Positions 1-38,624 of a DNA stretch of 38,624 nt are shown here, one piece after another. Where the stretch lies: positions 1 to 38,624 of the forward strand of contig PETS01000021.1 of assembly GCA_002781265.1 (NCBI GenBank). Direction: 5' to 3'. The notes under the pieces were generated by a model, which was not told where the DNA came from, ran no database searches, and was given only the letters and a program-made list of their open reading frames with translations. A program made the position numbers and the translations under genes. Origin of the DNA: Candidatus Falkowbacteria bacterium CG02_land_8_20_14_3_00_36_14. GTDB taxonomy: Bacteria; Patescibacteriota; Patescibacteriia; Patescibacteriales; UM-FILTER-36-11. How positions within the stretch are numbered: the stretch's first letter is position 1; the number at the start of each line of letters is the position of its first letter.

Positions 1-104
1 CGATTTTAACGGCTGCCAAATAGATAAATTAGGCAAGTATGACATTTCTACTTTGCCCAATGGTATGACATTTCTAAATAGCCTTTACATTAACGTTTTA
101 TTAT

Positions 105-133
105 TTGACTGGTATATGCAAAAAGAGTAAGAT
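105..133 (+). promoter_or_regulatory. sigma70-like promoter for rlmN (TTGACT - 17 nt - TAAGAT)
   Basis: The -35 TTGACT is at 105-110 and the -10 TAAGAT at 128-133. The -10 ends 6 nt before the ATG at 140 and there is no SD, so the transcript may be leaderless. Confidence 0.4.
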
Positions 134-139
134 TCTATT

Positions 140-1138
140 ATGGATTTAAATAATTTAAAAATAATTTTAAAAGATGAGCCGTCCTACCGCTACCGGCAGG
201 TGGAGAAGGCGATTTATAAAGATTTAATAAATGATTGGGCAGAGGCGACCAACTTGCCTAAAAATTTAAGGCAGAAGTTAAATCATGAATGTCCGCTGGC
301 TATCAATGGCGAAATTTTTAAATCAAAAGATAATAAAACCATTAAAGCGGTTATTTCTTTAGCTGATGGGAAAAAAATAGAATCTGTTTTAATGCGCCAT
401 CGCGGCGGGCGCAATTCCATTTGTGTTTCTTCCCAGGTCGGCTGCCTTTTGGGCTGTCAATTTTGCGCTACTGGCGCTATGGGCTACAAAAGGAATTTGA
501 ATAAAAGCGAGATCATAGAGCAGTTTTTATTTCTAGCCAGATACCTGAATAAAATTAATCCGTTGGAAAAAATTTCCAATGTGATATTCATGGGCATGGG
601 CGAGCCGTTTTTAAATTATGAAAATGTTCTCGGCGCCATTTATGATATCAACGACCAAAATAAAATCGGCTTGGGCGCCCGCCATATTTCCATTTCTACC
701 GCCGGCATCATTGATGGCATAAAAAAATTAGCCAAAGAAAAATTACAGATTAATTTAGCCATTTCCCTGCACGCTCCGGATGATAAATTAAGATCGGAAT
801 TAATGCCGATTAATAAGCGCTATCCCTTGCCGAAATTGTTGGCCGCCGTGGATAATTATATTATTAAGACTTCCCGCCGGGTGATGTTTGAATATTTATT
901 AATTGATAATATCAATGATACTTTTACGCAATCTAAAAAATTAGCCGTACTAATGAAAAAGCCGCTTTATTTGGTTAACTTGATTTCTTATAATCCAACT
1001 GGAAAATTTGAGCCGTCTTCCCGAGAAGCTATTAAAAAATTTAGAAATATTTTGGAAAAAGAAGGAGTAGCCGTCACTCAAAGGAACAGCCTCGGCCAGG
1101 ATATAAACGCCGCCTGCGGACAATTGGCACAAATTTAA
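140..1138 (+). CDS. rlmN: 23S rRNA/tRNA adenine-C2 methyltransferase RlmN (radical SAM)
   Basis: 332-aa ORF with the radical-SAM CxxxCxxC motif (CLLGCQFCATG), MGMGEP, and the C-terminal AACGQL motif typical of the RlmN/Cfr family. Confidence 0.9.
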   Translation: MDLNNLKIILKDEPSYRYRQVEKAIYKDLINDWAEATNLPKNLRQKLNHECPLAINGEIFKSKDNKTIKAVISLADGKKIESVLMRHRGGRNSICVSSQVGCLLGCQFCATGAMGYKRNLNKSEIIEQFLFLARYLNKINPLEKISNVIFMGMGEPFLNYENVLGAIYDINDQNKIGLGARHISISTAGIIDGIKKLAKEKLQINLAISLHAPDDKLRSELMPINKRYPLPKLLAAVDNYIIKTSRRVMFEYLLIDNINDTFTQSKKLAVLMKKPLYLVNLISYNPTGKFEPSSREAIKKFRNILEKEGVAVTQRNSLGQDINAACGQLAQI

Positions 1139-1170
1139 AATATTTTTATTTAATATTAATTATTTTATTT

Positions 1171-1211
1171 AGACAGCCGATGTCCAATTGGACATCGGCT
1201 GTCTTTGTCTT
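1171..1211 (+). terminator. Rho-independent terminator after rlmN
   Basis: Perfect 34-bp palindrome AGACAGCCGATGTCCAATTGGACATCGGCTGTCT (1171-1204) followed by the T-rich TTGTCTT. Confidence 0.7.
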
Positions 1212-1288
1212 ATAATATATAATTGGTTCTTATTAATATTGTTATTATGCAATAAAAGATGTATTATATTATAGGGTTATAATAATTT

Positions 1289-2074
1289 ATGATAGAAGTA
1301 AAAAATTTAACAAAAAAATTCAATGATTTTATAGCGGTTGACAATCTCTCTTTTTCGGTAAAGAAAGGAGAGATATTTGCTTTTTTAGGTCCGAATGGAG
1401 CCGGTAAAACCACCTGCATAAAAATATTTACTACTTTATTAAAGCCGACAGCCGGCGAAGTTTTTATTAATGGAATTAATCCGGTGGAAAATCCCAATAA
1501 AGTAAGAAAATTATTCGGGATAATATTTCAGGACCAGAGTTTGGATGATGAACTGACCGTTCTGGAAAATATGAATTTTCACGGAGTCTTATACGGCGTA
1601 GCCAAAGATTTGAGGATTAATAGAATTGAAGAGCTTTTAAAAATGGTTGAATTATGGGAGCGGAGGAATGAACTGGTGAAGAATTTTTCCGGCGGGATGA
1701 AAAGGCGCTTGGAAATTGCCCGCGGGCTTCTGCACCACCCAAAAATTATTTTTTTAGATGAGCCCACCTTGGGGCTTGATCCGCAGACTAGAAACCATAT
1801 CTGGAATTATATAAAAGAACTTAATCAGAAGAAAAATATTACCGTATTTTTTACCACCCATTATATGGAAGAAGCGGCTAAGGTGGCGGATAGAATCGCT
1901 ATTATTGATAAAGGCGTAATTACAGCCGAAGGCACGGCGGCAGAATTAATAAACATAACAAACACCAATTCCTTGGAAGAAGCATTTTTAAAATTAACCG
2001 GAAAAATTATCCGCGAAGAGGGAGAAAAAAATATTGATCAATTAAGAATGCAGAGAAAATTATGGAAAAGATAA
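1289..2074 (+). CDS. ABC transporter ATP-binding protein (ABC-2/DrrA-like)
   Basis: Walker A GPNGAGKTT, signature FSGGMKRRLEIA, Walker B IIFLDEPTLGLD, H-loop TTHYMEEA. Confidence 0.9.
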   Translation: MIEVKNLTKKFNDFIAVDNLSFSVKKGEIFAFLGPNGAGKTTCIKIFTTLLKPTAGEVFINGINPVENPNKVRKLFGIIFQDQSLDDELTVLENMNFHGVLYGVAKDLRINRIEELLKMVELWERRNELVKNFSGGMKRRLEIARGLLHHPKIIFLDEPTLGLDPQTRNHIWNYIKELNQKKNITVFFTTHYMEEAAKVADRIAIIDKGVITAEGTAAELINITNTNSLEEAFLKLTGKIIREEGEKNIDQLRMQRKLWKR

Positions 2075-2829
2075 AACGCACAATTTATATTATCGCCATT
2101 CTTTGGCTGAGGCAGATAAAACGCTATATCCGCTCGCGCACTCGCATGCTTGGCTCTTTGGGCCAGCCGATTTTATTTTTGGTGGCCCTTGGCTTTGGCT
2201 TCGGTCCCATATTTGAAAAAGCCGGCGGTGGGGATTATATCCAGTTTTTAGCGCCGGGTATAATTGCTATGACTATTATTTTCACGGCCATATTTTCCGG
2301 CATTGAAGTGATTGCCGACAAGCAGTTTGGATTTTTAAAAGAAACTTTAGTGGCGCCGGTGTCCCGCTATTCTATAATGATCGGTCGGACATTGGGCGGC
2401 GCGACCGTGGCCGTAGTGCAGGGAATAATTATTTTTATTCTGGCTGTAATTATCGGTTTTCATCCTTTAATTACTTTAAGTTTTCCTTTAGCATTCGTTT
2501 ATATGATATTAATTGCTTTGTTTTTTACCGGTTTGGGTACGGCTATCGGCTCAGTACTGGATGATATGCATGCCTTTCCTTTAATAATAAATTTTTTAAT
2601 TATGCCTTTATTTTTTCTTTCCGGCGCTCTTTTTCCTTTAAAGAATCTGTCTCAAGCTATAAATATAGCCGCCATGATTAATCCTCTTTCCTATGGAGTT
2701 GACGGCATTAGAGGCGTACTGGTCGGTCAGGTTCATTTCGGCCTTTTAACCGATTTTACGGTTTTGGTTGCTTTTTCCGTGTTTATTCTTTTCCTAGGTA
2801 GTTATTTATTTTCAAAAATTAAGGTTTAA
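2062..2829 (+). CDS. ABC-2 type transporter permease
   Basis: 255 aa with multiple hydrophobic helices. It overlaps the ATPase gene by 13 nt (translational coupling), the typical ABC-2 exporter pair arrangement. Confidence 0.85.
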   Translation: MEKIKRTIYIIAILWLRQIKRYIRSRTRMLGSLGQPILFLVALGFGFGPIFEKAGGGDYIQFLAPGIIAMTIIFTAIFSGIEVIADKQFGFLKETLVAPVSRYSIMIGRTLGGATVAVVQGIIIFILAVIIGFHPLITLSFPLAFVYMILIALFFTGLGTAIGSVLDDMHAFPLIINFLIMPLFFLSGALFPLKNLSQAINIAAMINPLSYGVDGIRGVLVGQVHFGLLTDFTVLVAFSVFILFLGSYLFSKIKV

Positions 2830-2838
2830 TACTATTTA

Positions 2839-3408
2839 ATGGATAAAAAAATAAAAATTAAGGGTGAAGATATTAATTACAAAATCAGGAAAAGCCGGCG
2901 GGCAAGAAGATTGCGTCTGGCTGTTTATTGCGATACCAGCATTATTGTAACCATGCCGAGGGGGGCGGTGGAAAATGCCGCGGAGAAATTCTTAATTGCT
3001 AAAGCAAATTGGCTTTTAAAAAAGATAAATTATTTTAAAAAATATAAAAATACCTCTTTGTCCAAATTTTCCCGAGGAGATTATTTTAAAAAGAAAAAAG
3101 ACGCTTTTAATTTAATAATAGAAAAAATTTATTATTATAATAAAATATATAATTTTAAATTCAATAGAATTTCTATCAGAAACCAGAAAACCAGATGGGG
3201 GAGCTGTTCGAAAAAAGGAAATTTAAATTTTAACTATAAAATAATCTATTTATCCCTGAAATTAGCTGATTATATAATAGTCCATGAATTATGCCATTTG
3301 CAGGAATTCAACCATTCCAGCCAGTTTTGGAATTTGGTGGCTAGAAGCTTTCCGGATTATAAGATAATCAAAAAACAGCTTACAAAAGAAGGACTATTAC
3401 TATATTGA
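2839..3408 (+). CDS. YgjP-like (DUF45) M48-family metal-dependent hydrolase
   Basis: RWGSCS motif plus the HExxH motif HELCHL near the C-terminus; 189 aa. Confidence 0.85.
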   Translation: MDKKIKIKGEDINYKIRKSRRARRLRLAVYCDTSIIVTMPRGAVENAAEKFLIAKANWLLKKINYFKKYKNTSLSKFSRGDYFKKKKDAFNLIIEKIYYYNKIYNFKFNRISIRNQKTRWGSCSKKGNLNFNYKIIYLSLKLADYIIVHELCHLQEFNHSSQFWNLVARSFPDYKIIKKQLTKEGLLLY

Positions 3409-3454
3409 ATAAATCCCCTTACCCTTGTCAGGGTAAAACAAGGAAAAGCGTGTA

Positions 3455-3483
3455 TTGAATGAAGCTCTAAATAATGGTAAAAT
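3455..3483 (+). promoter_or_regulatory. sigma70-like promoter (TTGAAT - 17 nt - TAAAAT)
   Basis: -35 at 3455-3460 and -10 at 3478-3483, 18 nt upstream of the ATG at 3502. A weak AGGAAA SD-like run lies between them. Confidence 0.4.
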
Positions 3484-3501
3484 ATAGGAAATAATAAAAC
3501 T

Positions 3502-4164
3502 ATGAATATTTTTCATAATAATGAAAATGAAAAAAGGGAAAAGGAAAGGTTGGCGGTTATTAATTTTTCCCGCGCATTTTTCGCCGGCATAATAATATTT
3601 GAAATATTAAATTTTTTAAAAATTTTAGAATTTAATACTCAATTTACCTGGTTGGGCCTGGTTATTACTTCAATCATGATGCTGGGCCTGTTAGAAGTTA
3701 CCGCTTATAAATACAAAAAGAAAAAGGGGCACTATCTGCATTGGTCTATTTGGATAATTGTGGCTCTAAGCATCGGTTTGGATGCGGCTGGAGACTTTTT
3801 TCATTTATATGGAAAAATTTACTGGTGGGACCAGGCTGTTCATTTTTTTGTCAGCGCGGTTATAACCTTTACTTTATTTGTGGTAATCAGCTCTTTTTGG
3901 ATTGATAAATTTAAATACAGCTTGCTTTTTAAAACCGGCCGGTTTGAACTGTCACTTTTTTTAGCCGCCACTTCAACCGTGAGCTTAGGGGCGTTTTATG
4001 AGATAGAAGAATACCTGGAAGATGTTATTTTCCATACCAACCGTTTGGGGCCGGGAGCCGATACGGCTAATGATTTATTTTTAAATGTTTCCGGGGCGGC
4101 AACAACTGTAATTTTGCTTATAATTTATTATTTAATAACTCACAAAAGAAAAGTTTTTGATTAA
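3502..4164 (+). CDS. polytopic membrane protein, possibly YjdF/DUF2238-like
   Basis: 220 aa with about 5-6 hydrophobic helices. The WDQAVHF and YEIEEYLED motifs recall YjdF-type proteins, but this is weak recall only. Confidence 0.65.
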   Translation: MNIFHNNENEKREKERLAVINFSRAFFAGIIIFEILNFLKILEFNTQFTWLGLVITSIMMLGLLEVTAYKYKKKKGHYLHWSIWIIVALSIGLDAAGDFFHLYGKIYWWDQAVHFFVSAVITFTLFVVISSFWIDKFKYSLLFKTGRFELSLFLAATSTVSLGAFYEIEEYLEDVIFHTNRLGPGADTANDLFLNVSGAATTVILLIIYYLITHKRKVFD

Positions 4165-4306
4165 TTTTTTATTTATATTATTTAGGGTATAAAAAAATTA
4201 AATAAATAGTCAGAGTTTTATCATCAGCGATATATTATAATTATAAAGAAGTTGTTTAGATTTTAAAATCTATATTAAAATTATTATAAATAAATACTTG
4301 ATTTTA

Positions 4307-4335
4307 TTGGCTTTTTTTTGATTTTAGTATATAAT
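4307..4335 (+). promoter_or_regulatory. sigma70-like promoter for HU gene (TTGGCT - 17 nt - TATAAT)
   Basis: -35 at 4307-4312 and a consensus -10 TATAAT at 4330-4335. The leader would be about 80 nt. Confidence 0.4.
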
Positions 4336-4420
4336 GTTTATATTAGAAGCAATAATCTGTGGATAAGAGTAATGTTTTAAATAATTAAATATTTAATTAA
4401 TTAAGCTAAATAAAAAAATT

Positions 4421-4702
4421 ATGGCAAAAATGACAAAATCTCAAATCTTAGCGTCATTAGCTGAGAGCACTAATCTTAGCAAAAAAGACGTGGATAATTT
4501 GCTGGAAAATTTAACTAATTTGGCCTACAAAGAAGTTAAGTCAAGCGGAGAATTCGTTGTCCCAGGCATTGGAAAATTAGTGAAGGTAAACCGCAAAGCC
4601 AGAATGGGCCGAAATCCCGCTACTGGCGCTTCTATCCAGATTCCGGCTAAAACAGTGGTAAAGTTCAGAATTGCCAAAGCCGCCAAAGAAGCAGTATTGT
4701 AA
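4421..4702 (+). CDS. hup: HU family nucleoid DNA-binding protein
   Basis: 93 aa with the GKLVKVNRKARMGRNPATG...IPAKTVVKFR beta-arm motif typical of HU/IHF. Confidence 0.92.
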   Translation: MAKMTKSQILASLAESTNLSKKDVDNLLENLTNLAYKEVKSSGEFVVPGIGKLVKVNRKARMGRNPATGASIQIPAKTVVKFRIAKAAKEAVL

Positions 4703-4728
4703 TCAATCATTGAATATTCATTCAATAT

Positions 4729-4760
4729 AAAAAACACCCCCTAATTAGGGAGTGTTTTTT
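4729..4760. terminator. bidirectional terminator between convergent hup and the 898-aa gene
   Basis: Hairpin AAAAAACACcCCCTAATTAGGGaGTGTTTTTT, with an A-run on the left and a T-run on the right. Confidence 0.7.
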
Positions 4761-4778
4761 ATATTTGGGTGTTAAATT

Positions 4779-7475
4779 TTATCTTGTAGCCCCAGAATAA
4801 GCTATTGCCCTAACAATGTCCCAGGCAGAAGCTGTTGATGGGTTATAGCCGTATATAGCTTTAAATGTTTTAATAGCCGTTTTTTCGGAATTTAAGTTTC
4901 TATCAGACGGACGCAAGCCATAGGCCATAACTATGACAGCGGCATCATCATGCGGATTAGACCTATTCGGTTCTCTTAAGTATGTTTTTTTAAATGAAGC
5001 GGTGGCATTAGCTTCAGACAAGTCGTTTTTCTCCGAAGGCCATCGGCCATTGGCAATTTTAATGGCATCATTCCATTCTTCTTCTGATTTTGGCAGTTTG
5101 CCAAAAGCGGATTTATAAGAATTAACTACCCCGGCTCGTTCGCCTTCGCCTAAAAAGATAGTTGTTTTAGTGCCATAAGCGATAAAATTATTAATAGCAT
5201 TAACATTATCTTTAGACAGGCCGGACGCGTCTTTAATTAAATCAGAAACATATTTTTTAACGCTCACTTGCTCTTTGGCTAAATCCCTCTTAAAGCCAAG
5301 CTTTCCTAATAGGGCATTAACATTGGCCTTGATTATATCAGCGGCTTCAGTGGCAATAGTAATTATTTTTTGGGCAAACTCTTCTGTTATTTGGGCGGTC
5401 TTGTCCGCGACTTCTTCAATTTTTGCTTTAGTTTCATTGATTATTTCCGGTAAAGTGGTTTTGATTTCACTGCCGCAAGCTCTTTTTCTGGAATCTTCTT
5501 GAGCAGAAGTAAGAACGCAACCAGTAGGGGACTGGGATAAAATATTTCTATATTCCCAGCCATCAGTACAAATACCCTGCCATACATTATAAGTGGCCGT
5601 GGTGCAGTTTGAAGCAGACAGGCCGCTTGAATTGCCGCCACTGCTTGAAGACGCACAGCTATTGCCGCTTTGAGTATAGCCGGAATTGCATGTAATAGCG
5701 CAATTGGCGCCTACTGTTCCATTAGAGACTGTTTTATTGGAGCAAACTTGCAGTGCGGTTGAACTGGCCAAGGCGGTTTCATTGCCGCCGTCGTCAGCCG
5801 CGGTTACTTTATAATAATAACTAGTCCAGGAACTTGCGGCGGAATCAGAGTACGTTGTTCCGGAAATATCGCTGGTGTTAATCTGGGCATAGGTTGAGCC
5901 GTCAGTTGAACGGTAGACTTCATAACCAAGAAGATCGGTGATGGGGGTGGTGTTCAAGTTAGTGGTAACCGCTGTCCAAGAAAGAGCCACGGAAGTTCCG
6001 GAGCCGCTTGATTGGGCAAGGCCGGTGGGAGAAGCTGGAAAGAGAGAGTCCTGGGGTTGGGTAGCCGAGAAGACGGTCAAGTGGTTTGTTTTTCCAGTCA
6101 ATACCAATTTGTAATCATAGTAGCTTGTGCCGGCGGTTAAAGCGTCAATAAATACTTCATAGCCGGTTTGGGTGGCGCTGTCCGCGACTTGCGTCCATTC
6201 AGTATCTGAGACAGCGGATTTATAATAGGCGTTTCTTACGACCGAGCTTAAATTGATCCAGTTGTTCAAAGAATTATCCCAGTAGCTGGCGGTTAAATTT
6301 TTTAACTTGGAATAATCAATAATATTCATAGCCGCGATATCCGCTTTATAATAAACAAGCTCAATGTCTAAATAAACGTCTTCGCCCAGAGTATTAATGG
6401 CGGTGTTATTGCTATCGGTCGCGGAAACGGTTTTACCGAGTCCGCCTAATGGTTCGGCCGAAGTTGTCTCGGTAACAGCGGCTGTTTCTTGAATGGTTAA
6501 GTTGCCGCTATTGGAATCGTCTCCTAAAGCGTATGGTGGAGCGGTAATTTTTACGCCAGTGCCGTCTGAAGCTGTATCATCAACAGTGCCTCCGGAAGCC
6601 GGAGTAATTGATTTGGATTTTATGTTCATCGTCCAGTTGGAATCGCTGGTTAAAGCGATATTTATACCGCTTTGCGAAATACCGCCGGTTACCGTGATAT
6701 TGGTTTTTGTATTCGCGACTCTATAACTCCCGTCTTTATAGCCGTTAGCTCCGGCGCTTACTTTCCATAAACCATTAGATACAGCTAATGAATAAATACC
6801 GGTAGCGTCGGCCGCGCTATAAGCCATAGCGCCGTTAGTTGTTTCTTCGGCCCAGACCCAGGTGTTGGGCAGGGCTTCAGTGGAAGTTGAGTAAGTGCCG
6901 CTTAAGTCAGTATCAACATAAACCCGGCCGGAAATGGTGGTCGCGCCGACTGCGGTAAGAGTAATAGTATTGGCAGTAGAGCTGGCTGTGCCGGAAATGC
7001 TTGTTGGTTGGGGAGAAAGGTAATTCGGCTTATCCGCGCCTAATTTATAATTGCCGCTTGCTAGTTTAGGCACAGTCAAAGAGAATGTTCCGTTAGAGCC
7101 GGATTCGGCGCCGGTAAAGAAGTTGGAGGATGGGTTGCCGATCCAGACCCAGGCATTGGCAACAGCGGCTCCGTCTGTAACCGAACCGGCAACAGTAATA
7201 GTGCCGGTTGTAGCATCCGGAAGAGTAAAGTAGACGGCGCGCGGCATGTTGGTTACTTTAATAGATTCGTAAGTATTGCTTAAGAGCGCGCGGCTGGCGG
7301 CGGTAGGAGAGTAAGAGCCGTAGCCAGGAATATCAAGATGCATCTGATAGAATTTGCCAGACGCGGAACCTTTTACTTTAATAGTGGAAGTCGCGGCTAA
7401 TCCGTTTATGTCGGTAAAAGAGCGATAGCCGGTAGGTTTAGGGTTGCCTCCATCAATAAGCCACTTCTTCAACAA
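4779..7475 (-). CDS. large extracellular-type repeat protein (CarboxypepD_reg-like repeats, FN3, Cys-rich segment, tandem C-terminal module); possibly the C-terminal part of the upstream giant gene
   Basis: 898-aa ORF whose only start is a TTG, with no SD and no signal peptide. An FN3-like segment reads LSWTAV...GYEVYRS...YYYKVTAADDGGNE. Beta-sandwich repeats read ISGRVYVD...NGLWKVSA. Confidence 0.7.
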   Translation of the reverse strand: MLKKWLIDGGNPKPTGYRSFTDINGLAATSTIKVKGSASGKFYQMHLDIPGYGSYSPTAASRALLSNTYESIKVTNMPRAVYFTLPDATTGTITVAGSVTDGAAVANAWVWIGNPSSNFFTGAESGSNGTFSLTVPKLASGNYKLGADKPNYLSPQPTSISGTASSTANTITLTAVGATTISGRVYVDTDLSGTYSTSTEALPNTWVWAEETTNGAMAYSAADATGIYSLAVSNGLWKVSAGANGYKDGSYRVANTKTNITVTGGISQSGINIALTSDSNWTMNIKSKSITPASGGTVDDTASDGTGVKITAPPYALGDDSNSGNLTIQETAAVTETTSAEPLGGLGKTVSATDSNNTAINTLGEDVYLDIELVYYKADIAAMNIIDYSKLKNLTASYWDNSLNNWINLSSVVRNAYYKSAVSDTEWTQVADSATQTGYEVFIDALTAGTSYYDYKLVLTGKTNHLTVFSATQPQDSLFPASPTGLAQSSGSGTSVALSWTAVTTNLNTTPITDLLGYEVYRSTDGSTYAQINTSDISGTTYSDSAASSWTSYYYKVTAADDGGNETALASSTALQVCSNKTVSNGTVGANCAITCNSGYTQSGNSCASSSSGGNSSGLSASNCTTATYNVWQGICTDGWEYRNILSQSPTGCVLTSAQEDSRKRACGSEIKTTLPEIINETKAKIEEVADKTAQITEEFAQKIITIATEAADIIKANVNALLGKLGFKRDLAKEQVSVKKYVSDLIKDASGLSKDNVNAINNFIAYGTKTTIFLGEGERAGVVNSYKSAFGKLPKSEEEWNDAIKIANGRWPSEKNDLSEANATASFKKTYLREPNRSNPHDDAAVIVMAYGLRPSDRNLNSEKTAIKTFKAIYGYNPSTASAWDIVRAIAYSGATR

Positions 7476-10400
7476 AGAGGAAGCCGTGCTGGCCGGCAGT
7501 GCCGTTATTGAATTGGAGAGAAATAACTTGGAGATCGGCGGCGGCTACCGTAATATTTGCCGTGGTAGTGGCGGCGGAAAGGTTTAAGTTAGCTTGCGAG
7601 TTGGCGAATTGATCATAGTCAAGTTCATTCTCGCCGTAATTTGGCGTCCAAATATCTACGCGGTAATATCCTGTTGGCGCGCTGATGGTATAAGCGCCAT
7701 TGGCATCAGTAGAAGCGAAATATTCTCGGCCGGCAAGAGTTTCCGGGGTACCGTCGGAATTAGCGTCAGTGTATTTTACCGCTCGGATAGGCATGTAAGT
7801 TTGCGCCGAGCCGTCAATGGTTACGGTGCCGGAAATATTATAGAAACTAACTCCAGTCACCGGCCTTAAGTTGATGTTTGATTGGTTGGCGCTATTAACC
7901 GTGACCGCACTGTCGTATTGCAGCCAACCCACGCCTGGAGCGTCAGCTTCTATTGTCCATAAGCCGTTGTCAACATAAAGAATATAATTGCCCGAAGAAT
8001 CAGTCATTGTGTCCGAGTGTTCGGTGCCTCCGGAAACATAAGCCCAGACCGGAGCGTTTGGGACGGCTTGCCCCGAAGAGTTTAGGACTTTGCCAGAGAT
8101 GGTGTAAGCCGGCCTTTTTAGTTTTAACCGCAGGGGGTTTGTGCCGGCGTTATTATTGGAAGCGTCAGAAATAATCATTCCATTCAAATAGACATCGGCT
8201 GTAGTGTTGCCGTCCATGCCGACCGAGTTGGTGATTACATTAACAGACTTTTCCTGCGAATTGGGCATGCCGGGCTTAAAGGCGCCGATTGTCCAGTTGC
8301 CGGTGGAAGTGATTTTAAGGGTAAATTTGCCGTTTGTGTCCGCGGTAGCGTGGCTATTGCCAAAGTTTTGCGGCTGGTAAGCGTAGACTTCGGCCGAGCC
8401 CATGCCGTTTCCCGAATCGTCAATCACAAAACCGTTTATTGTCATTAGCGTCTGTCCGCTGATATTGAAAAATATTTTTTTATCATTATTGCCGCCTGAT
8501 GTTTCACGCACAGAAGTGATCGTATCGTTAGCGGCTGGAAGCGCGCTCCAATTTCCTTGCGGAGTGACAGTTATAGAGGTATTGATTATTAAAGACGTGA
8601 TAGTGGTGGTGGCCGCGGCCGCGCCAGTGGCAAAAGTTACCACATCGCCGACCTGTAAATTATTAGTATTCGCCATATTAAGCTGGACTGGCTCGGTATT
8701 GCCGATAGCGGCGTTAGAAGAATCGCCATCAGGATCAAGAGCTCTACTGGTGGCGGTTTCAATGCCGACCGTGACATTTACCATCATAGGCGGCATCCAG
8801 TCAGGCATTGGCGACGGGCCGGCCATCGGTCCTTTGGGCATCGCTGGTCCTACGCCGATTGACCAACTGCCTTCGGTTAAGTAAAAGGTGGCGTTAGGAT
8901 TAGTATTGCCTACATCATTTAAGGTTTTAACTTTGAACGCTGAAGGCGAATTGGCAAAAATATCAACATCATCGGCTACTCCGCTAGTTGAATAGTCGCC
9001 GGATAGATAAACCGTGACTGCGGCTTTGCCGGCGCCAGCCGCGTCTTGTTCAAGAGTAATGCTTTTTGAAGTCGCTCCGCTTACTGCGATAAATTCAGGC
9101 ATTGTTTTTCCCAAGTAGCTGTTTGAGCCGATAGTAACATACGGGTCGGTAAAGAGCATATAATCGCCGGAAATTAAATTAAAGAAAGTGGATGTGCCAA
9201 TGTCGTTGGAAAAAGTCGTAGTGTCGGCTTCCATCGGGCCGGTCATAAATGAGCCGAGGTAAATACTGGCGGTGCCGTCGTCTTGATTGACATTATTAGT
9301 GTTAACCACAACCGTTAAACTATCCGAACCGCTTTCGCTGATAAAGAAAGGCATAGTCATTATATTTTCCAAAAGACCGCCGTCAGAAGATTTTGTTTTA
9401 ATGTCCACAGAGTAGCCGGAGGTACCGAAGCCCTTAGGTACGGAAGAGTTTATAATGCCTTTTAAATCAAAATGCAAAAAGTCAATAAAGCCGTCCGGTC
9501 CGGTAGCAGTATTCAACATATTACTGGAAGAAGTGGCAATATCCAATTTTACGGTAATGACCGTATTGGAAGTTGAGGCTACGCCGCCCACGCCGGGTGA
9601 CAAAGTCGCGTCAAAAGTAATCGTGCCGCCTCCTTGATTATTCATATCATTATTAACCGGCGAGAAAGAGTCCTTAGATACCCCGGTTACATTAAAGCCG
9701 TTCGGGAAGGTAAGAACAATCTGCATGCCGTCTTGAAGAGCTATGGTAACCGGTATGTCAATAAAATAATTGGAAGTTTGTCCGGCCATACCGTTCATCG
9801 GGAAAGCGCCGCCGCCGAACATTCCCATTTTACCCATATCCATTCCCGGGCCGGAATTAGTAGTTGCTCCGCTTATTGGACCGCCGCCGCTCGCCATCAT
9901 TCCGCCGCCCGATGGTCCAAGCATGCCGTAGGTTTCGGCGCTGTCTTTTATCGGGTTGTGCGAGCCGTTATTATGCGTGGCGCTCCCCGCGCGGTTGCCG
10001 GTATCGGTAATAGCGTTGCCTGAGCGGTCAGTGGCATTGTCAACGAAAATTTGGAAAGAATCCGAAGCGCAGTCGTCGAATATTTGGTCGCCGCACATAT
10101 CTATGCCTTTTAAGGTGACGGTTTGAGTGTAAGCGTCGTAAGAAAGAGTTACGCCGGTTAGTGTTGACATTTGATTGCCGCCGACTGTGTCATACGGAGC
10201 AACGGCTGTAGCCGAGCAGGACCAACTGCCTGGCGTAGAGCAAGCGCCGCTTGCCAAAGTGTTAAGGTAATAATTGGCCGGATTTAAAACAGATGTTGTC
10301 CAGCCGGTTTCAGTCTTGGAAGCCGCGTTCATCGGTTCGGAGAAAGTGACCGCGATTTGGTAATCGTCGCCGTTGGCGTAAAGCACTTCCGGAGTATTAG

Positions 10401-13400
10401 AGTCGGCGCTACCTGTTTTAAAGCTGATAATATTGTTGGCCGCCAAAGCGTTGCCGGAAAGGTCGGTAACGCTCGTGGTAATCGTTAAAGTGTAGACCGT
10501 ATTGGAAGTCAAAGAATCGGTCGGCGAGAATTTGGCGGTGTTGGACATGGAATCGTATTTAATGGTTCCGGCCGCGCTTACCGTTCCTTTTTTTAAGGTA
10601 ACGCTTTGGGAATTAATAGTAGAAGGATTCATAGCTTCGGAAAAGCCAATTTCCATAGACGGGATAGCGACATCAACGACCGAGCCATTGCTGATGCCGT
10701 CGTTGTTTGTTGGATAAGATCCGGCTACGGTTGGAGGGGTTAAGTCAGCCGAGGAGCCGACTTGAAAACTGGAACTGAAAGACGATTGGGTTGCCAAGCA
10801 GGTATCAGGAGAAGTGGAGCAGTTCATCGGATTCCCAAGCCAAACTCCAAGCTGGCTTTTAACCGCGCCCATCACCCGCACTTCATACCAGCCACTGTTG
10901 GCAGAATTGGAATCCAAGGCAGTATGCGTCATAGTAACAATTTTTTTAGTGGCGTTATCTAAACTGACGCTGACGCTTTTATCCGTCACTTCCGTTGCGG
11001 TCCAGGAACTGACATTGGTGATTTTATAAAGTTTTAAATTAGTAGTGCTGATAGAAGTTGGATCCATCGGCTCGCTGAATTCAATCATAATAGCGGCCGA
11101 GGTAGGAATATTAAAAGATCCGGGAGTCGGATTGGTGCCGTTCACGAAAGGAGGCATAAACGCTCCGCCGCCGCCGAAGTTGCCGAAATCCATTCCGCCG
11201 CCGCCCCACATTCCGGTATTGTCGCCCATAGTACTAAACGAAAATTCATAGTTGCCGTTTGGTCGGTTTGAGTTTAAAGGATTGCTGTTCGTGTCTTTGA
11301 CCCCGGAAGTTATTACTGCCGTGTAAAAAGTGTTAGCCGAAAGGGCAGTGTCCGAATAGAAGCGGGCTTCATTAGCATAAGGGCTGGCGCTATAAACATA
11401 TTTTACTTTGCCGGCGATTTTAGTGTTGCCGTCGGCCGTAACATAAATATTTGAGCCGGCATTGGAAGCGTCCATATCGTCAATAGTGGCGGAGTTCATT
11501 TGATTAAAAAAGCTGATGACGATTGGCATTTGCCCTGATGCCATAGGAAGAGGAACGGTTGAGCAGTCGCCGGTACAGGCGATATTAAGAGGCGCCATCA
11601 TCATGCCGTCCATAGGCGCGGTCCAGGAAACTCCGCTCGCTCCGGAAGATCCGCCGGAAGAATTACTCATAAAGCCGGAAGATAAATATATTTGAAATCC
11701 CGAATCGCCGCGCATGACATCCTTTGATATGTCCATAAATCCGTTCTTAATAACTTTTATCCATTGCCAGCCCTCTGGTAAATTATTGTCGCCAAAAGTG
11801 AAGGCGCCGTTTGAGGTCGTGGTGGCGGTGGAAGTGGAAATGCCGTCAATAATTACGAAAGCGTCTTGCACCGGATTGCCGCTTGAATCATAGACAGTAC
11901 CGTTTAAGTCAGCAGTTGAATTAGAATCATTCCATGAAGTGGCAGAGATTATATCAATAGTAACCGGATTGGATTTGGCTGTTGTTTCCGTATCAGTCGG
12001 ATACATTCCCAAGAAAGTGTCATTACCAGTATCGTCAATCGCCCTTAAATAATATTGAATAGAAGTAGTGTCGTCCCAGCCGCCGTTCCAGGCGATAAAA
12101 CAGCGGTAAAGTCCGGTGTTGCCGGCCATGGCCGGTTGAACACAAGTGGAAGTGGCATTACCAAACGCTTGTGCATTAACTTTATAAGCAAGCTCAGCGG
12201 TTGCCAAAGTCCGATCGTCTCCCATGCGGGCGTAAAAAACAAGATTTCCTCCTTGAGGCGCTTGCCAAACCGGCATATGGTCAATCATCGGCGGGTTAGA
12301 ATCCGTGCCGCCGATTTCGGAAGTTAAAGTAGCCGGAGCCGAAGCAACGGCCGCGGATTTATTGCCGGCCATATCAATCGCTACCACATAAGCGCGATAA
12401 CTGCCGGTTGACAAAAGCGCGCCGGCGCTGTCAAAGGACATAGAAAAGCCGCTACCGGTGAAAGTGTATGTTGAAGCGGCCGAGCCGCCCTGCCACATAT
12501 ATTGGCCATAGGCAGTACTATAAACAGAGTGTACCGCCGTATTTAGCGCGACGCCGTCAAGCAATAAATATATTTCATATCTGTCAAAAGATGGATCAGA
12601 GGTTGAAGTCGGCGTCCAAACAATCCTGACATCCTCGCCTTGTAAGCCGTAATTAGAGCTGTCCGGATCATTTAAGGAGACATTAGTTGCCGCGGTTGGC
12701 GCTGTTCCGTCCCCGCCGGTGTTAGGCAAATTAGGAGTGGGGTTTGATAAATAAATCCAATCTCCGCTGGTATTATAGTCATTGCCGGTTGTTCCCATTC
12801 TGGCGATTGATTGGTTGTATTCACTATTGGGCTTAAAATCGCCGGTTGTCCATTGGCTGGCGGTTACCGCCGCCGCTTCACCGGCTTTGCTTGGACCGCA
12901 GTATTGAATGTAGTCAATAATTGTTGCGCCGGCATTTTTTAAAGTTATGTCGCCGCCAACAGTGGATATCGGCGTTCTTAAACCGGTATAAAGAGATCCT
13001 TGACCGTCAGAAGTATTGGCGTCATTTAATCCGGTTTGATTCCAGTAAATAGTGACAAAACTATTAGCCGTCATTGAAACATCAGGAATAGTATAAATTT
13101 GCGTGGTTGAAGTAGCTATATTCAGCGTCCAGTTGTTAATGGAAATAGAAGTTGAAGAAGCGTTATAAAGTTCAATCCAGGCCGAGCTGGTGGCAGTGTT
13201 GTATAAAATTTCATTAATAATTATATTTCTGCTCGCGGAAGATATGGCTTCGCTTTCCGTGGCCGATAATCTATTTTGCGGTCCGGCAAGACCGGCGGCT
13301 CGGGTGATAAAATCTCCGCTGTTGTTAGTCGTATCCGAACCATTGCCTTTACTGCTGTCAATGCCGGTAGCCATACTGGTTGGCGTTGAACTTGGATAGG

Positions 13401-14688
13401 CCTTGCGTTCCAGAGAGCCGTTGGCGGGCGGACTGACAACCGCCATGCCTTCAATTGTCTGTGTTTGGTTTCCCCAGCCGACTTTATCAATAACCATGGC
13501 GTCAATAGTGGTAGAAGTGGAAATGTAAACGCCGCCGTTAGGCGCCAGCCCGTTAGTCGTCGCGTCATAGGTCGCGTCCGGCGTTCCATAGGCCGCGGCC
13601 CAATTAGTATTCCAATCAGTAGACGCGATTAAAAAATATCCTTTGGCCGGAATGTCATCTCCGGTGTCATTATTAGTAGTTAAAGTTAATGTCTTATTGG
13701 TAGTGGTGCCGGTACAGCCAGCGCCCGTACAGTCAACAATATGCAGATTAAGATTTCCCGAGATAGCGCCGGTTGCGTTGGCAATTCCATTAGCAGGAAT
13801 TAAATCATATGACTGATCTGTCTTATTATATATCTCAATAAATTCAACATTCGCGGTAGAAGAAGCGATTTGCACTTCGGAAATTGCCAAAGGCGCGCTC
13901 ATCTGCATATTATCGCCGCCGCCTTCCGTGCCTAAAGTTACCATTCCGAACCATCTGCCCATTGATTCGCTCGGCCAGTTGGTTATAGAAGCGGAAGTTA
14001 CGTCTACGCCATTTTGAGGAATTTTAGTTGTGAATTTATGCAAGGTGGCGGCGTTAATATCCGCCGCGCTAGCCGCGACAAAAATCACCAGTGGAGCGGT
14101 AAAAGAAACGGGAATAGTTAAGTTTAAATTGGAAAATACGGTTTGCGAAACACTAAAGGTGCCGCCGTACGGGTCAGTGATTGTCTGAGTTGTCCAGTCG
14201 CCGGCTTTTGTTGCCGTGGTTGAGGAAATTAAAGTGTCTTGATTGGTTTCAAAATTGCCGTCCCCGTCGTCAAGCCATAATGATATGCCGGAAGTCGTAG
14301 TTGTCGCCAAAGCGTTTAAATCAGCGGCGACGCTAAAAGGGCTGGCCGTGCACGGTCCGCCGCCCATCGGGCAATTCATGCCGGCTTGAAGCTGGAGAGT
14401 AATGCCGTTAAGTCGGTTAGTGCCGGCCGTGGTGTCGTAAGCCGTAATTTTAATAATTGATTCCGGCGTGGACGTGGCGTCCAAAAATACGTCCGGTGTC
14501 GCGCCGCCGTCGTTGGTGTACTGGGCGTCAATGCCGCCGGCCGCGCTGGCATCGGGCACGTAATTTATAAAAGGAATGCTGACGCTCCACAGGACCATAG
14601 TAATAATTACCAGCCATACTGTAAATTTTTTAGAAAAATTTTTTAATTTGCCAAGCAGATGCTTAGCCATTGATTTGTTTAAATGCAT
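7453..14688 (-). CDS. giant secreted/anchored mosaic surface protein (2 lamin-tail domains, Big_5/SbsA-type Ig repeats, CarboxypepD_reg repeats)
   Basis: 2,411-aa ORF with an ATG preceded by a strong SD and an N-terminal hydrophobic anchor FTVWLVIITMVLWSVSIPF...ASAAG. LTD motifs are ISEVQIASSTANVEFIEIYN and IIINEILYNTATSSAWIELYN. FSEPMD/FSEAMNP/FSEPMN motifs mark Ig-like repeats. Confidence 0.9.
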   Translation of the reverse strand: MHLNKSMAKHLLGKLKNFSKKFTVWLVIITMVLWSVSIPFINYVPDASAAGGIDAQYTNDGGATPDVFLDATSTPESIIKITAYDTTAGTNRLNGITLQLQAGMNCPMGGGPCTASPFSVAADLNALATTTTSGISLWLDDGDGNFETNQDTLISSTTATKAGDWTTQTITDPYGGTFSVSQTVFSNLNLTIPVSFTAPLVIFVAASAADINAATLHKFTTKIPQNGVDVTSASITNWPSESMGRWFGMVTLGTEGGGDNMQMSAPLAISEVQIASSTANVEFIEIYNKTDQSYDLIPANGIANATGAISGNLNLHIVDCTGAGCTGTTTNKTLTLTTNNDTGDDIPAKGYFLIASTDWNTNWAAAYGTPDATYDATTNGLAPNGGVYISTSTTIDAMVIDKVGWGNQTQTIEGMAVVSPPANGSLERKAYPSSTPTSMATGIDSSKGNGSDTTNNSGDFITRAAGLAGPQNRLSATESEAISSASRNIIINEILYNTATSSAWIELYNASSTSISINNWTLNIATSTTQIYTIPDVSMTANSFVTIYWNQTGLNDANTSDGQGSLYTGLRTPISTVGGDITLKNAGATIIDYIQYCGPSKAGEAAAVTASQWTTGDFKPNSEYNQSIARMGTTGNDYNTSGDWIYLSNPTPNLPNTGGDGTAPTAATNVSLNDPDSSNYGLQGEDVRIVWTPTSTSDPSFDRYEIYLLLDGVALNTAVHSVYSTAYGQYMWQGGSAASTYTFTGSGFSMSFDSAGALLSTGSYRAYVVAIDMAGNKSAAVASAPATLTSEIGGTDSNPPMIDHMPVWQAPQGGNLVFYARMGDDRTLATAELAYKVNAQAFGNATSTCVQPAMAGNTGLYRCFIAWNGGWDDTTSIQYYLRAIDDTGNDTFLGMYPTDTETTAKSNPVTIDIISATSWNDSNSTADLNGTVYDSSGNPVQDAFVIIDGISTSTATTTSNGAFTFGDNNLPEGWQWIKVIKNGFMDISKDVMRGDSGFQIYLSSGFMSNSSGGSSGASGVSWTAPMDGMMMAPLNIACTGDCSTVPLPMASGQMPIVISFFNQMNSATIDDMDASNAGSNIYVTADGNTKIAGKVKYVYSASPYANEARFYSDTALSANTFYTAVITSGVKDTNSNPLNSNRPNGNYEFSFSTMGDNTGMWGGGGMDFGNFGGGGAFMPPFVNGTNPTPGSFNIPTSAAIMIEFSEPMDPTSISTTNLKLYKITNVSSWTATEVTDKSVSVSLDNATKKIVTMTHTALDSNSANSGWYEVRVMGAVKSQLGVWLGNPMNCSTSPDTCLATQSSFSSSFQVGSSADLTPPTVAGSYPTNNDGISNGSVVDVAIPSMEIGFSEAMNPSTINSQSVTLKKGTVSAAGTIKYDSMSNTAKFSPTDSLTSNTVYTLTITTSVTDLSGNALAANNIISFKTGSADSNTPEVLYANGDDYQIAVTFSEPMNAASKTETGWTTSVLNPANYYLNTLASGACSTPGSWSCSATAVAPYDTVGGNQMSTLTGVTLSYDAYTQTVTLKGIDMCGDQIFDDCASDSFQIFVDNATDRSGNAITDTGNRAGSATHNNGSHNPIKDSAETYGMLGPSGGGMMASGGGPISGATTNSGPGMDMGKMGMFGGGAFPMNGMAGQTSNYFIDIPVTIALQDGMQIVLTFPNGFNVTGVSKDSFSPVNNDMNNQGGGTITFDATLSPGVGGVASTSNTVITVKLDIATSSSNMLNTATGPDGFIDFLHFDLKGIINSSVPKGFGTSGYSVDIKTKSSDGGLLENIMTMPFFISESGSDSLTVVVNTNNVNQDDGTASIYLGSFMTGPMEADTTTFSNDIGTSTFFNLISGDYMLFTDPYVTIGSNSYLGKTMPEFIAVSGATSKSITLEQDAAGAGKAAVTVYLSGDYSTSGVADDVDIFANSPSAFKVKTLNDVGNTNPNATFYLTEGSWSIGVGPAMPKGPMAGPSPMPDWMPPMMVNVTVGIETATSRALDPDGDSSNAAIGNTEPVQLNMANTNNLQVGDVVTFATGAAAATTTITSLIINTSITVTPQGNWSALPAANDTITSVRETSGGNNDKKIFFNISGQTLMTINGFVIDDSGNGMGSAEVYAYQPQNFGNSHATADTNGKFTLKITSTGNWTIGAFKPGMPNSQEKSVNVITNSVGMDGNTTADVYLNGMIISDASNNNAGTNPLRLKLKRPAYTISGKVLNSSGQAVPNAPVWAYVSGGTEHSDTMTDSSGNYILYVDNGLWTIEADAPGVGWLQYDSAVTVNSANQSNINLRPVTGVSFYNISGTVTIDGSAQTYMPIRAVKYTDANSDGTPETLAGREYFASTDANGAYTISAPTGYYRVDIWTPNYGENELDYDQFANSQANLNLSAATTTANITVAAADLQVISLQFNNGTAGQHGFLFVEEVAY

Positions 14689-14693
14689 ATTTT

Positions 14694-14701
14694 TCCTCCT
14701 T
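14694..14701 (-). promoter_or_regulatory. Shine-Dalgarno of giant gene (AAGGAGGA)
   Basis: The reverse complement reads caAGGAGGAaaaatATG, a 5-nt spacer before the ATG at 14688. Confidence 0.75.
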
Positions 14702-14765
14702 GATTATAATTGTTTATTCCCCTGTGCCAAGAGCGCAGGGCGAAACTATTATTTAATATTTAAAA

Positions 14766-15086
14766 TTAATTATTGTTATTATCAACCGGTTGTAGCCGGT
14801 ATAATATAGATGACAGGCGCATTATGTTTGACTGCAATGAATTTAATTTTTCGTTTAATTGCTTCTGCTGATTTTCTATAGTTGCTACGCGGAAGTTTGT
14901 TTGTTCAGTTAAATATTTAGAATTTTTATTCTGAAAAAAAATAATACTGACCAAAAAGAATTGAATCAGCATTAAGATAATAATAAAAATATAAGTAGAT
15001 TTGGAATTTAGAATTTTAACAAAAATGTTGTTTAATCCTTTCCTCCTTGAGAAATTAAACATAAAGCATAGTAAAAAATAATACAA
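14766..15086 (-). CDS. hypothetical small membrane/coiled-coil protein (start uncertain)
   Basis: One hydrophobic helix (TYIFIIILMLIQFFLVSIIFF) followed by a heptad-like QQKQLNEKLNSLQSNIMRL. The alternative internal Met start MLIQFF is possible. No homology recognised. Confidence 0.35.
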   Translation of the reverse strand: MYYFLLCFMFNFSRRKGLNNIFVKILNSKSTYIFIIILMLIQFFLVSIIFFQNKNSKYLTEQTNFRVATIENQQKQLNEKLNSLQSNIMRLSSILYRLQPVDNNNN

Positions 15087-15189
15087 AAATTCTTAAATAA
15101 TTTTTTAGAAATTTAAATATTATTATTTTTAATTATTAAGGCAATTTGTTTGTGGATAACTTATTATATTATAACATTTTTTAGCAAAT

Positions 15190-15221
15190 ATTAAAAATAA
15201 AAACATCAATAAAGATGTTTT
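15190..15221 (-). terminator. weak AT-rich terminator-like hairpin after HTH gene
   Basis: AAAACATC-AATAAA-GATGTTTT (15200-15221) followed on the minus strand by TATTTTTAAT. Confidence 0.3.
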
Positions 15222-15246
15222 AAAAGGATATATGATTATTTTTTAA

Positions 15247-15651
15247 TCATTCTTCCCACTTTTCCACGTATTGGCCGATGCCGAAATCATTAAATTTGTT
15301 TTTCAGTTTGGTTTTTTTATATAAGTATTTTATAATTGAGGTAATTTCAATCAAATAGCGGTTGCCTTTGACTTTGTACTTTACGGCCCTTGACTGGATT
15401 GCCCGGCGGATAGTTTTATTTTGCACGCCCCCTATTTTAGCCGCCTCGGAAACAGACAACCAAACGGGATTATTGATAGATTTATTTAATATATCTTCTC
15501 CTTTAATTTTATGCTTTTTTATCCGTTTGGGCTTATCAGTAAAAATATAGTTTTTTTTCCGCTTGCCACTCTGGCTTGAATTTTTTATATTAGAGCCCTC
15601 TTTATTATTTAGAGTTTCATTTAATTGTTTTAGTTCTGATTTTAAATCCAT
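15247..15651 (-). CDS. excisionase/MerR-type helix-turn-helix DNA-binding protein
   Basis: 134 aa. WLSVSEAAKIGGVQNKTIRRAIQSRAVKYKVKGNRYLIE matches the HTH_17-like pattern, and the N-terminal half is basic. Confidence 0.75.
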   Translation of the reverse strand: MDLKSELKQLNETLNNKEGSNIKNSSQSGKRKKNYIFTDKPKRIKKHKIKGEDILNKSINNPVWLSVSEAAKIGGVQNKTIRRAIQSRAVKYKVKGNRYLIEITSIIKYLYKKTKLKNKFNDFGIGQYVEKWEE

Positions 15652-15658
15652 ATTATTT

Positions 15659-15686
15659 CTTTAGTCCACAATAATGTAGACTAAAG
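15659..15686. promoter_or_regulatory. inverted repeat CTTTAGTCCACA-ATAA-TGTAGACTAAAG (operator-like)
   Basis: Arms match 11/12 and the repeat starts 8 nt upstream of the HTH gene ATG (15651). Confidence 0.45.
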
Positions 15687-15701
15687 TATAAATAAATTAT
15701 T

Positions 15702-15761
15702 AAATTGCTATATTTTTGGGAATATATCAAAAAGGAAATTAAGTTAATTATATAGCAATTT
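15702..15761. repeat. 12-bp perfect inverted repeat pair AAATTGCTATAT / ATATAGCAATTT
   Basis: Arms at 15702-15713 and 15750-15761, separated by 36 bp. Confidence 0.5.
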
Positions 15762-15768
15762 TATTGAT

Positions 15769-15795
15769 TTTAGTCCACTACTACCTAGACTTAAG
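15769..15795. promoter_or_regulatory. second, degenerate copy of the TTTAGTCCAC...TAGACT(T)AAG site
   Basis: TTTAGTCCAC-TACTACC-TAGACTTAAG, about 110 bp from the first copy. Confidence 0.35.
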
Positions 15796-16164
15796 TTTTA
15801 TTATTAAACATATTCTCATAATGTAATAAAAAATGCAAGGGTTTAAGATCACGCGACACAAAACATGCAATATAAAATAATTTAAAAAATTATTAAATAA
15901 AAATAAATAAATGTTATATGTTTTATGCTATTTGTTATGGGATTTAATTTGATTTATATTTGCTTATATGTTATTTTATATTATATTGTTGATAAATAAT
16001 ATATCATTATTATTATAAACAATATCAATATTTATATATATTAAAACATTTAAAAAAGACTAATAAAATAGGGTTAAATAGGGTTATTAAGCCCTTAATT
16101 TTTTATTTAATAGTTTTATTATTCAAGCAACTGTAACATAATATTAATTATCACGAATAATTAA

Positions 16165-16737
16165 ATGAAAGCAAGCAAAATACAAGAAAAAATACTATTT
16201 TCCAGGCTAAAAGGAAAAGATAAAGACGCTTTCGTTAAAGTATATGACCTTTATTTAGATAATATCTATCGTTTTATATATTTTAAAATCGGGAACGAAA
16301 CTGAAGCGCAAGACTTAACTTCAACGGTTTTTTTGAAAGCCTGGAATTATATTCAGAGCAAAGGCATTGCCGAGTATAAAACATTAAAGTCATTAATATA
16401 TAAAATAGCGCGCAACACGGTAATTGACCATTATAGAAAAAACCAAAACGTTAATAGCATTTCTATAGATGGTGAGAGGGGGAATACTGATATAGAAGAT
16501 AAGAAGCAGGATATAGCGAGAAACGTCGAGATAAAGTCAGATTATAATTTAATCCAAAAAAAATTATTGGATTTAAAAGACGAATACCGCGAAGTGATCA
16601 TTTTGTATTATATAGAAGAGATGTCAGTGGGAGAAATTTCTAAAATTTTAGATAAGTCCAGGGGAAATATCAGAGTATTGGTTTTTCGGGCATTAAAAGC
16701 ATTAAAGGAGCTCATAGAAGAAGAAAATAAAAAATAG
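16165..16737 (+). CDS. ECF-type RNA polymerase sigma-70 family factor
   Basis: 190 aa. Region 2 reads YRFIYFKIGNETEAQDLTSTVFLKAW and region 4 HTH reads EYREVIILYYIEEMSVGEISKILDKSRGNIRVLVFRAL. Confidence 0.9.
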   Translation: MKASKIQEKILFSRLKGKDKDAFVKVYDLYLDNIYRFIYFKIGNETEAQDLTSTVFLKAWNYIQSKGIAEYKTLKSLIYKIARNTVIDHYRKNQNVNSISIDGERGNTDIEDKKQDIARNVEIKSDYNLIQKKLLDLKDEYREVIILYYIEEMSVGEISKILDKSRGNIRVLVFRALKALKELIEEENKK

Positions 16738-16754
16738 GTTATTTGATATAAACT

Positions 16755-17729
16755 ATGAACGAAAAAGAATTCTCTACTCAATTAAATAAATTAAAACTAA
16801 TAAAACCCGACCGCCAGTGGAAAAAGGCGAGCCGGGATATTTTGTATAGCCAAATTTACAATACATCGGTTAGCCAAGAAGTGAAGGAAGCGGCGGAAGT
16901 AAAAAATACATATTTATATTATTTTATTAATTATCTGCCTAAGCGGATTTTCAAGCATGCCTCCCAGCCGGTCTGGACAGTGGCGGCGATAATAATCTTG
17001 GTTTTTAGCGGGGGTGTTGCCAGCTTAAAAGCGGCTAATAACTCCAAGCCGGGGGATTCATTATACATAGCTAAAATAATTAGCGAAAAAACTCAGCTGG
17101 CTTTGACTTTCAATGAAAAGGACAAAGCCAAATTAAGCATTGAGTTTGCCGGCAACCGGGTTGAAGAAATTAATCAGGTGATCGCCGAGCCGGGCGATGG
17201 CAAGAAAAAAGACAAGGTTGATAAATTAACCATTAATTTTAAAAAAGAAATAGATGCGGCTAAGAAAAGATTGGCTAAAATATCCGCCAGCGCTCCGGCC
17301 AAGGAAGATAAAAGCGATGCTACTCCGGCGGACAATCAAGCCGATGAAGATTCACTGGTCTTTGGCGCCAATTTAGGCAAAGACGATAAAGGCATGCAGA
17401 TTTCAGACAACAGCTCCAATAATAATAATGAACCAACGGCAGTTAAAACAGATGATGCTCTTTCTCTGGAAGCTGTTTCAACTTCAACTCCGGTTGTTGC
17501 CGAAGAAGTTTCCGCGGACAATGCTGGCAATTTGCAGGATGCTTTAAAAGAGGCCGGGCAATTAATTGATGATGAAGATTACGGCGCCACTTTAACTAAA
17601 TTGGACGAAGCTAATGTCATTATGGATAAAGTAAGCGGAATTAATAAGCCGGACAGCCAAACAGCGGATAGCAATGCCAATTCCGGGACTGCCAGCTCTT
17701 CTGAAGCGATTGAAGGCGAAGTAAAATAA
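16755..17729 (+). CDS. single-pass membrane protein with DUF5667-like domain (putative anti-sigma/sigma-partner)
   Basis: It sits 17 nt downstream of the sigma gene. It has a TM helix VWTVAAIIILVFSGGVASL and the PGDSLYIAKIISEKTQLALTFNEKDKAKLSIEFAGNRVEE pattern recalled from DUF5667. The C-terminus is acidic and low-complexity. No zinc anti-sigma motif. Confidence 0.7.
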   Translation: MNEKEFSTQLNKLKLIKPDRQWKKASRDILYSQIYNTSVSQEVKEAAEVKNTYLYYFINYLPKRIFKHASQPVWTVAAIIILVFSGGVASLKAANNSKPGDSLYIAKIISEKTQLALTFNEKDKAKLSIEFAGNRVEEINQVIAEPGDGKKKDKVDKLTINFKKEIDAAKKRLAKISASAPAKEDKSDATPADNQADEDSLVFGANLGKDDKGMQISDNSSNNNNEPTAVKTDDALSLEAVSTSTPVVAEEVSADNAGNLQDALKEAGQLIDDEDYGATLTKLDEANVIMDKVSGINKPDSQTADSNANSGTASSSEAIEGEVK

Positions 17730-17804
17730 TCAAGGAGCAGTTAATTAAAATATAAAAGCAAGTTTAATAGAGAAATAAAAAAAAATAAATATTTTATTTA
17801 AGTT

Positions 17805-18611
17805 ATGGCGCATACTTTTGACGAACGGCTTATCGTGAATAAAGATACTAAAAAGAGCATTATATACAATGAGCATTTAATCCGCTACGGATTGGCCAAG
17901 AAGTTTGTTAAAGGAAAAATAGTATTGGATATCGCTTGCGGTTCCGGATACGGAGCAAAAATATTAGCAGCTGCCGGGGCGCGAAAAGTAGTAGCGGTTG
18001 ATATTGATCAGCAAGCGATTAATTCGGCCAAAGAAAATTATTATCATAAAAATATTGAATATACAGCCGGCGATGCGGAAAAGATTAGGAAAGACAGTAA
18101 AACATTTGACGTTGTTGTTTCTTTTGAGACGATTGAACATTTAAAAAATCCGGATAAATTCTTATCCGAAATATCAAGAGTAATAAAAGATGAAGGACTA
18201 GCGATTATTTCTACGCCTAATCAAGATGTAAGCCATGAAAAAAATCCATTTCATTTCCACGAATTCAGGCGGAATGAATTTGAAAGTATTATCAGCAAGC
18301 ATTTTAAAAGATATAAAATATTAGAGCAGAATAACGGCATTGCCAGCTGCATAGCGCCGGAAAATAAATTATCTGACAGAACGGGGGAAATCATCATAAC
18401 CGAAAATGGATGCCAGCCAATTTATTTTATCGCAGTTTGCTCTAAAAGCAGTTTATCCGATAAATTAAATAATAACTTTGATATTATCAGCGTTAATTTC
18501 GGTTCGTTGCAAAATTTATATAATAATATAGGCATGAAAATAGCTGACAAAATATATTCTATAGCAATAAAAATTCCCGGAGTTAAAAAATTGTTAGGAA
18601 AGATTAAATAA
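17805..18611 (+). CDS. class I SAM-dependent methyltransferase
   Basis: Motif I VLDIACGSGYGAKIL, then the acidic residue in VAVDID, then VVVSFETIEHL. Confidence 0.85.
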   Translation: MAHTFDERLIVNKDTKKSIIYNEHLIRYGLAKKFVKGKIVLDIACGSGYGAKILAAAGARKVVAVDIDQQAINSAKENYYHKNIEYTAGDAEKIRKDSKTFDVVVSFETIEHLKNPDKFLSEISRVIKDEGLAIISTPNQDVSHEKNPFHFHEFRRNEFESIISKHFKRYKILEQNNGIASCIAPENKLSDRTGEIIITENGCQPIYFIAVCSKSSLSDKLNNNFDIISVNFGSLQNLYNNIGMKIADKIYSIAIKIPGVKKLLGKIK

Positions 18612-18671
18612 ATTGATAATTTAATGCCGATTAATTTGTTTAAGATGGAAAAAATACAGCTTAATCAAATT

Positions 18672-18960
18672 AATCCGCGTTAAGCGGATTCACAGGGCCT
18701 AAAAAGGTCGATCTCGGGTGTATCCCGAGAGGTCGGTGCTAGTTTAATTAAACTAAAATTCTTTATAAAATTAATATTTTATTTTATGGCGGTTGGGATT
18801 TATCCCGATTAGTAAATCAATTAGCTACGCCTTGTTAAATTTTTTTAGAATCCCTGAATAAATTTAATCGGGCAACCCCACACTTATGCAAATAAGAGTG
18901 GGCAGATAAATTTTACTCCATGGAATTTACGTCCGCCATTTATTTATATAAGTGTGGGGG
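18672..18960. ncRNA. candidate structured RNA / leader region (unclassified)
   Basis: No ORF of 60 aa or more, and by eye clearly GC-richer than the other spacers. It holds several perfect 7-12 bp helices, including a GNRA-capped hairpin and mutually exclusive pairings (see findings). Confidence 0.25.
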
Positions 18961-19090
18961 AGCGGAATTCCGATTGATTTACAATCAAACCTCTATTATT
19001 TAAAAAATAATTAATTTATAAAGAGTAAAAAGAAACCTTGATAAATTTTTTAGCTTTAAGCGAAAATATTTATCAAGCTATTAATTAATT

Positions 19091-22000
19091 ATGATTAAAT
19101 TACGAAAAGCATTTGTTGTCAGCTTGAGCATAGTCACCATTTTGGTAATGAGCGGAGTGGCGGTAACTCCGGTTAGCGCGGCCGCTTCTGCCGGTGACTT
19201 GGTAAAAATTGACGGTGTTTCTGCCGTTTATTACTTAAGTGCTGATGGTTATAGGCATGTTTTTGACCATGAAAAAACATATTTTACATGGTATGATGAT
19301 TTTACTGCCGTAGATCCAATAACCCAAGAAGAGCTGGAAAATTGGCCAAGAGGAGATAATGTTGATGTAAGACCGGGAACCAAACTGGTAAAAAGTCCTG
19401 ATGAATCAACAGTTTATACTGTTGAAAAGGGCGGTATTTTAAGATCAATCGTTAGTGAAGCTAACGCGATTAGTCTTTATGGCGCTGATTGGGCAAAAAA
19501 AGTAATTGATATTATTCCTTCATTTATGGTTAATTATACTGTTGGAGCTCCTTTAACAGAAGGAGTATATCCTGTCGGAACTTTGGTAAAATCTTCCAGT
19601 AGCCCCGATGTATATTACTATGATGGGACTAATTACCGCGTATTCTCCAATGAAGCTTCATTTGTTAATAACAGATTTAATTTTACTAATGTAGTTACTG
19701 TACCTGACACTATGACTATTACCGCGGGCGGAACTACCATTAGCGGACCTGAAGACGCTATAATTGACACTTCTGAAGGCGGAGGCGGAACAGCCCCATC
19801 TGGAAGCGGCTTAACCGCTTCGCTCGCTTCCACCTCCAAATCTGCCGGCAATATTCCGGCCGGTTCGCCGAATGAATTTTTGACGCTTAACCTAACAGCA
19901 GCCAGCGATGGCGATGTTGAAGTGTCTACCATTAAGCTAAGCGCTTATGATTTAGGCACCGCTATTTATATTGACAACGTTACTTTCTATGATGCTGGCG
20001 TTAAAGTGGGCACAGCCAAGAATGTCAATTCCAGCCGAGAAGCCATGTTTAACTTCTCTACTCCGATCAAGGTTACAGCCGGTTCTACCAAGACCTTAGT
20101 GGTAAAAGCCACTATTGAAGCCGGCCAAAGCGGAAATTTTGCCTTAGGCGTTAAAACCGCGGCTGACATCACTACCAACGGCGCGACTGTGAGCGGGTCT
20201 TTCCCGGTTGTCGGCAACTCCCAAGCTATTGTTACCGGTGTTGATATCGGTACGGTCACTATGTCCAGTGTCGGCACATCCGATACATTTAATGACTTTG
20301 GCGAAGATCATGTTAAATTAGCCAGCTTTAATTTAGCCGCGGCCAACGAGCCGATTATTTGGAGTTCAATGATAATGAAAAACGGCGGCACTAATACTGC
20401 CGGCATTGTCGGCAATATGAGCGTTGAAGTTGACGGCACAGTAATCGTTTCTGGCGCTGAATTGGCTGATAAGTTTGTCAATTTTGATATGGGCAATTTA
20501 ATTATTGCCAAAAATGACACCGTTTCCGTTGAAATCTACGGAGATCTTGGCATTGCTAATGTCAATAATACTATTGACCTTTATTTTGACGATGCCAATG
20601 ACTTGGTCTTTACCGGCCAGGATTTCGGCTATGGTGTTACGATCGGCACTGCCGGTTTCGGCGGCTTAAATGCTGTTTCTGATGGCATAGTTGTTACCTT
20701 AACCGCCGGCGATGTTGTTATTGATATGGACAAGACCGCTACTCCTTCCAAAGACGTCAGGCCTGATGATAATGATGTAGTGTTAGCTACCATTAAAGTA
20801 GTTTCTAATGGTGAAAACGCTACCATTACCTCAATTGGCGCTGGCAATGACACCTTTATGATCAGCGACCCGGGATCAGCCAATGCCGATATGAATGAAA
20901 TTGAAAATGTTGAATTAAAAGACATTGAAACCGGAGCGGTTTATGATATTACTCATGCCAGTTCATCGGCTACGGCCACTAATATCGGCTTGACATTAAC
21001 CGATGATATCAGCTTGAAGAAAGGCGTAACCAAGACCTTCCAATTAAGGATTGATTTATTAGGCGCCAATGATACAAATGGCGTTGATACTAATGACTCA
21101 TTCCAGGTTACTTTGGAGGACGGCGCGTTTGCCATTACCGGAGATGATTCCGATGATGACTTGTCAAACAACATCACTCCGACTTCCGTCACCAGCGCTA
21201 TCGCTACTGTTAAATCAGCTTCCTTAACTTGGAAGACCACTTCTTTAGCCACCCAGACAATCGTTCCCGGAGCTAAGAATATCGTTATTTACAGAGCTAG
21301 CGTTGATACAGGCGCGTCATCCGCGGTTACTTTGACTTCGGTCAAAATTTCAGCCACCACTACCGTCGCTACCGCGTTTGACGACAATAATGTTTCCCAG
21401 TTAAGATTATATATTGACGGCAAATTGGCTAAGACTGTTTCCGGACAAATTGCTGAAGGCGGTTCAGCCACCGGCTATATCAACTTTACTTCGCTTAACG
21501 CTACCAATAGCGTAATTGCCGCGGGTAAATCTGTTGTGGTAGAGGTTCAAGCGGATTTCGCTGGCACCTTTAATCCGGTCGGTTATATCCAGTTGGAGAT
21601 TGACAGCGGTACTGCCGATATCATTGCTAAAGATATAGATAATAACGCGGTAGTAGAAAGCGTTTCTAATGTCGGCACCCAATCAAGGACAGTTATCTTA
21701 GCTTCAGCCGGCACTTTAAAAGTGCAATTAAGGACAACCGAGCCGAAAGCTAATGACAGCAGCTATATTTTGGCGAGCACGGAAACAAGACCGGACAAGT
21801 ATTTAGCCGAATTAGTATTAACTGCCGCCAATGAGCCGGTTAAGATTAAGACTTTGGTCTTGGAAGAATACGGCAGTTCCACTGATTCTGACATTAAGAC
21901 TGTTAGATTATATAACAGCGCGGGCGCGATGATTGCCGAAAAAGCTCCGGCGGCCGCCGGCCATGTCAACTTTGATGCCTTAAATATCACCTTGCCGGCC

Positions 22001-22780
22001 GACACGGCGACTTCCTGGTTCATCGGTGTTACTACCAAATCAATTAATGCCGCCAGCGATGCGGAAGGCACAGGCACTTACGGACGCGAGATTCAGTTCA
22101 GTTTAGCCAGCGAAGGAGTGCTAACCTCAACGTTCAGCTTGCTGGTTAATCAGGCCGTAACCGCGGCCGGCGTGGATACCGGATCCGATATTACCATAAT
22201 TGAAGACGCGAACGGCACGCTTGCCACCGGCGAATATACGGGCAGCACAACTAAGTCAATGTTGGCCACTACTACCGGTTCTATCCTGACCTCAGTCGTT
22301 AATACCATGGCTGATGGCACATTGGCCGGAGGCACGGGTAAAACCGTCGCCAAGTATAAGTTTGTCTTTGACAACGGCAATAACCGGAACAGCGACAATA
22401 CCGAGCTGAAAGCCCAGCTGAGACAGCTTATATTAACGCTCGCGACCAGCACCGGCGCGTCATTATCTAACGTTGAGGCTTATATTGAAGGCGATTCCTC
22501 CAATAAGACTACGGCTGTTAATATCGCGGCCAACAGTAAATTCACGATTGATTTAACAACCTTGTCCGGCACGACCGAGAAAGTTGACGGCACGGTAACG
22601 TTGGTAATTATCGGCGATATTGTAACTGACGGCACAGCTGATTACATGCAGACCGAGATCAACAATTTGAATACCGATTTTACCTATAACGGCAATGATG
22701 GCAATACAGGTATGCATTGGACGCTTTTGTCATCCGATTTGGGTATTTCGGATGTTAACGGCGCGACTCTGTCCAACTAA
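19091..22780 (+). CDS. secreted repeat-rich surface protein (S-layer/adhesin-like)
   Basis: 1,229 aa with a signal peptide MIKLRKAFVVSLSIVTILVMSGVAVTPVSAAASA. The N-terminus carries a duplicated LVK...VYY...DG..R.F module, followed by many beta-rich Thr/Ser/Ala/Val repeats and a strong terminator. Confidence 0.9.
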   Translation: MIKLRKAFVVSLSIVTILVMSGVAVTPVSAAASAGDLVKIDGVSAVYYLSADGYRHVFDHEKTYFTWYDDFTAVDPITQEELENWPRGDNVDVRPGTKLVKSPDESTVYTVEKGGILRSIVSEANAISLYGADWAKKVIDIIPSFMVNYTVGAPLTEGVYPVGTLVKSSSSPDVYYYDGTNYRVFSNEASFVNNRFNFTNVVTVPDTMTITAGGTTISGPEDAIIDTSEGGGGTAPSGSGLTASLASTSKSAGNIPAGSPNEFLTLNLTAASDGDVEVSTIKLSAYDLGTAIYIDNVTFYDAGVKVGTAKNVNSSREAMFNFSTPIKVTAGSTKTLVVKATIEAGQSGNFALGVKTAADITTNGATVSGSFPVVGNSQAIVTGVDIGTVTMSSVGTSDTFNDFGEDHVKLASFNLAAANEPIIWSSMIMKNGGTNTAGIVGNMSVEVDGTVIVSGAELADKFVNFDMGNLIIAKNDTVSVEIYGDLGIANVNNTIDLYFDDANDLVFTGQDFGYGVTIGTAGFGGLNAVSDGIVVTLTAGDVVIDMDKTATPSKDVRPDDNDVVLATIKVVSNGENATITSIGAGNDTFMISDPGSANADMNEIENVELKDIETGAVYDITHASSSATATNIGLTLTDDISLKKGVTKTFQLRIDLLGANDTNGVDTNDSFQVTLEDGAFAITGDDSDDDLSNNITPTSVTSAIATVKSASLTWKTTSLATQTIVPGAKNIVIYRASVDTGASSAVTLTSVKISATTTVATAFDDNNVSQLRLYIDGKLAKTVSGQIAEGGSATGYINFTSLNATNSVIAAGKSVVVEVQADFAGTFNPVGYIQLEIDSGTADIIAKDIDNNAVVESVSNVGTQSRTVILASAGTLKVQLRTTEPKANDSSYILASTETRPDKYLAELVLTAANEPVKIKTLVLEEYGSSTDSDIKTVRLYNSAGAMIAEKAPAAAGHVNFDALNITLPADTATSWFIGVTTKSINAASDAEGTGTYGREIQFSLASEGVLTSTFSLLVNQAVTAAGVDTGSDITIIEDANGTLATGEYTGSTTKSMLATTTGSILTSVVNTMADGTLAGGTGKTVAKYKFVFDNGNNRNSDNTELKAQLRQLILTLATSTGASLSNVEAYIEGDSSNKTTAVNIAANSKFTIDLTTLSGTTEKVDGTVTLVIIGDIVTDGTADYMQTEINNLNTDFTYNGNDGNTGMHWTLLSSDLGISDVNGATLSN

Positions 22781-22825
22781 TTAAACTATATTTGATAGTT
22801 TAATCGCGGAGGATAACGCGAAAAA

Positions 22826-22850
22826 GCCCCCCGGGCAACCGGGGGGCTTT
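22826..22850 (+). terminator. Rho-independent terminator of the 1,229-aa gene
   Basis: GCCCCCCGG-GCAA-CCGGGGGGC (9-bp GC stem, GNRA loop) followed by TTT. A second C/G-rich hairpin follows at about 22859-22886. Confidence 0.85.
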
Positions 22851-22886
22851 AGTTTGTTCTACCCCCGACAAGGTGGTTGGGGGGGT

Positions 22887-22916
22887 TTGACACTAAGACG
22901 TAATTTTTGGTAGAAT
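22887..22916 (+). promoter_or_regulatory. sigma70-like promoter for mnt-hepT (TTGACA - 18 nt - TGgTAGAAT)
   Basis: -35 TTGACA at 22887-22892 and an extended -10 TGgTAGAAT ending at 22916. The ATG at 22925 is 8 nt downstream, which looks leaderless. Confidence 0.45.
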
Positions 22917-22924
22917 TAAAGCAT

Positions 22925-23236
22925 ATGAAACAGGATAATATTAAGAAAATTGAAGAATTAAAAGAAAAAATTATTCCGATTTTAAAGGCAAATGACGTAG
23001 TCAGGTCGTCTGTTTTTGGATCGTTTGCCCGCGGGGAAGACACGCCGGAAAGCGATATTGATTTGTTGGTGGAATTGGAAGACAATAAAAGTCTTTTAGA
23101 TATGGTTCATCTTAAAAACGAGTTGGAAGATTTTCTTCGGAGAAAAGTTGATATTATCACTTACGATTCAGTCAATCCCCGCTTAAAAGATTATATTTTT
23201 AGAGACGAAATAAAAATATATGGACAAAGACAATAA
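22925..23236 (+). CDS. mntA: MNT-type nucleotidyltransferase antitoxin (type VII TA)
   Basis: GSFARGEDTPESDIDLLVE (GSxxRGxxxxxSDIDL) motif. I prefer the ATG at 22925 over the TTG at 22907, which lies inside the predicted promoter. Confidence 0.85.
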   Translation: MKQDNIKKIEELKEKIIPILKANDVVRSSVFGSFARGEDTPESDIDLLVELEDNKSLLDMVHLKNELEDFLRRKVDIITYDSVNPRLKDYIFRDEIKIYGQRQ

Positions 23237-23553
23237 AGTATTTTTAGGGCATATTATTGATTGCATCGTTAATATTGAAGATTATACGAAAAATTTTACC
23301 GCTAACGATTTTTCCCAATAATCGTATGATTGTTGACGCGGTGATAAGAAATTTGGAAATTATCGGCGAAGCGGCGAGAAATTTAGCCGATAATTTTAAG
23401 AGTGTTAATTCGCATATTCCGTGGAGAGATATTGCCGGTTTAAGAAATATATTAATACATGAATATTTTGGGGTTGATAAGGAAAAAGTATGGAAAGTTA
23501 TTCAAAAAGATTTGCCCAGTTTTAAAAAAGAAATAGAACTATTATTAAAATAA
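23220..23553 (+). pseudogene. hepT: HepT (DUF86) RNase toxin gene, frameshifted in a T5 run
   Basis: The N-terminal 33 codons (MDKDNKVFLGHIIDCIVNIEDYTKNFTANDFSQ*) are read from an ATG at 23220 that overlaps the mnt stop. The remainder (NNRMIVDAVIRNLEIIGEAARNL...RNILIHEY, the Rx4HxY motif) is in another frame. The switch is at TTTTT 23309-23313. Confidence 0.8.
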
Positions 23554-23577
23554 AATATTTAAATTTAAAGCAAAATT

Positions 23578-24618
23578 ATGTTTACAATAAAATATTTAAA
23601 AATTTATTTAATATTTTTATTATTATTCTTGTTTTTAGCGATCGGTTTAGCTTATGCCGAAGAATTATCAGAAAAGCTGAAAGGCCGGATTTTACTGCAA
23701 ATAGAGTCCCATGGCGAGGCCTGGTATGTTAATCCTGACAGCCAAAAACGGTTTTATCTGGGACGGCCGGCGGACGCTTTTGCCGTGATGCGCGAACAAG
23801 GGCTGGGAGTATCCAATAAGGATTTTGCTTCTTTTAACGGAGTGGCTCCAAAAAGATTAGCCGGAAAAATTTTATTAAAAGTAGAAGCAAACGGCGAGGT
23901 CTATTATGTGAATCCGATTGATTTAAAAATGATATATCTGGGACGGCCGGCGGATGCTTTTGCCGTTATGCGCGAACAGGGGCTGGGCATTACTAATGAA
24001 AATTTAGCTAAAATAAAAATAGATGAAAAATCAAGCCCGATTATTTCCGAAGAAGCAACCGAGATTGTTAAAGAAATTGAAGAAAAACCGGATGAAGAAG
24101 TTGTTGTTGAAACGCCTGAAGAAATCGCCACCGGAACGGAAGAAATAATTATTGATACTCCGGAAGAATCAGCTACTACTACAGAAGAAGTTGTTATAGA
24201 CCTGCCTGCCGGACAGGCAGGAGAAACCGCCGCCACCTCCTGCGTTTGGCTGGCGGAATATTTTAATAATAAGAGTCTTTTCGGCTCGCCATTGGCGACC
24301 AGCAGTGTTGACGAAGTTAATTTTAATTGGGGATCAGGCGGTCCCGAAGGAATAAATAAGATAAATAATTTTTCAGCTCGTTTTACCGCCAATTGTTATT
24401 TTGCCGGAGGAAATTACGAATTTCAGACAAAATTTGATGATGCTATTAGAGTCTATCTTGATAATGAAAATTTTCTTCAGTCGTGGGCTGATAATAATAC
24501 AGCCAAAATTATTAATAGAGAACGCAATATAGAAAAAGGTAATCATGAAGTTAAGGTTGAGTATTACGATGCAGCCAGCAACGCCGTTATTAGCGTGGGC
24601 TGGGTTATGATTAATTAA
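23578..24618 (+). CDS. secreted protein: 2x GxILL..E..GE.YYVNP...YLGRPADAFAVMREQGLG repeats + acidic linker + PA14 domain
   Basis: N-terminal hydrophobic signal. The C-terminus reads WLAEYFNN...NFNWG...FSARF...GNYEF...DDAIRVYLD...GNHEVKVEYY, typical of PA14. Confidence 0.85.
   Translation: MFTIKYLKIYLIFLLLFLFLAIGLAYAEELSEKLKGRILLQIESHGEAWYVNPDSQKRFYLGRPADAFAVMREQGLGVSNKDFASFNGVAPKRLAGKILLKVEANGEVYYVNPIDLKMIYLGRPADAFAVMREQGLGITNENLAKIKIDEKSSPIISEEATEIVKEIEEKPDEEVVVETPEEIATGTEEIIIDTPEESATTTEEVVIDLPAGQAGETAATSCVWLAEYFNNKSLFGSPLATSSVDEVNFNWGSGGPEGINKINNFSARFTANCYFAGGNYEFQTKFDDAIRVYLDNENFLQSWADNNTAKIINRERNIEKGNHEVKVEYYDAASNAVISVGWVMIN
24201..24221. repeat. REP-like perfect hairpin CCTGCCTG-CCGGA-CAGGCAGG embedded in frame in the PA14 gene
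   Basis: It encodes LPAGQAG at the linker/PA14 boundary. Related GCCGGCAGG cores occur at about 29639 and about 32911. Confidence 0.5.
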
Positions 24619-24688
24619 ACAAGATACGCCTCAAAAAGCTATCTCGTAAGTTCACCGCTTTTTATCAGTTTTTATGAATTTTTAAACC

Positions 24689-24716
24689 TTGACAGCGGCG
24701 GCTGTTATGATAAAAT
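24689..24716 (+). promoter_or_regulatory. sigma70-like promoter (TTGACA - 16 nt - TGaTAAAAT)
   Basis: -35 at 24689-24694 and an extended -10 ending at 24716. The ATG at 24725 is 8 nt downstream, which looks leaderless. Confidence 0.45.
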
Positions 24717-24724
24717 AAAGCCGT

Positions 24725-25015
24725 ATGAAGAAAATAAGCAAAAAAATAACCATAGATCAATTAGCTGTTACAATGAATAAGTTAGTCGCCACGGTGGATA
24801 ATTTGGCTGTTGCTGTCAAGAAAGGATTTGATTATGTTGACAAAAGGTTTGACGGCGTTGACAAAAGATTTGACGGCGTTGACAAAAGGTTGGATTCTTT
24901 AGAGCGCGGCCATGAGGAAATCAAACTAAAGCTTGACAATGTCGCTTATCGTTTTGAACTGGTGGAGTTGCAGAGAAGGGTTGAAATTTTGGAAAAAAAA
25001 TTGAGCGCGAAATAA
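24725..25015 (+). CDS. small coiled-coil protein with VDKRFDG heptad tandem repeats
   Basis: 96 aa containing YVDKRFDGVDKRFDGVDKRLDSLE. It has its own promoter and terminator. Confidence 0.7.
   Translation: MKKISKKITIDQLAVTMNKLVATVDNLAVAVKKGFDYVDKRFDGVDKRFDGVDKRLDSLERGHEEIKLKLDNVAYRFELVELQRRVEILEKKLSAK
24835..24897 (+). repeat. 3 x 21-nt tandem repeat GTTGACAAAAG(G/A)TTTGACGGC
   Basis: In-frame repeat inside the 96-aa CDS; the third copy is diverged at its 3' end. Confidence 0.8.
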
Positions 25016-25039
25016 ATTTATGATTTGTTTTATAGTATA

Positions 25040-25068
25040 AAAAGTAACATATGTTACTTTTTTATTAT
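25040..25068 (+). terminator. terminator-like AT-rich hairpin
   Basis: AAAAGTAACA-TA-TGTTACTTTT is a perfect palindrome followed by TTTATTATTT. It ends 3 nt before the next ATG. Confidence 0.5.
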
Positions 25069-25070
25069 TT

Positions 25071-27308
25071 ATGCCGAAAAAAATTTATTTAACAATCTTA
25101 AAATCAGGAATTTATCTTTCTTTTTTATCGGTTTTTTTAGTGTCCGGCAAGCTATTTTTCCCCTACATAACGACCAAGCAGATTTTTTTTAATATTTTAA
25201 CTGAAATATTATTTTTCTTTTGGCTGGTTTTCATAATCCAATATCCATCTTACCGACCGTTCATCTTTGTTAAAGGAGGTCTAAAAAAATCCCTGATTCC
25301 CTTAGGGCTGGTAAGTTTTTTTATTATAATTACCTTAAGCAGTATTTTGGGGGTGGATTTTAATTTAAGTTTTTGGGGCGATGCGGAGAGAATGCTCGGT
25401 GTTTTTCATGTCCTTCATTTTTTAGCTTTTTATTTTATAATAATTACCGTTATGCTAAGCTGGAAGGACTGGTACGCGTTAATGCTCGTTTCCGTAGCCG
25501 CGGCCGCGTTTGTCAGCATCCATGCATTAACGGTAATAGCGTATAGCACGGTGGGTAACGCCGCTTATGTCGGCGGTTATCTGATTTTTAATATATATTT
25601 TAGCTTGATTTTGTTTTTTCGGACCGATAAGAAAATTTTTTGGCGCTGGCTCTATCCGGCGGCGATTATCCTTATGCTGTTTGCTTTGAAGAATACCGGC
25701 GTGGCCGGAGCTTACGTCGGACTGGGTTCCAGCGCAATATTGGCTTTATTTTTATTCGGATTATTGAGTCGGGATAAAAAGGTAAAAATTTATATTTTAT
25801 CCGCCGCTGTTTTATCCATAGTTTTAATAACCGGAATTTTTTTATATAGGAATAATTCTACGGTGAGAAGCGTTAAATTTTTAGATGACGTATTATCGGA
25901 GATTTCCGTGGGAAAAAATACTTTCCAAACCCGGTTAATTTCATGGAAAACCGCCTGGAAGGATTTTCCGGCGCACCCTTTGCTCGGAACCGGCTATGGA
26001 AATTTCGCCATTACCTTTGACAAATATTTTGACCCGAGCTTTTATAACTATACTCGTTCAGAAACTTATTTTGACCGGGCGCATAACAATCTGATTGACA
26101 TTGCTTCCACGTCCGGGGCATTGGGGCTATTGGCTTATTTATCTATTTTTGCCGCCGCCGGTTATTATTTAGTAATCGGATATAGAAAAGATAAAATAAA
26201 ATTACATGATTTTGTTTTATTAATTTCATTAATTATCGCTTATTTTGTGCAAAATTTAGCCGTTTTTGATTCCTTGGTTACTTATATTCCTCTAATGGCG
26301 ATGCTCGGCTATATTTATTGGCTTGCCAGAAATGATCAAGAGATAGATTATATAAAAGATGACTCTTTTAATAATAAGGAAATTTTTGCCGGTTTTTTAA
26401 TTGGATTGTCAGTACTGATAATATTGTTTAAATATAATATCGGGCCTCTGCGGACGTTTATTGGCACGATTAAAGGGCAAATCGCTTTCGCGCAGGGCGA
26501 TATCGCTGGGGGAGTGGAAATATATAAAGGCGCTTTAAGCCGCCATACGGTCCTTGACCGCGACAGCCGCGACAGCTTGGTCCGTTCCATGACTTCGGTC
26601 CTGCTTAATGAGAGCGTAAGCCAAAGTCAATTGGAAGACGTCTTGGCCTTTGTTGAAAAAATGGCGGAAGAGAATATTAAATATAATCCGAAAGACAGCT
26701 TAACCCAGACGGAACTGGCCCAGTTTTTTATTTCCGCCGCGCAAGCCAGTAAAGATGATAACGAAAAATTTTTTTCATACCTTAATCAAGCGATGGAGGC
26801 GGCAAATAAAGCGATAGATTCAAGCCCGGGGAGGATACCTCTTTATTATGTCAAGGCGCAGATTTATAAAATGCGCGGCGACAGCGATAATGCGATTGTG
26901 ACATTGGAATATGCCGCTGGCCTTAATGAAAAATATTATGATAGTTTTTGCAATTTAGCCAAATATTACTTTATGGCGCGAAATGAAGAAAAAGGATTTT
27001 CTGCTATGGATAAATGCATTGATTTGGGCGGCGCGGAATTATTAACGCCGGTTGATTACGTTATAAGTTTAATAAATTTTTATATAGACAAGCAGAATGA
27101 TTGGCCGAGAGTAGTGAAATTATATGAAAGGTTGGTGAAGATGCAGCCGGACCAAGCGGTTAATTGGGTAAAATTAGCGGCGTCTTATGAACGAATTGGC
27201 GAATATGGGGAAGCAATTGAAGCGGCCAGAAAATCCGTTGAACTGGACCCGACCTTAAAAGATGAAGTGGAACAGTTTATTAATGCTTTAGGAAAAATAA
27301 GTTTATAA
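25071..27308 (+). CDS. O-antigen-ligase-like (Wzy_C) polytopic membrane protein with C-terminal TPR domain, paralog 1
   Basis: 745 aa with about 10 or more TM helices, GTGYGNFAITFDKYF, and FDRAHNNLIDIASTSGALGL (Wzy_C-like). The C-terminal ~300 aa is soluble with TPR-like repeats. Confidence 0.88.
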   Translation: MPKKIYLTILKSGIYLSFLSVFLVSGKLFFPYITTKQIFFNILTEILFFFWLVFIIQYPSYRPFIFVKGGLKKSLIPLGLVSFFIIITLSSILGVDFNLSFWGDAERMLGVFHVLHFLAFYFIIITVMLSWKDWYALMLVSVAAAAFVSIHALTVIAYSTVGNAAYVGGYLIFNIYFSLILFFRTDKKIFWRWLYPAAIILMLFALKNTGVAGAYVGLGSSAILALFLFGLLSRDKKVKIYILSAAVLSIVLITGIFLYRNNSTVRSVKFLDDVLSEISVGKNTFQTRLISWKTAWKDFPAHPLLGTGYGNFAITFDKYFDPSFYNYTRSETYFDRAHNNLIDIASTSGALGLLAYLSIFAAAGYYLVIGYRKDKIKLHDFVLLISLIIAYFVQNLAVFDSLVTYIPLMAMLGYIYWLARNDQEIDYIKDDSFNNKEIFAGFLIGLSVLIILFKYNIGPLRTFIGTIKGQIAFAQGDIAGGVEIYKGALSRHTVLDRDSRDSLVRSMTSVLLNESVSQSQLEDVLAFVEKMAEENIKYNPKDSLTQTELAQFFISAAQASKDDNEKFFSYLNQAMEAANKAIDSSPGRIPLYYVKAQIYKMRGDSDNAIVTLEYAAGLNEKYYDSFCNLAKYYFMARNEEKGFSAMDKCIDLGGAELLTPVDYVISLINFYIDKQNDWPRVVKLYERLVKMQPDQAVNWVKLAASYERIGEYGEAIEAARKSVELDPTLKDEVEQFINALGKISL

Positions 27309-27310
27309 TT

Positions 27311-29545
27311 ATGTCGAAAAAAACATACCAATTAATTTTGCAAATTGGAATTTATATTTCTTTTTTATCGGTTTTTTTAGTTTTCAAAAATCTGCTTTTC
27401 CCTTATATTACGTCCAAGCAGATTACTTTTAATATTATCACAGAATTGTTGTTTATTATTTGGGTGGCTTATGTGGTCAAATATCCTTCGGCCCGGCCCC
27501 GGTGGTCGTATATTTCTTTTGGATTAATAGTTTTTTTTCTGGCAGTGCTGGTATCGTGCTTTACGGGTGTTGATTTTAATTTAAGCTTCTGGGGAGACGT
27601 GGAAAGGATGCTTGGATTTTTCCATATTTTTCATTTTTTGCTATTTTATTTTATTATCATTACCGTATTTCGGAAGTGGCCGGACTGGCGAAATTTATTT
27701 ATTGTTTCGGTTTCAGCCGCCGCCTTGATAAGTCTTTACGCGCTGATAAATAATGTGAGCATGAGCACTATCGGCAATACCGCTTATGTGAGCGGTTATC
27801 TGATTTTTAACATCTATTTTTCCTTTATATTGTTTTTTCGGGGAAAAAACTGGCTGATAAAATCTATCTATCCGGTGTTGGCCTTAATAATGCTTCTGGC
27901 TTTTAGAAAAGCCGACACCTCCGGCGCTTATGTCGGTCTGGCTGCCAGCATTCTAGTCTTACTGTCCTTATACTTGATTCTGCATAAAAATAAAAAAATC
28001 AGAATTTACAGCTCGGCTTTTTTATTGATTTTAGTTTTTTCAGTTTCATTTATTTTTTTAAATAAAGAAAGCGCCTTGGTGCAGGGCAATAATTTTTTGA
28101 AAAATACTACCAGGGAAATTTCCTTAAACAAAAATACTTTCCAGACCCGCCTTATTTCCTGGCGCGCCGCATTAAAAGATTTTAAAAATCATCCTATTTT
28201 AGGCACGGGTCATGGAAATTATGCCATTACCTTTGATAAATATTTTGAGCCGAAATTTTATACCTTTACCAGTTCAGAAACCTATTTTGATAGAGCGCAT
28301 AATAATATTATAGATATTGCTTCCACCACCGGCGCTGTCGGCCTTTTAACTTATCTGTCAATTTTTATGGCCGTTGGCTATTATTTAATTTTGGGGTATA
28401 GGCAAGATAAAATAAATATTAATGAATTCGTATTAATTTCTGCTTTAATAACCGCTTATTTTATCCAAAATTTAGCGGTTTTTGATTCCTTGGTTACTTA
28501 TTTGTCTTTGATGGTAGTGTTGGGATTTGTTTATTGGCTAACCAATAAAAATGAAATAGAAGAAATAGAAGAGGAGCATGACCAGCCATTAAACAACCAG
28601 GAGATTTATACTTTTGCTGTTGTCGGATTAATAGTGTTATCCATACTTTACCAATATAATATAAAGCCGTTAAAAATGCTTATCGGCACGATTAAGGCGC
28701 AAATAGTTTTAGCCCAGCCAGGAGGGGATATTATTAGTGTCGTAGATATCCATAAAAAGGCCTTAAGCTATAATACGGTTTTGGACCGCGACAGCCGGAC
28801 TGTTTTAATCCGTTTAATTTCAGGAAATATTAATTCATTAAAAAATATTGGCAGCCAACCAGCCAAAGAAATATTAGATTACGCCATTTCTCTGGCCAGC
28901 GCCAATGTTGATTATAACAAAGAAGACAGCTTAAACCAGCTGATGCTGGCCCAAGCTTATGATACGGCCGCCAGATTCAGCGCGGACGGCAATCAGGATA
29001 CATTTTATCATTATGCCGATCGGGCTTTGGAGGCGGTTAACGAATCAATCGCCGCCAGTCCGGGCAGAGTGACAGTTTATTTTTCCAAAGCGCAGATATT
29101 TATGACCAGGGGAGAAGCGGATAAGGCCATTGATACCTTAAAATACGCGGTAAGCTTGAATGAGGACTATGTTGACAGCCATTGTAATTTAAGCAGATTT
29201 CTTCTTTCCCTGGGACGGGAAGAAGAGGGTTTTCAAGCAATGGATAAATGCATTGATAAAGGCGGAACCGGCAATTTATATCCGGCGCAATATGTAAAAT
29301 TATTAATCAACCATTATGCTGAATTAGAAAGTAAAGCCAATATTGCGAGAGTAATAAAACTTTATGAGCTATTAGCTAATAATTTAGAGCCGAATGATGC
29401 GAAAATATGGGTTAATTTGGCCAGTTTATACGCCCGGGAAGGAAATAAAGATAAAGCCATAGACGCGGCCCGAAAAGCCATTGAATATGATCCGAGCATA
29501 AAAGACGCGGCCGAGGATTTTATAAAAAAATTAGAAGAGTTATAA
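27311..29545 (+). CDS. O-antigen-ligase-like (Wzy_C)-TPR protein, paralog 2
   Basis: 744 aa, collinear with paralog 1 (roughly 55-60% identical by eye over the N-terminus). It starts 2 nt after paralog 1 ends. Confidence 0.88.
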   Translation: MSKKTYQLILQIGIYISFLSVFLVFKNLLFPYITSKQITFNIITELLFIIWVAYVVKYPSARPRWSYISFGLIVFFLAVLVSCFTGVDFNLSFWGDVERMLGFFHIFHFLLFYFIIITVFRKWPDWRNLFIVSVSAAALISLYALINNVSMSTIGNTAYVSGYLIFNIYFSFILFFRGKNWLIKSIYPVLALIMLLAFRKADTSGAYVGLAASILVLLSLYLILHKNKKIRIYSSAFLLILVFSVSFIFLNKESALVQGNNFLKNTTREISLNKNTFQTRLISWRAALKDFKNHPILGTGHGNYAITFDKYFEPKFYTFTSSETYFDRAHNNIIDIASTTGAVGLLTYLSIFMAVGYYLILGYRQDKININEFVLISALITAYFIQNLAVFDSLVTYLSLMVVLGFVYWLTNKNEIEEIEEEHDQPLNNQEIYTFAVVGLIVLSILYQYNIKPLKMLIGTIKAQIVLAQPGGDIISVVDIHKKALSYNTVLDRDSRTVLIRLISGNINSLKNIGSQPAKEILDYAISLASANVDYNKEDSLNQLMLAQAYDTAARFSADGNQDTFYHYADRALEAVNESIAASPGRVTVYFSKAQIFMTRGEADKAIDTLKYAVSLNEDYVDSHCNLSRFLLSLGREEEGFQAMDKCIDKGGTGNLYPAQYVKLLINHYAELESKANIARVIKLYELLANNLEPNDAKIWVNLASLYAREGNKDKAIDAARKAIEYDPSIKDAAEDFIKKLEEL

Positions 29546-29569
29546 AATTTTTTTATTATCTTTATATCA

Positions 29570-29737
29570 TCGTCATCCTGAGGGGAGTGAAACGATCAAA
29601 GCCTGACTGCTCGCCTCGCTAAAGCTATGGCGAAGCGGGCCGGCAGGCAGGGATCCCGTGGTTTTATGCAATGTTCAATGAATTATTCTATCCCCGGGAT
29701 TCTTCCCCTTCGGCGCGGCTCAGGGTCAGAATGACGA
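29570..29737. repeat. GC-rich palindromic (REP/MITE-like) module in convergent spacer
   Basis: Terminal inverted arms TCGTCAT+CCTGAG (29570-29582) pair with CTCAGG...ATGACGA (29719-29737). Nested GGGGA/TCCCC and CGCCTCGC/GCGAAGCG pairings lie inside, together with a GCCGGCAGGCAGG core. Confidence 0.5.
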
Positions 29738-29749
29738 AGGGGTTAAAAT

Positions 29750-30883
29750 TTATTTGTTATAAATTTTCAGATATTTTTTAAAAGTTTCTTCCAGGAGAAA
29801 CTTTTTTGATTGATTAAGATTCTTTTCGCCCAAAGAAAGAGATAAATTTTTATCCGTGGCTAATTTTTTAAATTTGGTTAAAAATTCTTTTTTATTATTA
29901 AATTCATAAAGCTGATTCGGTGAATTGTCTAAAATTTCCGCGTTGCCGCCGACAGAGGAAGCCAGTATGGGCGTGCCGGCGAATAAGGATTCAATCAAAG
30001 TTATAGACAGGCCTTCATATCTTGAAGGCAGAACGAATAAATCAAAGCCCTTTAGATATTGGCAGGCGTTGTTGATTTCTCCCAATAAAAATATTTTATC
30101 GGCCAATTTAAGATTGTTTATCATATTTTCAAATTTTTTTCTTTTTTCCCCCGCGCCGATAATCAGCAAAGCCGCCTCGGGTTTTATCTTTAATATTTCC
30201 GGAAAAATATCAATTATAAATTCATAATTTTTGGCCATTACCAGCCGGCCGATAGAGCCGATAAGATATTTATTTTGTATATTTATTTTAAATTTTTTTT
30301 CAAAATAATTTTTAGCATGGCCGGCGGAAAGAAAATTAAGATTTCGGGGTTCAAGGCCGTTAAAAATTATTTTTCCCCCTTTAACAAGTTTAATTTTTTG
30401 TGCTTGGGCTAAATTTTTTCGGCTGATGAAAATCGGTTTGTCAACATAAAGAAGAAGAATTTTAAAAAATAATAGATAAATTATTTTTATTATTTTAGGC
30501 GCCTGGTAATTTTCATCCAAAACGGATAAGCCGTGGAAAGTAAAAATCGTGGTTATATTTTTATTTGCCAGTTTGGCGCCGATTGCCCCCAAGAGGGCAT
30601 TGGCGCTGTTAAAATGGACCGCGCTAAAATTATTATTTTTAAGATAATTTTTTAATTCAAAAATAAAAAATAGATTAGCTAAAGGATTATGGGTTCTTTT
30701 CAGCCATTTGAAATTAAAATATGGAATTGCCGCCGATTTTAATTCATTTTTAAGATAATCTCCGCAGCCATATCCGACAAGGGCTTCTATTTTACATTCT
30801 TTTAATTTTTTTGCTAAATTAAGCACAAAATTTTGCGCTCCGCCGATTTCTCCCTTGGTTATTACTATAAGAATTTTTGGCAT
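29750..30883 (-). CDS. GT4-family glycosyltransferase
   Basis: 377 aa with the EX7E region YEGLSITLIESLFAGTPILASSVGGNAEIL. Confidence 0.9.
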   Translation of the reverse strand: MPKILIVITKGEIGGAQNFVLNLAKKLKECKIEALVGYGCGDYLKNELKSAAIPYFNFKWLKRTHNPLANLFFIFELKNYLKNNNFSAVHFNSANALLGAIGAKLANKNITTIFTFHGLSVLDENYQAPKIIKIIYLLFFKILLLYVDKPIFISRKNLAQAQKIKLVKGGKIIFNGLEPRNLNFLSAGHAKNYFEKKFKINIQNKYLIGSIGRLVMAKNYEFIIDIFPEILKIKPEAALLIIGAGEKRKKFENMINNLKLADKIFLLGEINNACQYLKGFDLFVLPSRYEGLSITLIESLFAGTPILASSVGGNAEILDNSPNQLYEFNNKKEFLTKFKKLATDKNLSLSLGEKNLNQSKKFLLEETFKKYLKIYNK

Positions 30884-30966
30884 AAAAAATTTATAAATTA
30901 TAAGTTGACTTTTACTGTATTTTATTTAATAATAACTTATATAAGCATTAAATTCAAGGTGCAGAC

Positions 30967-30991
30967 AAAACTAAGTAATACTTAGTTTTTT
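30967..30991 (+). terminator. terminator-like hairpin in the leader of the UGDH-like gene
   Basis: AAAACTAAGT-AAT-ACTTAGTTTT plus extra Ts, with no upstream plus-strand gene to terminate. It could be an attenuator element. Confidence 0.3.
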
Positions 30992-31004
30992 ACTATTAAA
31001 TCAA

Positions 31005-31103
31005 GGGTATTCCTTGCAAGGAAGAGTTTGAGAAACCATTGGTTTTTCAAAATAATTAACTGCCTTGAGGATACCTCGCAGTTCTGTTGCGGGGTAATTC
31101 ATT
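31005..31103 (+). repeat. 99-bp repeat, copy A (directly upstream of UGDH-like gene)
   Basis: 95/99 identical to 32798-32896. It contains hairpins TTCCT-TGCA-AGGAA, GAGAAACC-ATT-GGTTTTTC and ACTGC...GAGG-ATA-CCTC-GCAGT. Confidence 0.85.
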
Positions 31104-31112
31104 AAAATAAAA

Positions 31113-32054
31113 ATGATAAAAAAAAATAAAAAAATTGGTTTTATCGGCCAAGGCTGGATCGGCAAGAATTACGCGGATGATTTTGAAACCAGGGGATATA
31201 GCGTGGTTCGCTATGGATTGGAAGAGCCGCATATAAATAATGGAGATAAAATTAAGGAATGCGATATAGTGTTTATTGCGGTTCCCACTCCAACAACCAC
31301 AAAAGGTTTTGATGATAGTATTTTGAGAAGCGCTATAAAAAAAGTAGGAATTAAAAAAACAGCTGTAATTAAGTCAACAATTTTACCCGGAACAACTGAA
31401 AAAATTCAAGAAGAAAATCCTGATATTTATGTACTGCATTCTCCGGAATTTTTAACCGAAGCTACCGCCGCTTATGATGCGGCTCATCCGAATAGAAATA
31501 TTATCGGCGTTCCCATAGATAATGAAGAATATAGAATAAAGGCAGAAGAAGTTTTAAGCGTTCTTCCTCAAGCAAAATATGCAAAAATTTGCAAATCAGA
31601 GGAAGCGGAGCTGATAAAATACGCCGGCAATAATTGGTTTTATTTCAAAGTGATATATATTAATATGCTTTATGATTTGTCTCAGAAAATGGGATGCCGG
31701 TGGGAAGTGATACGGGATGCTATGGCCGGAGATCCGCGCATCGGTTCCAGCCATATGAATCCGGTCCATGAATCCGGTAAAAGCGGAGGCGAAGCCGGAC
31801 GGAAGCTGCCTTTTTACGAGTTTCATTTAGAGCCGGTCCACAAAACCGGCCGAGGCGCCGGCGGCCATTGTTTTATAAAGGATTTCGCCGCTTTCCATAA
31901 ATTATACGAAGAAATGGTGGGCGACGAGAGAGGAATAAAATTATTAGATTCTATGCGCGATAAAAATATTGATTTATTGGTAAATTCCGGAAAAGATTTG
32001 GATTTATTAAAAGGGGTGTATGGCGAGGAAGTTTTTTCTTCTACCGAGCTTTAG
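31113..32054 (+). CDS. UDP-glucose/GDP-mannose dehydrogenase family protein (short form, 313 aa)
   Basis: NAD-binding GFIGQGWIG, VPTP, and the catalytic-Cys motif GGHCFIKD. It lacks the usual C-terminal UDP-sugar-binding domain. Confidence 0.8.
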   Translation: MIKKNKKIGFIGQGWIGKNYADDFETRGYSVVRYGLEEPHINNGDKIKECDIVFIAVPTPTTTKGFDDSILRSAIKKVGIKKTAVIKSTILPGTTEKIQEENPDIYVLHSPEFLTEATAAYDAAHPNRNIIGVPIDNEEYRIKAEEVLSVLPQAKYAKICKSEEAELIKYAGNNWFYFKVIYINMLYDLSQKMGCRWEVIRDAMAGDPRIGSSHMNPVHESGKSGGEAGRKLPFYEFHLEPVHKTGRGAGGHCFIKDFAAFHKLYEEMVGDERGIKLLDSMRDKNIDLLVNSGKDLDLLKGVYGEEVFSSTEL

Positions 32055-32058
32055 CTCA
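32040..32058. repeat. 19-bp inverted repeat, left arm (TCTACCGAGCTTTAGCTCA)
   Basis: Exact reverse complement of 32937-32955. It covers the last 4 sense codons and the TAG stop of the UGDH-like gene. Confidence 0.85.
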
Positions 32059-32064
32059 TGGTTT

Positions 32065-32195
32065 CAGACTGTCCGAAAACTATTTTTTTTGTCATTCCCG
32101 ACTCGATCGGGAATCCAGAAAGGTTTAATATCAGACAAATTATGGATTTCCGCTTTCACAGGAATGACAGTAAAGTGTAGTTTTCGGACAGTCTG
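32065..32195. repeat. 131-nt long hairpin / MITE-like palindromic element
   Basis: The outer 17-bp perfect arms are CAGACTGTCCGAAAACT and AGTTTTCGGACAGTCTG. The inner arms are TGTCATTCC and GGAATGACA, with an internal ATTCCCGA-CTCGA-TCGGGAAT hairpin. Confidence 0.8.
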
Positions 32196-32205
32196 GAATA
32201 TATAT

Positions 32206-32691
32206 ATGCAAAAGCATTATAAGCATCTAAAAGAAGATAGTCCTTATTGGCCGGATAATTCAATCTATTTTTTAATAGATTCTACCTTTATTCATTTCCC
32301 TTATTTCCGGATAGATGAGCAAAAAACAATAGTATTAAATCAAATAAAAAAAATAAAAACGCAGTTAGGAATTCCCATATCCGATTATTGCATATTAACA
32401 AACCATTATCATATAAAATTTTATTTAAAAAATGGTTTGGATTTAAAAAGAGTGAAATAATTATTGCGCGGAGGTATTTCTTTTGAATACAGGAAAAGAT
32501 TTAAATTGCCATATAAAGAAATATGGCAGACTAGAAAAATAATAAGGATTACTTCTGAAAGAATGAATTTTAAAGTTTCAGGATACATTATTGGAAATTT
32601 ATTAAAACATAAGGAAGTAAGTACTTTAAAAGAGTTGAAAGAAAGTGAATTTTCCGATTATTGGTATATGGCTGATAAATATGGGAGATGA
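32206..32691 (+). pseudogene. REP-associated tyrosine transposase (RAYT / IS200-like Y1 transposase) with in-frame TAA
   Basis: HUH motif LTNHYHIKF and the catalytic-Tyr region SGYIIGNLLKH. ORFs 32206-32457 and 32461-32691 share one frame and are separated only by TAA at 32458-32460. Confidence 0.75.
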
Positions 32692-32780
32692 TATTGCCCA
32701 AGAGCTAGTGTATAATGTGATAGATGTTGGTGAAGATATTTGGGGAGCGGTTGATTTAAGACAATTAAATCAAAGTATTT

Positions 32781-32896
32781 CTCGTAGCTCTGCTCCGGGG
32801 TATTCCTTGCAAGGAAGAGTTTGAGAAACCATTGGTTTTTCAAAATAATTAACTACCTTGAGGATACCTCGTAGCTCTGTTGCGGGGTAATCCATT
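32781..32896 (+). repeat. 99-bp repeat copy B (32798-32896), preceded by a 22-nt partial copy of its own 3' end
   Basis: CTCGTAGCTCTG[C/T]T[C/G]CGGGGTA occurs at 32781-32802 and 32868-32889, an 87-nt period. Confidence 0.85.
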
Positions 32897-32936
32897 GAGA
32901 TAAATTATATGCCGGCAGGTTAAAACCTGCTAACCC

Positions 32937-32955
32937 TGAGCTAAAGCTCGGTAGA
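32937..32955. repeat. 19-bp inverted repeat, right arm (TGAGCTAAAGCTCGGTAGA)
   Basis: Reverse complement of 32040-32058, ending 7 nt before the epimerase ATG. It is preceded by the palindrome GCAGGTTAAAACCTGC. Confidence 0.85.
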
Positions 32956-32962
32956 TAAATAT

Positions 32963-33865
32963 ATGGCAAAATGTTTAGTGACCGGTGGAGCCGGGTTTAT
33001 CGGCTCCAATTTAACCGACGTTTTAATAGAGCGCGGAGATAAAGTTATTATTATTGATAATTTGTCCACCGGTAAAAAAGAAAATTTAAATTCTCAAGCA
33101 AGATTTTATGAAAAAGATTTAAGAAATTTAGAAGATATCAAACCGTTATTCAAAGGAGTTGATTATGTTTTTCACGAAGCGGCCTTGGCGCGCGTCCAGC
33201 CGTCAATTATAGATCCGGTTAATTATAATGACCACAATGTCAACGGCACTTTAAACGTATTAGTCGCCGCTAAAGACGCGGGCGTAAAAAAGGTGGTTTA
33301 TGCCGCTTCCTCTTCCGCTTACGGCGATCAGAAAAAAATGCCTTTAACCGAGGATATGCCGGCCAATCCCATCAGCCCTTATGGACTGCAAAAATATATA
33401 GGCGAGGAGTATTGCCGTTTGTTCAGTTATGTTTATAAGCTGCCGACTGTTTGTTTGCGGTATTTTAATGTATTCGGGCCCCATATGGTCAAAGAGGGAG
33501 CTTATGCTTCGGTAGTGGCTATATTTTCCAGCCAGCGTAAAAATAACCAGTCATTAACAATAGTCGGTGACGGGGAGCAATTGCGCACTTATACTTTTGT
33601 TAAAGATATTGCGCGGGCAAATATACTGGCCGCGGAAAGTGGAATAGCGGATGGCCGGCCGATTAATACCGGCCAAAGCAATGAATACAGCGTTAACGAC
33701 ATAGCCAAAATGATCGGCGGTCCGGCCGTTAATATAGAACTGCGCATTGAGCCGCGCCGGAATTTATGCTCTAACGCTTTAGCTAAAAAATTATTAGGAT
33801 GGGAACCGAAAGTCAAACTGCATGAGTGGATAGGAGAATATAAAAAAGAAATAGGAATAAATTAG
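32963..33865 (+). CDS. NAD-dependent nucleotide-sugar epimerase/dehydratase (GalE/UXS-like SDR)
   Basis: GGAGFIGSNL Rossmann motif, SSSAYG, and catalytic YxxxK (YGLQK); 300 aa. Confidence 0.9.
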   Translation: MAKCLVTGGAGFIGSNLTDVLIERGDKVIIIDNLSTGKKENLNSQARFYEKDLRNLEDIKPLFKGVDYVFHEAALARVQPSIIDPVNYNDHNVNGTLNVLVAAKDAGVKKVVYAASSSAYGDQKKMPLTEDMPANPISPYGLQKYIGEEYCRLFSYVYKLPTVCLRYFNVFGPHMVKEGAYASVVAIFSSQRKNNQSLTIVGDGEQLRTYTFVKDIARANILAAESGIADGRPINTGQSNEYSVNDIAKMIGGPAVNIELRIEPRRNLCSNALAKKLLGWEPKVKLHEWIGEYKKEIGIN

Positions 33866-33928
33866 TTAGAAGTCAGCAGTCAATAATAAGGTCCTTAAAG
33901 TTAAATTTTTAAAGTTATAAATGACTTT

Positions 33929-35125
33929 ATGATTAAAAAAATACTTATTTTTTCAACCGCCTATCTGCCTTTAATCGGCGGAGCGGAAGTGGCTATAAAA
34001 GAGATTACTGACCGGATGGGAAATGAAGATTTTTCCGCCAGAGGCGGACCAGCGTTCATCTGGGATATGATAACGGCCAGAATTAAAAGAGATCTTCCGA
34101 AATTTGAACGTTTGGGCAATATTAATGTCTATAGAATCGGGCTTGGCTTAGGGGCGCTTGATAAAATAATTTTAGCAATGTTCGGAGCGTTTAAAGCCAG
34201 GCGGTTGGATAAAAAAAACAATTATGATGCTATCTGGTCCATAATGGCCAGCCAGGCGAGCATAGGGGCCGCGTTTTTTAAGATATTCAATAAAAATAAA
34301 AAGCTTATTCTTACGCTCCAGGAAGGAGACGAGGAGGAACATTTGGCGAGATATGTATTTAATATTAAATTTTTATACAAATTATTAGTCAGGCCTTGGC
34401 ATAGATTGGTTTTTAAAAAGGCGGATAAGGTAACAGCGATTAGTAACTATTTAAAAGAGCGGGCGATAAAAAATGGCGTGAAAGCGCCGGTTGAGATTAT
34501 TCCCAACGGAGTTGATATTAGGAATTATGAATTAAGAATTATGAATCATGAATTAAATAGATTAAAAAATAAATTAGGGATTAAAAAAAATGATAAAATA
34601 TTAATAACTACCGGCCGGTTGGTTAAAAAAAATGCGGTTGATGATATTATCAGATCTCTTACATGTTTGGATAGAAATATTAAATTTATAAGCTTGGGAG
34701 CAGGTCCGGATTTTGATAAATTAAAAAATTTAGCCAAAGAAACAGGAGTGGATAAAAGAGTATTGTTTTTACCTCTGGTTGAGAATAAAGATGTAATAAA
34801 ATATTTAAAAATAGCTGATATATTCATTCGGCCGTCTCTTTCCGAGGGGCTGGGGAATTCATTTTTAGAAGCGATGGCGGCCGGAATTCCGGTAATCGGT
34901 ACGCCTGTCGGCGGCATACCTGATTTTTTAATTAATAATGAAACAGGTTTTTTTTGCGAAGTGCAGAATCCAAAAAGCATTGCTGAAAAAGTGAATTATA
35001 TTTTAGACGAAAAGAATAAAGAAGCGGTATTAAAAGTAAAAGAAAATGCCTGCCGGCTGGTTGCGGAAAAATACAATTGGGATAAGATTGCGGAAAAAAT
35101 GAAAAATATTTTTAATATTTTATAA
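33929..35125 (+). CDS. GT4-family glycosyltransferase
   Basis: 398 aa with SEGLGNSFLEAMAAGIPVIGTPVGGIPDFL. It contains in-frame repeat-derived segments (see findings). Confidence 0.9.
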   Translation: MIKKILIFSTAYLPLIGGAEVAIKEITDRMGNEDFSARGGPAFIWDMITARIKRDLPKFERLGNINVYRIGLGLGALDKIILAMFGAFKARRLDKKNNYDAIWSIMASQASIGAAFFKIFNKNKKLILTLQEGDEEEHLARYVFNIKFLYKLLVRPWHRLVFKKADKVTAISNYLKERAIKNGVKAPVEIIPNGVDIRNYELRIMNHELNRLKNKLGIKKNDKILITTGRLVKKNAVDDIIRSLTCLDRNIKFISLGAGPDFDKLKNLAKETGVDKRVLFLPLVENKDVIKYLKIADIFIRPSLSEGLGNSFLEAMAAGIPVIGTPVGGIPDFLINNETGFFCEVQNPKSIAEKVNYILDEKNKEAVLKVKENACRLVAEKYNWDKIAEKMKNIFNIL

Positions 35126-35140
35126 AACTTGTCATTTGCA

Positions 35141-35689
35141 ATGGCAAGTTATAAATTTATGGATAAAAAAACTAAAATTATTATCGCGGTTCTAATTATT
35201 ATTTTAGCCGCGGCTTCCAGATTGGTTAAACACCCTTTTAATTTTACGCCAGTCGTGGCTATGTCTATTTTTGCCGGCTGTTATTTGGAAAAGAAATGGG
35301 CTGTGATATTACCTATCGTCTCAATGCTGGTCAGTGATTATTTCATCGGCTTTTACGATTGGCAGGTAATGGCTTCCGTTTATATTAGCATATCTTTGGC
35401 TTTTCTTATCGGCTGGTTTTTGCAAAAAAGAAAAAATTGGAAAAGTATCGTTTTGGCATCTTTAGCCGCCTCTTTGATTTTTTTTATTGTAACCAATTTC
35501 GCGGTCTGGGTTTTTTTTAAATGGTATCCGCATACTTGGGCGGGCCTGATTGATTGTTTTATTTTAGCCCTGCCTTTTTACAGAAATACTTTAGCCGGAG
35601 ATTTATTTTATACCGGAGTATTTTTCGGCATATATGAGATTATTTTATTATGGAGAGAGAAACGAATAACGGAATTAGTCAGAAATTAA
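35141..35689 (+). CDS. integral membrane protein, DUF6580-like putative transporter component (start uncertain: 35129 TTG / 35141 ATG / 35159 ATG)
   Basis: About 5 TM helices. The SRLVKHPFNFTPVVAMSIFAG pattern is recalled from the DUF6580 family. Confidence 0.65.
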   Translation: MASYKFMDKKTKIIIAVLIIILAAASRLVKHPFNFTPVVAMSIFAGCYLEKKWAVILPIVSMLVSDYFIGFYDWQVMASVYISISLAFLIGWFLQKRKNWKSIVLASLAASLIFFIVTNFAVWVFFKWYPHTWAGLIDCFILALPFYRNTLAGDLFYTGVFFGIYEIILLWREKRITELVRN

Positions 35690-35723
35690 TAAATACCTTA
35701 TAAGAAAAGTATAATAAATTATT

Positions 35724-37367
35724 ATGTTAAAATTTTTATTTAGGCAAATTTATAATAATAAACGGATAATAAAATATTTAATATCCGGCGGCACAGCGGC
35801 ATTTGTTGATATTGTATTATTATATATTTTTACTGATTTTTTTGGTTTATGGTATTTATTATCAGCTATAATATCTTTTTTAATTGCTTATTTTGTCAGT
35901 TTTTATCTGCAGAAATTTTGGACTTTTAGGGATAATACTCTTCATAATATCCGCCGGCAGATGATTATTTACTTTATTGTCGGAGTAACCAATTTAGGAA
36001 TAAATACCGCCGGCATGTATTTATTGGTTGACAAGTTTAAACGGCATTATTTAATCGCGCAGATAATAATGGGCGCTTTAATCAGTTTTAGCAGTTATTT
36101 AATTTACAGATTTTTTATATTTTCTAAAAAAGATAATTCAATAAATAAAAAATATAATAAAAATTCAATGGAAGATGATAAAGAAAATAAAAGATTAAAA
36201 GTGTTAATCGCCACCGGCATCTATCCGCCTGATATCGGCGGACCGGCGACTATAATTAAATCTTTAGTAAAATCTTTGAAAGAAAATAATATAAAAATAA
36301 AAATTATCAGTTATGGTGATAATATTAATTTAGAGAATAAAAAAATAAAATTTTATGATAAAGAATTATATTTAGTGGATAGAAAGAAAATAACCAGGCA
36401 TATTAAATATTTTTTAGCAATGTATAAGCTGGCACAATGGTCTCAAGTTATTTATGTTACAGATATTTACAGCGTTGGTTATTTTGCTTATCTTTTGCAT
36501 AAAATTATGGGTAAAAAATATATTGTTCGCTTCGCCGGCGATAGCGCTTGGGAAACTTCGGCCGCTAACGGCTGGATTAATGATTATATTATTGATTTTC
36601 AAAATAAAAAATATAATAATAAAATTGAAAAATTAAAAACTAAAAGGAAGAAGATATTAATAAATGCTGATAAAATAATCGCAGTTAGCAAATTTATGTC
36701 AAAAATAGCTTTAATAATTGGAGTAAAAAAAGAAAATATTGAAGTTATTTATAATTCAGTAGATTTTAATGATTTAGTGGACATAAAAGAAAAGGAAGTG
36801 GAAGAGATTAGAAAAAAATATGGTTTAGGCGCAAAAATTATAATTACTTCTTGCCGCTTAACTCCTTGGAAAGGCGTGGATGAAATTATTAAAATATTGC
36901 CTGATTTAATTACAAAAATTGGACGGTTAAGTTTTATAATTATCGGCAATGGCCGGGAATTGGACAAGCTAAAAAAATTATCCGAAAAATTGAATATTAG
37001 GGACAATGTATTTTTCTTAGGCAGATTAAAGCACGAAGAAACTTTAAAGTATATAAAAGCCGCTGATTTGTATATTTTAAATTCAAATTATGAAGGATTA
37101 TCGCACGCCCTTCTTGACGCCATGTATATGAAAACTCCAATTTTATCGACAAAAGTCGGCGGCAATACGGAATTAATCCAAAGCGGAAAAGAAGGAATTT
37201 TAGTGGAATATAATAATAAAGAAGAGCTCTTAAACTCTTGCTTTAGTATTTTAAATAACTATAATCTAGCTCAAGAATTCACAAATAATGCGAAAAGAAA
37301 ATTAATAAATTTTAACTGGAATAATACTGTAGATAGAACAGTAAAATTATTATTTGAATATGCCTAA
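35724..37367 (+). CDS. GtrA-like membrane domain fused to GT4 glycosyltransferase
   Basis: The N-terminal ~130 aa has 4 TM helices (LISGGTAAFVDIVLLYIFTDFFG...YLQKFWTFRD). The C-terminal GT4 domain carries YEGLSHALLDAMYMKTPILSTKVGGNTELI. Confidence 0.85.
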   Translation: MLKFLFRQIYNNKRIIKYLISGGTAAFVDIVLLYIFTDFFGLWYLLSAIISFLIAYFVSFYLQKFWTFRDNTLHNIRRQMIIYFIVGVTNLGINTAGMYLLVDKFKRHYLIAQIIMGALISFSSYLIYRFFIFSKKDNSINKKYNKNSMEDDKENKRLKVLIATGIYPPDIGGPATIIKSLVKSLKENNIKIKIISYGDNINLENKKIKFYDKELYLVDRKKITRHIKYFLAMYKLAQWSQVIYVTDIYSVGYFAYLLHKIMGKKYIVRFAGDSAWETSAANGWINDYIIDFQNKKYNNKIEKLKTKRKKILINADKIIAVSKFMSKIALIIGVKKENIEVIYNSVDFNDLVDIKEKEVEEIRKKYGLGAKIIITSCRLTPWKGVDEIIKILPDLITKIGRLSFIIIGNGRELDKLKKLSEKLNIRDNVFFLGRLKHEETLKYIKAADLYILNSNYEGLSHALLDAMYMKTPILSTKVGGNTELIQSGKEGILVEYNNKEELLNSCFSILNNYNLAQEFTNNAKRKLINFNWNNTVDRTVKLLFEYA

Positions 37368-38561
37368 AGTTTTATTAATAAATCCTCCTTTTAACATAAC
37401 CAAAGAAAATTATGAAAGTTAAATTTCTGTCGGTCTTTTAAGTATCGCCACCTATTTAGATAGCATTGGCATTGACGTGGAGATAGTTGACGGCGTGCGG
37501 CAGAAAAATTATTTTGTCTTAGTAAAAGAAAAAATTGTAAGTTGCAAATTCGTCTGTCTTTCAGTTATGACCATGCAGATTTCCCGCGCTTTTGAGATTT
37601 GCCGCTTAATCAGAGAATTAAATCCCGAATGTAAAATTATTTGGGGAGGATCTCACCCCACTTTCTTCATCAAAGAAACCGCGATTATCCTTTAGTTGAT
37701 ATCGTCTGCTACGGCGAAGGCGAAATAACTACGCGGGAAATTGTTGAAGGAAAAAATTTATCGGAGATAAACGGAATCGCGTACAAAAAGGACGGAGAAG
37801 TAATAGTAAATCCTCCAAGAGAGCTTCACGATCCGGCGAAAATGCCCCTCTTTAAATGGGAGCTGGTGCTAAAAGAAATTTTGCATAATTTATATTTAAT
37901 CCCCTCGTTGACTTCCCGCGGCTGTCCGCACCGATGCACCTTTTGCATTAACGCTATTTTAAAAAATAAATGGCGGGCTCGGACGGCCGAGCAGGTTTTA
38001 AATGATTTGGAAATTATAAAAAGCAAAGAATATTTTCAAAATAAAAAATTGCGTTTTTGGGATGAAAATTTTTTCGTTGATATTAACAGGGCGAAAGAAA
38101 TAATTAACGGCATGATAGAGAGAAATTTAATAATGCCGTGGGAAACAACGATTAGAGCAGATTACGTAAAAGAGGGAAGGGTTGATGACGAATTGATGGC
38201 GAAATTAAAAAAATCCGGCTGCAACCTTCTTTCATTCGGCGCGGAGTTCGGTAGCCCTGTGATTTTAAAAAAAATCAATAAGGATATTGCTCCGGAAGAT
38301 ATTTTAAATTCCGCTAAAATGTGCTTAAGGCATGATATTATTCCCCAATATTCATTTATGATAGGCCTTCCCGGAGAGACAAAAAAAGATATGATGATTC
38401 GCTTAATTGATAAATTAATAAAATTAAGCCCCAAGGTGCAAATTTTGGGTCCGCAGGCGTTCCGGCCTTATCCGGGTTCAACCCTTTATGAAGAATGCAA
38501 GTCAGCCGGCTGGAAAGAGCCGGAATCGCTTGAAGAATGGAAAGAATATTCGGAAAATTAA
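37360..38561 (+). pseudogene. B12-binding-domain radical SAM enzyme, disrupted (in-frame TAA + 1-nt frameshift)
   Basis: MPKVLLINPPF... stops at TAA 37420-37422 and continues in the same frame (ISVGLLSIATYL...IWGGSHPTFFIKETA). It then shifts frame near 37681-37684 into DYPLVDIVCYGEGE...SRGCPHRCTFC (CxxxCxxC). Confidence 0.8.
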
Positions 38562-38624
38562 TTAAGCTATCTGGATATTAAAAATTTTCTTTGGGTTAAA
38601 GACAAAAATTTCGTTGAATCAATG

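Follow-up and report, generated by a model that had tools for sequence, protein, structure and literature searches.

The window, by which we mean the whole 38,624-nucleotide stretch of DNA analysed here, carries on its minus strand two very long reading frames that follow one another. The upstream frame, ORF1, has 2,411 codons between an ATG start and a TGA stop at 7455-7453, as given by the list of open reading frames and by translation. The downstream frame, ORF2 (898 codons, 7475 to 4779), is in the +1 frame relative to ORF1. This +1 frame is open from just past a TAG at 7547-7545 and remains so for 921 codons, until the stop at 4781-4779. Both frames are open over 95 nt, and the called ORFs share 23 nt. 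An earlier sequence-only reading had given the TGA, the TAG and an overlap of about 90 nt; these coordinates are exact to the base, the overlap measuring 95 nt. Within the dual-open stretch the relatives read, in the ORF1 frame, ...ANITVAA.DLQVISLQFNNG..QHGFLFVEEV.Y, and homology picks up again at the GAT at 7454-7452 (DGGNPKPTGY...). An open +1 frame of 898 codons that is colinear with homologues cannot have arisen by chance. The features of the locus are collected in Table 1.

Table 1. Features of the split giant gene, in window coordinates.
Feature	Position	Strand	Basis
ORF1, upstream 2,411 codons and TGA of the ancestral giant gene	7453..14688	-	ORF list, Pfam, SD
Downstream 891 codons and stop of that gene, shifted into the +1 frame	4779..7454	-	Reading across the junction as in P0001, P0021, P0037
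Dual-open stretch	7453..7547	-	Three-frame translation; ORF1 frame alone homologous to relatives
Lesion, one extra T (TAT GAT to TAT TGA T)	7455..7456	-	DNA alignment with L008 and L004
TTG TTG pair, gene callers' start of ORF2	7470..7475	-	Inside F-V (ttT GTT Gaa) in the ancestral frame
β-sandwich module straddling the break (predicted)	7360..7540	-	AF2 model; window coordinates mapped approximately
Putative N-terminal export signal or signal anchor, MHLNKSMAKHLLGKLKNFSKKFTVWLVIITMVLWSVSIPFINYVPDASA/AGG	14539..14688	-	Read from the sequence
Conserved C-terminal module, ...AYGLRPSDRNLNSEKTAIKTFKAIYGYNPSTASAWDIVRAIAYSGATR	4782..5480	-	Absent from the ORF1 product
Transposon target site, 17-nt duplication	7817..7833	-	Multi-copy TIR mobile element in sister contigs
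TG duplication	12347	-	Sister contigs
118-nt MITE insertion	13207-13203	-	Sister contigs
GG deletion	13365-13364	-	Sister contigs
13-nt slippage deletion	14635-14623	-	Sister contigs

The ORF1 product combines an N-terminal signal or anchor with two LTD stretches, three Big_5 stretches and CarboxypepD_reg β-sandwiches. The three families exceed their Pfam gathering cut-offs (Big_5, 91 bits against 23.6; CarboxypepD_reg, 82 against 32.3; LTD, 51.8 against 34.3), as does CarboxypepD_reg in ORF2 (34.9 bits, cut-off 32.3). CarboxypepD_reg domains flank the junction, at residues 2196-2274 of ORF1 and 94-169 of ORF2, which bears out the earlier claim that the same modules continue on both sides of it. 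Read from its sequence, the N-terminus of ORF1 shows a basic n-region, then a core that is hydrophobic (Kyte-Doolittle 2.38, residues 24-38) and an AxA motif (ASA/AG). The C-terminal module of ORF2 is common to the C-termini of P0037, P0039, P0050 and P0060, at 44-60 % identity, and matches no Pfam family; the C-termini of other relatives differ, with SLH-like sequence in P0045 and a TM anchor in P0062. A role of this module in attachment to the cell envelope is conceivable. Foldseek returned pilins with E values of 3e-6 to 1e-4, and these matches show a shared fold class only, because the TM-scores are low (0.2-0.3).

Removal of one T yields a single protein of 3,302 aa with the predicted junction peptide VAYDGGNPKPTGYRSFTD. 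The protein P0037 (3,234 aa) aligns over its residues 1-3234 with residues 31-3302 of the fused protein in one HSP, at 57.8 % identity. The family has 370 members at E<=1e-3. Among the 66 best members compared, none is split at the junction point and 62 have the junction within one aligned stretch, 39 of these 62 being proteins of at least 2,000 aa. Across the junction P0001 and P0021, the latter encoded by contig L008, read FVEEV(A/T)YDGGNPKPTGY, and L008, L004, P0002 and P0037 are all in frame at the site. The alignment of related loci, put forward in the sequence-only reading as a check, thus found them fused (L008, L004 and 62 of the 66 best relatives). Its proposal that the two ORFs are one gene of about 3,300 aa is upheld by the 3,302-aa fusion, the intact junction of L008, the one-HSP match to P0037 and the single-protein family. 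Two contigs proved uninformative. L006 (P0004), with an apparent end near the junction, is chimeric or rearranged, its homology beginning and stopping mid-domain beside unrelated genes; in L007 (P0003) the start near the junction abuts a common artefact sequence (2.7x coverage). A search of genome-contig and metagenome-contig collections for further relatives found none.

The difference between split and intact forms is one base. The 11.2-kb contig L008 is 99.94 % identical to the window and lacks one T, reading GCTTATGATGG against GCTTATTGATGG in the window; in the alignment, the junction DNA is GCTTATTGATGGAGGC in the window and GCTTATGATGGAGGC in L008. Translation of L008 crosses the junction uninterrupted (...FVEEVAYDGGNPKPTGY...). 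The more distant contig L004 (83 % identity) has ACTTATGACGGAGGC at the same site and also reads through in frame. The inserted base may be either T of the pair at 7455/7456, where the frame overlap ends, and it turns ...GCT TAT GAT GGA... into ...GCT TAT TGA TGG.... The extra T shifts the frame by +1 and itself creates the TGA at 7455-7453. It had been suggested that a single-nucleotide indel anywhere in 7453-7544 would fuse the ORFs. This holds for the loss of one nucleotide but not for indels in general, since fusion needs -1 or +2 nt, and the actual difference is the T at 7455/7456.

In an AF2 model of P0001 residues 310-569 (pLDDT 91.1), the junction lies at Y132/D133, between strands 122-133 and 136-149. 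According to this model the break falls at the tip of a β-hairpin within one β-sandwich and not at a domain border. This placement rests on the AF2 model because Pfam misses the straddling module, with no match even at E<=1.

Could the two frames be a functional gene pair, in which the 898-aa protein is made by termination-reinitiation at TTG 7475/7472, 20 nt before the stop, and partners the 2,411-aa protein? A stop/start distance of about 23 nt is compatible with translational coupling, and the spacing here from stop to possible start is within 23 nt; GenBank and the gene callers annotate two proteins. ORF2 can be called from TTG codons at 7475 and 7472, of which NCBI picks the second to give 897 aa, and the next canonical start in frame is the ATG at 7343. 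The predicted N-terminus is (M)LKKWLIDGGNPK.... Thus the TTG at 7475 is not the sole start, as had been thought, but the observation that no SD precedes it stands: the 21 nt before the TTG are GC-rich coding sequence. ORF1, by comparison, starts with a perfect AAGGAGG, N6 and ATG. Among the 22 genes of the window 19 start with ATG, so that nearly every start apart from that of ORF2 is an ATG preceded by an AT-rich leader; an SD-like motif is present in just 4. The missing SD is therefore weak evidence, most window genes being without one in any case. The first 70 residues of ORF2 contain no hydrophobic segment (best 15-residue Kyte-Doolittle mean, 0.61), in agreement with the earlier claim that it has no signal peptide, although its product is made of extracellular-type modules. 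From these sequence features, ORF2 lacks credible initiation and export signals of its own, whereas ORF1 has AAGGAGG, ATG and a predicted signal; the TTG pair is most likely a by-product of ORF calling and no real initiation site. With the break in mid β-sandwich, a TTG in GC-rich coding sequence, no relative split here and an intact allele in the same population, a pair of cooperating genes is highly unlikely.

The next question is whether the T is real. An error of sequencing or assembly, with the genome truly encoding an intact 3,302-aa protein, would be in keeping with the near-identical L008, which has no extra T, with the poor assembly of giant repetitive genes, contigs ending within this one, and with the visible chimerism of several related contigs (L006, L007). 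However, the allele with the T (T+) is found in at least about 20 contigs (about 22, from ENA, JGI and NCBI), against one fused contig, as counted from the 897/898-aa members listed in the protein cluster. An identical 898-aa ORF with the same 23-nt overlap is present in ENA contigs from three samples, and the T+ contigs differ in SNPs and indels, which places the T on several backgrounds. The base is thus recovered in MEGAHIT, SPAdes, JGI and NCBI assemblies, from different samples and on different SNP and indel haplotypes. By independent we mean separate assemblies and haplotypes, not necessarily separate laboratories; many contigs may come from one field site or from partly shared read sets. 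The source samples, those of ERZ27293347/362/373/411, ERZ17986947 and ERZ17912254 and of JGI 3300008004, 3300008093/94 and 3300025022, seem to belong to a single groundwater or geyser site. A scan of metagenome contigs with exact DNA patterns for both alleles gave no match, and since the collection scans were empty the T+/T- frequencies derive solely from the protein-cluster listing; within the near-identical population, the intact junction is known from one contig, L008. Moreover, the site (TAT/GAT, longest homopolymer of the overlap 3) is not one at which short reads are prone to error, and other indel alleles, among them the 13-nt and GG deletions of the same gene, likewise recur across assemblies. 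The same T in many independent assemblies means that it is not a one-off assembly artefact of the record, and an error is very unlikely. The gene in this genome is really broken: the ORFs descend from a single gene and do not owe their separation to mis-sequencing.

Elsewhere in the window, a HepT-like gene has a frameshift allele (CC/CCC) widespread in independent assemblies, from which it follows that indel polymorphisms are real in the population. A third apparent split gene (31113-32054 and 32020-32460) was rejected: its 313-aa UDP-glucose-dehydrogenase-like ORF seems complete and its 146-aa ORF seems spurious.

A real T might still be bypassed if ribosomes were programmed to shift by +1 at UAU-UGA-U, in the manner of RF2 or antizyme, giving a full-length product from the T+ allele. 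A +1 shift at a stop followed by U is indeed the prfB/antizyme geometry, T+ is the common allele, and ORF2 is still intact. The break, however, is not conserved, L008, L004 and 62 of the 66 best relatives being in frame. The P-site codon UAU (tRNA-Tyr) is unable to re-pair with AUU in the +1 frame. No SD-like stimulator (GGAGG or GGGGG) is present upstream of the shift site (sequence GUUGAAGAAGUGGCU), and neither GGGGG nor AGGAGG lies 3-6 nt upstream, where the sequence is GAAGAAGUGGCU; the GGAGG just past the stop is ordinary coding sequence (D-G-G) that is found in intact alleles too. Finally, T+ haplotypes, L001 among them, gather additional knock-out lesions in ORF1, which would be unexpected if the full-length product were still needed. 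Programmed frameshifting is therefore scarcely conceivable here. Recoding of UGA under genetic code 25 was also rejected, with a TAA five codons past the TGA and TGA ending 3 of the 22 window ORFs, as was transcriptional slippage, there being no A/T run at the site.

Besides the T, the gene is disrupted by at least five further independent lesions in sister contigs of this population, whose members are about 99.9 % identical. Four of them (the 13-nt deletion, the GG deletion, the MITE and the TG duplication) lie within 12347..14635 on the minus strand, and truncated proteins of the cluster fit these four sites. The transposon site precedes the junction by about 120 codons; L009, L010, L011 and L013 leave the window sequence at 7817, and L002 and L003 join it at 7833. 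The contig L004 carries a 32-nt deletion of its own. These lesions bear on the idea of reversible phase variation, in which gain and loss of the T would toggle the C-terminal third of the adhesin or the whole of it. Contingency loci are classically found in genes for surface proteins, genomes that are ~99.9 % identical carry one or the other allele, and T+ occurs on several SNP backgrounds. Yet the site has no simple-sequence tract (TT versus T, the longest run in 7453-7547 being 3), so that no raised rate of reversible slippage is expected, and the transposon, the MITE and the 13-nt deletion are essentially irreversible. A phase switch at this position is hardly credible.

Taken together, we consider it probable (roughly 0.8) that one ancestral gene has been split by a single real T, and that the allele so produced, one of lost function or truncation, segregates in a population in which the gene is decaying. 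It is an ordinary frameshift-disrupted gene, with no new mechanism. The ancestral gene of this Candidatus Falkowbacteria (CPR) member would have had 3,302 codons and encoded a giant, Sec-exported multi-β-sandwich protein, adhesin- or pilin-like. With one T inserted, translation would end after residue 2,411 and leave 891 codons in the +1 frame. The strain would then make at most a truncated 2,411-aa protein without the conserved C-terminal module. The 898-aa ORF is presumably not meaningfully translated; if it were, its product would stay in the cytoplasm, having no signal. The T, the commonest lesion, was probably also the first in a gene that appears to be on its way to being lost, and later lesions may have built up under relaxed selection or selection for loss.

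Compared with L004, dN/dS is 0.093 upstream and 0.081 downstream of the break, and these low values on each side show that both halves evolved as coding sequence. Within the population, SNPs in the gene (N=13, S=12) give a pN/pS of roughly 0.3 but are few and lie partly near contig ends, so that they do not separate neutral decay from residual constraint. This ratio is above the between-species 0.09 yet not neutral, and full pseudogene status is therefore not demonstrated. ORF2 has no second stop or frameshift over 891 codons; with a population divergence of just ~0.1 %, a clean ORF2 is expected for a recent insertion, and continued translation fits equally. Tentatively, the knock-out lesions, at least six in number, may reflect positive selection to lose or shorten a giant surface fibre, a doubtful but possible view. 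If so, loss might serve phage escape or altered host attachment of an episymbiotic CPR bacterium. Neutral decay following the first hit could be the alternative.

In GenBank the halves appear as hypothetical proteins of 2,411 and 897 aa, unrelated to each other, where one frameshifted gene with an intact form of 3,302 aa should stand, and counting the halves separately skews surveys of CPR gene families and giant proteins. A literature search on frameshifts in Falkowbacteria or pseudogenes of giant CPR genes found nothing. The locus offers a concrete case, open to checking, in which small indels and mobile elements are taking apart a very large surface protein among uncultured bacteria in the wild.

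The programmed +1 site of prfB (release factor 2) is CUU UGA C with an upstream SD. The present site resembles it in that the +1 frame change falls exactly at an in-frame UGA, but has UAU instead of the slippery CUU and no SD-like stimulator, is not conserved in orthologues, and arose by recent insertion. As in phase-variable contingency loci, frameshift alleles of a surface-protein gene coexist in one population; unlike them, the indel lies in no repeat tract and the accompanying lesions (transposon, MITE, deletions) are irreversible. The predicted protein is comparable to giant β-sandwich adhesins and pilins (CnaB/Ig-like PitA and SpaA; SiiE of Salmonella) in its tandem modules, putative N-terminal export signal and C-terminal module, but the structural matches have low TM-scores and the C-terminal module is outside Pfam. 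Large CPR surface proteins with the same Pfam modules, LTD, Big_5 and CarboxypepD_reg, are likewise comparable. The likeness is to frameshift-split genes and young pseudogenes: adjacent same-strand ORFs are colinear with one intact homologue, a 1-nt insertion separates the gene from its intact allele, the downstream 'start' is a chance one, and more lesions accumulate in the gene. Such genes are flagged as frameshifted by annotation pipelines, whereas here the halves are annotated as two ordinary hypothetical proteins. The present case differs further in that the gene is unusually large, with 3,302 codons, and in that its lesion segregates alongside an intact allele among uncultured CPR bacteria of a natural population.

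The two open reading frames at the junction lie on the minus strand, ORF2 (897 aa in NCBI) being +1 relative to ORF1. The ORF2 frame is open directly after a TAG at 7547-7545, and both frames are open across 7547..7453. An ORF and three-frame check returned exactly the junction coordinates of the sequence-only reading, which had proposed a single gene of ~3,300 aa. That reading gave ORF2 only one start, a TTG at 7475. The codon is present but is the first of two consecutive TTGs (7475 and 7472), and the next canonical start in this frame is ATG 7343. An SD before the TTG is absent, as had been claimed; this is weak evidence in this organism, since only 4 of the 22 window genes carry an SD-like motif. 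In ORF1 a perfect AAGGAGG precedes the ATG by six bases, nearly all other window genes start with ATG after an AT-rich leader, and the ORF2 TTG is located within GC-rich coding sequence. The best-supported reading takes the 898-aa "gene" for a side product of the ORF calling.

Window coordinates of the two ORFs, of lesions in the giant gene on sister contigs, and of the HepT-like gene.
Feature	Window position	Strand	Contigs	Description
ORF1	14688 to TGA 7455-7453	minus		2,411 codons, ATG start
ORF2	TTG 7475 to 4779	minus		898 codons
13-nt deletion between AAAAAATTT repeats	14635-14623		L009, L011-L014	separates ATG from signal peptide
GG deletion	13365-13364		L011-L014	
118-nt MITE-like insert	13207-13203		L013, L001	16-nt imperfect TIRs, TTTAT duplication
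TG duplication	12347		L001, NCBI PJB20525.1	
Multi-copy TIR element	7833-7817		L002, L003, L009, L010, L011, L013	17-nt duplication
HepT-like toxin gene	23221-23553			adjoins MNT-type (NTP_transf_2) partner; frameshifted in window

A homologue search with a query spanning the junction retrieved P0001 (827 aa, 92 % identical), which is uninterrupted at this point (...QHGFLFVEEVTYDGGNPKPTGYRSF...). The protein P0002 (38 % identical) is likewise continuous. The junction DNA reads GTGACTTATGACGGAGGC in L004, the contig of P0001 (83 % nucleotide identity), and GTGGCTTATTGATGGAGGC in the window. P0021 (2,137 aa), which belongs to the same cluster as the window's 898-aa protein, reads ...FVEEVAYDGGNPKPTGY..., exactly as predicted from the window minus one T. 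The contig of P0021, L008 (JGI 3300008004), matches the window at 99.94 % identity across 11.2 kb, and the missing T is the sole difference at the junction (GCTTATGATGG versus GCTTATTGATGG in the window). The whole difference is therefore one extra T at 7455/7456, which also makes the TGA; its removal gives a 3,302-codon ORF.

With P0001 as query, a set of 1.84 billion representative proteins gave 370 relatives at E≤1e-3. A single aligned stretch crosses the junction, reaching 30 or more residues beyond it in both directions, in 62 of the 66 best relatives (39 of the 62 being proteins of 2,000-3,500 aa), and none of the relatives is split there. The closest full-length relative, P0037 (3,234 aa), aligns with the T-deleted protein in one HSP (residues 31-3302, 57.8 % identity). 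This colinearity, the intact allele on L008 and the relatives spanning the junction all bear out the proposal of one gene; the alignment of orthologous loci suggested with it finds the relatives, L004 and L008 fused. As judged from these comparisons, a single protein is the norm for the family. Programmed +1 frameshifting, by which both frames would be read as one product, fits poorly, because UAU is unable to re-pair, no stimulator lies upstream and the shift is not conserved in orthologues.

An identical 898-aa ORF, overlapping ORF1 by the same 23 nt, is present in ENA contigs of three samples and, by contig names, two assemblers (MEGAHIT 'k141', SPAdes 'NODE'). Their identity to the window is 99.94-99.99 %, yet they have differing SNPs and indels. 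The members listed for the 90 % cluster number 15; of these, eleven are 897/898-aa sequences, representing ~22 contigs (ENA, JGI, NCBI), and only one is fused; a second NCBI MAG with the short form is Candidatus Falkowbacteria (PJA11311.1). An assembly error is thus highly improbable: the same T recurs in several assemblies and samples on differing backgrounds, the site has no homopolymer, and a 1-nt frameshift in the HepT-like gene is likewise widespread. Phase variation is also a poor explanation, as the site lacks a repeat tract. The frameshift in the HepT-like gene is CCC at window 23314-23316, where L010 and L011 read CC. An intact form of 110 aa occurs on at least 30 contigs and frameshifted forms (98/75 aa) on ~20, each allele being on roughly 20-30 contigs. 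Indel alleles therefore truly segregate in the population.

Pfam makes no call for the module straddling the junction. Residues 310-569 of P0001 were modelled with AlphaFold2 from a 26-sequence family alignment (mean pLDDT 91.1). The junction corresponds to Y132|D133 of the model, in the turn that joins strand 122-133 to strand 136-149 within one β-sandwich. This confident model predicts a break inside a domain. Foldseek matches to tandem β-sandwich pilins and adhesins (E 3e-6 to 1e-4, low TM-scores) support the fold class only. ORF1 has a basic and hydrophobic N-terminal putative signal ending ASA|AG, and LTD, Big_5 and CarboxypepD_reg modules. Additional CarboxypepD_reg modules follow in ORF2, which also has a conserved C-terminal module and lacks a hydrophobic N-terminus; repeats on both sides of the junction and a missing export signal had both been correctly described. 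A functional two-gene split would require two half-domains to fold and export without a signal, and accounts poorly for the data. Some relatives have SLH-like sequence or a TM anchor in place of the C-terminal module, and envelope attachment is thus a possible role of this module. Window positions 25071-29545 and 29750-37367 hold two tandem paralogous Wzy_C (O-antigen-ligase-like) and TPR proteins (745/744 aa), then a glycosyltransferase and sugar-epimerase cluster, putting the giant gene in the neighbourhood of a cell-envelope glycan locus.

For the window against L004, dN/dS comes to 0.093 upstream of the junction and to 0.081 in the 376 codons after it. These low values fit a recent lesion, both halves having evolved under coding constraint through nearly their whole history. 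Population SNPs in the giant gene (N=13, S=12, several near contig ends) give a pN/pS of ~0.3, which is above the between-species value, yet not neutral, and does not settle the selection question. The data are best read as a frameshift allele that arose recently and has become common; it would truncate the protein in mid-domain past residue 2,411 and strand the last 891 codons, conserved C-terminal module included.

Further lesions (Table) were surveyed by comparing sister contigs, ~99.7-99.9 % identical, with the window. Moreover, L004 has its own 32-nt deletion ~370 codons past its intact junction (L004 2460-2500, window ~6290-6330), which removes ...NIIDYSKLKNLT... and splits this copy into 827-aa and 436-aa ORFs. 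The same comparisons gave only three indels outside the giant gene: the HepT frameshift, the sole coding one, and intergenic indels at 4301 (C present in L002, L008) and 18655 (TGT present in L011, L012). Disruptive lesions are therefore strongly concentrated in the giant gene; by our own estimate, from small numbers, their density is ~0.6 per kb, like that of intergenic DNA. The later ORF1 lesions, some on haplotypes with the extra T (e.g. L001), would have followed the truncation, and suggest that even the truncated protein is not needed or that selection acts against it. A GGA to TGA nonsense change at ~10205 of L012 (window 9846) may be an assembly-end artefact, because it lies at most ~120 nt from the contig end beside two other private SNPs.

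The window starts inside the TIR element, whose right end covers positions 1-90. The element also occurs at L002 1-141, L009 13286-13409 and L010 16855-16994, the copy in the giant gene of six sister contigs being a second one. Its terminal inverted repeats are imperfect and ~55 nt long, its termini are TG..CA, each end bears two AAATGTCATA motifs, and the target duplication of 16-17 nt (TCCGGCACCGTAACCAT) is unusually long. Its interior and family were not recovered because all contigs break inside it. The AT-rich MITE-like insert (L013 2783-2905; L001 1-67 matches its last 67 nt) ends in the imperfect inverted sequences GGTACTGTCGCCAATT / GGCCGTGTCGCCAATG, and has no other full copy in the window.

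Two further observations were made. Seven substitutions in 33 nt distinguish window 20221-20253 from L010 (D to S, T to M, others synonymous) on contigs otherwise ~99.9 % identical. The changes are not A-specific, and the cluster resembles a short tract of recombination within a further large protein that lacks annotation, a 1,229-aa ORF (19091-22780) with no Pfam match that carries most other nonsynonymous SNPs outside the giant gene. L006 6549-8339 encodes a fragment (596 aa) of a family member with 49 % identity, flanked by truncated carbamoyl-phosphate-synthase and helicase genes. Homology stops ~14 residues past the window's junction position. L006 is probably chimeric or rearranged.

The repeated lesions may reflect either neutral decay or selection for loss. 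The frameshift is apparently unrecognised in public annotation. Frameshift-disrupted genes as such are familiar; what makes the case modestly interesting is the population-level picture of many independent lesions, two different mobile elements among them, in one giant CPR surface-protein gene.

Follow-up and report, generated by a model that had tools for sequence, protein, structure and literature searches.

The closest described counterparts of the locus reported here are the slg (S-layer glycosylation) clusters of Geobacillus stearothermophilus NRS 2004/3a and Paenibacillus alvei CCM 2051T, in which a surface-layer gene adjoins its own Wzy_C O-oligosaccharyltransferase (O-OTase; WsaB or WsfB), a TPR motif, several glycosyltransferases and nucleotide-sugar enzymes (PMC2943079). 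The TPR motif is fused to the transferase in WsfB and separate as WsaA, P. alvei wsfA is an asparagine-synthase homologue, and PglL too is reported to have a C-terminal TPR motif (PMC2943079). The O-OTases PglL (Neisseria), PilO and PglS (Acinetobacter) have 13 TM helices with a GT-C core of the Wzy_C/RfaL type, a C-terminal domain outside the cytoplasm, a catalytic histidine and several Arg residues that bind pyrophosphate; conserved Arg residues coordinate pyrophosphate and a His catalyses in both PglS and the O-antigen ligase WaaL (PMC12800693). WaaL of Cupriavidus metallidurans (PDB 7TPG/7TPJ) has neither a 13th helix nor a TPR domain. The tua operon of Bacillus subtilis encodes TuaD (Ugd), the GT4 enzymes TuaC and TuaH, and TuaE, a Wzy_C-family membrane protein and putative polymerase that lacks a TPR domain. 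In OGT and SPY, a TPR superhelix fused to a glycosyltransferase selects protein acceptors, and the eukaryotic GT-C TMTC enzymes are TPR-bearing protein glycosyltransferases.

We analyzed a window (the whole stretch of DNA, 38,624 nucleotides) from an uncultured, Falkowbacteria-like groundwater bacterium of the Patescibacteria and checked its gene calls by Pfam and NCBIfam profile searches (Table 1). The window is best explained as a cell-envelope locus of two linked modules with accessory insertions, and its layout is similar to that of the S-layer glycosylation clusters described in Gram-positive bacteria. As in the slg clusters, a surface-layer-type gene lies beside TPR-bearing Wzy_C enzymes, glycosyltransferases and nucleotide-sugar enzymes; an AsnB homologue, reminiscent of wsfA, occurs beside Wzy_C-TPR genes in relatives. 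Unlike the slg clusters, the window lacks a WsaP- or WsfP-type Gal-1-P transferase for initiation and any exporter of the Wzm/Wzt or Wzx kind. It differs further in the size of its TPR domain, which at about 270 aa is far larger, in the tandem duplication of its Wzy_C transferase and in a structural gene under a conserved RNA leader and an ECF/anti-sigma module. It also comes from Patescibacteria, and its S-layer role and glycosylation are predictions from genes. The dedicated glycosylation island of the original prediction is not self-contained, as the window lacks both an initiating phosphoglycosyltransferase and a flippase; judging by this absence, the two must be encoded elsewhere in the genome. 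The sole ABC transporter of the window (1289-2829) is DrrAB-type (drrA 312.9 bits vs a cut-off of 312.45, NCBIfam), and, as originally stated, no Wza/Wzc or Tag/Tar genes were found in the window.

Table 1. Features of the window, by position
Feature	Coordinates	Strand	Evidence or remark
Giant secreted adhesin-like gene, ~3,300 aa, split into two ORFs	4779..14688	-	Pfam; colinear homologue alignment
898-aa ORF of giant gene	4779-7475	-	C-terminal part; without signal peptide
2,411-aa ORF of giant gene	7453-14688	-	Big_5, LTD, CarboxypepD_reg (Pfam); N-terminal signal/anchor
HTH_17 DNA-binding protein	15247..15651	-	Pfam; divergent from ECF sigma gene
ECF-type sigma factor, sigma-70 regions 2 and 4	16165..16737	+	Pfam; NCBIfam TIGR02937
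DUF5667 single-pass membrane protein	16755..17729	+	Pfam PF18915 E = 1.4e-11; one TM segment
Class I SAM-dependent methyltransferase	17805..18611	+	Pfam
Structured RNA element in 5' leader of 1,229-aa gene	18812..18982	+	Conserved, covariation
1,229-aa secreted protein, ~125 kDa	19091..22780	+	Signal peptide; no Pfam domain
MNT (nucleotidyltransferase) and HepT toxin-antitoxin pair	22907..23553	+	Pfam
Secreted PA14 protein (carbohydrate-binding type)	23578..24618	+	Pfam PA14 E = 2.5e-13
Wzy_C-TPR paralogue 1	25071..27308	+	Pfam Wzy_C, 65 bits
Wzy_C-TPR paralogue 2	27311..29545	+	Pfam Wzy_C, 70.6 bits
GT4 glycosyltransferase (cytoplasmic)	29750..30883	-	Pfam
Short UDP-glucose/GDP-mannose dehydrogenase-like (Ugd-like), 313 aa	31113..32054	+	Pfam, NCBIfam
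Degraded IS200/RAYT-like remnant, REP-like repeats on flanks	32058..32904	+	Intergenic insertion
SDR nucleotide-sugar 4-epimerase/dehydratase (GalE- or TviC-like)	32963..33865	+	Pfam Epimerase E = 2.5e-60
GT4 glycosyltransferase with heptanucleotide array	33929..35125	+	Pfam
DUF6580 membrane protein	35129..35689	+	Pfam E = 8.6e-54
GtrA-like TM domain fused to GT4	35724..37367	+	Pfam GtrA_DPMS_TM and Glycos_transf_1
Radical SAM protein, B12-rSAM-like class	37641..38561	+	Pfam

Large secreted proteins and the ECF module

The original prediction counted three giant, exported Thr/Ser-rich proteins. Thr and Ser do make up 21-24% of the large proteins, but because the 898-aa ORF is the C-terminal part of a giant gene, we call the window a locus of two large secreted-protein genes, not three. 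A single extra T at about 7456/7457 breaks the giant gene into its two ORFs, which we regard as one gene because the 3,234-aa homologue P0241 aligns colinearly across both frames (residues 1-2349 in the 2,411-aa frame and 2349-3234 in the 898-aa frame). Contigs from four DNA runs (2014-2017) all show the extra T identically, with no indel, and a full-length protein would need frameshifting at about 7456. At its C-terminal end the giant has a module of ~200 aa that is found widely among related proteins.

Among relatives, the conserved core of the locus consists of the HTH_17 gene, which is kept upstream of the ECF gene, the ECF sigma gene itself, its DUF5667 membrane partner, the structured RNA leader and the 1,229-aa secreted protein; the Wzy_C-TPR, GT4, Ugd-like and epimerase genes come after this core in a subclade only. 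The predicted ECF sigma factor and membrane partner were both confirmed, the former at 89.8 bits against a TIGR02937 cut-off of 42.9 (NCBIfam). The ECF gene always lies upstream of a gene of the 1,229-aa family and adjoins the DUF5667 gene in relatives too; the DUF5667 protein is its presumed anti-sigma partner, and the locus may be under ECF control. The SAM methyltransferase gene is a variable member, present in 5/80 relatives.

The leader RNA is a separate feature, unrecorded so far, with no match in Rfam. An 11-bp helix closes the structure (z = -8.39), which also has a long hairpin that varies and an internal loop of 9 nt, near-invariant as GGGAUUCCG and reading GGAAUUCCG in the window. 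Covariation was pronounced: 92% of cells were paired and 16/23 pairs showed double changes, a result reached by 0/500 shuffles. Each locus has a single copy of a 20-mer of the element, which in the loci compared always precedes a gene of the 1,229-aa family and never glycan genes.

The 1,229-aa protein is acidic (mature pI about 4.2, calculated as 4.24) and free of Cys, and searches against Pfam and PDB sequences found no relatives; its full-length family comprises 413 proteins. In the AF2 model (pLDDT 85.6), a signal peptide and three small N-terminal alpha/beta modules precede about eight Ig-like beta-sandwiches, and the Foldseek matches are strings of Ig domains. In four metatranscriptomes, assessed as assembled contigs of low depth, 22 transcript contigs fell on this gene, the only well-covered one of bases 1-35000; none fell on the glycan enzymes or HU, and the giant gene was almost untranscribed, with one 162-nt contig. 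The 1,229-aa gene gives the dominant transcript of the locus. Because it alone is well covered in the first 35 kb, its product is a strong candidate for, and most likely is, the S-layer or major surface protein of the Falkowbacteria-like host. Groundwater CPR cells have S-layers and lack an outer membrane (bioRxiv 10.1101/2020.05.14.094862).

Wzy_C-TPR enzymes and glycan-synthesis genes

The two predicted Wzy_C-TPR genes are tandem paralogues, the second starting 2 nt past the end of the first, with products 53% identical; by identity, the single-copy gene of relatives is usually nearer to paralogue 2. The AF2 model of paralogue 1 (pLDDT 85, pTM 0.82) shows a WaaL-like core of 12 TM helices, a 13th such helix and a TPR domain of ~270 aa that would be extracytoplasmic. 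WaaL (7tpg_B) matches the model with a TMt of 0.65 over 450 columns and is the only membrane protein among the best 50 Foldseek matches, and the TPR part resembles the TPRs of OGT and SPY. WaaL was also the only PDB sequence match for the membrane domain (E = 1.4e-7). All family members (42/42) keep R288 and H338, which align to Arg265 and His313 of the 7tpg_B chain, positions that we take to be the pyrophosphate Arg and catalytic His of WaaL. At the third conserved WaaL arginine (Arg191 of the chain), both window paralogues have Ala or Ser instead, and only 21/42 family members have Arg. Because the proteins have thirteen TM helices and four Lys/Arg-rich cytoplasmic loops, the TPR domain is predicted from sequence to lie outside the membrane.

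By modeled fold, conserved residues and predicted topology, the Wzy_C-TPR proteins look like enzymes that act outside the membrane to transfer an Und-PP-linked glycan, much as originally proposed, although O-OTases, ligases and polymerases are inseparable by sequence within the Wzy_C family; the proposed targets, the giants, were not borne out. By analogy, the layout is that of O-OTases such as WsfB and PglL (PMC2943079) and PglS (PMC12800693). Beyond the Wzy_C domain there is no detectable specific sequence relationship to PglL, PilO or PglS; the window proteins differ from these in a C-terminal multi-repeat TPR superhelix, a third Arg that is not conserved, a monoderm-like host and an activity that is predicted. 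The lipid A-core acceptor of WaaL is not expected in CPR cells without an outer membrane (bioRxiv 10.1101/2020.05.14.094862). With OGT, SPY and TMTC, whose catalytic domains are unrelated, the analogy is one of design only.

All three predicted GT4 genes, one with a GtrA fusion, and the DUF6580 gene were recovered by Pfam. Both predicted nucleotide-sugar genes are present as well, but the Ugd-like protein is a short form: its translation includes an NAD-binding domain, a central domain and the GGHCFIKD motif with the catalytic Cys, and Pfam and NCBIfam gave no match to a UDP-binding C-terminal domain. NCBIfam matches of the SDR epimerase fall under equivalog cut-offs. A radical SAM gene is present and in the relative L047 also sits after the GtrA-GT4 gene, but it bears no mark of the sugar-modifying type: its best match (HpnJ-like) reached 131 bits against a cut-off of 578 (NCBIfam), with no B12-binding domain and no sugar-related signature.

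Protein glycosylation is the best-supported reading, if a tentative one, with the neighboring surface protein as the most likely acceptor; the products of the glycan genes probably make a sugar chain that is attached outside the cell. In one module, the HTH_17, ECF and DUF5667 genes precede the leader RNA and the 1,229-aa surface-protein gene. In the other, the Ugd-like dehydrogenase and SDR epimerase would supply nucleotide sugars, probably including uronic acids, and the cytoplasmic GT4 enzymes, one with a GtrA-like domain, would build the glycan on a polyprenyl-phosphate carrier. Once flipped, the glycan would be transferred en bloc by the two Wzy_C-TPR enzymes at the external face of the membrane, their WaaL-like core catalyzing transfer while the TPR domain held the acceptor. 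This acceptor would most likely be the surface protein, and possibly other secreted proteins as well, by analogy with WsfB/WsaB S-layer O-glycosylation; the 1,229-aa protein is a better candidate than the LTD/Big_5 giants.

Gene order in relatives and competing explanations

We compared 80 Wzy_C-TPR loci of relatives; some counts cover 45, 29 or 28 loci. In most, the Wzy_C-TPR gene lies beside GT4 and nucleotide-sugar genes: GT4 genes follow it in 29-35 of 45 relatives (29/45 for the gene like 29750..30883, 35/45 for GtrA-GT4), the Ugd-like gene is kept in 20/45 and the epimerase gene in 22/45, while the DUF6580 gene is lineage-specific (0/45). Further genes in relatives' loci encode a phosphoglycosyltransferase of the WbaP type, the AsnB homologue and a full-length Ugd. 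The 1,229-aa family lies upstream in 18/29 related loci, and a large secreted Thr/Ser-rich ORF lies within 10 kb of Wzy_C-TPR in 20/28 loci of at least 18 kb.

A serious if less probable rival is that the glycan genes make a secondary cell-wall polymer, perhaps an anionic one resembling teichuronic acid, with Wzy_C-TPR as polymerase and/or ligase and the surface protein unglycosylated, either bound to the polymer through its three N-terminal modules, much as cell-wall polymer is bound by SLH domains, or unrelated to it. The tua operon likewise pairs GT4 and Ugd with a Wzy_C-type protein, the Ugd-like dehydrogenase and epimerase suggest uronic acids, and one GT4 matches TuaC at E = 1.6e-36; these matches are nonetheless far under equivalog cut-offs (TuaC 126 vs 550 bits, TuaD 67 vs 700), and the window lacks equivalents of TuaA, TuaB and TuaF as well as any Wzx, LCP ligase or regulator of chain length. 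The presence of two or three distinct types of Wzy_C-TPR paralogue at one locus (16/80 relatives) could represent a polymerase and a ligase, and TPR domains also serve polysaccharide machineries, but a 13th TM helix with a large TPR domain on the outside is the layout of O-OTases (PMC2943079, PMC12800693), unreported for Wzy or TuaE. No similarity to SLH or to any solved domain could be detected in the N-terminal repeat modules that could bind such a polymer. Many of the 80 loci have no 1,229-aa homologue nearby, so Wzy_C-TPR cannot depend on this protein, which also suits the polymer. Against protein glycosylation itself, the third WaaL arginine position is not conserved in either window paralogue.

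Less probable still is an absence of any functional link, in which a general glycoconjugate locus lies next to a surface-protein operon under ECF control in one subclade by inherited gene order and the island is a proximity artefact. The three most divergent 1,229-aa homologues keep HTH, ECF and DUF5667 without a downstream Wzy_C-TPR gene, which restricts the linkage to the subclade level and tells against glycosylation of this protein; many Wzy_C-TPR loci have housekeeping neighbors such as ValS, the content between the modules varies (toxin-antitoxin pair, PA14, methyltransferase), and the leader RNA precedes the 1,229-aa gene only. The adjacency of the 1,229-aa family and Wzy_C-TPR persists at about 42-60% protein identity, a synteny that could be inherited gene order; that it is kept at 43-60% despite variable insertions speaks against mere proximity, as do the non-homologous large secreted proteins (LTD with Laminin_G_3, CARDB, PA14) that recur beside Wzy_C-TPR in other subclades and the documented placing of S-layer genes beside glycosylation clusters (PMC2943079). 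Very improbable, and largely refuted for this window, is the proposal that the giant LTD/Big_5 fibers are glycosylated attachment organelles diversified by repeat-driven variation. The gene is secreted-type and Thr/Ser-rich with adhesin-like domains, and some distant relatives have LTD-containing secreted proteins downstream of Wzy_C-TPR, but it is interrupted by the fixed 1-nt insertion and scarcely transcribed, and the expected co-localization with Wzy_C-TPR is missing: the 2,411-aa part occurs in 0/29 and the 898-aa part in 2/29 syntenic loci (absent in 29/29 and 27/29). Nor do the repeats offer a source of variation. The heptanucleotide array (34517-34555) is imperfect (84% matches, TRF) and in frame within its GT4 gene, with no indels in four DNA runs, and the mobile repeats are intergenic REP/IS200-like debris.

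The IS200-like remnant gave a Y1_Tnp match on read-through translation (E = 7e-4, Pfam). Copies of repeat D4 in this region are 94% identical, a 107-nt repeat also lies at 31005-31111, and a depth of 140-1,146 against about 20 marks the IS200-like/REP repeats as multi-copy. The MNT/HepT pair is another accessory insertion, found in 2-3/80 relatives. The PA14 protein, correctly predicted, carries two repeats of ~60 aa at its N terminus and an acidic linker; PA14 or CARDB proteins fill its position in some relatives. The HTH_17, SAM methyltransferase and MNT/HepT genes, a 96-aa coiled-coil ORF and the IS200-like remnant are additions to the genes first listed for the window.

Gene content, the split giant gene and the repeats

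An ORF map combined with Pfam and NCBIfam scans bore out nearly every element of the gene inventory in the original prediction and brought to light an HTH_17 gene, a SAM methyltransferase gene, an MNT/HepT pair, a 96-aa coiled-coil ORF and an IS200-like remnant, which that list had missed. Wza/Wzc and Tag/Tar genes were not found in the window, as had been stated. Of the three very large proteins that had been described as exported, the 2,411-aa and 1,229-aa proteins retain that description and the 898-aa ORF, which has no signal peptide, does not. Proteins identical to the first Wzy_C-TPR protein (one of two paralogues with a WaaL-like core fused to a TPR domain) were found on contigs of three NCBI MAGs, which we take to be Crystal Geyser MAGs, and of several JGI/ENA groundwater assemblies. 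In a species-level genome collection, the nearest relatives were Candidatus Falkowbacteria, Parcubacteria and Patescibacteria MAGs at 42-60% protein identity. Many contigs of CPR-like MAGs (related loci L011, L013, L017, L018 and others) carry the record title "uncultured Gammaproteobacteria bacterium" and are apparently mislabelled. The background G+C of the window is ~0.35; the two large surface-protein genes (the giant gene and the 1,229-aa gene) have a G+C of 0.45-0.48 and a GC3 of 0.43-0.50, against ~0.35 and 0.25-0.42 in their neighbours, a rise in which amino acid composition, codon bias and foreign origin are not told apart.

Positions of features in the window, with the annotation source where there is one
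Feature	Position	Strand	Description
ABC transporter	1289-2829		Sole ABC transporter of the window
HU gene	4421-4702
Giant gene	4779-14688	-	ORFs of 2,411 aa and 898 aa
C-terminal module of 898-aa ORF	4779-5380	-	Helical, ~200 aa
Junction of the two ORFs	7453-7475	-	Extra T at ~7456/7457
2,411-aa protein		-	Big_5/LTD/CarboxypepD_reg, N-terminal signal or anchor (Pfam)
HTH_17 gene	15247-15651
ECF sigma gene	16165-16737		(Pfam/NCBIfam)
DUF5667 partner gene	16755-17729		Single TM (Pfam/NCBIfam)
Conserved pieces 5' of leader	18690-18800		Hairpin and box
Structured leader RNA	18812-18982	+
Near-invariant 20-mer	18962-18981	+
1,229-aa protein gene	19091-22780	+	Signal peptide; no Pfam domain
MNT/HepT pair	22907-23553		Nucleotidyltransferase and HEPN RNase
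PA14 protein			(Pfam/NCBIfam)
96-aa coiled-coil ORF	24725-25015		21-nt tandem repeat (VDKRFDG x3)
Wzy_C-TPR genes	25071-27308; 27311-29545	+	Tandem, 53% identical, 2 nt apart
107-nt REP-like repeats	31005-31111; 32798-32904		94% identical
Ugd-like gene	31113-32054		313 aa (Pfam/NCBIfam)
IS200/RAYT-like ORF	32058-32904		Degraded; Y1_Tnp E = 7e-4 in read-through translation
SDR epimerase			(Pfam/NCBIfam)
GT4 genes			Three, one of them a GtrA fusion (Pfam/NCBIfam)
Heptanucleotide array	34517-34555		Inside a GT4 gene
Stretch of raised word depth	34475-34621		Around the heptanucleotide array
DUF6580; radical SAM			(Pfam/NCBIfam)
SAM methyltransferase

A library-wide phmmer search matched the 898-aa ORF to the last 900 residues of proteins that are 2,700-3,500 aa long. 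The best homologue of the giant protein, P0241 (3,234 aa), is colinear over both ORFs, with a frame switch at residue 2349: where P0241 reads ...DEVTFDGANPKPTGY, one frame of the window ends in ...EEVAY and a stop, and the next frame reads ...LIDGGNPKPTGY. The giant gene, of ~3,300 aa, is split by a single additional T in TAT(T)GAT. Contigs from four DNA runs (2014-2017) carry the identical junction sequence with zero indels; the interruption is thus real and has become fixed in the population, whether as pseudogene, split gene or recoding site. Sequencing error was rejected as its cause, since the frameshift is identical in the four runs and does not lie in a homopolymer, and read-through of the UGA was rejected as well, a second stop lying four codons further on. 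The helical module at the C-terminus of the 898-aa ORF (...AYGLRPSDRNL...VRAIAYSGATR) belongs to no Pfam family; thousands of proteins of 260-3,600 aa end in it, and the query with the ORF gave 5,775 matches at E ≤ 0.001, many of them to this module only. The module may be a CPR surface-anchoring domain.

The original prediction had assigned surface variation to the repeats of this region, which does not agree with their form. The heptanucleotide array (84% matches, 5.6 copies) is read in frame as IRNYELRIMNHELN, and contigs from the four runs revealed no change in its length; it thus differs from the perfect, frame-shifting, copy-variable repeat of a phase-variable contingency locus. The 107-nt repeats are intergenic, between the Ugd-like and epimerase genes, where they flank the degraded IS200/RAYT-like ORF. 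Together with neighbouring sequence, they are multi-copy in the metagenome (depth 140-1,146 vs ~20) and break assemblies. We saw no sign that the surface proteins undergo programmed variation. Word depth in the DNA runs is also raised around the heptanucleotide array (109-380 vs ~20, with many loose ends), so that this short motif must recur elsewhere in the community.

A candidate coat protein and its leader RNA

The 1,229-aa protein belongs to a family of 413 proteins of ~1,150-1,260 aa that are conserved over their full length, and it has neither a Pfam domain nor a sequence relative in the PDB. In its AF2 model (pLDDT 85.6), three small alpha/beta modules lead into a run of about eight beta-sandwiches. 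Foldseek matched this model to generic strings of Ig domains only, with an archaeal S-layer structure at rank 27, and no homology to known S-layer proteins was found by PDB sequence search or Foldseek. The mature protein has a pI of 4.24, zero cysteines and a Thr+Ser content of 21.5%; it has no LPXTG motif and no anchor at its C-terminus. We also compared its N-terminal repeats with those of the PA14 protein as one shared anchoring module, and found no similarity (BLASTP E = 9.8). The MNT/HepT toxin-antitoxin pair, which just 2-3 of the 80 related loci have, is inserted between the genes for these two proteins.

Transcript evidence consisted of assembled contigs from four aquifer metatranscriptomes (X25-X28), is semi-quantitative and covers bases 1-35000. 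Within that range, 22 transcript contigs from all four metatranscriptomes fell on the 1,229-aa gene, spanning 19546-22769. The giant gene had one contig of 162 nt, and there were none on the ECF, anti-sigma, PA14, Wzy_C-TPR, GT4, Ugd-like or epimerase genes, nor on the HU gene. Uniform DNA contamination would not give a pattern so concentrated on the 1,229-aa gene. Periodic S-layers have been reported on groundwater CPR cells (bioRxiv 10.1101/2020.05.14.094862). Taken with these, the conservation of the family, its predicted fold, its composition and its transcripts make the 1,229-aa protein a strong candidate for an S-layer or major-coat protein. In the literature, we found no proteomics of Falkowbacteria and no assigned S-layer protein or glycosylation machinery of CPR.

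The ECF sigma factor upstream has sigma-70 regions 2 and 4 and matches TIGR02937 at 89.8 bits (cut-off 42.9); no target promoter for it was found. Its partner, the single-TM DUF5667 protein, carries no recognised anti-sigma domain and is constantly adjacent to the ECF gene; we regard it as a candidate membrane anti-sigma factor.

A near-invariant 20-mer, GCGGGATTCCGGYTGATTTG, stands between this module and the 1,229-aa gene, with one match in the window and zero expected by chance. It occurs as a single copy per locus, 41-239 nt 5' of the start codon of a 1,229-aa-family gene, and is present in 23 genome loci, among them L090, whose homologue is 40% identical. Among 60 assessable metagenome matches, 45 precede genes of this family; most of the other 15 fall by chance in protein-coding DNA (for GyrB, for instance) of unrelated bacteria. 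The AT-rich matches at loci L128 and L171 could be genuine instances in another context.

Within a structured RNA element found also in related loci (L007-L171), only before 1,229-aa-family genes, a variable hairpin of 69-220 nt is closed by an 11-bp helix whose 3' strand is the 20-mer. A 9-nt internal loop is near-invariant across loci as GGGAUUCCG and reads GGAAUUCCG in the window. Folding z-scores of 53 distinct elements ranged from -3.0 to -9.1, with the window copy at -8.39. Because the variable apex disrupts MAFFT alignment of natural full-length elements, we assessed covariation in an apex-pruned alignment of 33 sequences. In this alignment 92% of cells pair, a percentage that is partly circular as pruning drew on MFE pairs, and 16 of 23 pairs show double changes, a diversity of pair types that is not circular. 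None of 500 shuffles scored as high, and slid controls paired at 36-49%. Against Rfam 15, there was no match at gathering scores over the whole window and only chance-level similarity (E = 2-10) within 18600-19100.

We considered whether the 20-mer might be an ECF promoter shared with the ecf gene and rejected this, as it is single-copy, lies only before the 1,229-aa gene and is the 3' strand of a helix. Since it is single per locus, exclusive to this gene and part of a covarying helix, we read it as an RNA element, with a role at the DNA level also possible. S-layer mRNAs typically have long structured leaders, and this one may serve in mRNA stability, as a protein-binding site or as a ligand sensor. 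Further 5', there are additional conserved pieces, a hairpin starting AAGGTCGA... and a AATTAATTAATCAAC box, with counterparts in six related loci (L025, L047, L069, L036, L086 and L129). These could be a promoter or further domains of a larger leader.

The Wzy_C-TPR enzymes and the glycan genes

Both Wzy_C-TPR paralogues match PF04932 (65.2 and 70.6 bits; gathering cut-off 31.7), and among the candidates scored in the protein search the family comprises at least 953 proteins at E ≤ 1e-10. All named matches are Patescibacteria, Parcubacteria, Falkowbacteria or unclassified bacterium, bar one labelled "Actinobacteria." The AF2 model (pLDDT 85, pTM 0.82) has 12 helices, a large loop between helices 9 and 10, a long 13th helix and a TPR superhelix (478-744). 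Its best 50 Foldseek matches include a single membrane protein, WaaL (7tpg_B; TMt 0.65 over 450 columns), and the predicted fold is likewise WaaL-like and multi-pass, with a big extracytoplasmic TM9-TM10 loop. The TPR part resembles OGT and SPY by Foldseek, in agreement with sequence searches.

All 42 Wzy_C-TPR sequences compared have R288 and H338; these align with Arg265 and His313 of the 7tpg_B chain, which we take to be the functional Arg/His of WaaL. At the position matching Arg191 of 7tpg_B, the window paralogues have Ala or Ser, and 21 of the 42 family members have Arg. In WaaL and PglS, conserved arginines coordinate the pyrophosphate and the histidine serves in catalysis, and PglS has 13 TM helices with a C-terminal periplasmic domain (PMC12800693). 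A TPR motif at the C-terminus is reported for WsfB and PglL, and a separate TPR protein as the partner of WsaB (PMC2943079). In Wzy_C-TPR, the loops after helices 2, 6, 8 and 10 are rich in Lys/Arg, which would make them cytoplasmic; with 13 helices, the TPR domain would then lie outside, on the side of the catalytic loop. A Wzy_C core, an extra TM helix and a probably extracytoplasmic C-terminal TPR part together give the layout of an O-oligosaccharyltransferase (O-OTase). Judged by helix count, predicted topology, the TPR domain and likeness to PglS, WsfB and PglL, the Wzy_C-TPR architecture is that of an O-OTase, a class that sequence cannot tell from ligases or polymerases within Wzy_C. 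A WaaL sensu stricto, the LPS O-antigen ligase with a lipid A-core acceptor, is unlikely, because CPR groundwater cells have no outer membrane (bioRxiv 10.1101/2020.05.14.094862). A literature search found no report of Wzy_C or O-antigen ligase in CPR. Directly 5' of the first Wzy_C-TPR gene, the 96-aa coiled-coil ORF is kept in two related loci (L028 and L031) at 61-72% identity.

The three GT4 genes, the Ugd-like gene and the SDR epimerase gene are co-located in the window and are kept 3' of Wzy_C-TPR in relatives. The Ugd-like protein is a conserved short form that carries the catalytic GGHCFIKD in translation, with no match to the UDP-binding C-terminal domain. As relatives with this short gene also carry a full-length Ugd of 464 aa (L008, L022, L029 and others), the short form is a distinct enzyme and not a truncation. 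The radical SAM gene had been described as sugar-modifying, which its best match does not support: it is HpnJ-like at 131 bits (cut-off 578), and no specific family can be assigned. Among window ORFs of at least 100 aa, there was no Bac_transf or MraY-like domain of an initiating phosphoglycosyltransferase, and as regards export the window has no Polysacc_synt or Wzt domain, only the GtrA-like domain of the GT4 fusion. The ABC transporter, which lies outside the range 4779-38561 of the original prediction, was considered as a Wzm/Wzt- or TagGH-type (ABC-2) exporter and rejected, being DrrAB-type by profile match.

Synteny and readings of the locus

We searched 80 related loci, with 10-kb flanks around Wzy_C-TPR homologues, by tblastn with each window protein. 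Upstream counts were limited to loci with at least 8 kb upstream (n=29), in which DUF5667 and ECF genes often lie past the end of the flank. A homologue of the 1,229-aa protein was found upstream in 18 of these, DUF5667 in 15 and ECF in 13. The predicted co-occurrence of LTD/Big_5 giants with Wzy_C-TPR was not borne out (2,411-aa part 0/29, 898-aa part 2/29). Downstream, among 45 loci, 29-35 had GT4 genes, 20 the Ugd-like gene, 22 the epimerase and none DUF6580. Of the 80 loci, 16 carry two Wzy_C-TPR copies, which usually belong to different paralogue types; there is also a third such type. Other subclades have large secreted proteins of non-homologous kinds next to Wzy_C-TPR (LTD plus Laminin_G_3, CARDB and PA14), as well as a WbaP-type phosphoglycosyltransferase, and five more distant loci have a Bac_transf gene. 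In a reverse test on the three most divergent 1,229-aa homologues (39-42% identity), the ECF sigma and partner genes were directly upstream in all three (DUF5667 partner 2/3, HTH_17 2/3) and Wzy_C-TPR was downstream in none. The ECF module and the 1,229-aa gene are thus the tightest unit, and the glycan module is joined to them at the level of a subclade.

The observation behind the original prediction, that surface-protein and glycan genes lie together, is largely right; its interpretation finds partial support, with a different acceptor. The acceptor with most support is the candidate coat protein of 1,229 aa, which is highly expressed, possibly with other secreted proteins, and no longer the LTD/Big_5 giant with its frameshift. 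We favour, tentatively and at somewhat less than even odds, S-layer-type O-glycosylation: the GT4, Ugd-like and epimerase set would make a lipid-linked glycan, the Wzy_C-TPR enzymes would move it as O-OTases to the surface protein, and the genes for initiation and flipping would be encoded elsewhere in the genome. It is also conceivable, if rather unlikely, that the same glycan genes build a teichuronic-like wall polymer. TuaC and TuaD matches exist, but at 126 bits (cut-off 550) and 67 bits (cut-off 700) they fall far under the equivalog cut-offs, and Wzx and Wzz domains are absent from the window. We consider it quite improbable that surface-protein and glycan genes are merely juxtaposed; the three divergent homologues, which have the ECF module with no Wzy_C-TPR downstream, speak for it, and against it stands a secreted T/S-rich ORF of at least 900 aa within 10 kb of Wzy_C-TPR in 20 of the 28 loci that span at least 18 kb.

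CPR/Patescibacteria make up a large, mostly uncultured share of bacterial diversity and attach to hosts via the cell surface. S-layers of CPR were known from cryo-EM; to these, our analysis adds a candidate S-layer family with transcription evidence, a candidate O-OTase family of no fewer than 953 relatives (E ≤ 1e-10), and a conserved regulatory module of HTH, ECF sigma, DUF5667 partner and structured leader RNA. The original model is shorn of its giant LTD/Big_5 target, its repeat-driven variation and its sugar-modifying radical SAM. A broader and more doubtful proposal is that Wzy_C-TPR proteins are surface-protein O-OTases throughout Patescibacteria. In Falkowbacteria, their target would be a previously unrecognised S-layer family, made under a dedicated ECF/anti-sigma pair and an unrecorded leader RNA with a near-invariant GGGAUUCCG loop, as a lineage-specific system that builds and controls the glycoprotein coat of episymbiotic contact. 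If confirmed as O-OTases whose acceptor rules are new, Wzy_C-TPR proteins may be of interest for glycoengineering.

Relative to known systems, the region would be an S-layer glycosylation cluster in a new phylum, distinctive in its ECF module and leader RNA. As in slg clusters, transferase, GT and nucleotide-sugar genes are co-located, here beside a candidate S-layer gene; unlike them, the window has no initiating phosphoglycosyltransferase of the WsaP/WbaP type and no Wzx or Wzm/Wzt export. In six related loci (L044, L046, L051, L052, L059 and L060), an AsnB homologue lies beside Wzy_C-TPR, which parallels wsfA of Paenibacillus alvei (PMC2943079).

Follow-up and report, generated by a model that had tools for sequence, protein, structure and literature searches.

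REP/RAYT systems are best known from Proteobacteria, and the case has been made that they are long-lived partners of their hosts, passed on by vertical inheritance. The ends of IS200/IS605 elements are hairpins in direct orientation, without target duplication. The REPtron, or REP-RAYT system, is exemplified by TnpA-REP of E. coli (PDB 4ER8; PMC2817692, PMC3733652, PMC5581495). A REP is defined by a GTAG-type tetranucleotide at one end, 5′ of the foot of the hairpin (PMC3733652, PMC6006769), and two inverted REPs forming one long hairpin make up the REPIN, the replicating unit described by Bertels and Rainey (2011, PMC3116915). Another arrangement is that of the TIRtrons, in which Y1 genes are flanked by private long inverted repeats (Di Nocera 2013, PMC3733652).

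The locus described here lies between two sugar-nucleotide genes in a 38.6-kb stretch of DNA (the window) from a groundwater bacterium of the Patescibacteria (candidate phyla). A sequence-only reading had taken it for a REPtron-like unit, with a RAYT gene bracketed by inverted repeats, a long hairpin and direct repeats. All of these repeats are present where that reading placed them, far beyond chance, and the flanking ones recur elsewhere, as it had presumed. They belong, however, to three separate families and not to one bracketed unit, and the RAYT gene is a pseudogene, fixed across all contigs read (Table 1). The locus is likely a decayed REP/RAYT system together with two other small mobile elements. 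Across 30881-33000, the population varies by two SNPs and two small indels (24 contigs per look-up). No Rfam family was matched at gathering thresholds in the whole window, or at E ≤ 1 within 30880-33000, and neither tRNA nor tmRNA was found.

Table 1. Features of the locus and its flanking genes, in order of position in the window
Feature	Position	Strand	Remarks
~133-nt element, copy A (short form)	30995..31103	+	ATTAAATCAA/GGGTATTCC...; without the 5′ end hairpin; immediately upstream of the UGDH-like ATG
UGDH-like gene	31113..32054	+	313 aa; N-terminal and central UDPG_MGDP_dh domains, no C-terminal domain
REP, minus orientation	32040..32063	-	TCTACC + GAGCTTTAGCTC + ATGGTT; constant hairpin only
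131-nt palindromic element	32065..32195	.	termini CAGACTGTCCGAAAAC...GTTTTCGGACAGTCTG; inserted after the minus-oriented REP, ahead of the RAYT gene
RAYT-family pseudogene	32206..32923	+	stop codon, frameshift, 132-nt insertion
~133-nt element, copy B (full form)	32765..32896	+	interrupts the RAYT coding sequence at its 3′ end
Composite REP, plus orientation	32913..32955	+	variable hairpin, linker, constant hairpin, tail
Variable hairpin GCAGGTTAAAACCTGC	32915-32930	+	loop contains the ancestral RAYT stop
Linker TAACCCT			between the variable and constant hairpins of the plus REP
Constant hairpin GAGCTAAAGCTC	32938-32949	+	part of the plus-oriented composite REP
Tail GGTAGA	32950-32955	+	3′ end of the plus-oriented composite REP
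NAD-dependent sugar epimerase/dehydratase gene	32963..33865	+	conserved downstream neighbour

The RAYT family comprises 148 homologues; the 120 listed are mostly of 187-200 aa, with identities of up to 79%. Residues N66, H67, Y127 and G130-N131-L132 are invariant in 77 homologues and H69 is nearly so, and the family carries an HUH motif and a predicted catalytic tyrosine. The Pfam profile Y1_Tnp is matched by 20 of 22 members at E ≤ 0.01 (best 1.9e-6). The window gene itself scores 21.7 bits against this profile, for which the cut-off is 23, and 33.4 bits against NCBIfam REP_Tyr_transpos, for which the cut-off is 80; such scores under the curated cut-offs point to a distant branch. Since a family-profile search of PDB sequences returned nothing useful, a comparison of folds was needed. 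The AF2 model (pLDDT 90) found its best match in the E. coli RAYT 4ER8_A (E 5e-8, TM 0.72), with the TnpA proteins of ISDra2 and IS608 ranked after it. On this modelled fold and these motifs, the family is predicted to be a RAYT-type Y1 HUH protein, in agreement with the assignment first made.

The gene carries three lesions. An in-frame TAA at 32458-32460 replaces a Gln of the family (CAA-to-TAA), a net +1 frameshift lies near 32686, and a 132-nt element is inserted at 32765-32896, in the 3′ end of the gene. When the lesions are removed, an ORF of 194 aa is restored, ending in ...EINYMPAG and the TAA at 32921-32923. The ORF at 32206-32691, previously read as a Y1 transposase gene, is therefore not intact, and the original 3′ end lies at 32923. 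The lesions were found in every population contig read (24 contigs per look-up): the RAYT gene of the window lineage is a dead, fixed pseudogene, which retains NHYH and GYIIGNLLKH in its broken frame. For annotation, this means that a single pseudogene, in fragments, accounts for the ORFs lying between UGDH-like gene and epimerase, and that the repeats around it are relics of mobile elements.

The order of UGDH-like gene, intact RAYT and epimerase is present at three other loci (L108, L109 and L110), and with the window four lineages thus have the slot filled; identity among their UGDH-like proteins is only about 71-75%. Its retention in three other lineages indicates that the position of the RAYT is ancestral and not the product of a recent insertion. 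The idea that a unit had inserted between the sugar-nucleotide genes is therefore abandoned, and syntenic clusters, from which its boundaries were to be defined, share the slot with an intact RAYT and leave no insertion to delimit. As the comparison of these loci shows, the ancestral array was operon-like, reading GT4 (minus strand), UGDH-like gene, RAYT and epimerase, and the RAYT had its own composite REPs on both flanks: a single minus-oriented REP overlapping the UGDH stop codon, and at least one plus-oriented REP overlapping the RAYT stop and ending a few bases before the epimerase start. Truncation of the UGDH-like gene by insertion was considered and rejected, as its homologues (64-75% identical) measure 283-330 aa, a normal length for the Patescibacteria family.

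The inverted repeat 32040-32058 / 32937-32955 is exact over 19 nt and reaches 24 nt at 96% when extended, and none of 100 shuffles reached two matches. This 19/24-nt inverted repeat belongs, with the palindrome GCAGGTTAAAACCTGC, to a single composite repeat, in which a variable hairpin is followed by the constant hairpin GAGCTAAAGCTC and then by GGTAGA. The palindrome and the right-hand inverted repeat, which ends 7 nt ahead of the epimerase ATG at 32963, had both been correctly recognised; they had been listed as separate items, although they form a single 43-nt unit. The 38.6-kb window holds two REPs, both flanking the RAYT gene. The minus-oriented one provides the last codons and the TAG stop (32052-32054) of the UGDH-like gene, and at the syntenic locus L109 the UGDH stop likewise comes from a REP.

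Elsewhere, the 43-nt composite REP is matched at 88-93% in L057, L069, L101 and L043, and the REP 24-mer is found exactly in more than 20 loci. Inverted REPs flank the gene in seven of the eight independent loci compared (the window, L011, L013, L069, L036, L108 and L109); the eighth, L110, keeps a RAYT-family gene and has no REPs at all. The proposal that the 19-nt inverted repeats are the REPs of the RAYT is thus upheld, since intact homologues elsewhere have them on their flanks and related genomes carry dispersed copies. In a scan of one genome per species, the REP motif was detected in 93 stretches, mostly of Falkowbacteria and other Patescibacteria; the window's own assemblies were not among the matches of the collection scans, and the genome-wide counts concern its relatives. 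The four richest assemblies hold 34, 12, 12 and 10 exact copies, the 34 of SZUA-104 being spread over about 30 contigs, with the gene also present (L069, L036, L044). Most copies are extragenic, 87 of 95 lying outside ORFs.

The change of GAGCT/AGCTC to GAACT/AGTTC stays paired, and the variable hairpin covaries, with many stem variants that are all still paired. The tail, GGTAGA or, in L108/L109, GGTGGA, is invariant in the matches. On the GTAG-reading strand the tag sits 3′ of the hairpin; on the opposite strand, TCTAC stands 5′ of the foot. Inverted REP doublets and packaged forms of 131 nt are also present in relatives. An orientation of REPs with the GGTAGA side toward gene starts was considered and rejected, since no overall bias appeared (24 toward starts, 34 toward ends, 37 far from ORFs); those facing a start cluster 9-17 nt from the ATG.

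Some movement of the gene itself is apparent. One assembly has two paralogues at 71% identity and another has three, one of them degraded; with the varied genomic contexts of RAYT-family genes, such divergent paralogues indicate that the gene has moved at times. An ordinary selfish insertion of IS200/IS605 type between two genes, later decayed and never a domesticated RAYT, could account for homologues in unrelated contexts (between pheS and pheT, upstream of rmuC, beside a PP-loop ATPase gene) and for genomes with two or three copies. We nevertheless regard this origin as unlikely, for four lineages as divergent as those above all have the gene in this slot, the within-genome paralogues are far from near-identical (no near-identical duplicates were seen), and the best structural match is a RAYT rather than the TnpA proteins of insertion sequences. 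In addition, the flanking hairpins greatly outnumber the gene, are scattered independently of it and form inverted rather than direct LE/RE pairs.

The second family is that of the 131-nt hairpin. Its arms (32065-32081 / 32179-32195) match exactly, or over 21 nt at 95% when lengthened, and the region folds as single-stranded DNA at -35.6 kcal/mol (z = -8.2). Whole-length copies at 94-96% were found in L118, L119, L133 and L136, on metagenome contigs only. The termini and length of the hairpin match those of REP-carrying elements of other Patescibacteria; in the window it contains no REP, and its interior is unrelated to such elements. It is a discrete, dispersed, non-autonomous element. The sequence-only reading had seen candidate long composite REPs of the RAYT in this hairpin and in the 99-bp repeats, each of which is a separate dispersed family.

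The third family comprises the direct repeats, which align over 107 nt at 94% (31005-31111 and 32798-32904), with a partial copy at 32774-32806. The 99-bp repeat previously reported is real, and its true unit is neither 87 nor 99 nt long but about 133 nt (32765-32896). Copy B is ordered as a 5′ hairpin, the core palindrome TTGAGAAACC-ATT-GGTTTTTCAA, a 3′ hairpin and ...TAATCCATT, and the short form of copy A recurs at another locus (L146/L152/L155/L164). In this family, an invariant 23-nt core palindrome, TTGAGAAACC-ATT-GGTTTCTCAA, lies between terminal hairpins that covary and are in direct orientation, and no target duplication was seen at its copies. Matches of 128-141 nt at 92-98%, with the same boundaries, occur in at least 25 other loci, with neighbours that include infC, tgt, RNase J, rpmF, parA, an ATP synthase subunit and a signal peptidase gene. 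None of the syntenic loci L108-L110 contains the element, and in L108/L109 it is missing specifically from the position of copy A. As two copies of one family in the same orientation, the direct repeats represent two separate insertion events, of which one hit the RAYT gene, and do not bracket a unit; the recombination envisaged between them has left no deletion or duplication variant in the contigs read (24 per look-up).

The ~133-nt element usually lies upstream of genes and is co-oriented with them, 26 of 32 copies facing a gene start, and such a strong bias suggests that it may affect expression. Both window copies fold stably and contain the promoter-like TTGAGA-17-AATAAT, a possible outward-facing promoter; on inspection by eye, distant variants do not preserve the -10-like hexamer at this distance. 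That the element represents a new orientation-biased mobile module of Patescibacteria, separate from REP/RAYT, is a tentative proposal, suggested by its terminal hairpins, its invariant core, the lack of target duplication and its orientation, that we hold to be rather doubtful. On this view it could be a portable promoter, an operator, a 5′-UTR cassette or a structured RNA, moved by a putative single-strand HUH enzyme. A role as the REP of a second Y1 family was rejected, although at L137 a copy lies 152 nt upstream of a COG1943-type Y1 gene, because L165 and L168, the closest homologues, have private inverted hairpins and no such element.

The 107-nt repeats could also be explained as a local duplication of a cis-regulatory leader common to the two sugar-nucleotide genes, given that both copies lie just upstream of such a gene and in its orientation, fold stably and share the promoter-like match. 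This is very improbable and already contradicted by the metagenome scan: the same element recurs with its boundaries beside unrelated genes in the loci listed above, is missing from the syntenic ones and has no Rfam match at E ≤ 1. Least credible of all is a REPtron that still works, its RAYT expressed via read-through or programmed frameshifting and mobilising all flanking repeats, for while all repeat types cluster at the gene and the HUH and Tyr motifs remain readable, three independent lesions include a 132-nt insertion that interrupts the coding sequence, the intact relatives are free of the frameshift and encode Gln where the stop stands, and both the ~133-nt element and a variant of the hairpin are found in loci without a RAYT-family gene.

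The preferred reading is thus that of a REP/RAYT system that has decayed. By analogy with the E. coli RAYT and the IS200/IS605 enzymes, the intact protein would be a Y1 HUH single-strand DNA endonuclease that binds the constant REP hairpin on single-stranded DNA and cuts beside it, near the GGTAGA tail or at the CAGACTGTCC termini; REP doublets of ~131 nt would be copied around the genome, with the RAYT gene staying in place. In the window lineage, the remaining REPs probably have no role beyond that of sequence and structure within the transcript, where they would supply a stop codon and put hairpins in intercistronic regions and the 5′ UTR. The locus would offer a natural case of REP decay following the loss of the RAYT, and since the same slot holds an intact gene in some lineages and a dead one here, it allows a direct test of whether REPs decay in this way. 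It also indicates that compact Patescibacteria genomes tolerate at least three miniature-repeat families within one intergenic stretch.

Compared with IS200/IS605 and its miniature derivatives (PATEs), the window family shares the predicted Y1 HUH fold, and the ~133-nt element has similar hairpins in direct orientation at both ends and no target duplication. The window family differs in having neither identical multi-copy genes nor tnpB, in the inverted arrangement of the RAYT's own flanking hairpins, in solo repeats that far outnumber the genes and in paralogues of only 71% identity. With regard to TIRtrons, L165 and L168, members of another, larger Patescibacteria Y1 family, each have an inverted hairpin of their own at the flanks; the family of the window, in contrast, uses a shared, dispersed REP. 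The likeness to REPINs lies in relatives, where two inverted REPs form an imperfect palindrome of ~131 nt with defined ends and several copies, whereas the 131-nt hairpin of the window keeps the termini and length and has an interior without REP hairpins.

The closest resemblance is to the REP-RAYT systems: a predicted Y1 HUH protein with 4ER8 as its best structural match, short inverted extragenic hairpins that flank the gene and are dispersed genome-wide in relatives, a GTAG (or GTGG) tag, and a gene position kept across lineages without near-identical copies of the gene. The differences are the Patescibacteria host, a REP built as a double hairpin, in which one stem is variable and covaries and the other is constant, a tag placed 3′ of the hairpin on the GTAG-reading strand, the overlap of REPs with the stop codons of the RAYT and its neighbour, profile scores under the cut-offs and, in the window, a dead copy of the gene. 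No description of REP/RAYT in Patescibacteria was found in the literature searched, and the composite double-hairpin system would be the first such population to be reported from the candidate phyla radiation. The locus extends REP/RAYT to tiny Patescibacteria genomes, with an unusual double-hairpin REP that supplies stop codons to the genes beside it.

The locus between the UGDH-like gene and the epimerase gene is a genuine, though decayed, example of the systems in which repetitive extragenic palindromes (REPs) are associated with a tyrosine transposase (RAYT), known as REP-RAYT or REPIN systems. The sequence-only reading had described it as a REPtron-like unit, of which the gene and the 19-nt inverted repeats (IR-L and IR-R) have stood, while the long hairpin, the 99-bp repeats and a functioning bracketed unit have not. 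All the repeats that it listed are present in the sequence, and no further copies of the direct repeat, the inverted repeat or the long hairpin were found elsewhere in the 38.6-kb window. Two matches of the inverted repeat were obtained in none of 100 dinucleotide shuffles. The long hairpin has arms of 21 nt each and, as single-stranded DNA, a folding energy of -35.6 kcal/mol (shuffles: -13.2 +/- 2.7).

Coordinates of the features at the locus, in its surroundings and in compared contigs
Feature	Contig	Position	Remark
Short repeat sets	window	23745-24208; 24821-24894	85-nt repeats, 180 nt apart; 25-nt repeats, 45-nt period; three 21-nt-period repeats with TTGACAAAAGG
Wzy_C/TPR paralogues	window	25066-27300; 27311-29545	DNA identity 71-74% over long stretches
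Two conserved blocks	window	30905-30992	upstream of UGDH-like gene
Linked SNP pair	window	30960, 30963	
Length polymorphism	window	31002	one A, left edge of copy A
Direct repeat	window	31005-31111; 32798-32904	94% identity over 107 nt
Third direct-repeat copy	window	32774-32806	partial
UGDH-like gene	window	31113-32054	last codons and TAG stop covered by IR-L
IR-L / IR-R	window	32040-63 / 32932-55	19 nt exact; 96% over 24 nt
Length polymorphism	window	32197	AT dinucleotide, (AT)n run between 131-nt element and RAYT start
RAYT pseudogene	window	32206-32923	
~133-nt element	window	32765-32896	sharp boundaries
Epimerase gene	window	from ATG 32963	ATG 7 nt past end of IR-R
GT2 glycosyltransferase gene	L001 / L005	18967-19682 / 18965-19681	past window end; contigs of the same population
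Private inverted hairpin	L165	1410-1440 / 2215-2245	flanks Y1 gene
Private inverted hairpin	L168	1418-1445 / 2200-2228	flanks Y1 gene
Broken-off ~133-nt element	L117	~840	
Tandem ~133-nt variants	L148	2458-2619	

The ORF at 32206-32691 contains an in-frame TAA and, with this stop masked, scored 21.7 bits against Pfam Y1_Tnp, just under the threshold of 23, and 33 bits against NCBIfam REP_Tyr_transpos (cut-off 80). A protein search returned 148 homologues; most of the 120 listed are 187-200 aa long, with identity to 79%, and the few of these that bear source names are labelled mostly as Patescibacteria group. Comparison with the homologues places the TAA at the site of a conserved Gln and reveals a frame shift near 32686, after which the C-terminal third runs on in another frame. 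The family is strongly conserved: across 77 sequences, the NHYH and GYIIGNLLKHKE motifs contain the invariant residues N66, H67, Y127 and G130-N131-L132 and the nearly invariant H69. The AlphaFold2 model of P0003, an intact homologue, has a mean pLDDT of 90, and the solved structure that matches it best, 4ER8_A (E 5e-8, TM 0.72, 152 columns), shows the E. coli REP-associated tyrosine transposase in complex with a REP hairpin; the ISDra2 and IS608 transposases come next. Given this residue conservation and fold match, the gene encodes a distant RAYT-type Y1 HUH protein, as had been proposed, and is a pseudogene in the window. When the downstream copy of the ~133-nt element (copy B) and both point lesions are removed, a 194-aa RAYT ORF ending ...EINYMPAG* is restored, as read directly from the sequence, and copy B is therefore a third lesion. 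The TAA stop of the restored ORF falls within the loop of the REP hairpin downstream, a layout that agrees with L069. With three lesions in its gene, the locus is no functioning bracketed unit.

The inverted repeats of the window are genuine REPs, since the same motif flanks intact RAYT homologues and is dispersed in related genomes. Such homologues lie, for example, between pheS and pheT (L011), upstream of rmuC (L013) and in Falkowbacteria SZUA-104 (L069, L036), with one minus copy, plus copies just before the start codon and plus copies overlapping the stop codon. Changes on the two sides of the stem compensate each other (GAGCT/AGCTC to GAACT/AGTTC). A scan with GARCTAAAGYTCGGTAGA over one genome per species yielded 93 stretches, all in Falkowbacteria and other Patescibacteria except about 16 single matches in unrelated taxa, roughly as many as chance would give. 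The four richest assemblies hold 34, 12, 12 and 10 exact copies, and 87 of 95 copies lie outside genes. By alignment, the unit is composite, consisting of a variable hairpin with always complementary sides (GCGGCTAAAGCCGC, GTGGCTAAAGCCAC, GGAAGTTAAAACTTCC, GGCAGGTTAAAACCTGCC and others), a linker GAACCC(T), a constant hairpin GAGCTAAAGCTC and a tail GGTAGA. The palindrome GCAGGTTAAAACCTGC and IR-R thus form a single composite unit; four loci in two other genomes carry this variant (43 nt, 88-93% identity), and more than 20 loci match the 24-mer of the window REP exactly. The tail contains GTAG (GTGG in the syntenic loci L108 and L109), and a GTAG-type tag defines the main REP super-family (PMC3733652); on the GTAG-reading strand of the Patescibacteria unit, however, the tag follows the hairpin on its 3' side.

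The UGDH-like protein is of normal length for its Patescibacteria family, and homologues 71-75% identical occur in three other lineages, all with the order GT4(-), UGDH-like gene, intact RAYT homologue of 190-197 aa and epimerase. REPs stand on either side of the RAYT in L108 and L109, and in L109, as in the window, a minus-oriented REP supplies the UGDH stop codon; the syntenic locus L110 keeps its homologue and has no REPs at all. From this shared gene order, the RAYT position is ancestral, in keeping with the housekeeping-like, vertically inherited behaviour described for RAYTs (PMC5581495). The family has also moved, being found in other gene contexts, with two or three divergent paralogues in some genomes (71% identical for two within one genome). 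Of the two blocks upstream of the UGDH-like gene, the first, common to L108, L109 and L110, has a promoter-like TTGACT-17-AATAAT followed by AACTTATA; the second has a hairpin CTAAGTAATACTTAG, common to L108 and L109, followed by a T-run, and looks like a leader attenuator.

The long hairpin had been assigned to the REP unit of the RAYT; it is instead a discrete element of dispersed occurrence that has inserted in the gap from the upstream REP to the start of the RAYT gene. Four other metagenome contigs, which otherwise have nothing in common with the window, hold full-length copies (94-96%), and in L109 the corresponding stretch contains just a Shine-Dalgarno sequence and the second REP hairpin. 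Several Patescibacteria genomes carry two inverted composite REPs inside a ~131-nt imperfect palindrome with the ends CAGACTGTCC(A/G)AAAA ... TTTTNGGACAGTCTG; the window hairpin shares these ends and the length, whereas its interior is unrelated and holds no REP.

The 99-bp repeats likewise drop out of the bracketed unit. A metagenome scan with a 20-mer from the repeat core gave 48 stretches, three of them chance matches, and the others define a ~133-nt element, found at 92-98% identity in at least 25 other loci that have no further sequence in common with the window; other metagenomes hold more distant variants. It has a hairpin at both ends in direct orientation, with conserved AGCTYKGCT loops and compensatory stem changes, and a core palindrome TTGAGAAACC-ATT-GGTTTCTCAA. 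The upstream copy (copy A) is shortened and lacks the 5' hairpin, as at one other locus; both copies are absent from L108-L110, and no target duplication was seen. An ORF lies near 32 of the copies; 26 of these point at the start of a gene in their own orientation, and these downstream genes are functionally unrelated. Both window copies carry a promoter-like TTGAGA-17-AATAAT; by eye, distant variants do not retain the hexamer at that spacing. At locus L137, a Y1 gene from a different family has one copy upstream; the closest relatives of this gene carry private hairpins instead, so that it was rejected as the element's transposase and none can be assigned. This orientation-biased element is the most novel open thread of the locus. 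At four loci (L117, L154, L156, L162), the element stops 64 nt into the unit; an insertion sequence may have landed inside it, because an IS30-like transposase gene begins ~100 nt past the break. A TTTTCGGACAGTCTG terminus directly adjoins the element at these loci. Distant variants in L148 stand in head-to-tail tandem, the 3' end ...GGAGGTTCAT directly against the next 5' end CTTGATTATTCC.

The RAYT lesions are identical in all contigs read from this groundwater population, including those of GCA_001871205.1 and GCA_002793295.1. Over 30881-33000, variation is confined to two SNPs and two small indels, and the population shows no other length polymorphism. In the same glycan cluster, the GT2 glycosyltransferase gene is two ORFs in most population contigs and one 238-aa ORF in one, which looks like a polymorphic frameshift. 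Two adjacent paralogues encode ~745-aa Wzy_C (O-antigen ligase-like) plus TPR proteins, and the short repeat sets near a PA14-domain gene are probably coding or operator-like.

Beyond the established anatomy of the locus, family relationship of its gene, dispersal of three repeat families, conserved slot and three lesions, the E. coli RAYT and the IS200/IS605 transposases suggest a mechanism by analogy. When intact, the protein would bind the constant REP hairpin on single-stranded DNA and cut beside it, which would let REP doublets multiply without any movement of the gene. In the window lineage, this activity would have been lost, the relics contributing only a stop codon and intercistronic hairpins. 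No published description of REPs or RAYTs in Patescibacteria was found in the limited literature searched. The ~131-nt REP-doublet palindromes of other Patescibacteria have the architecture of REPINs. Patescibacteria also hold a large COG1943-type family of Y1 "transposases", with thousands of members of ~220 aa, of which the genes of L165 and L168 each have their own private inverted hairpin on both sides, a likeness to TIRtrons (Di Nocera, 2013). For the window locus, the closest known system is the REPtron, from which it differs in host phylum, in the double hairpin of its REP with one covarying stem, in the tag side, in the overlap of REPs with stop codons and in the low profile scores of its protein.
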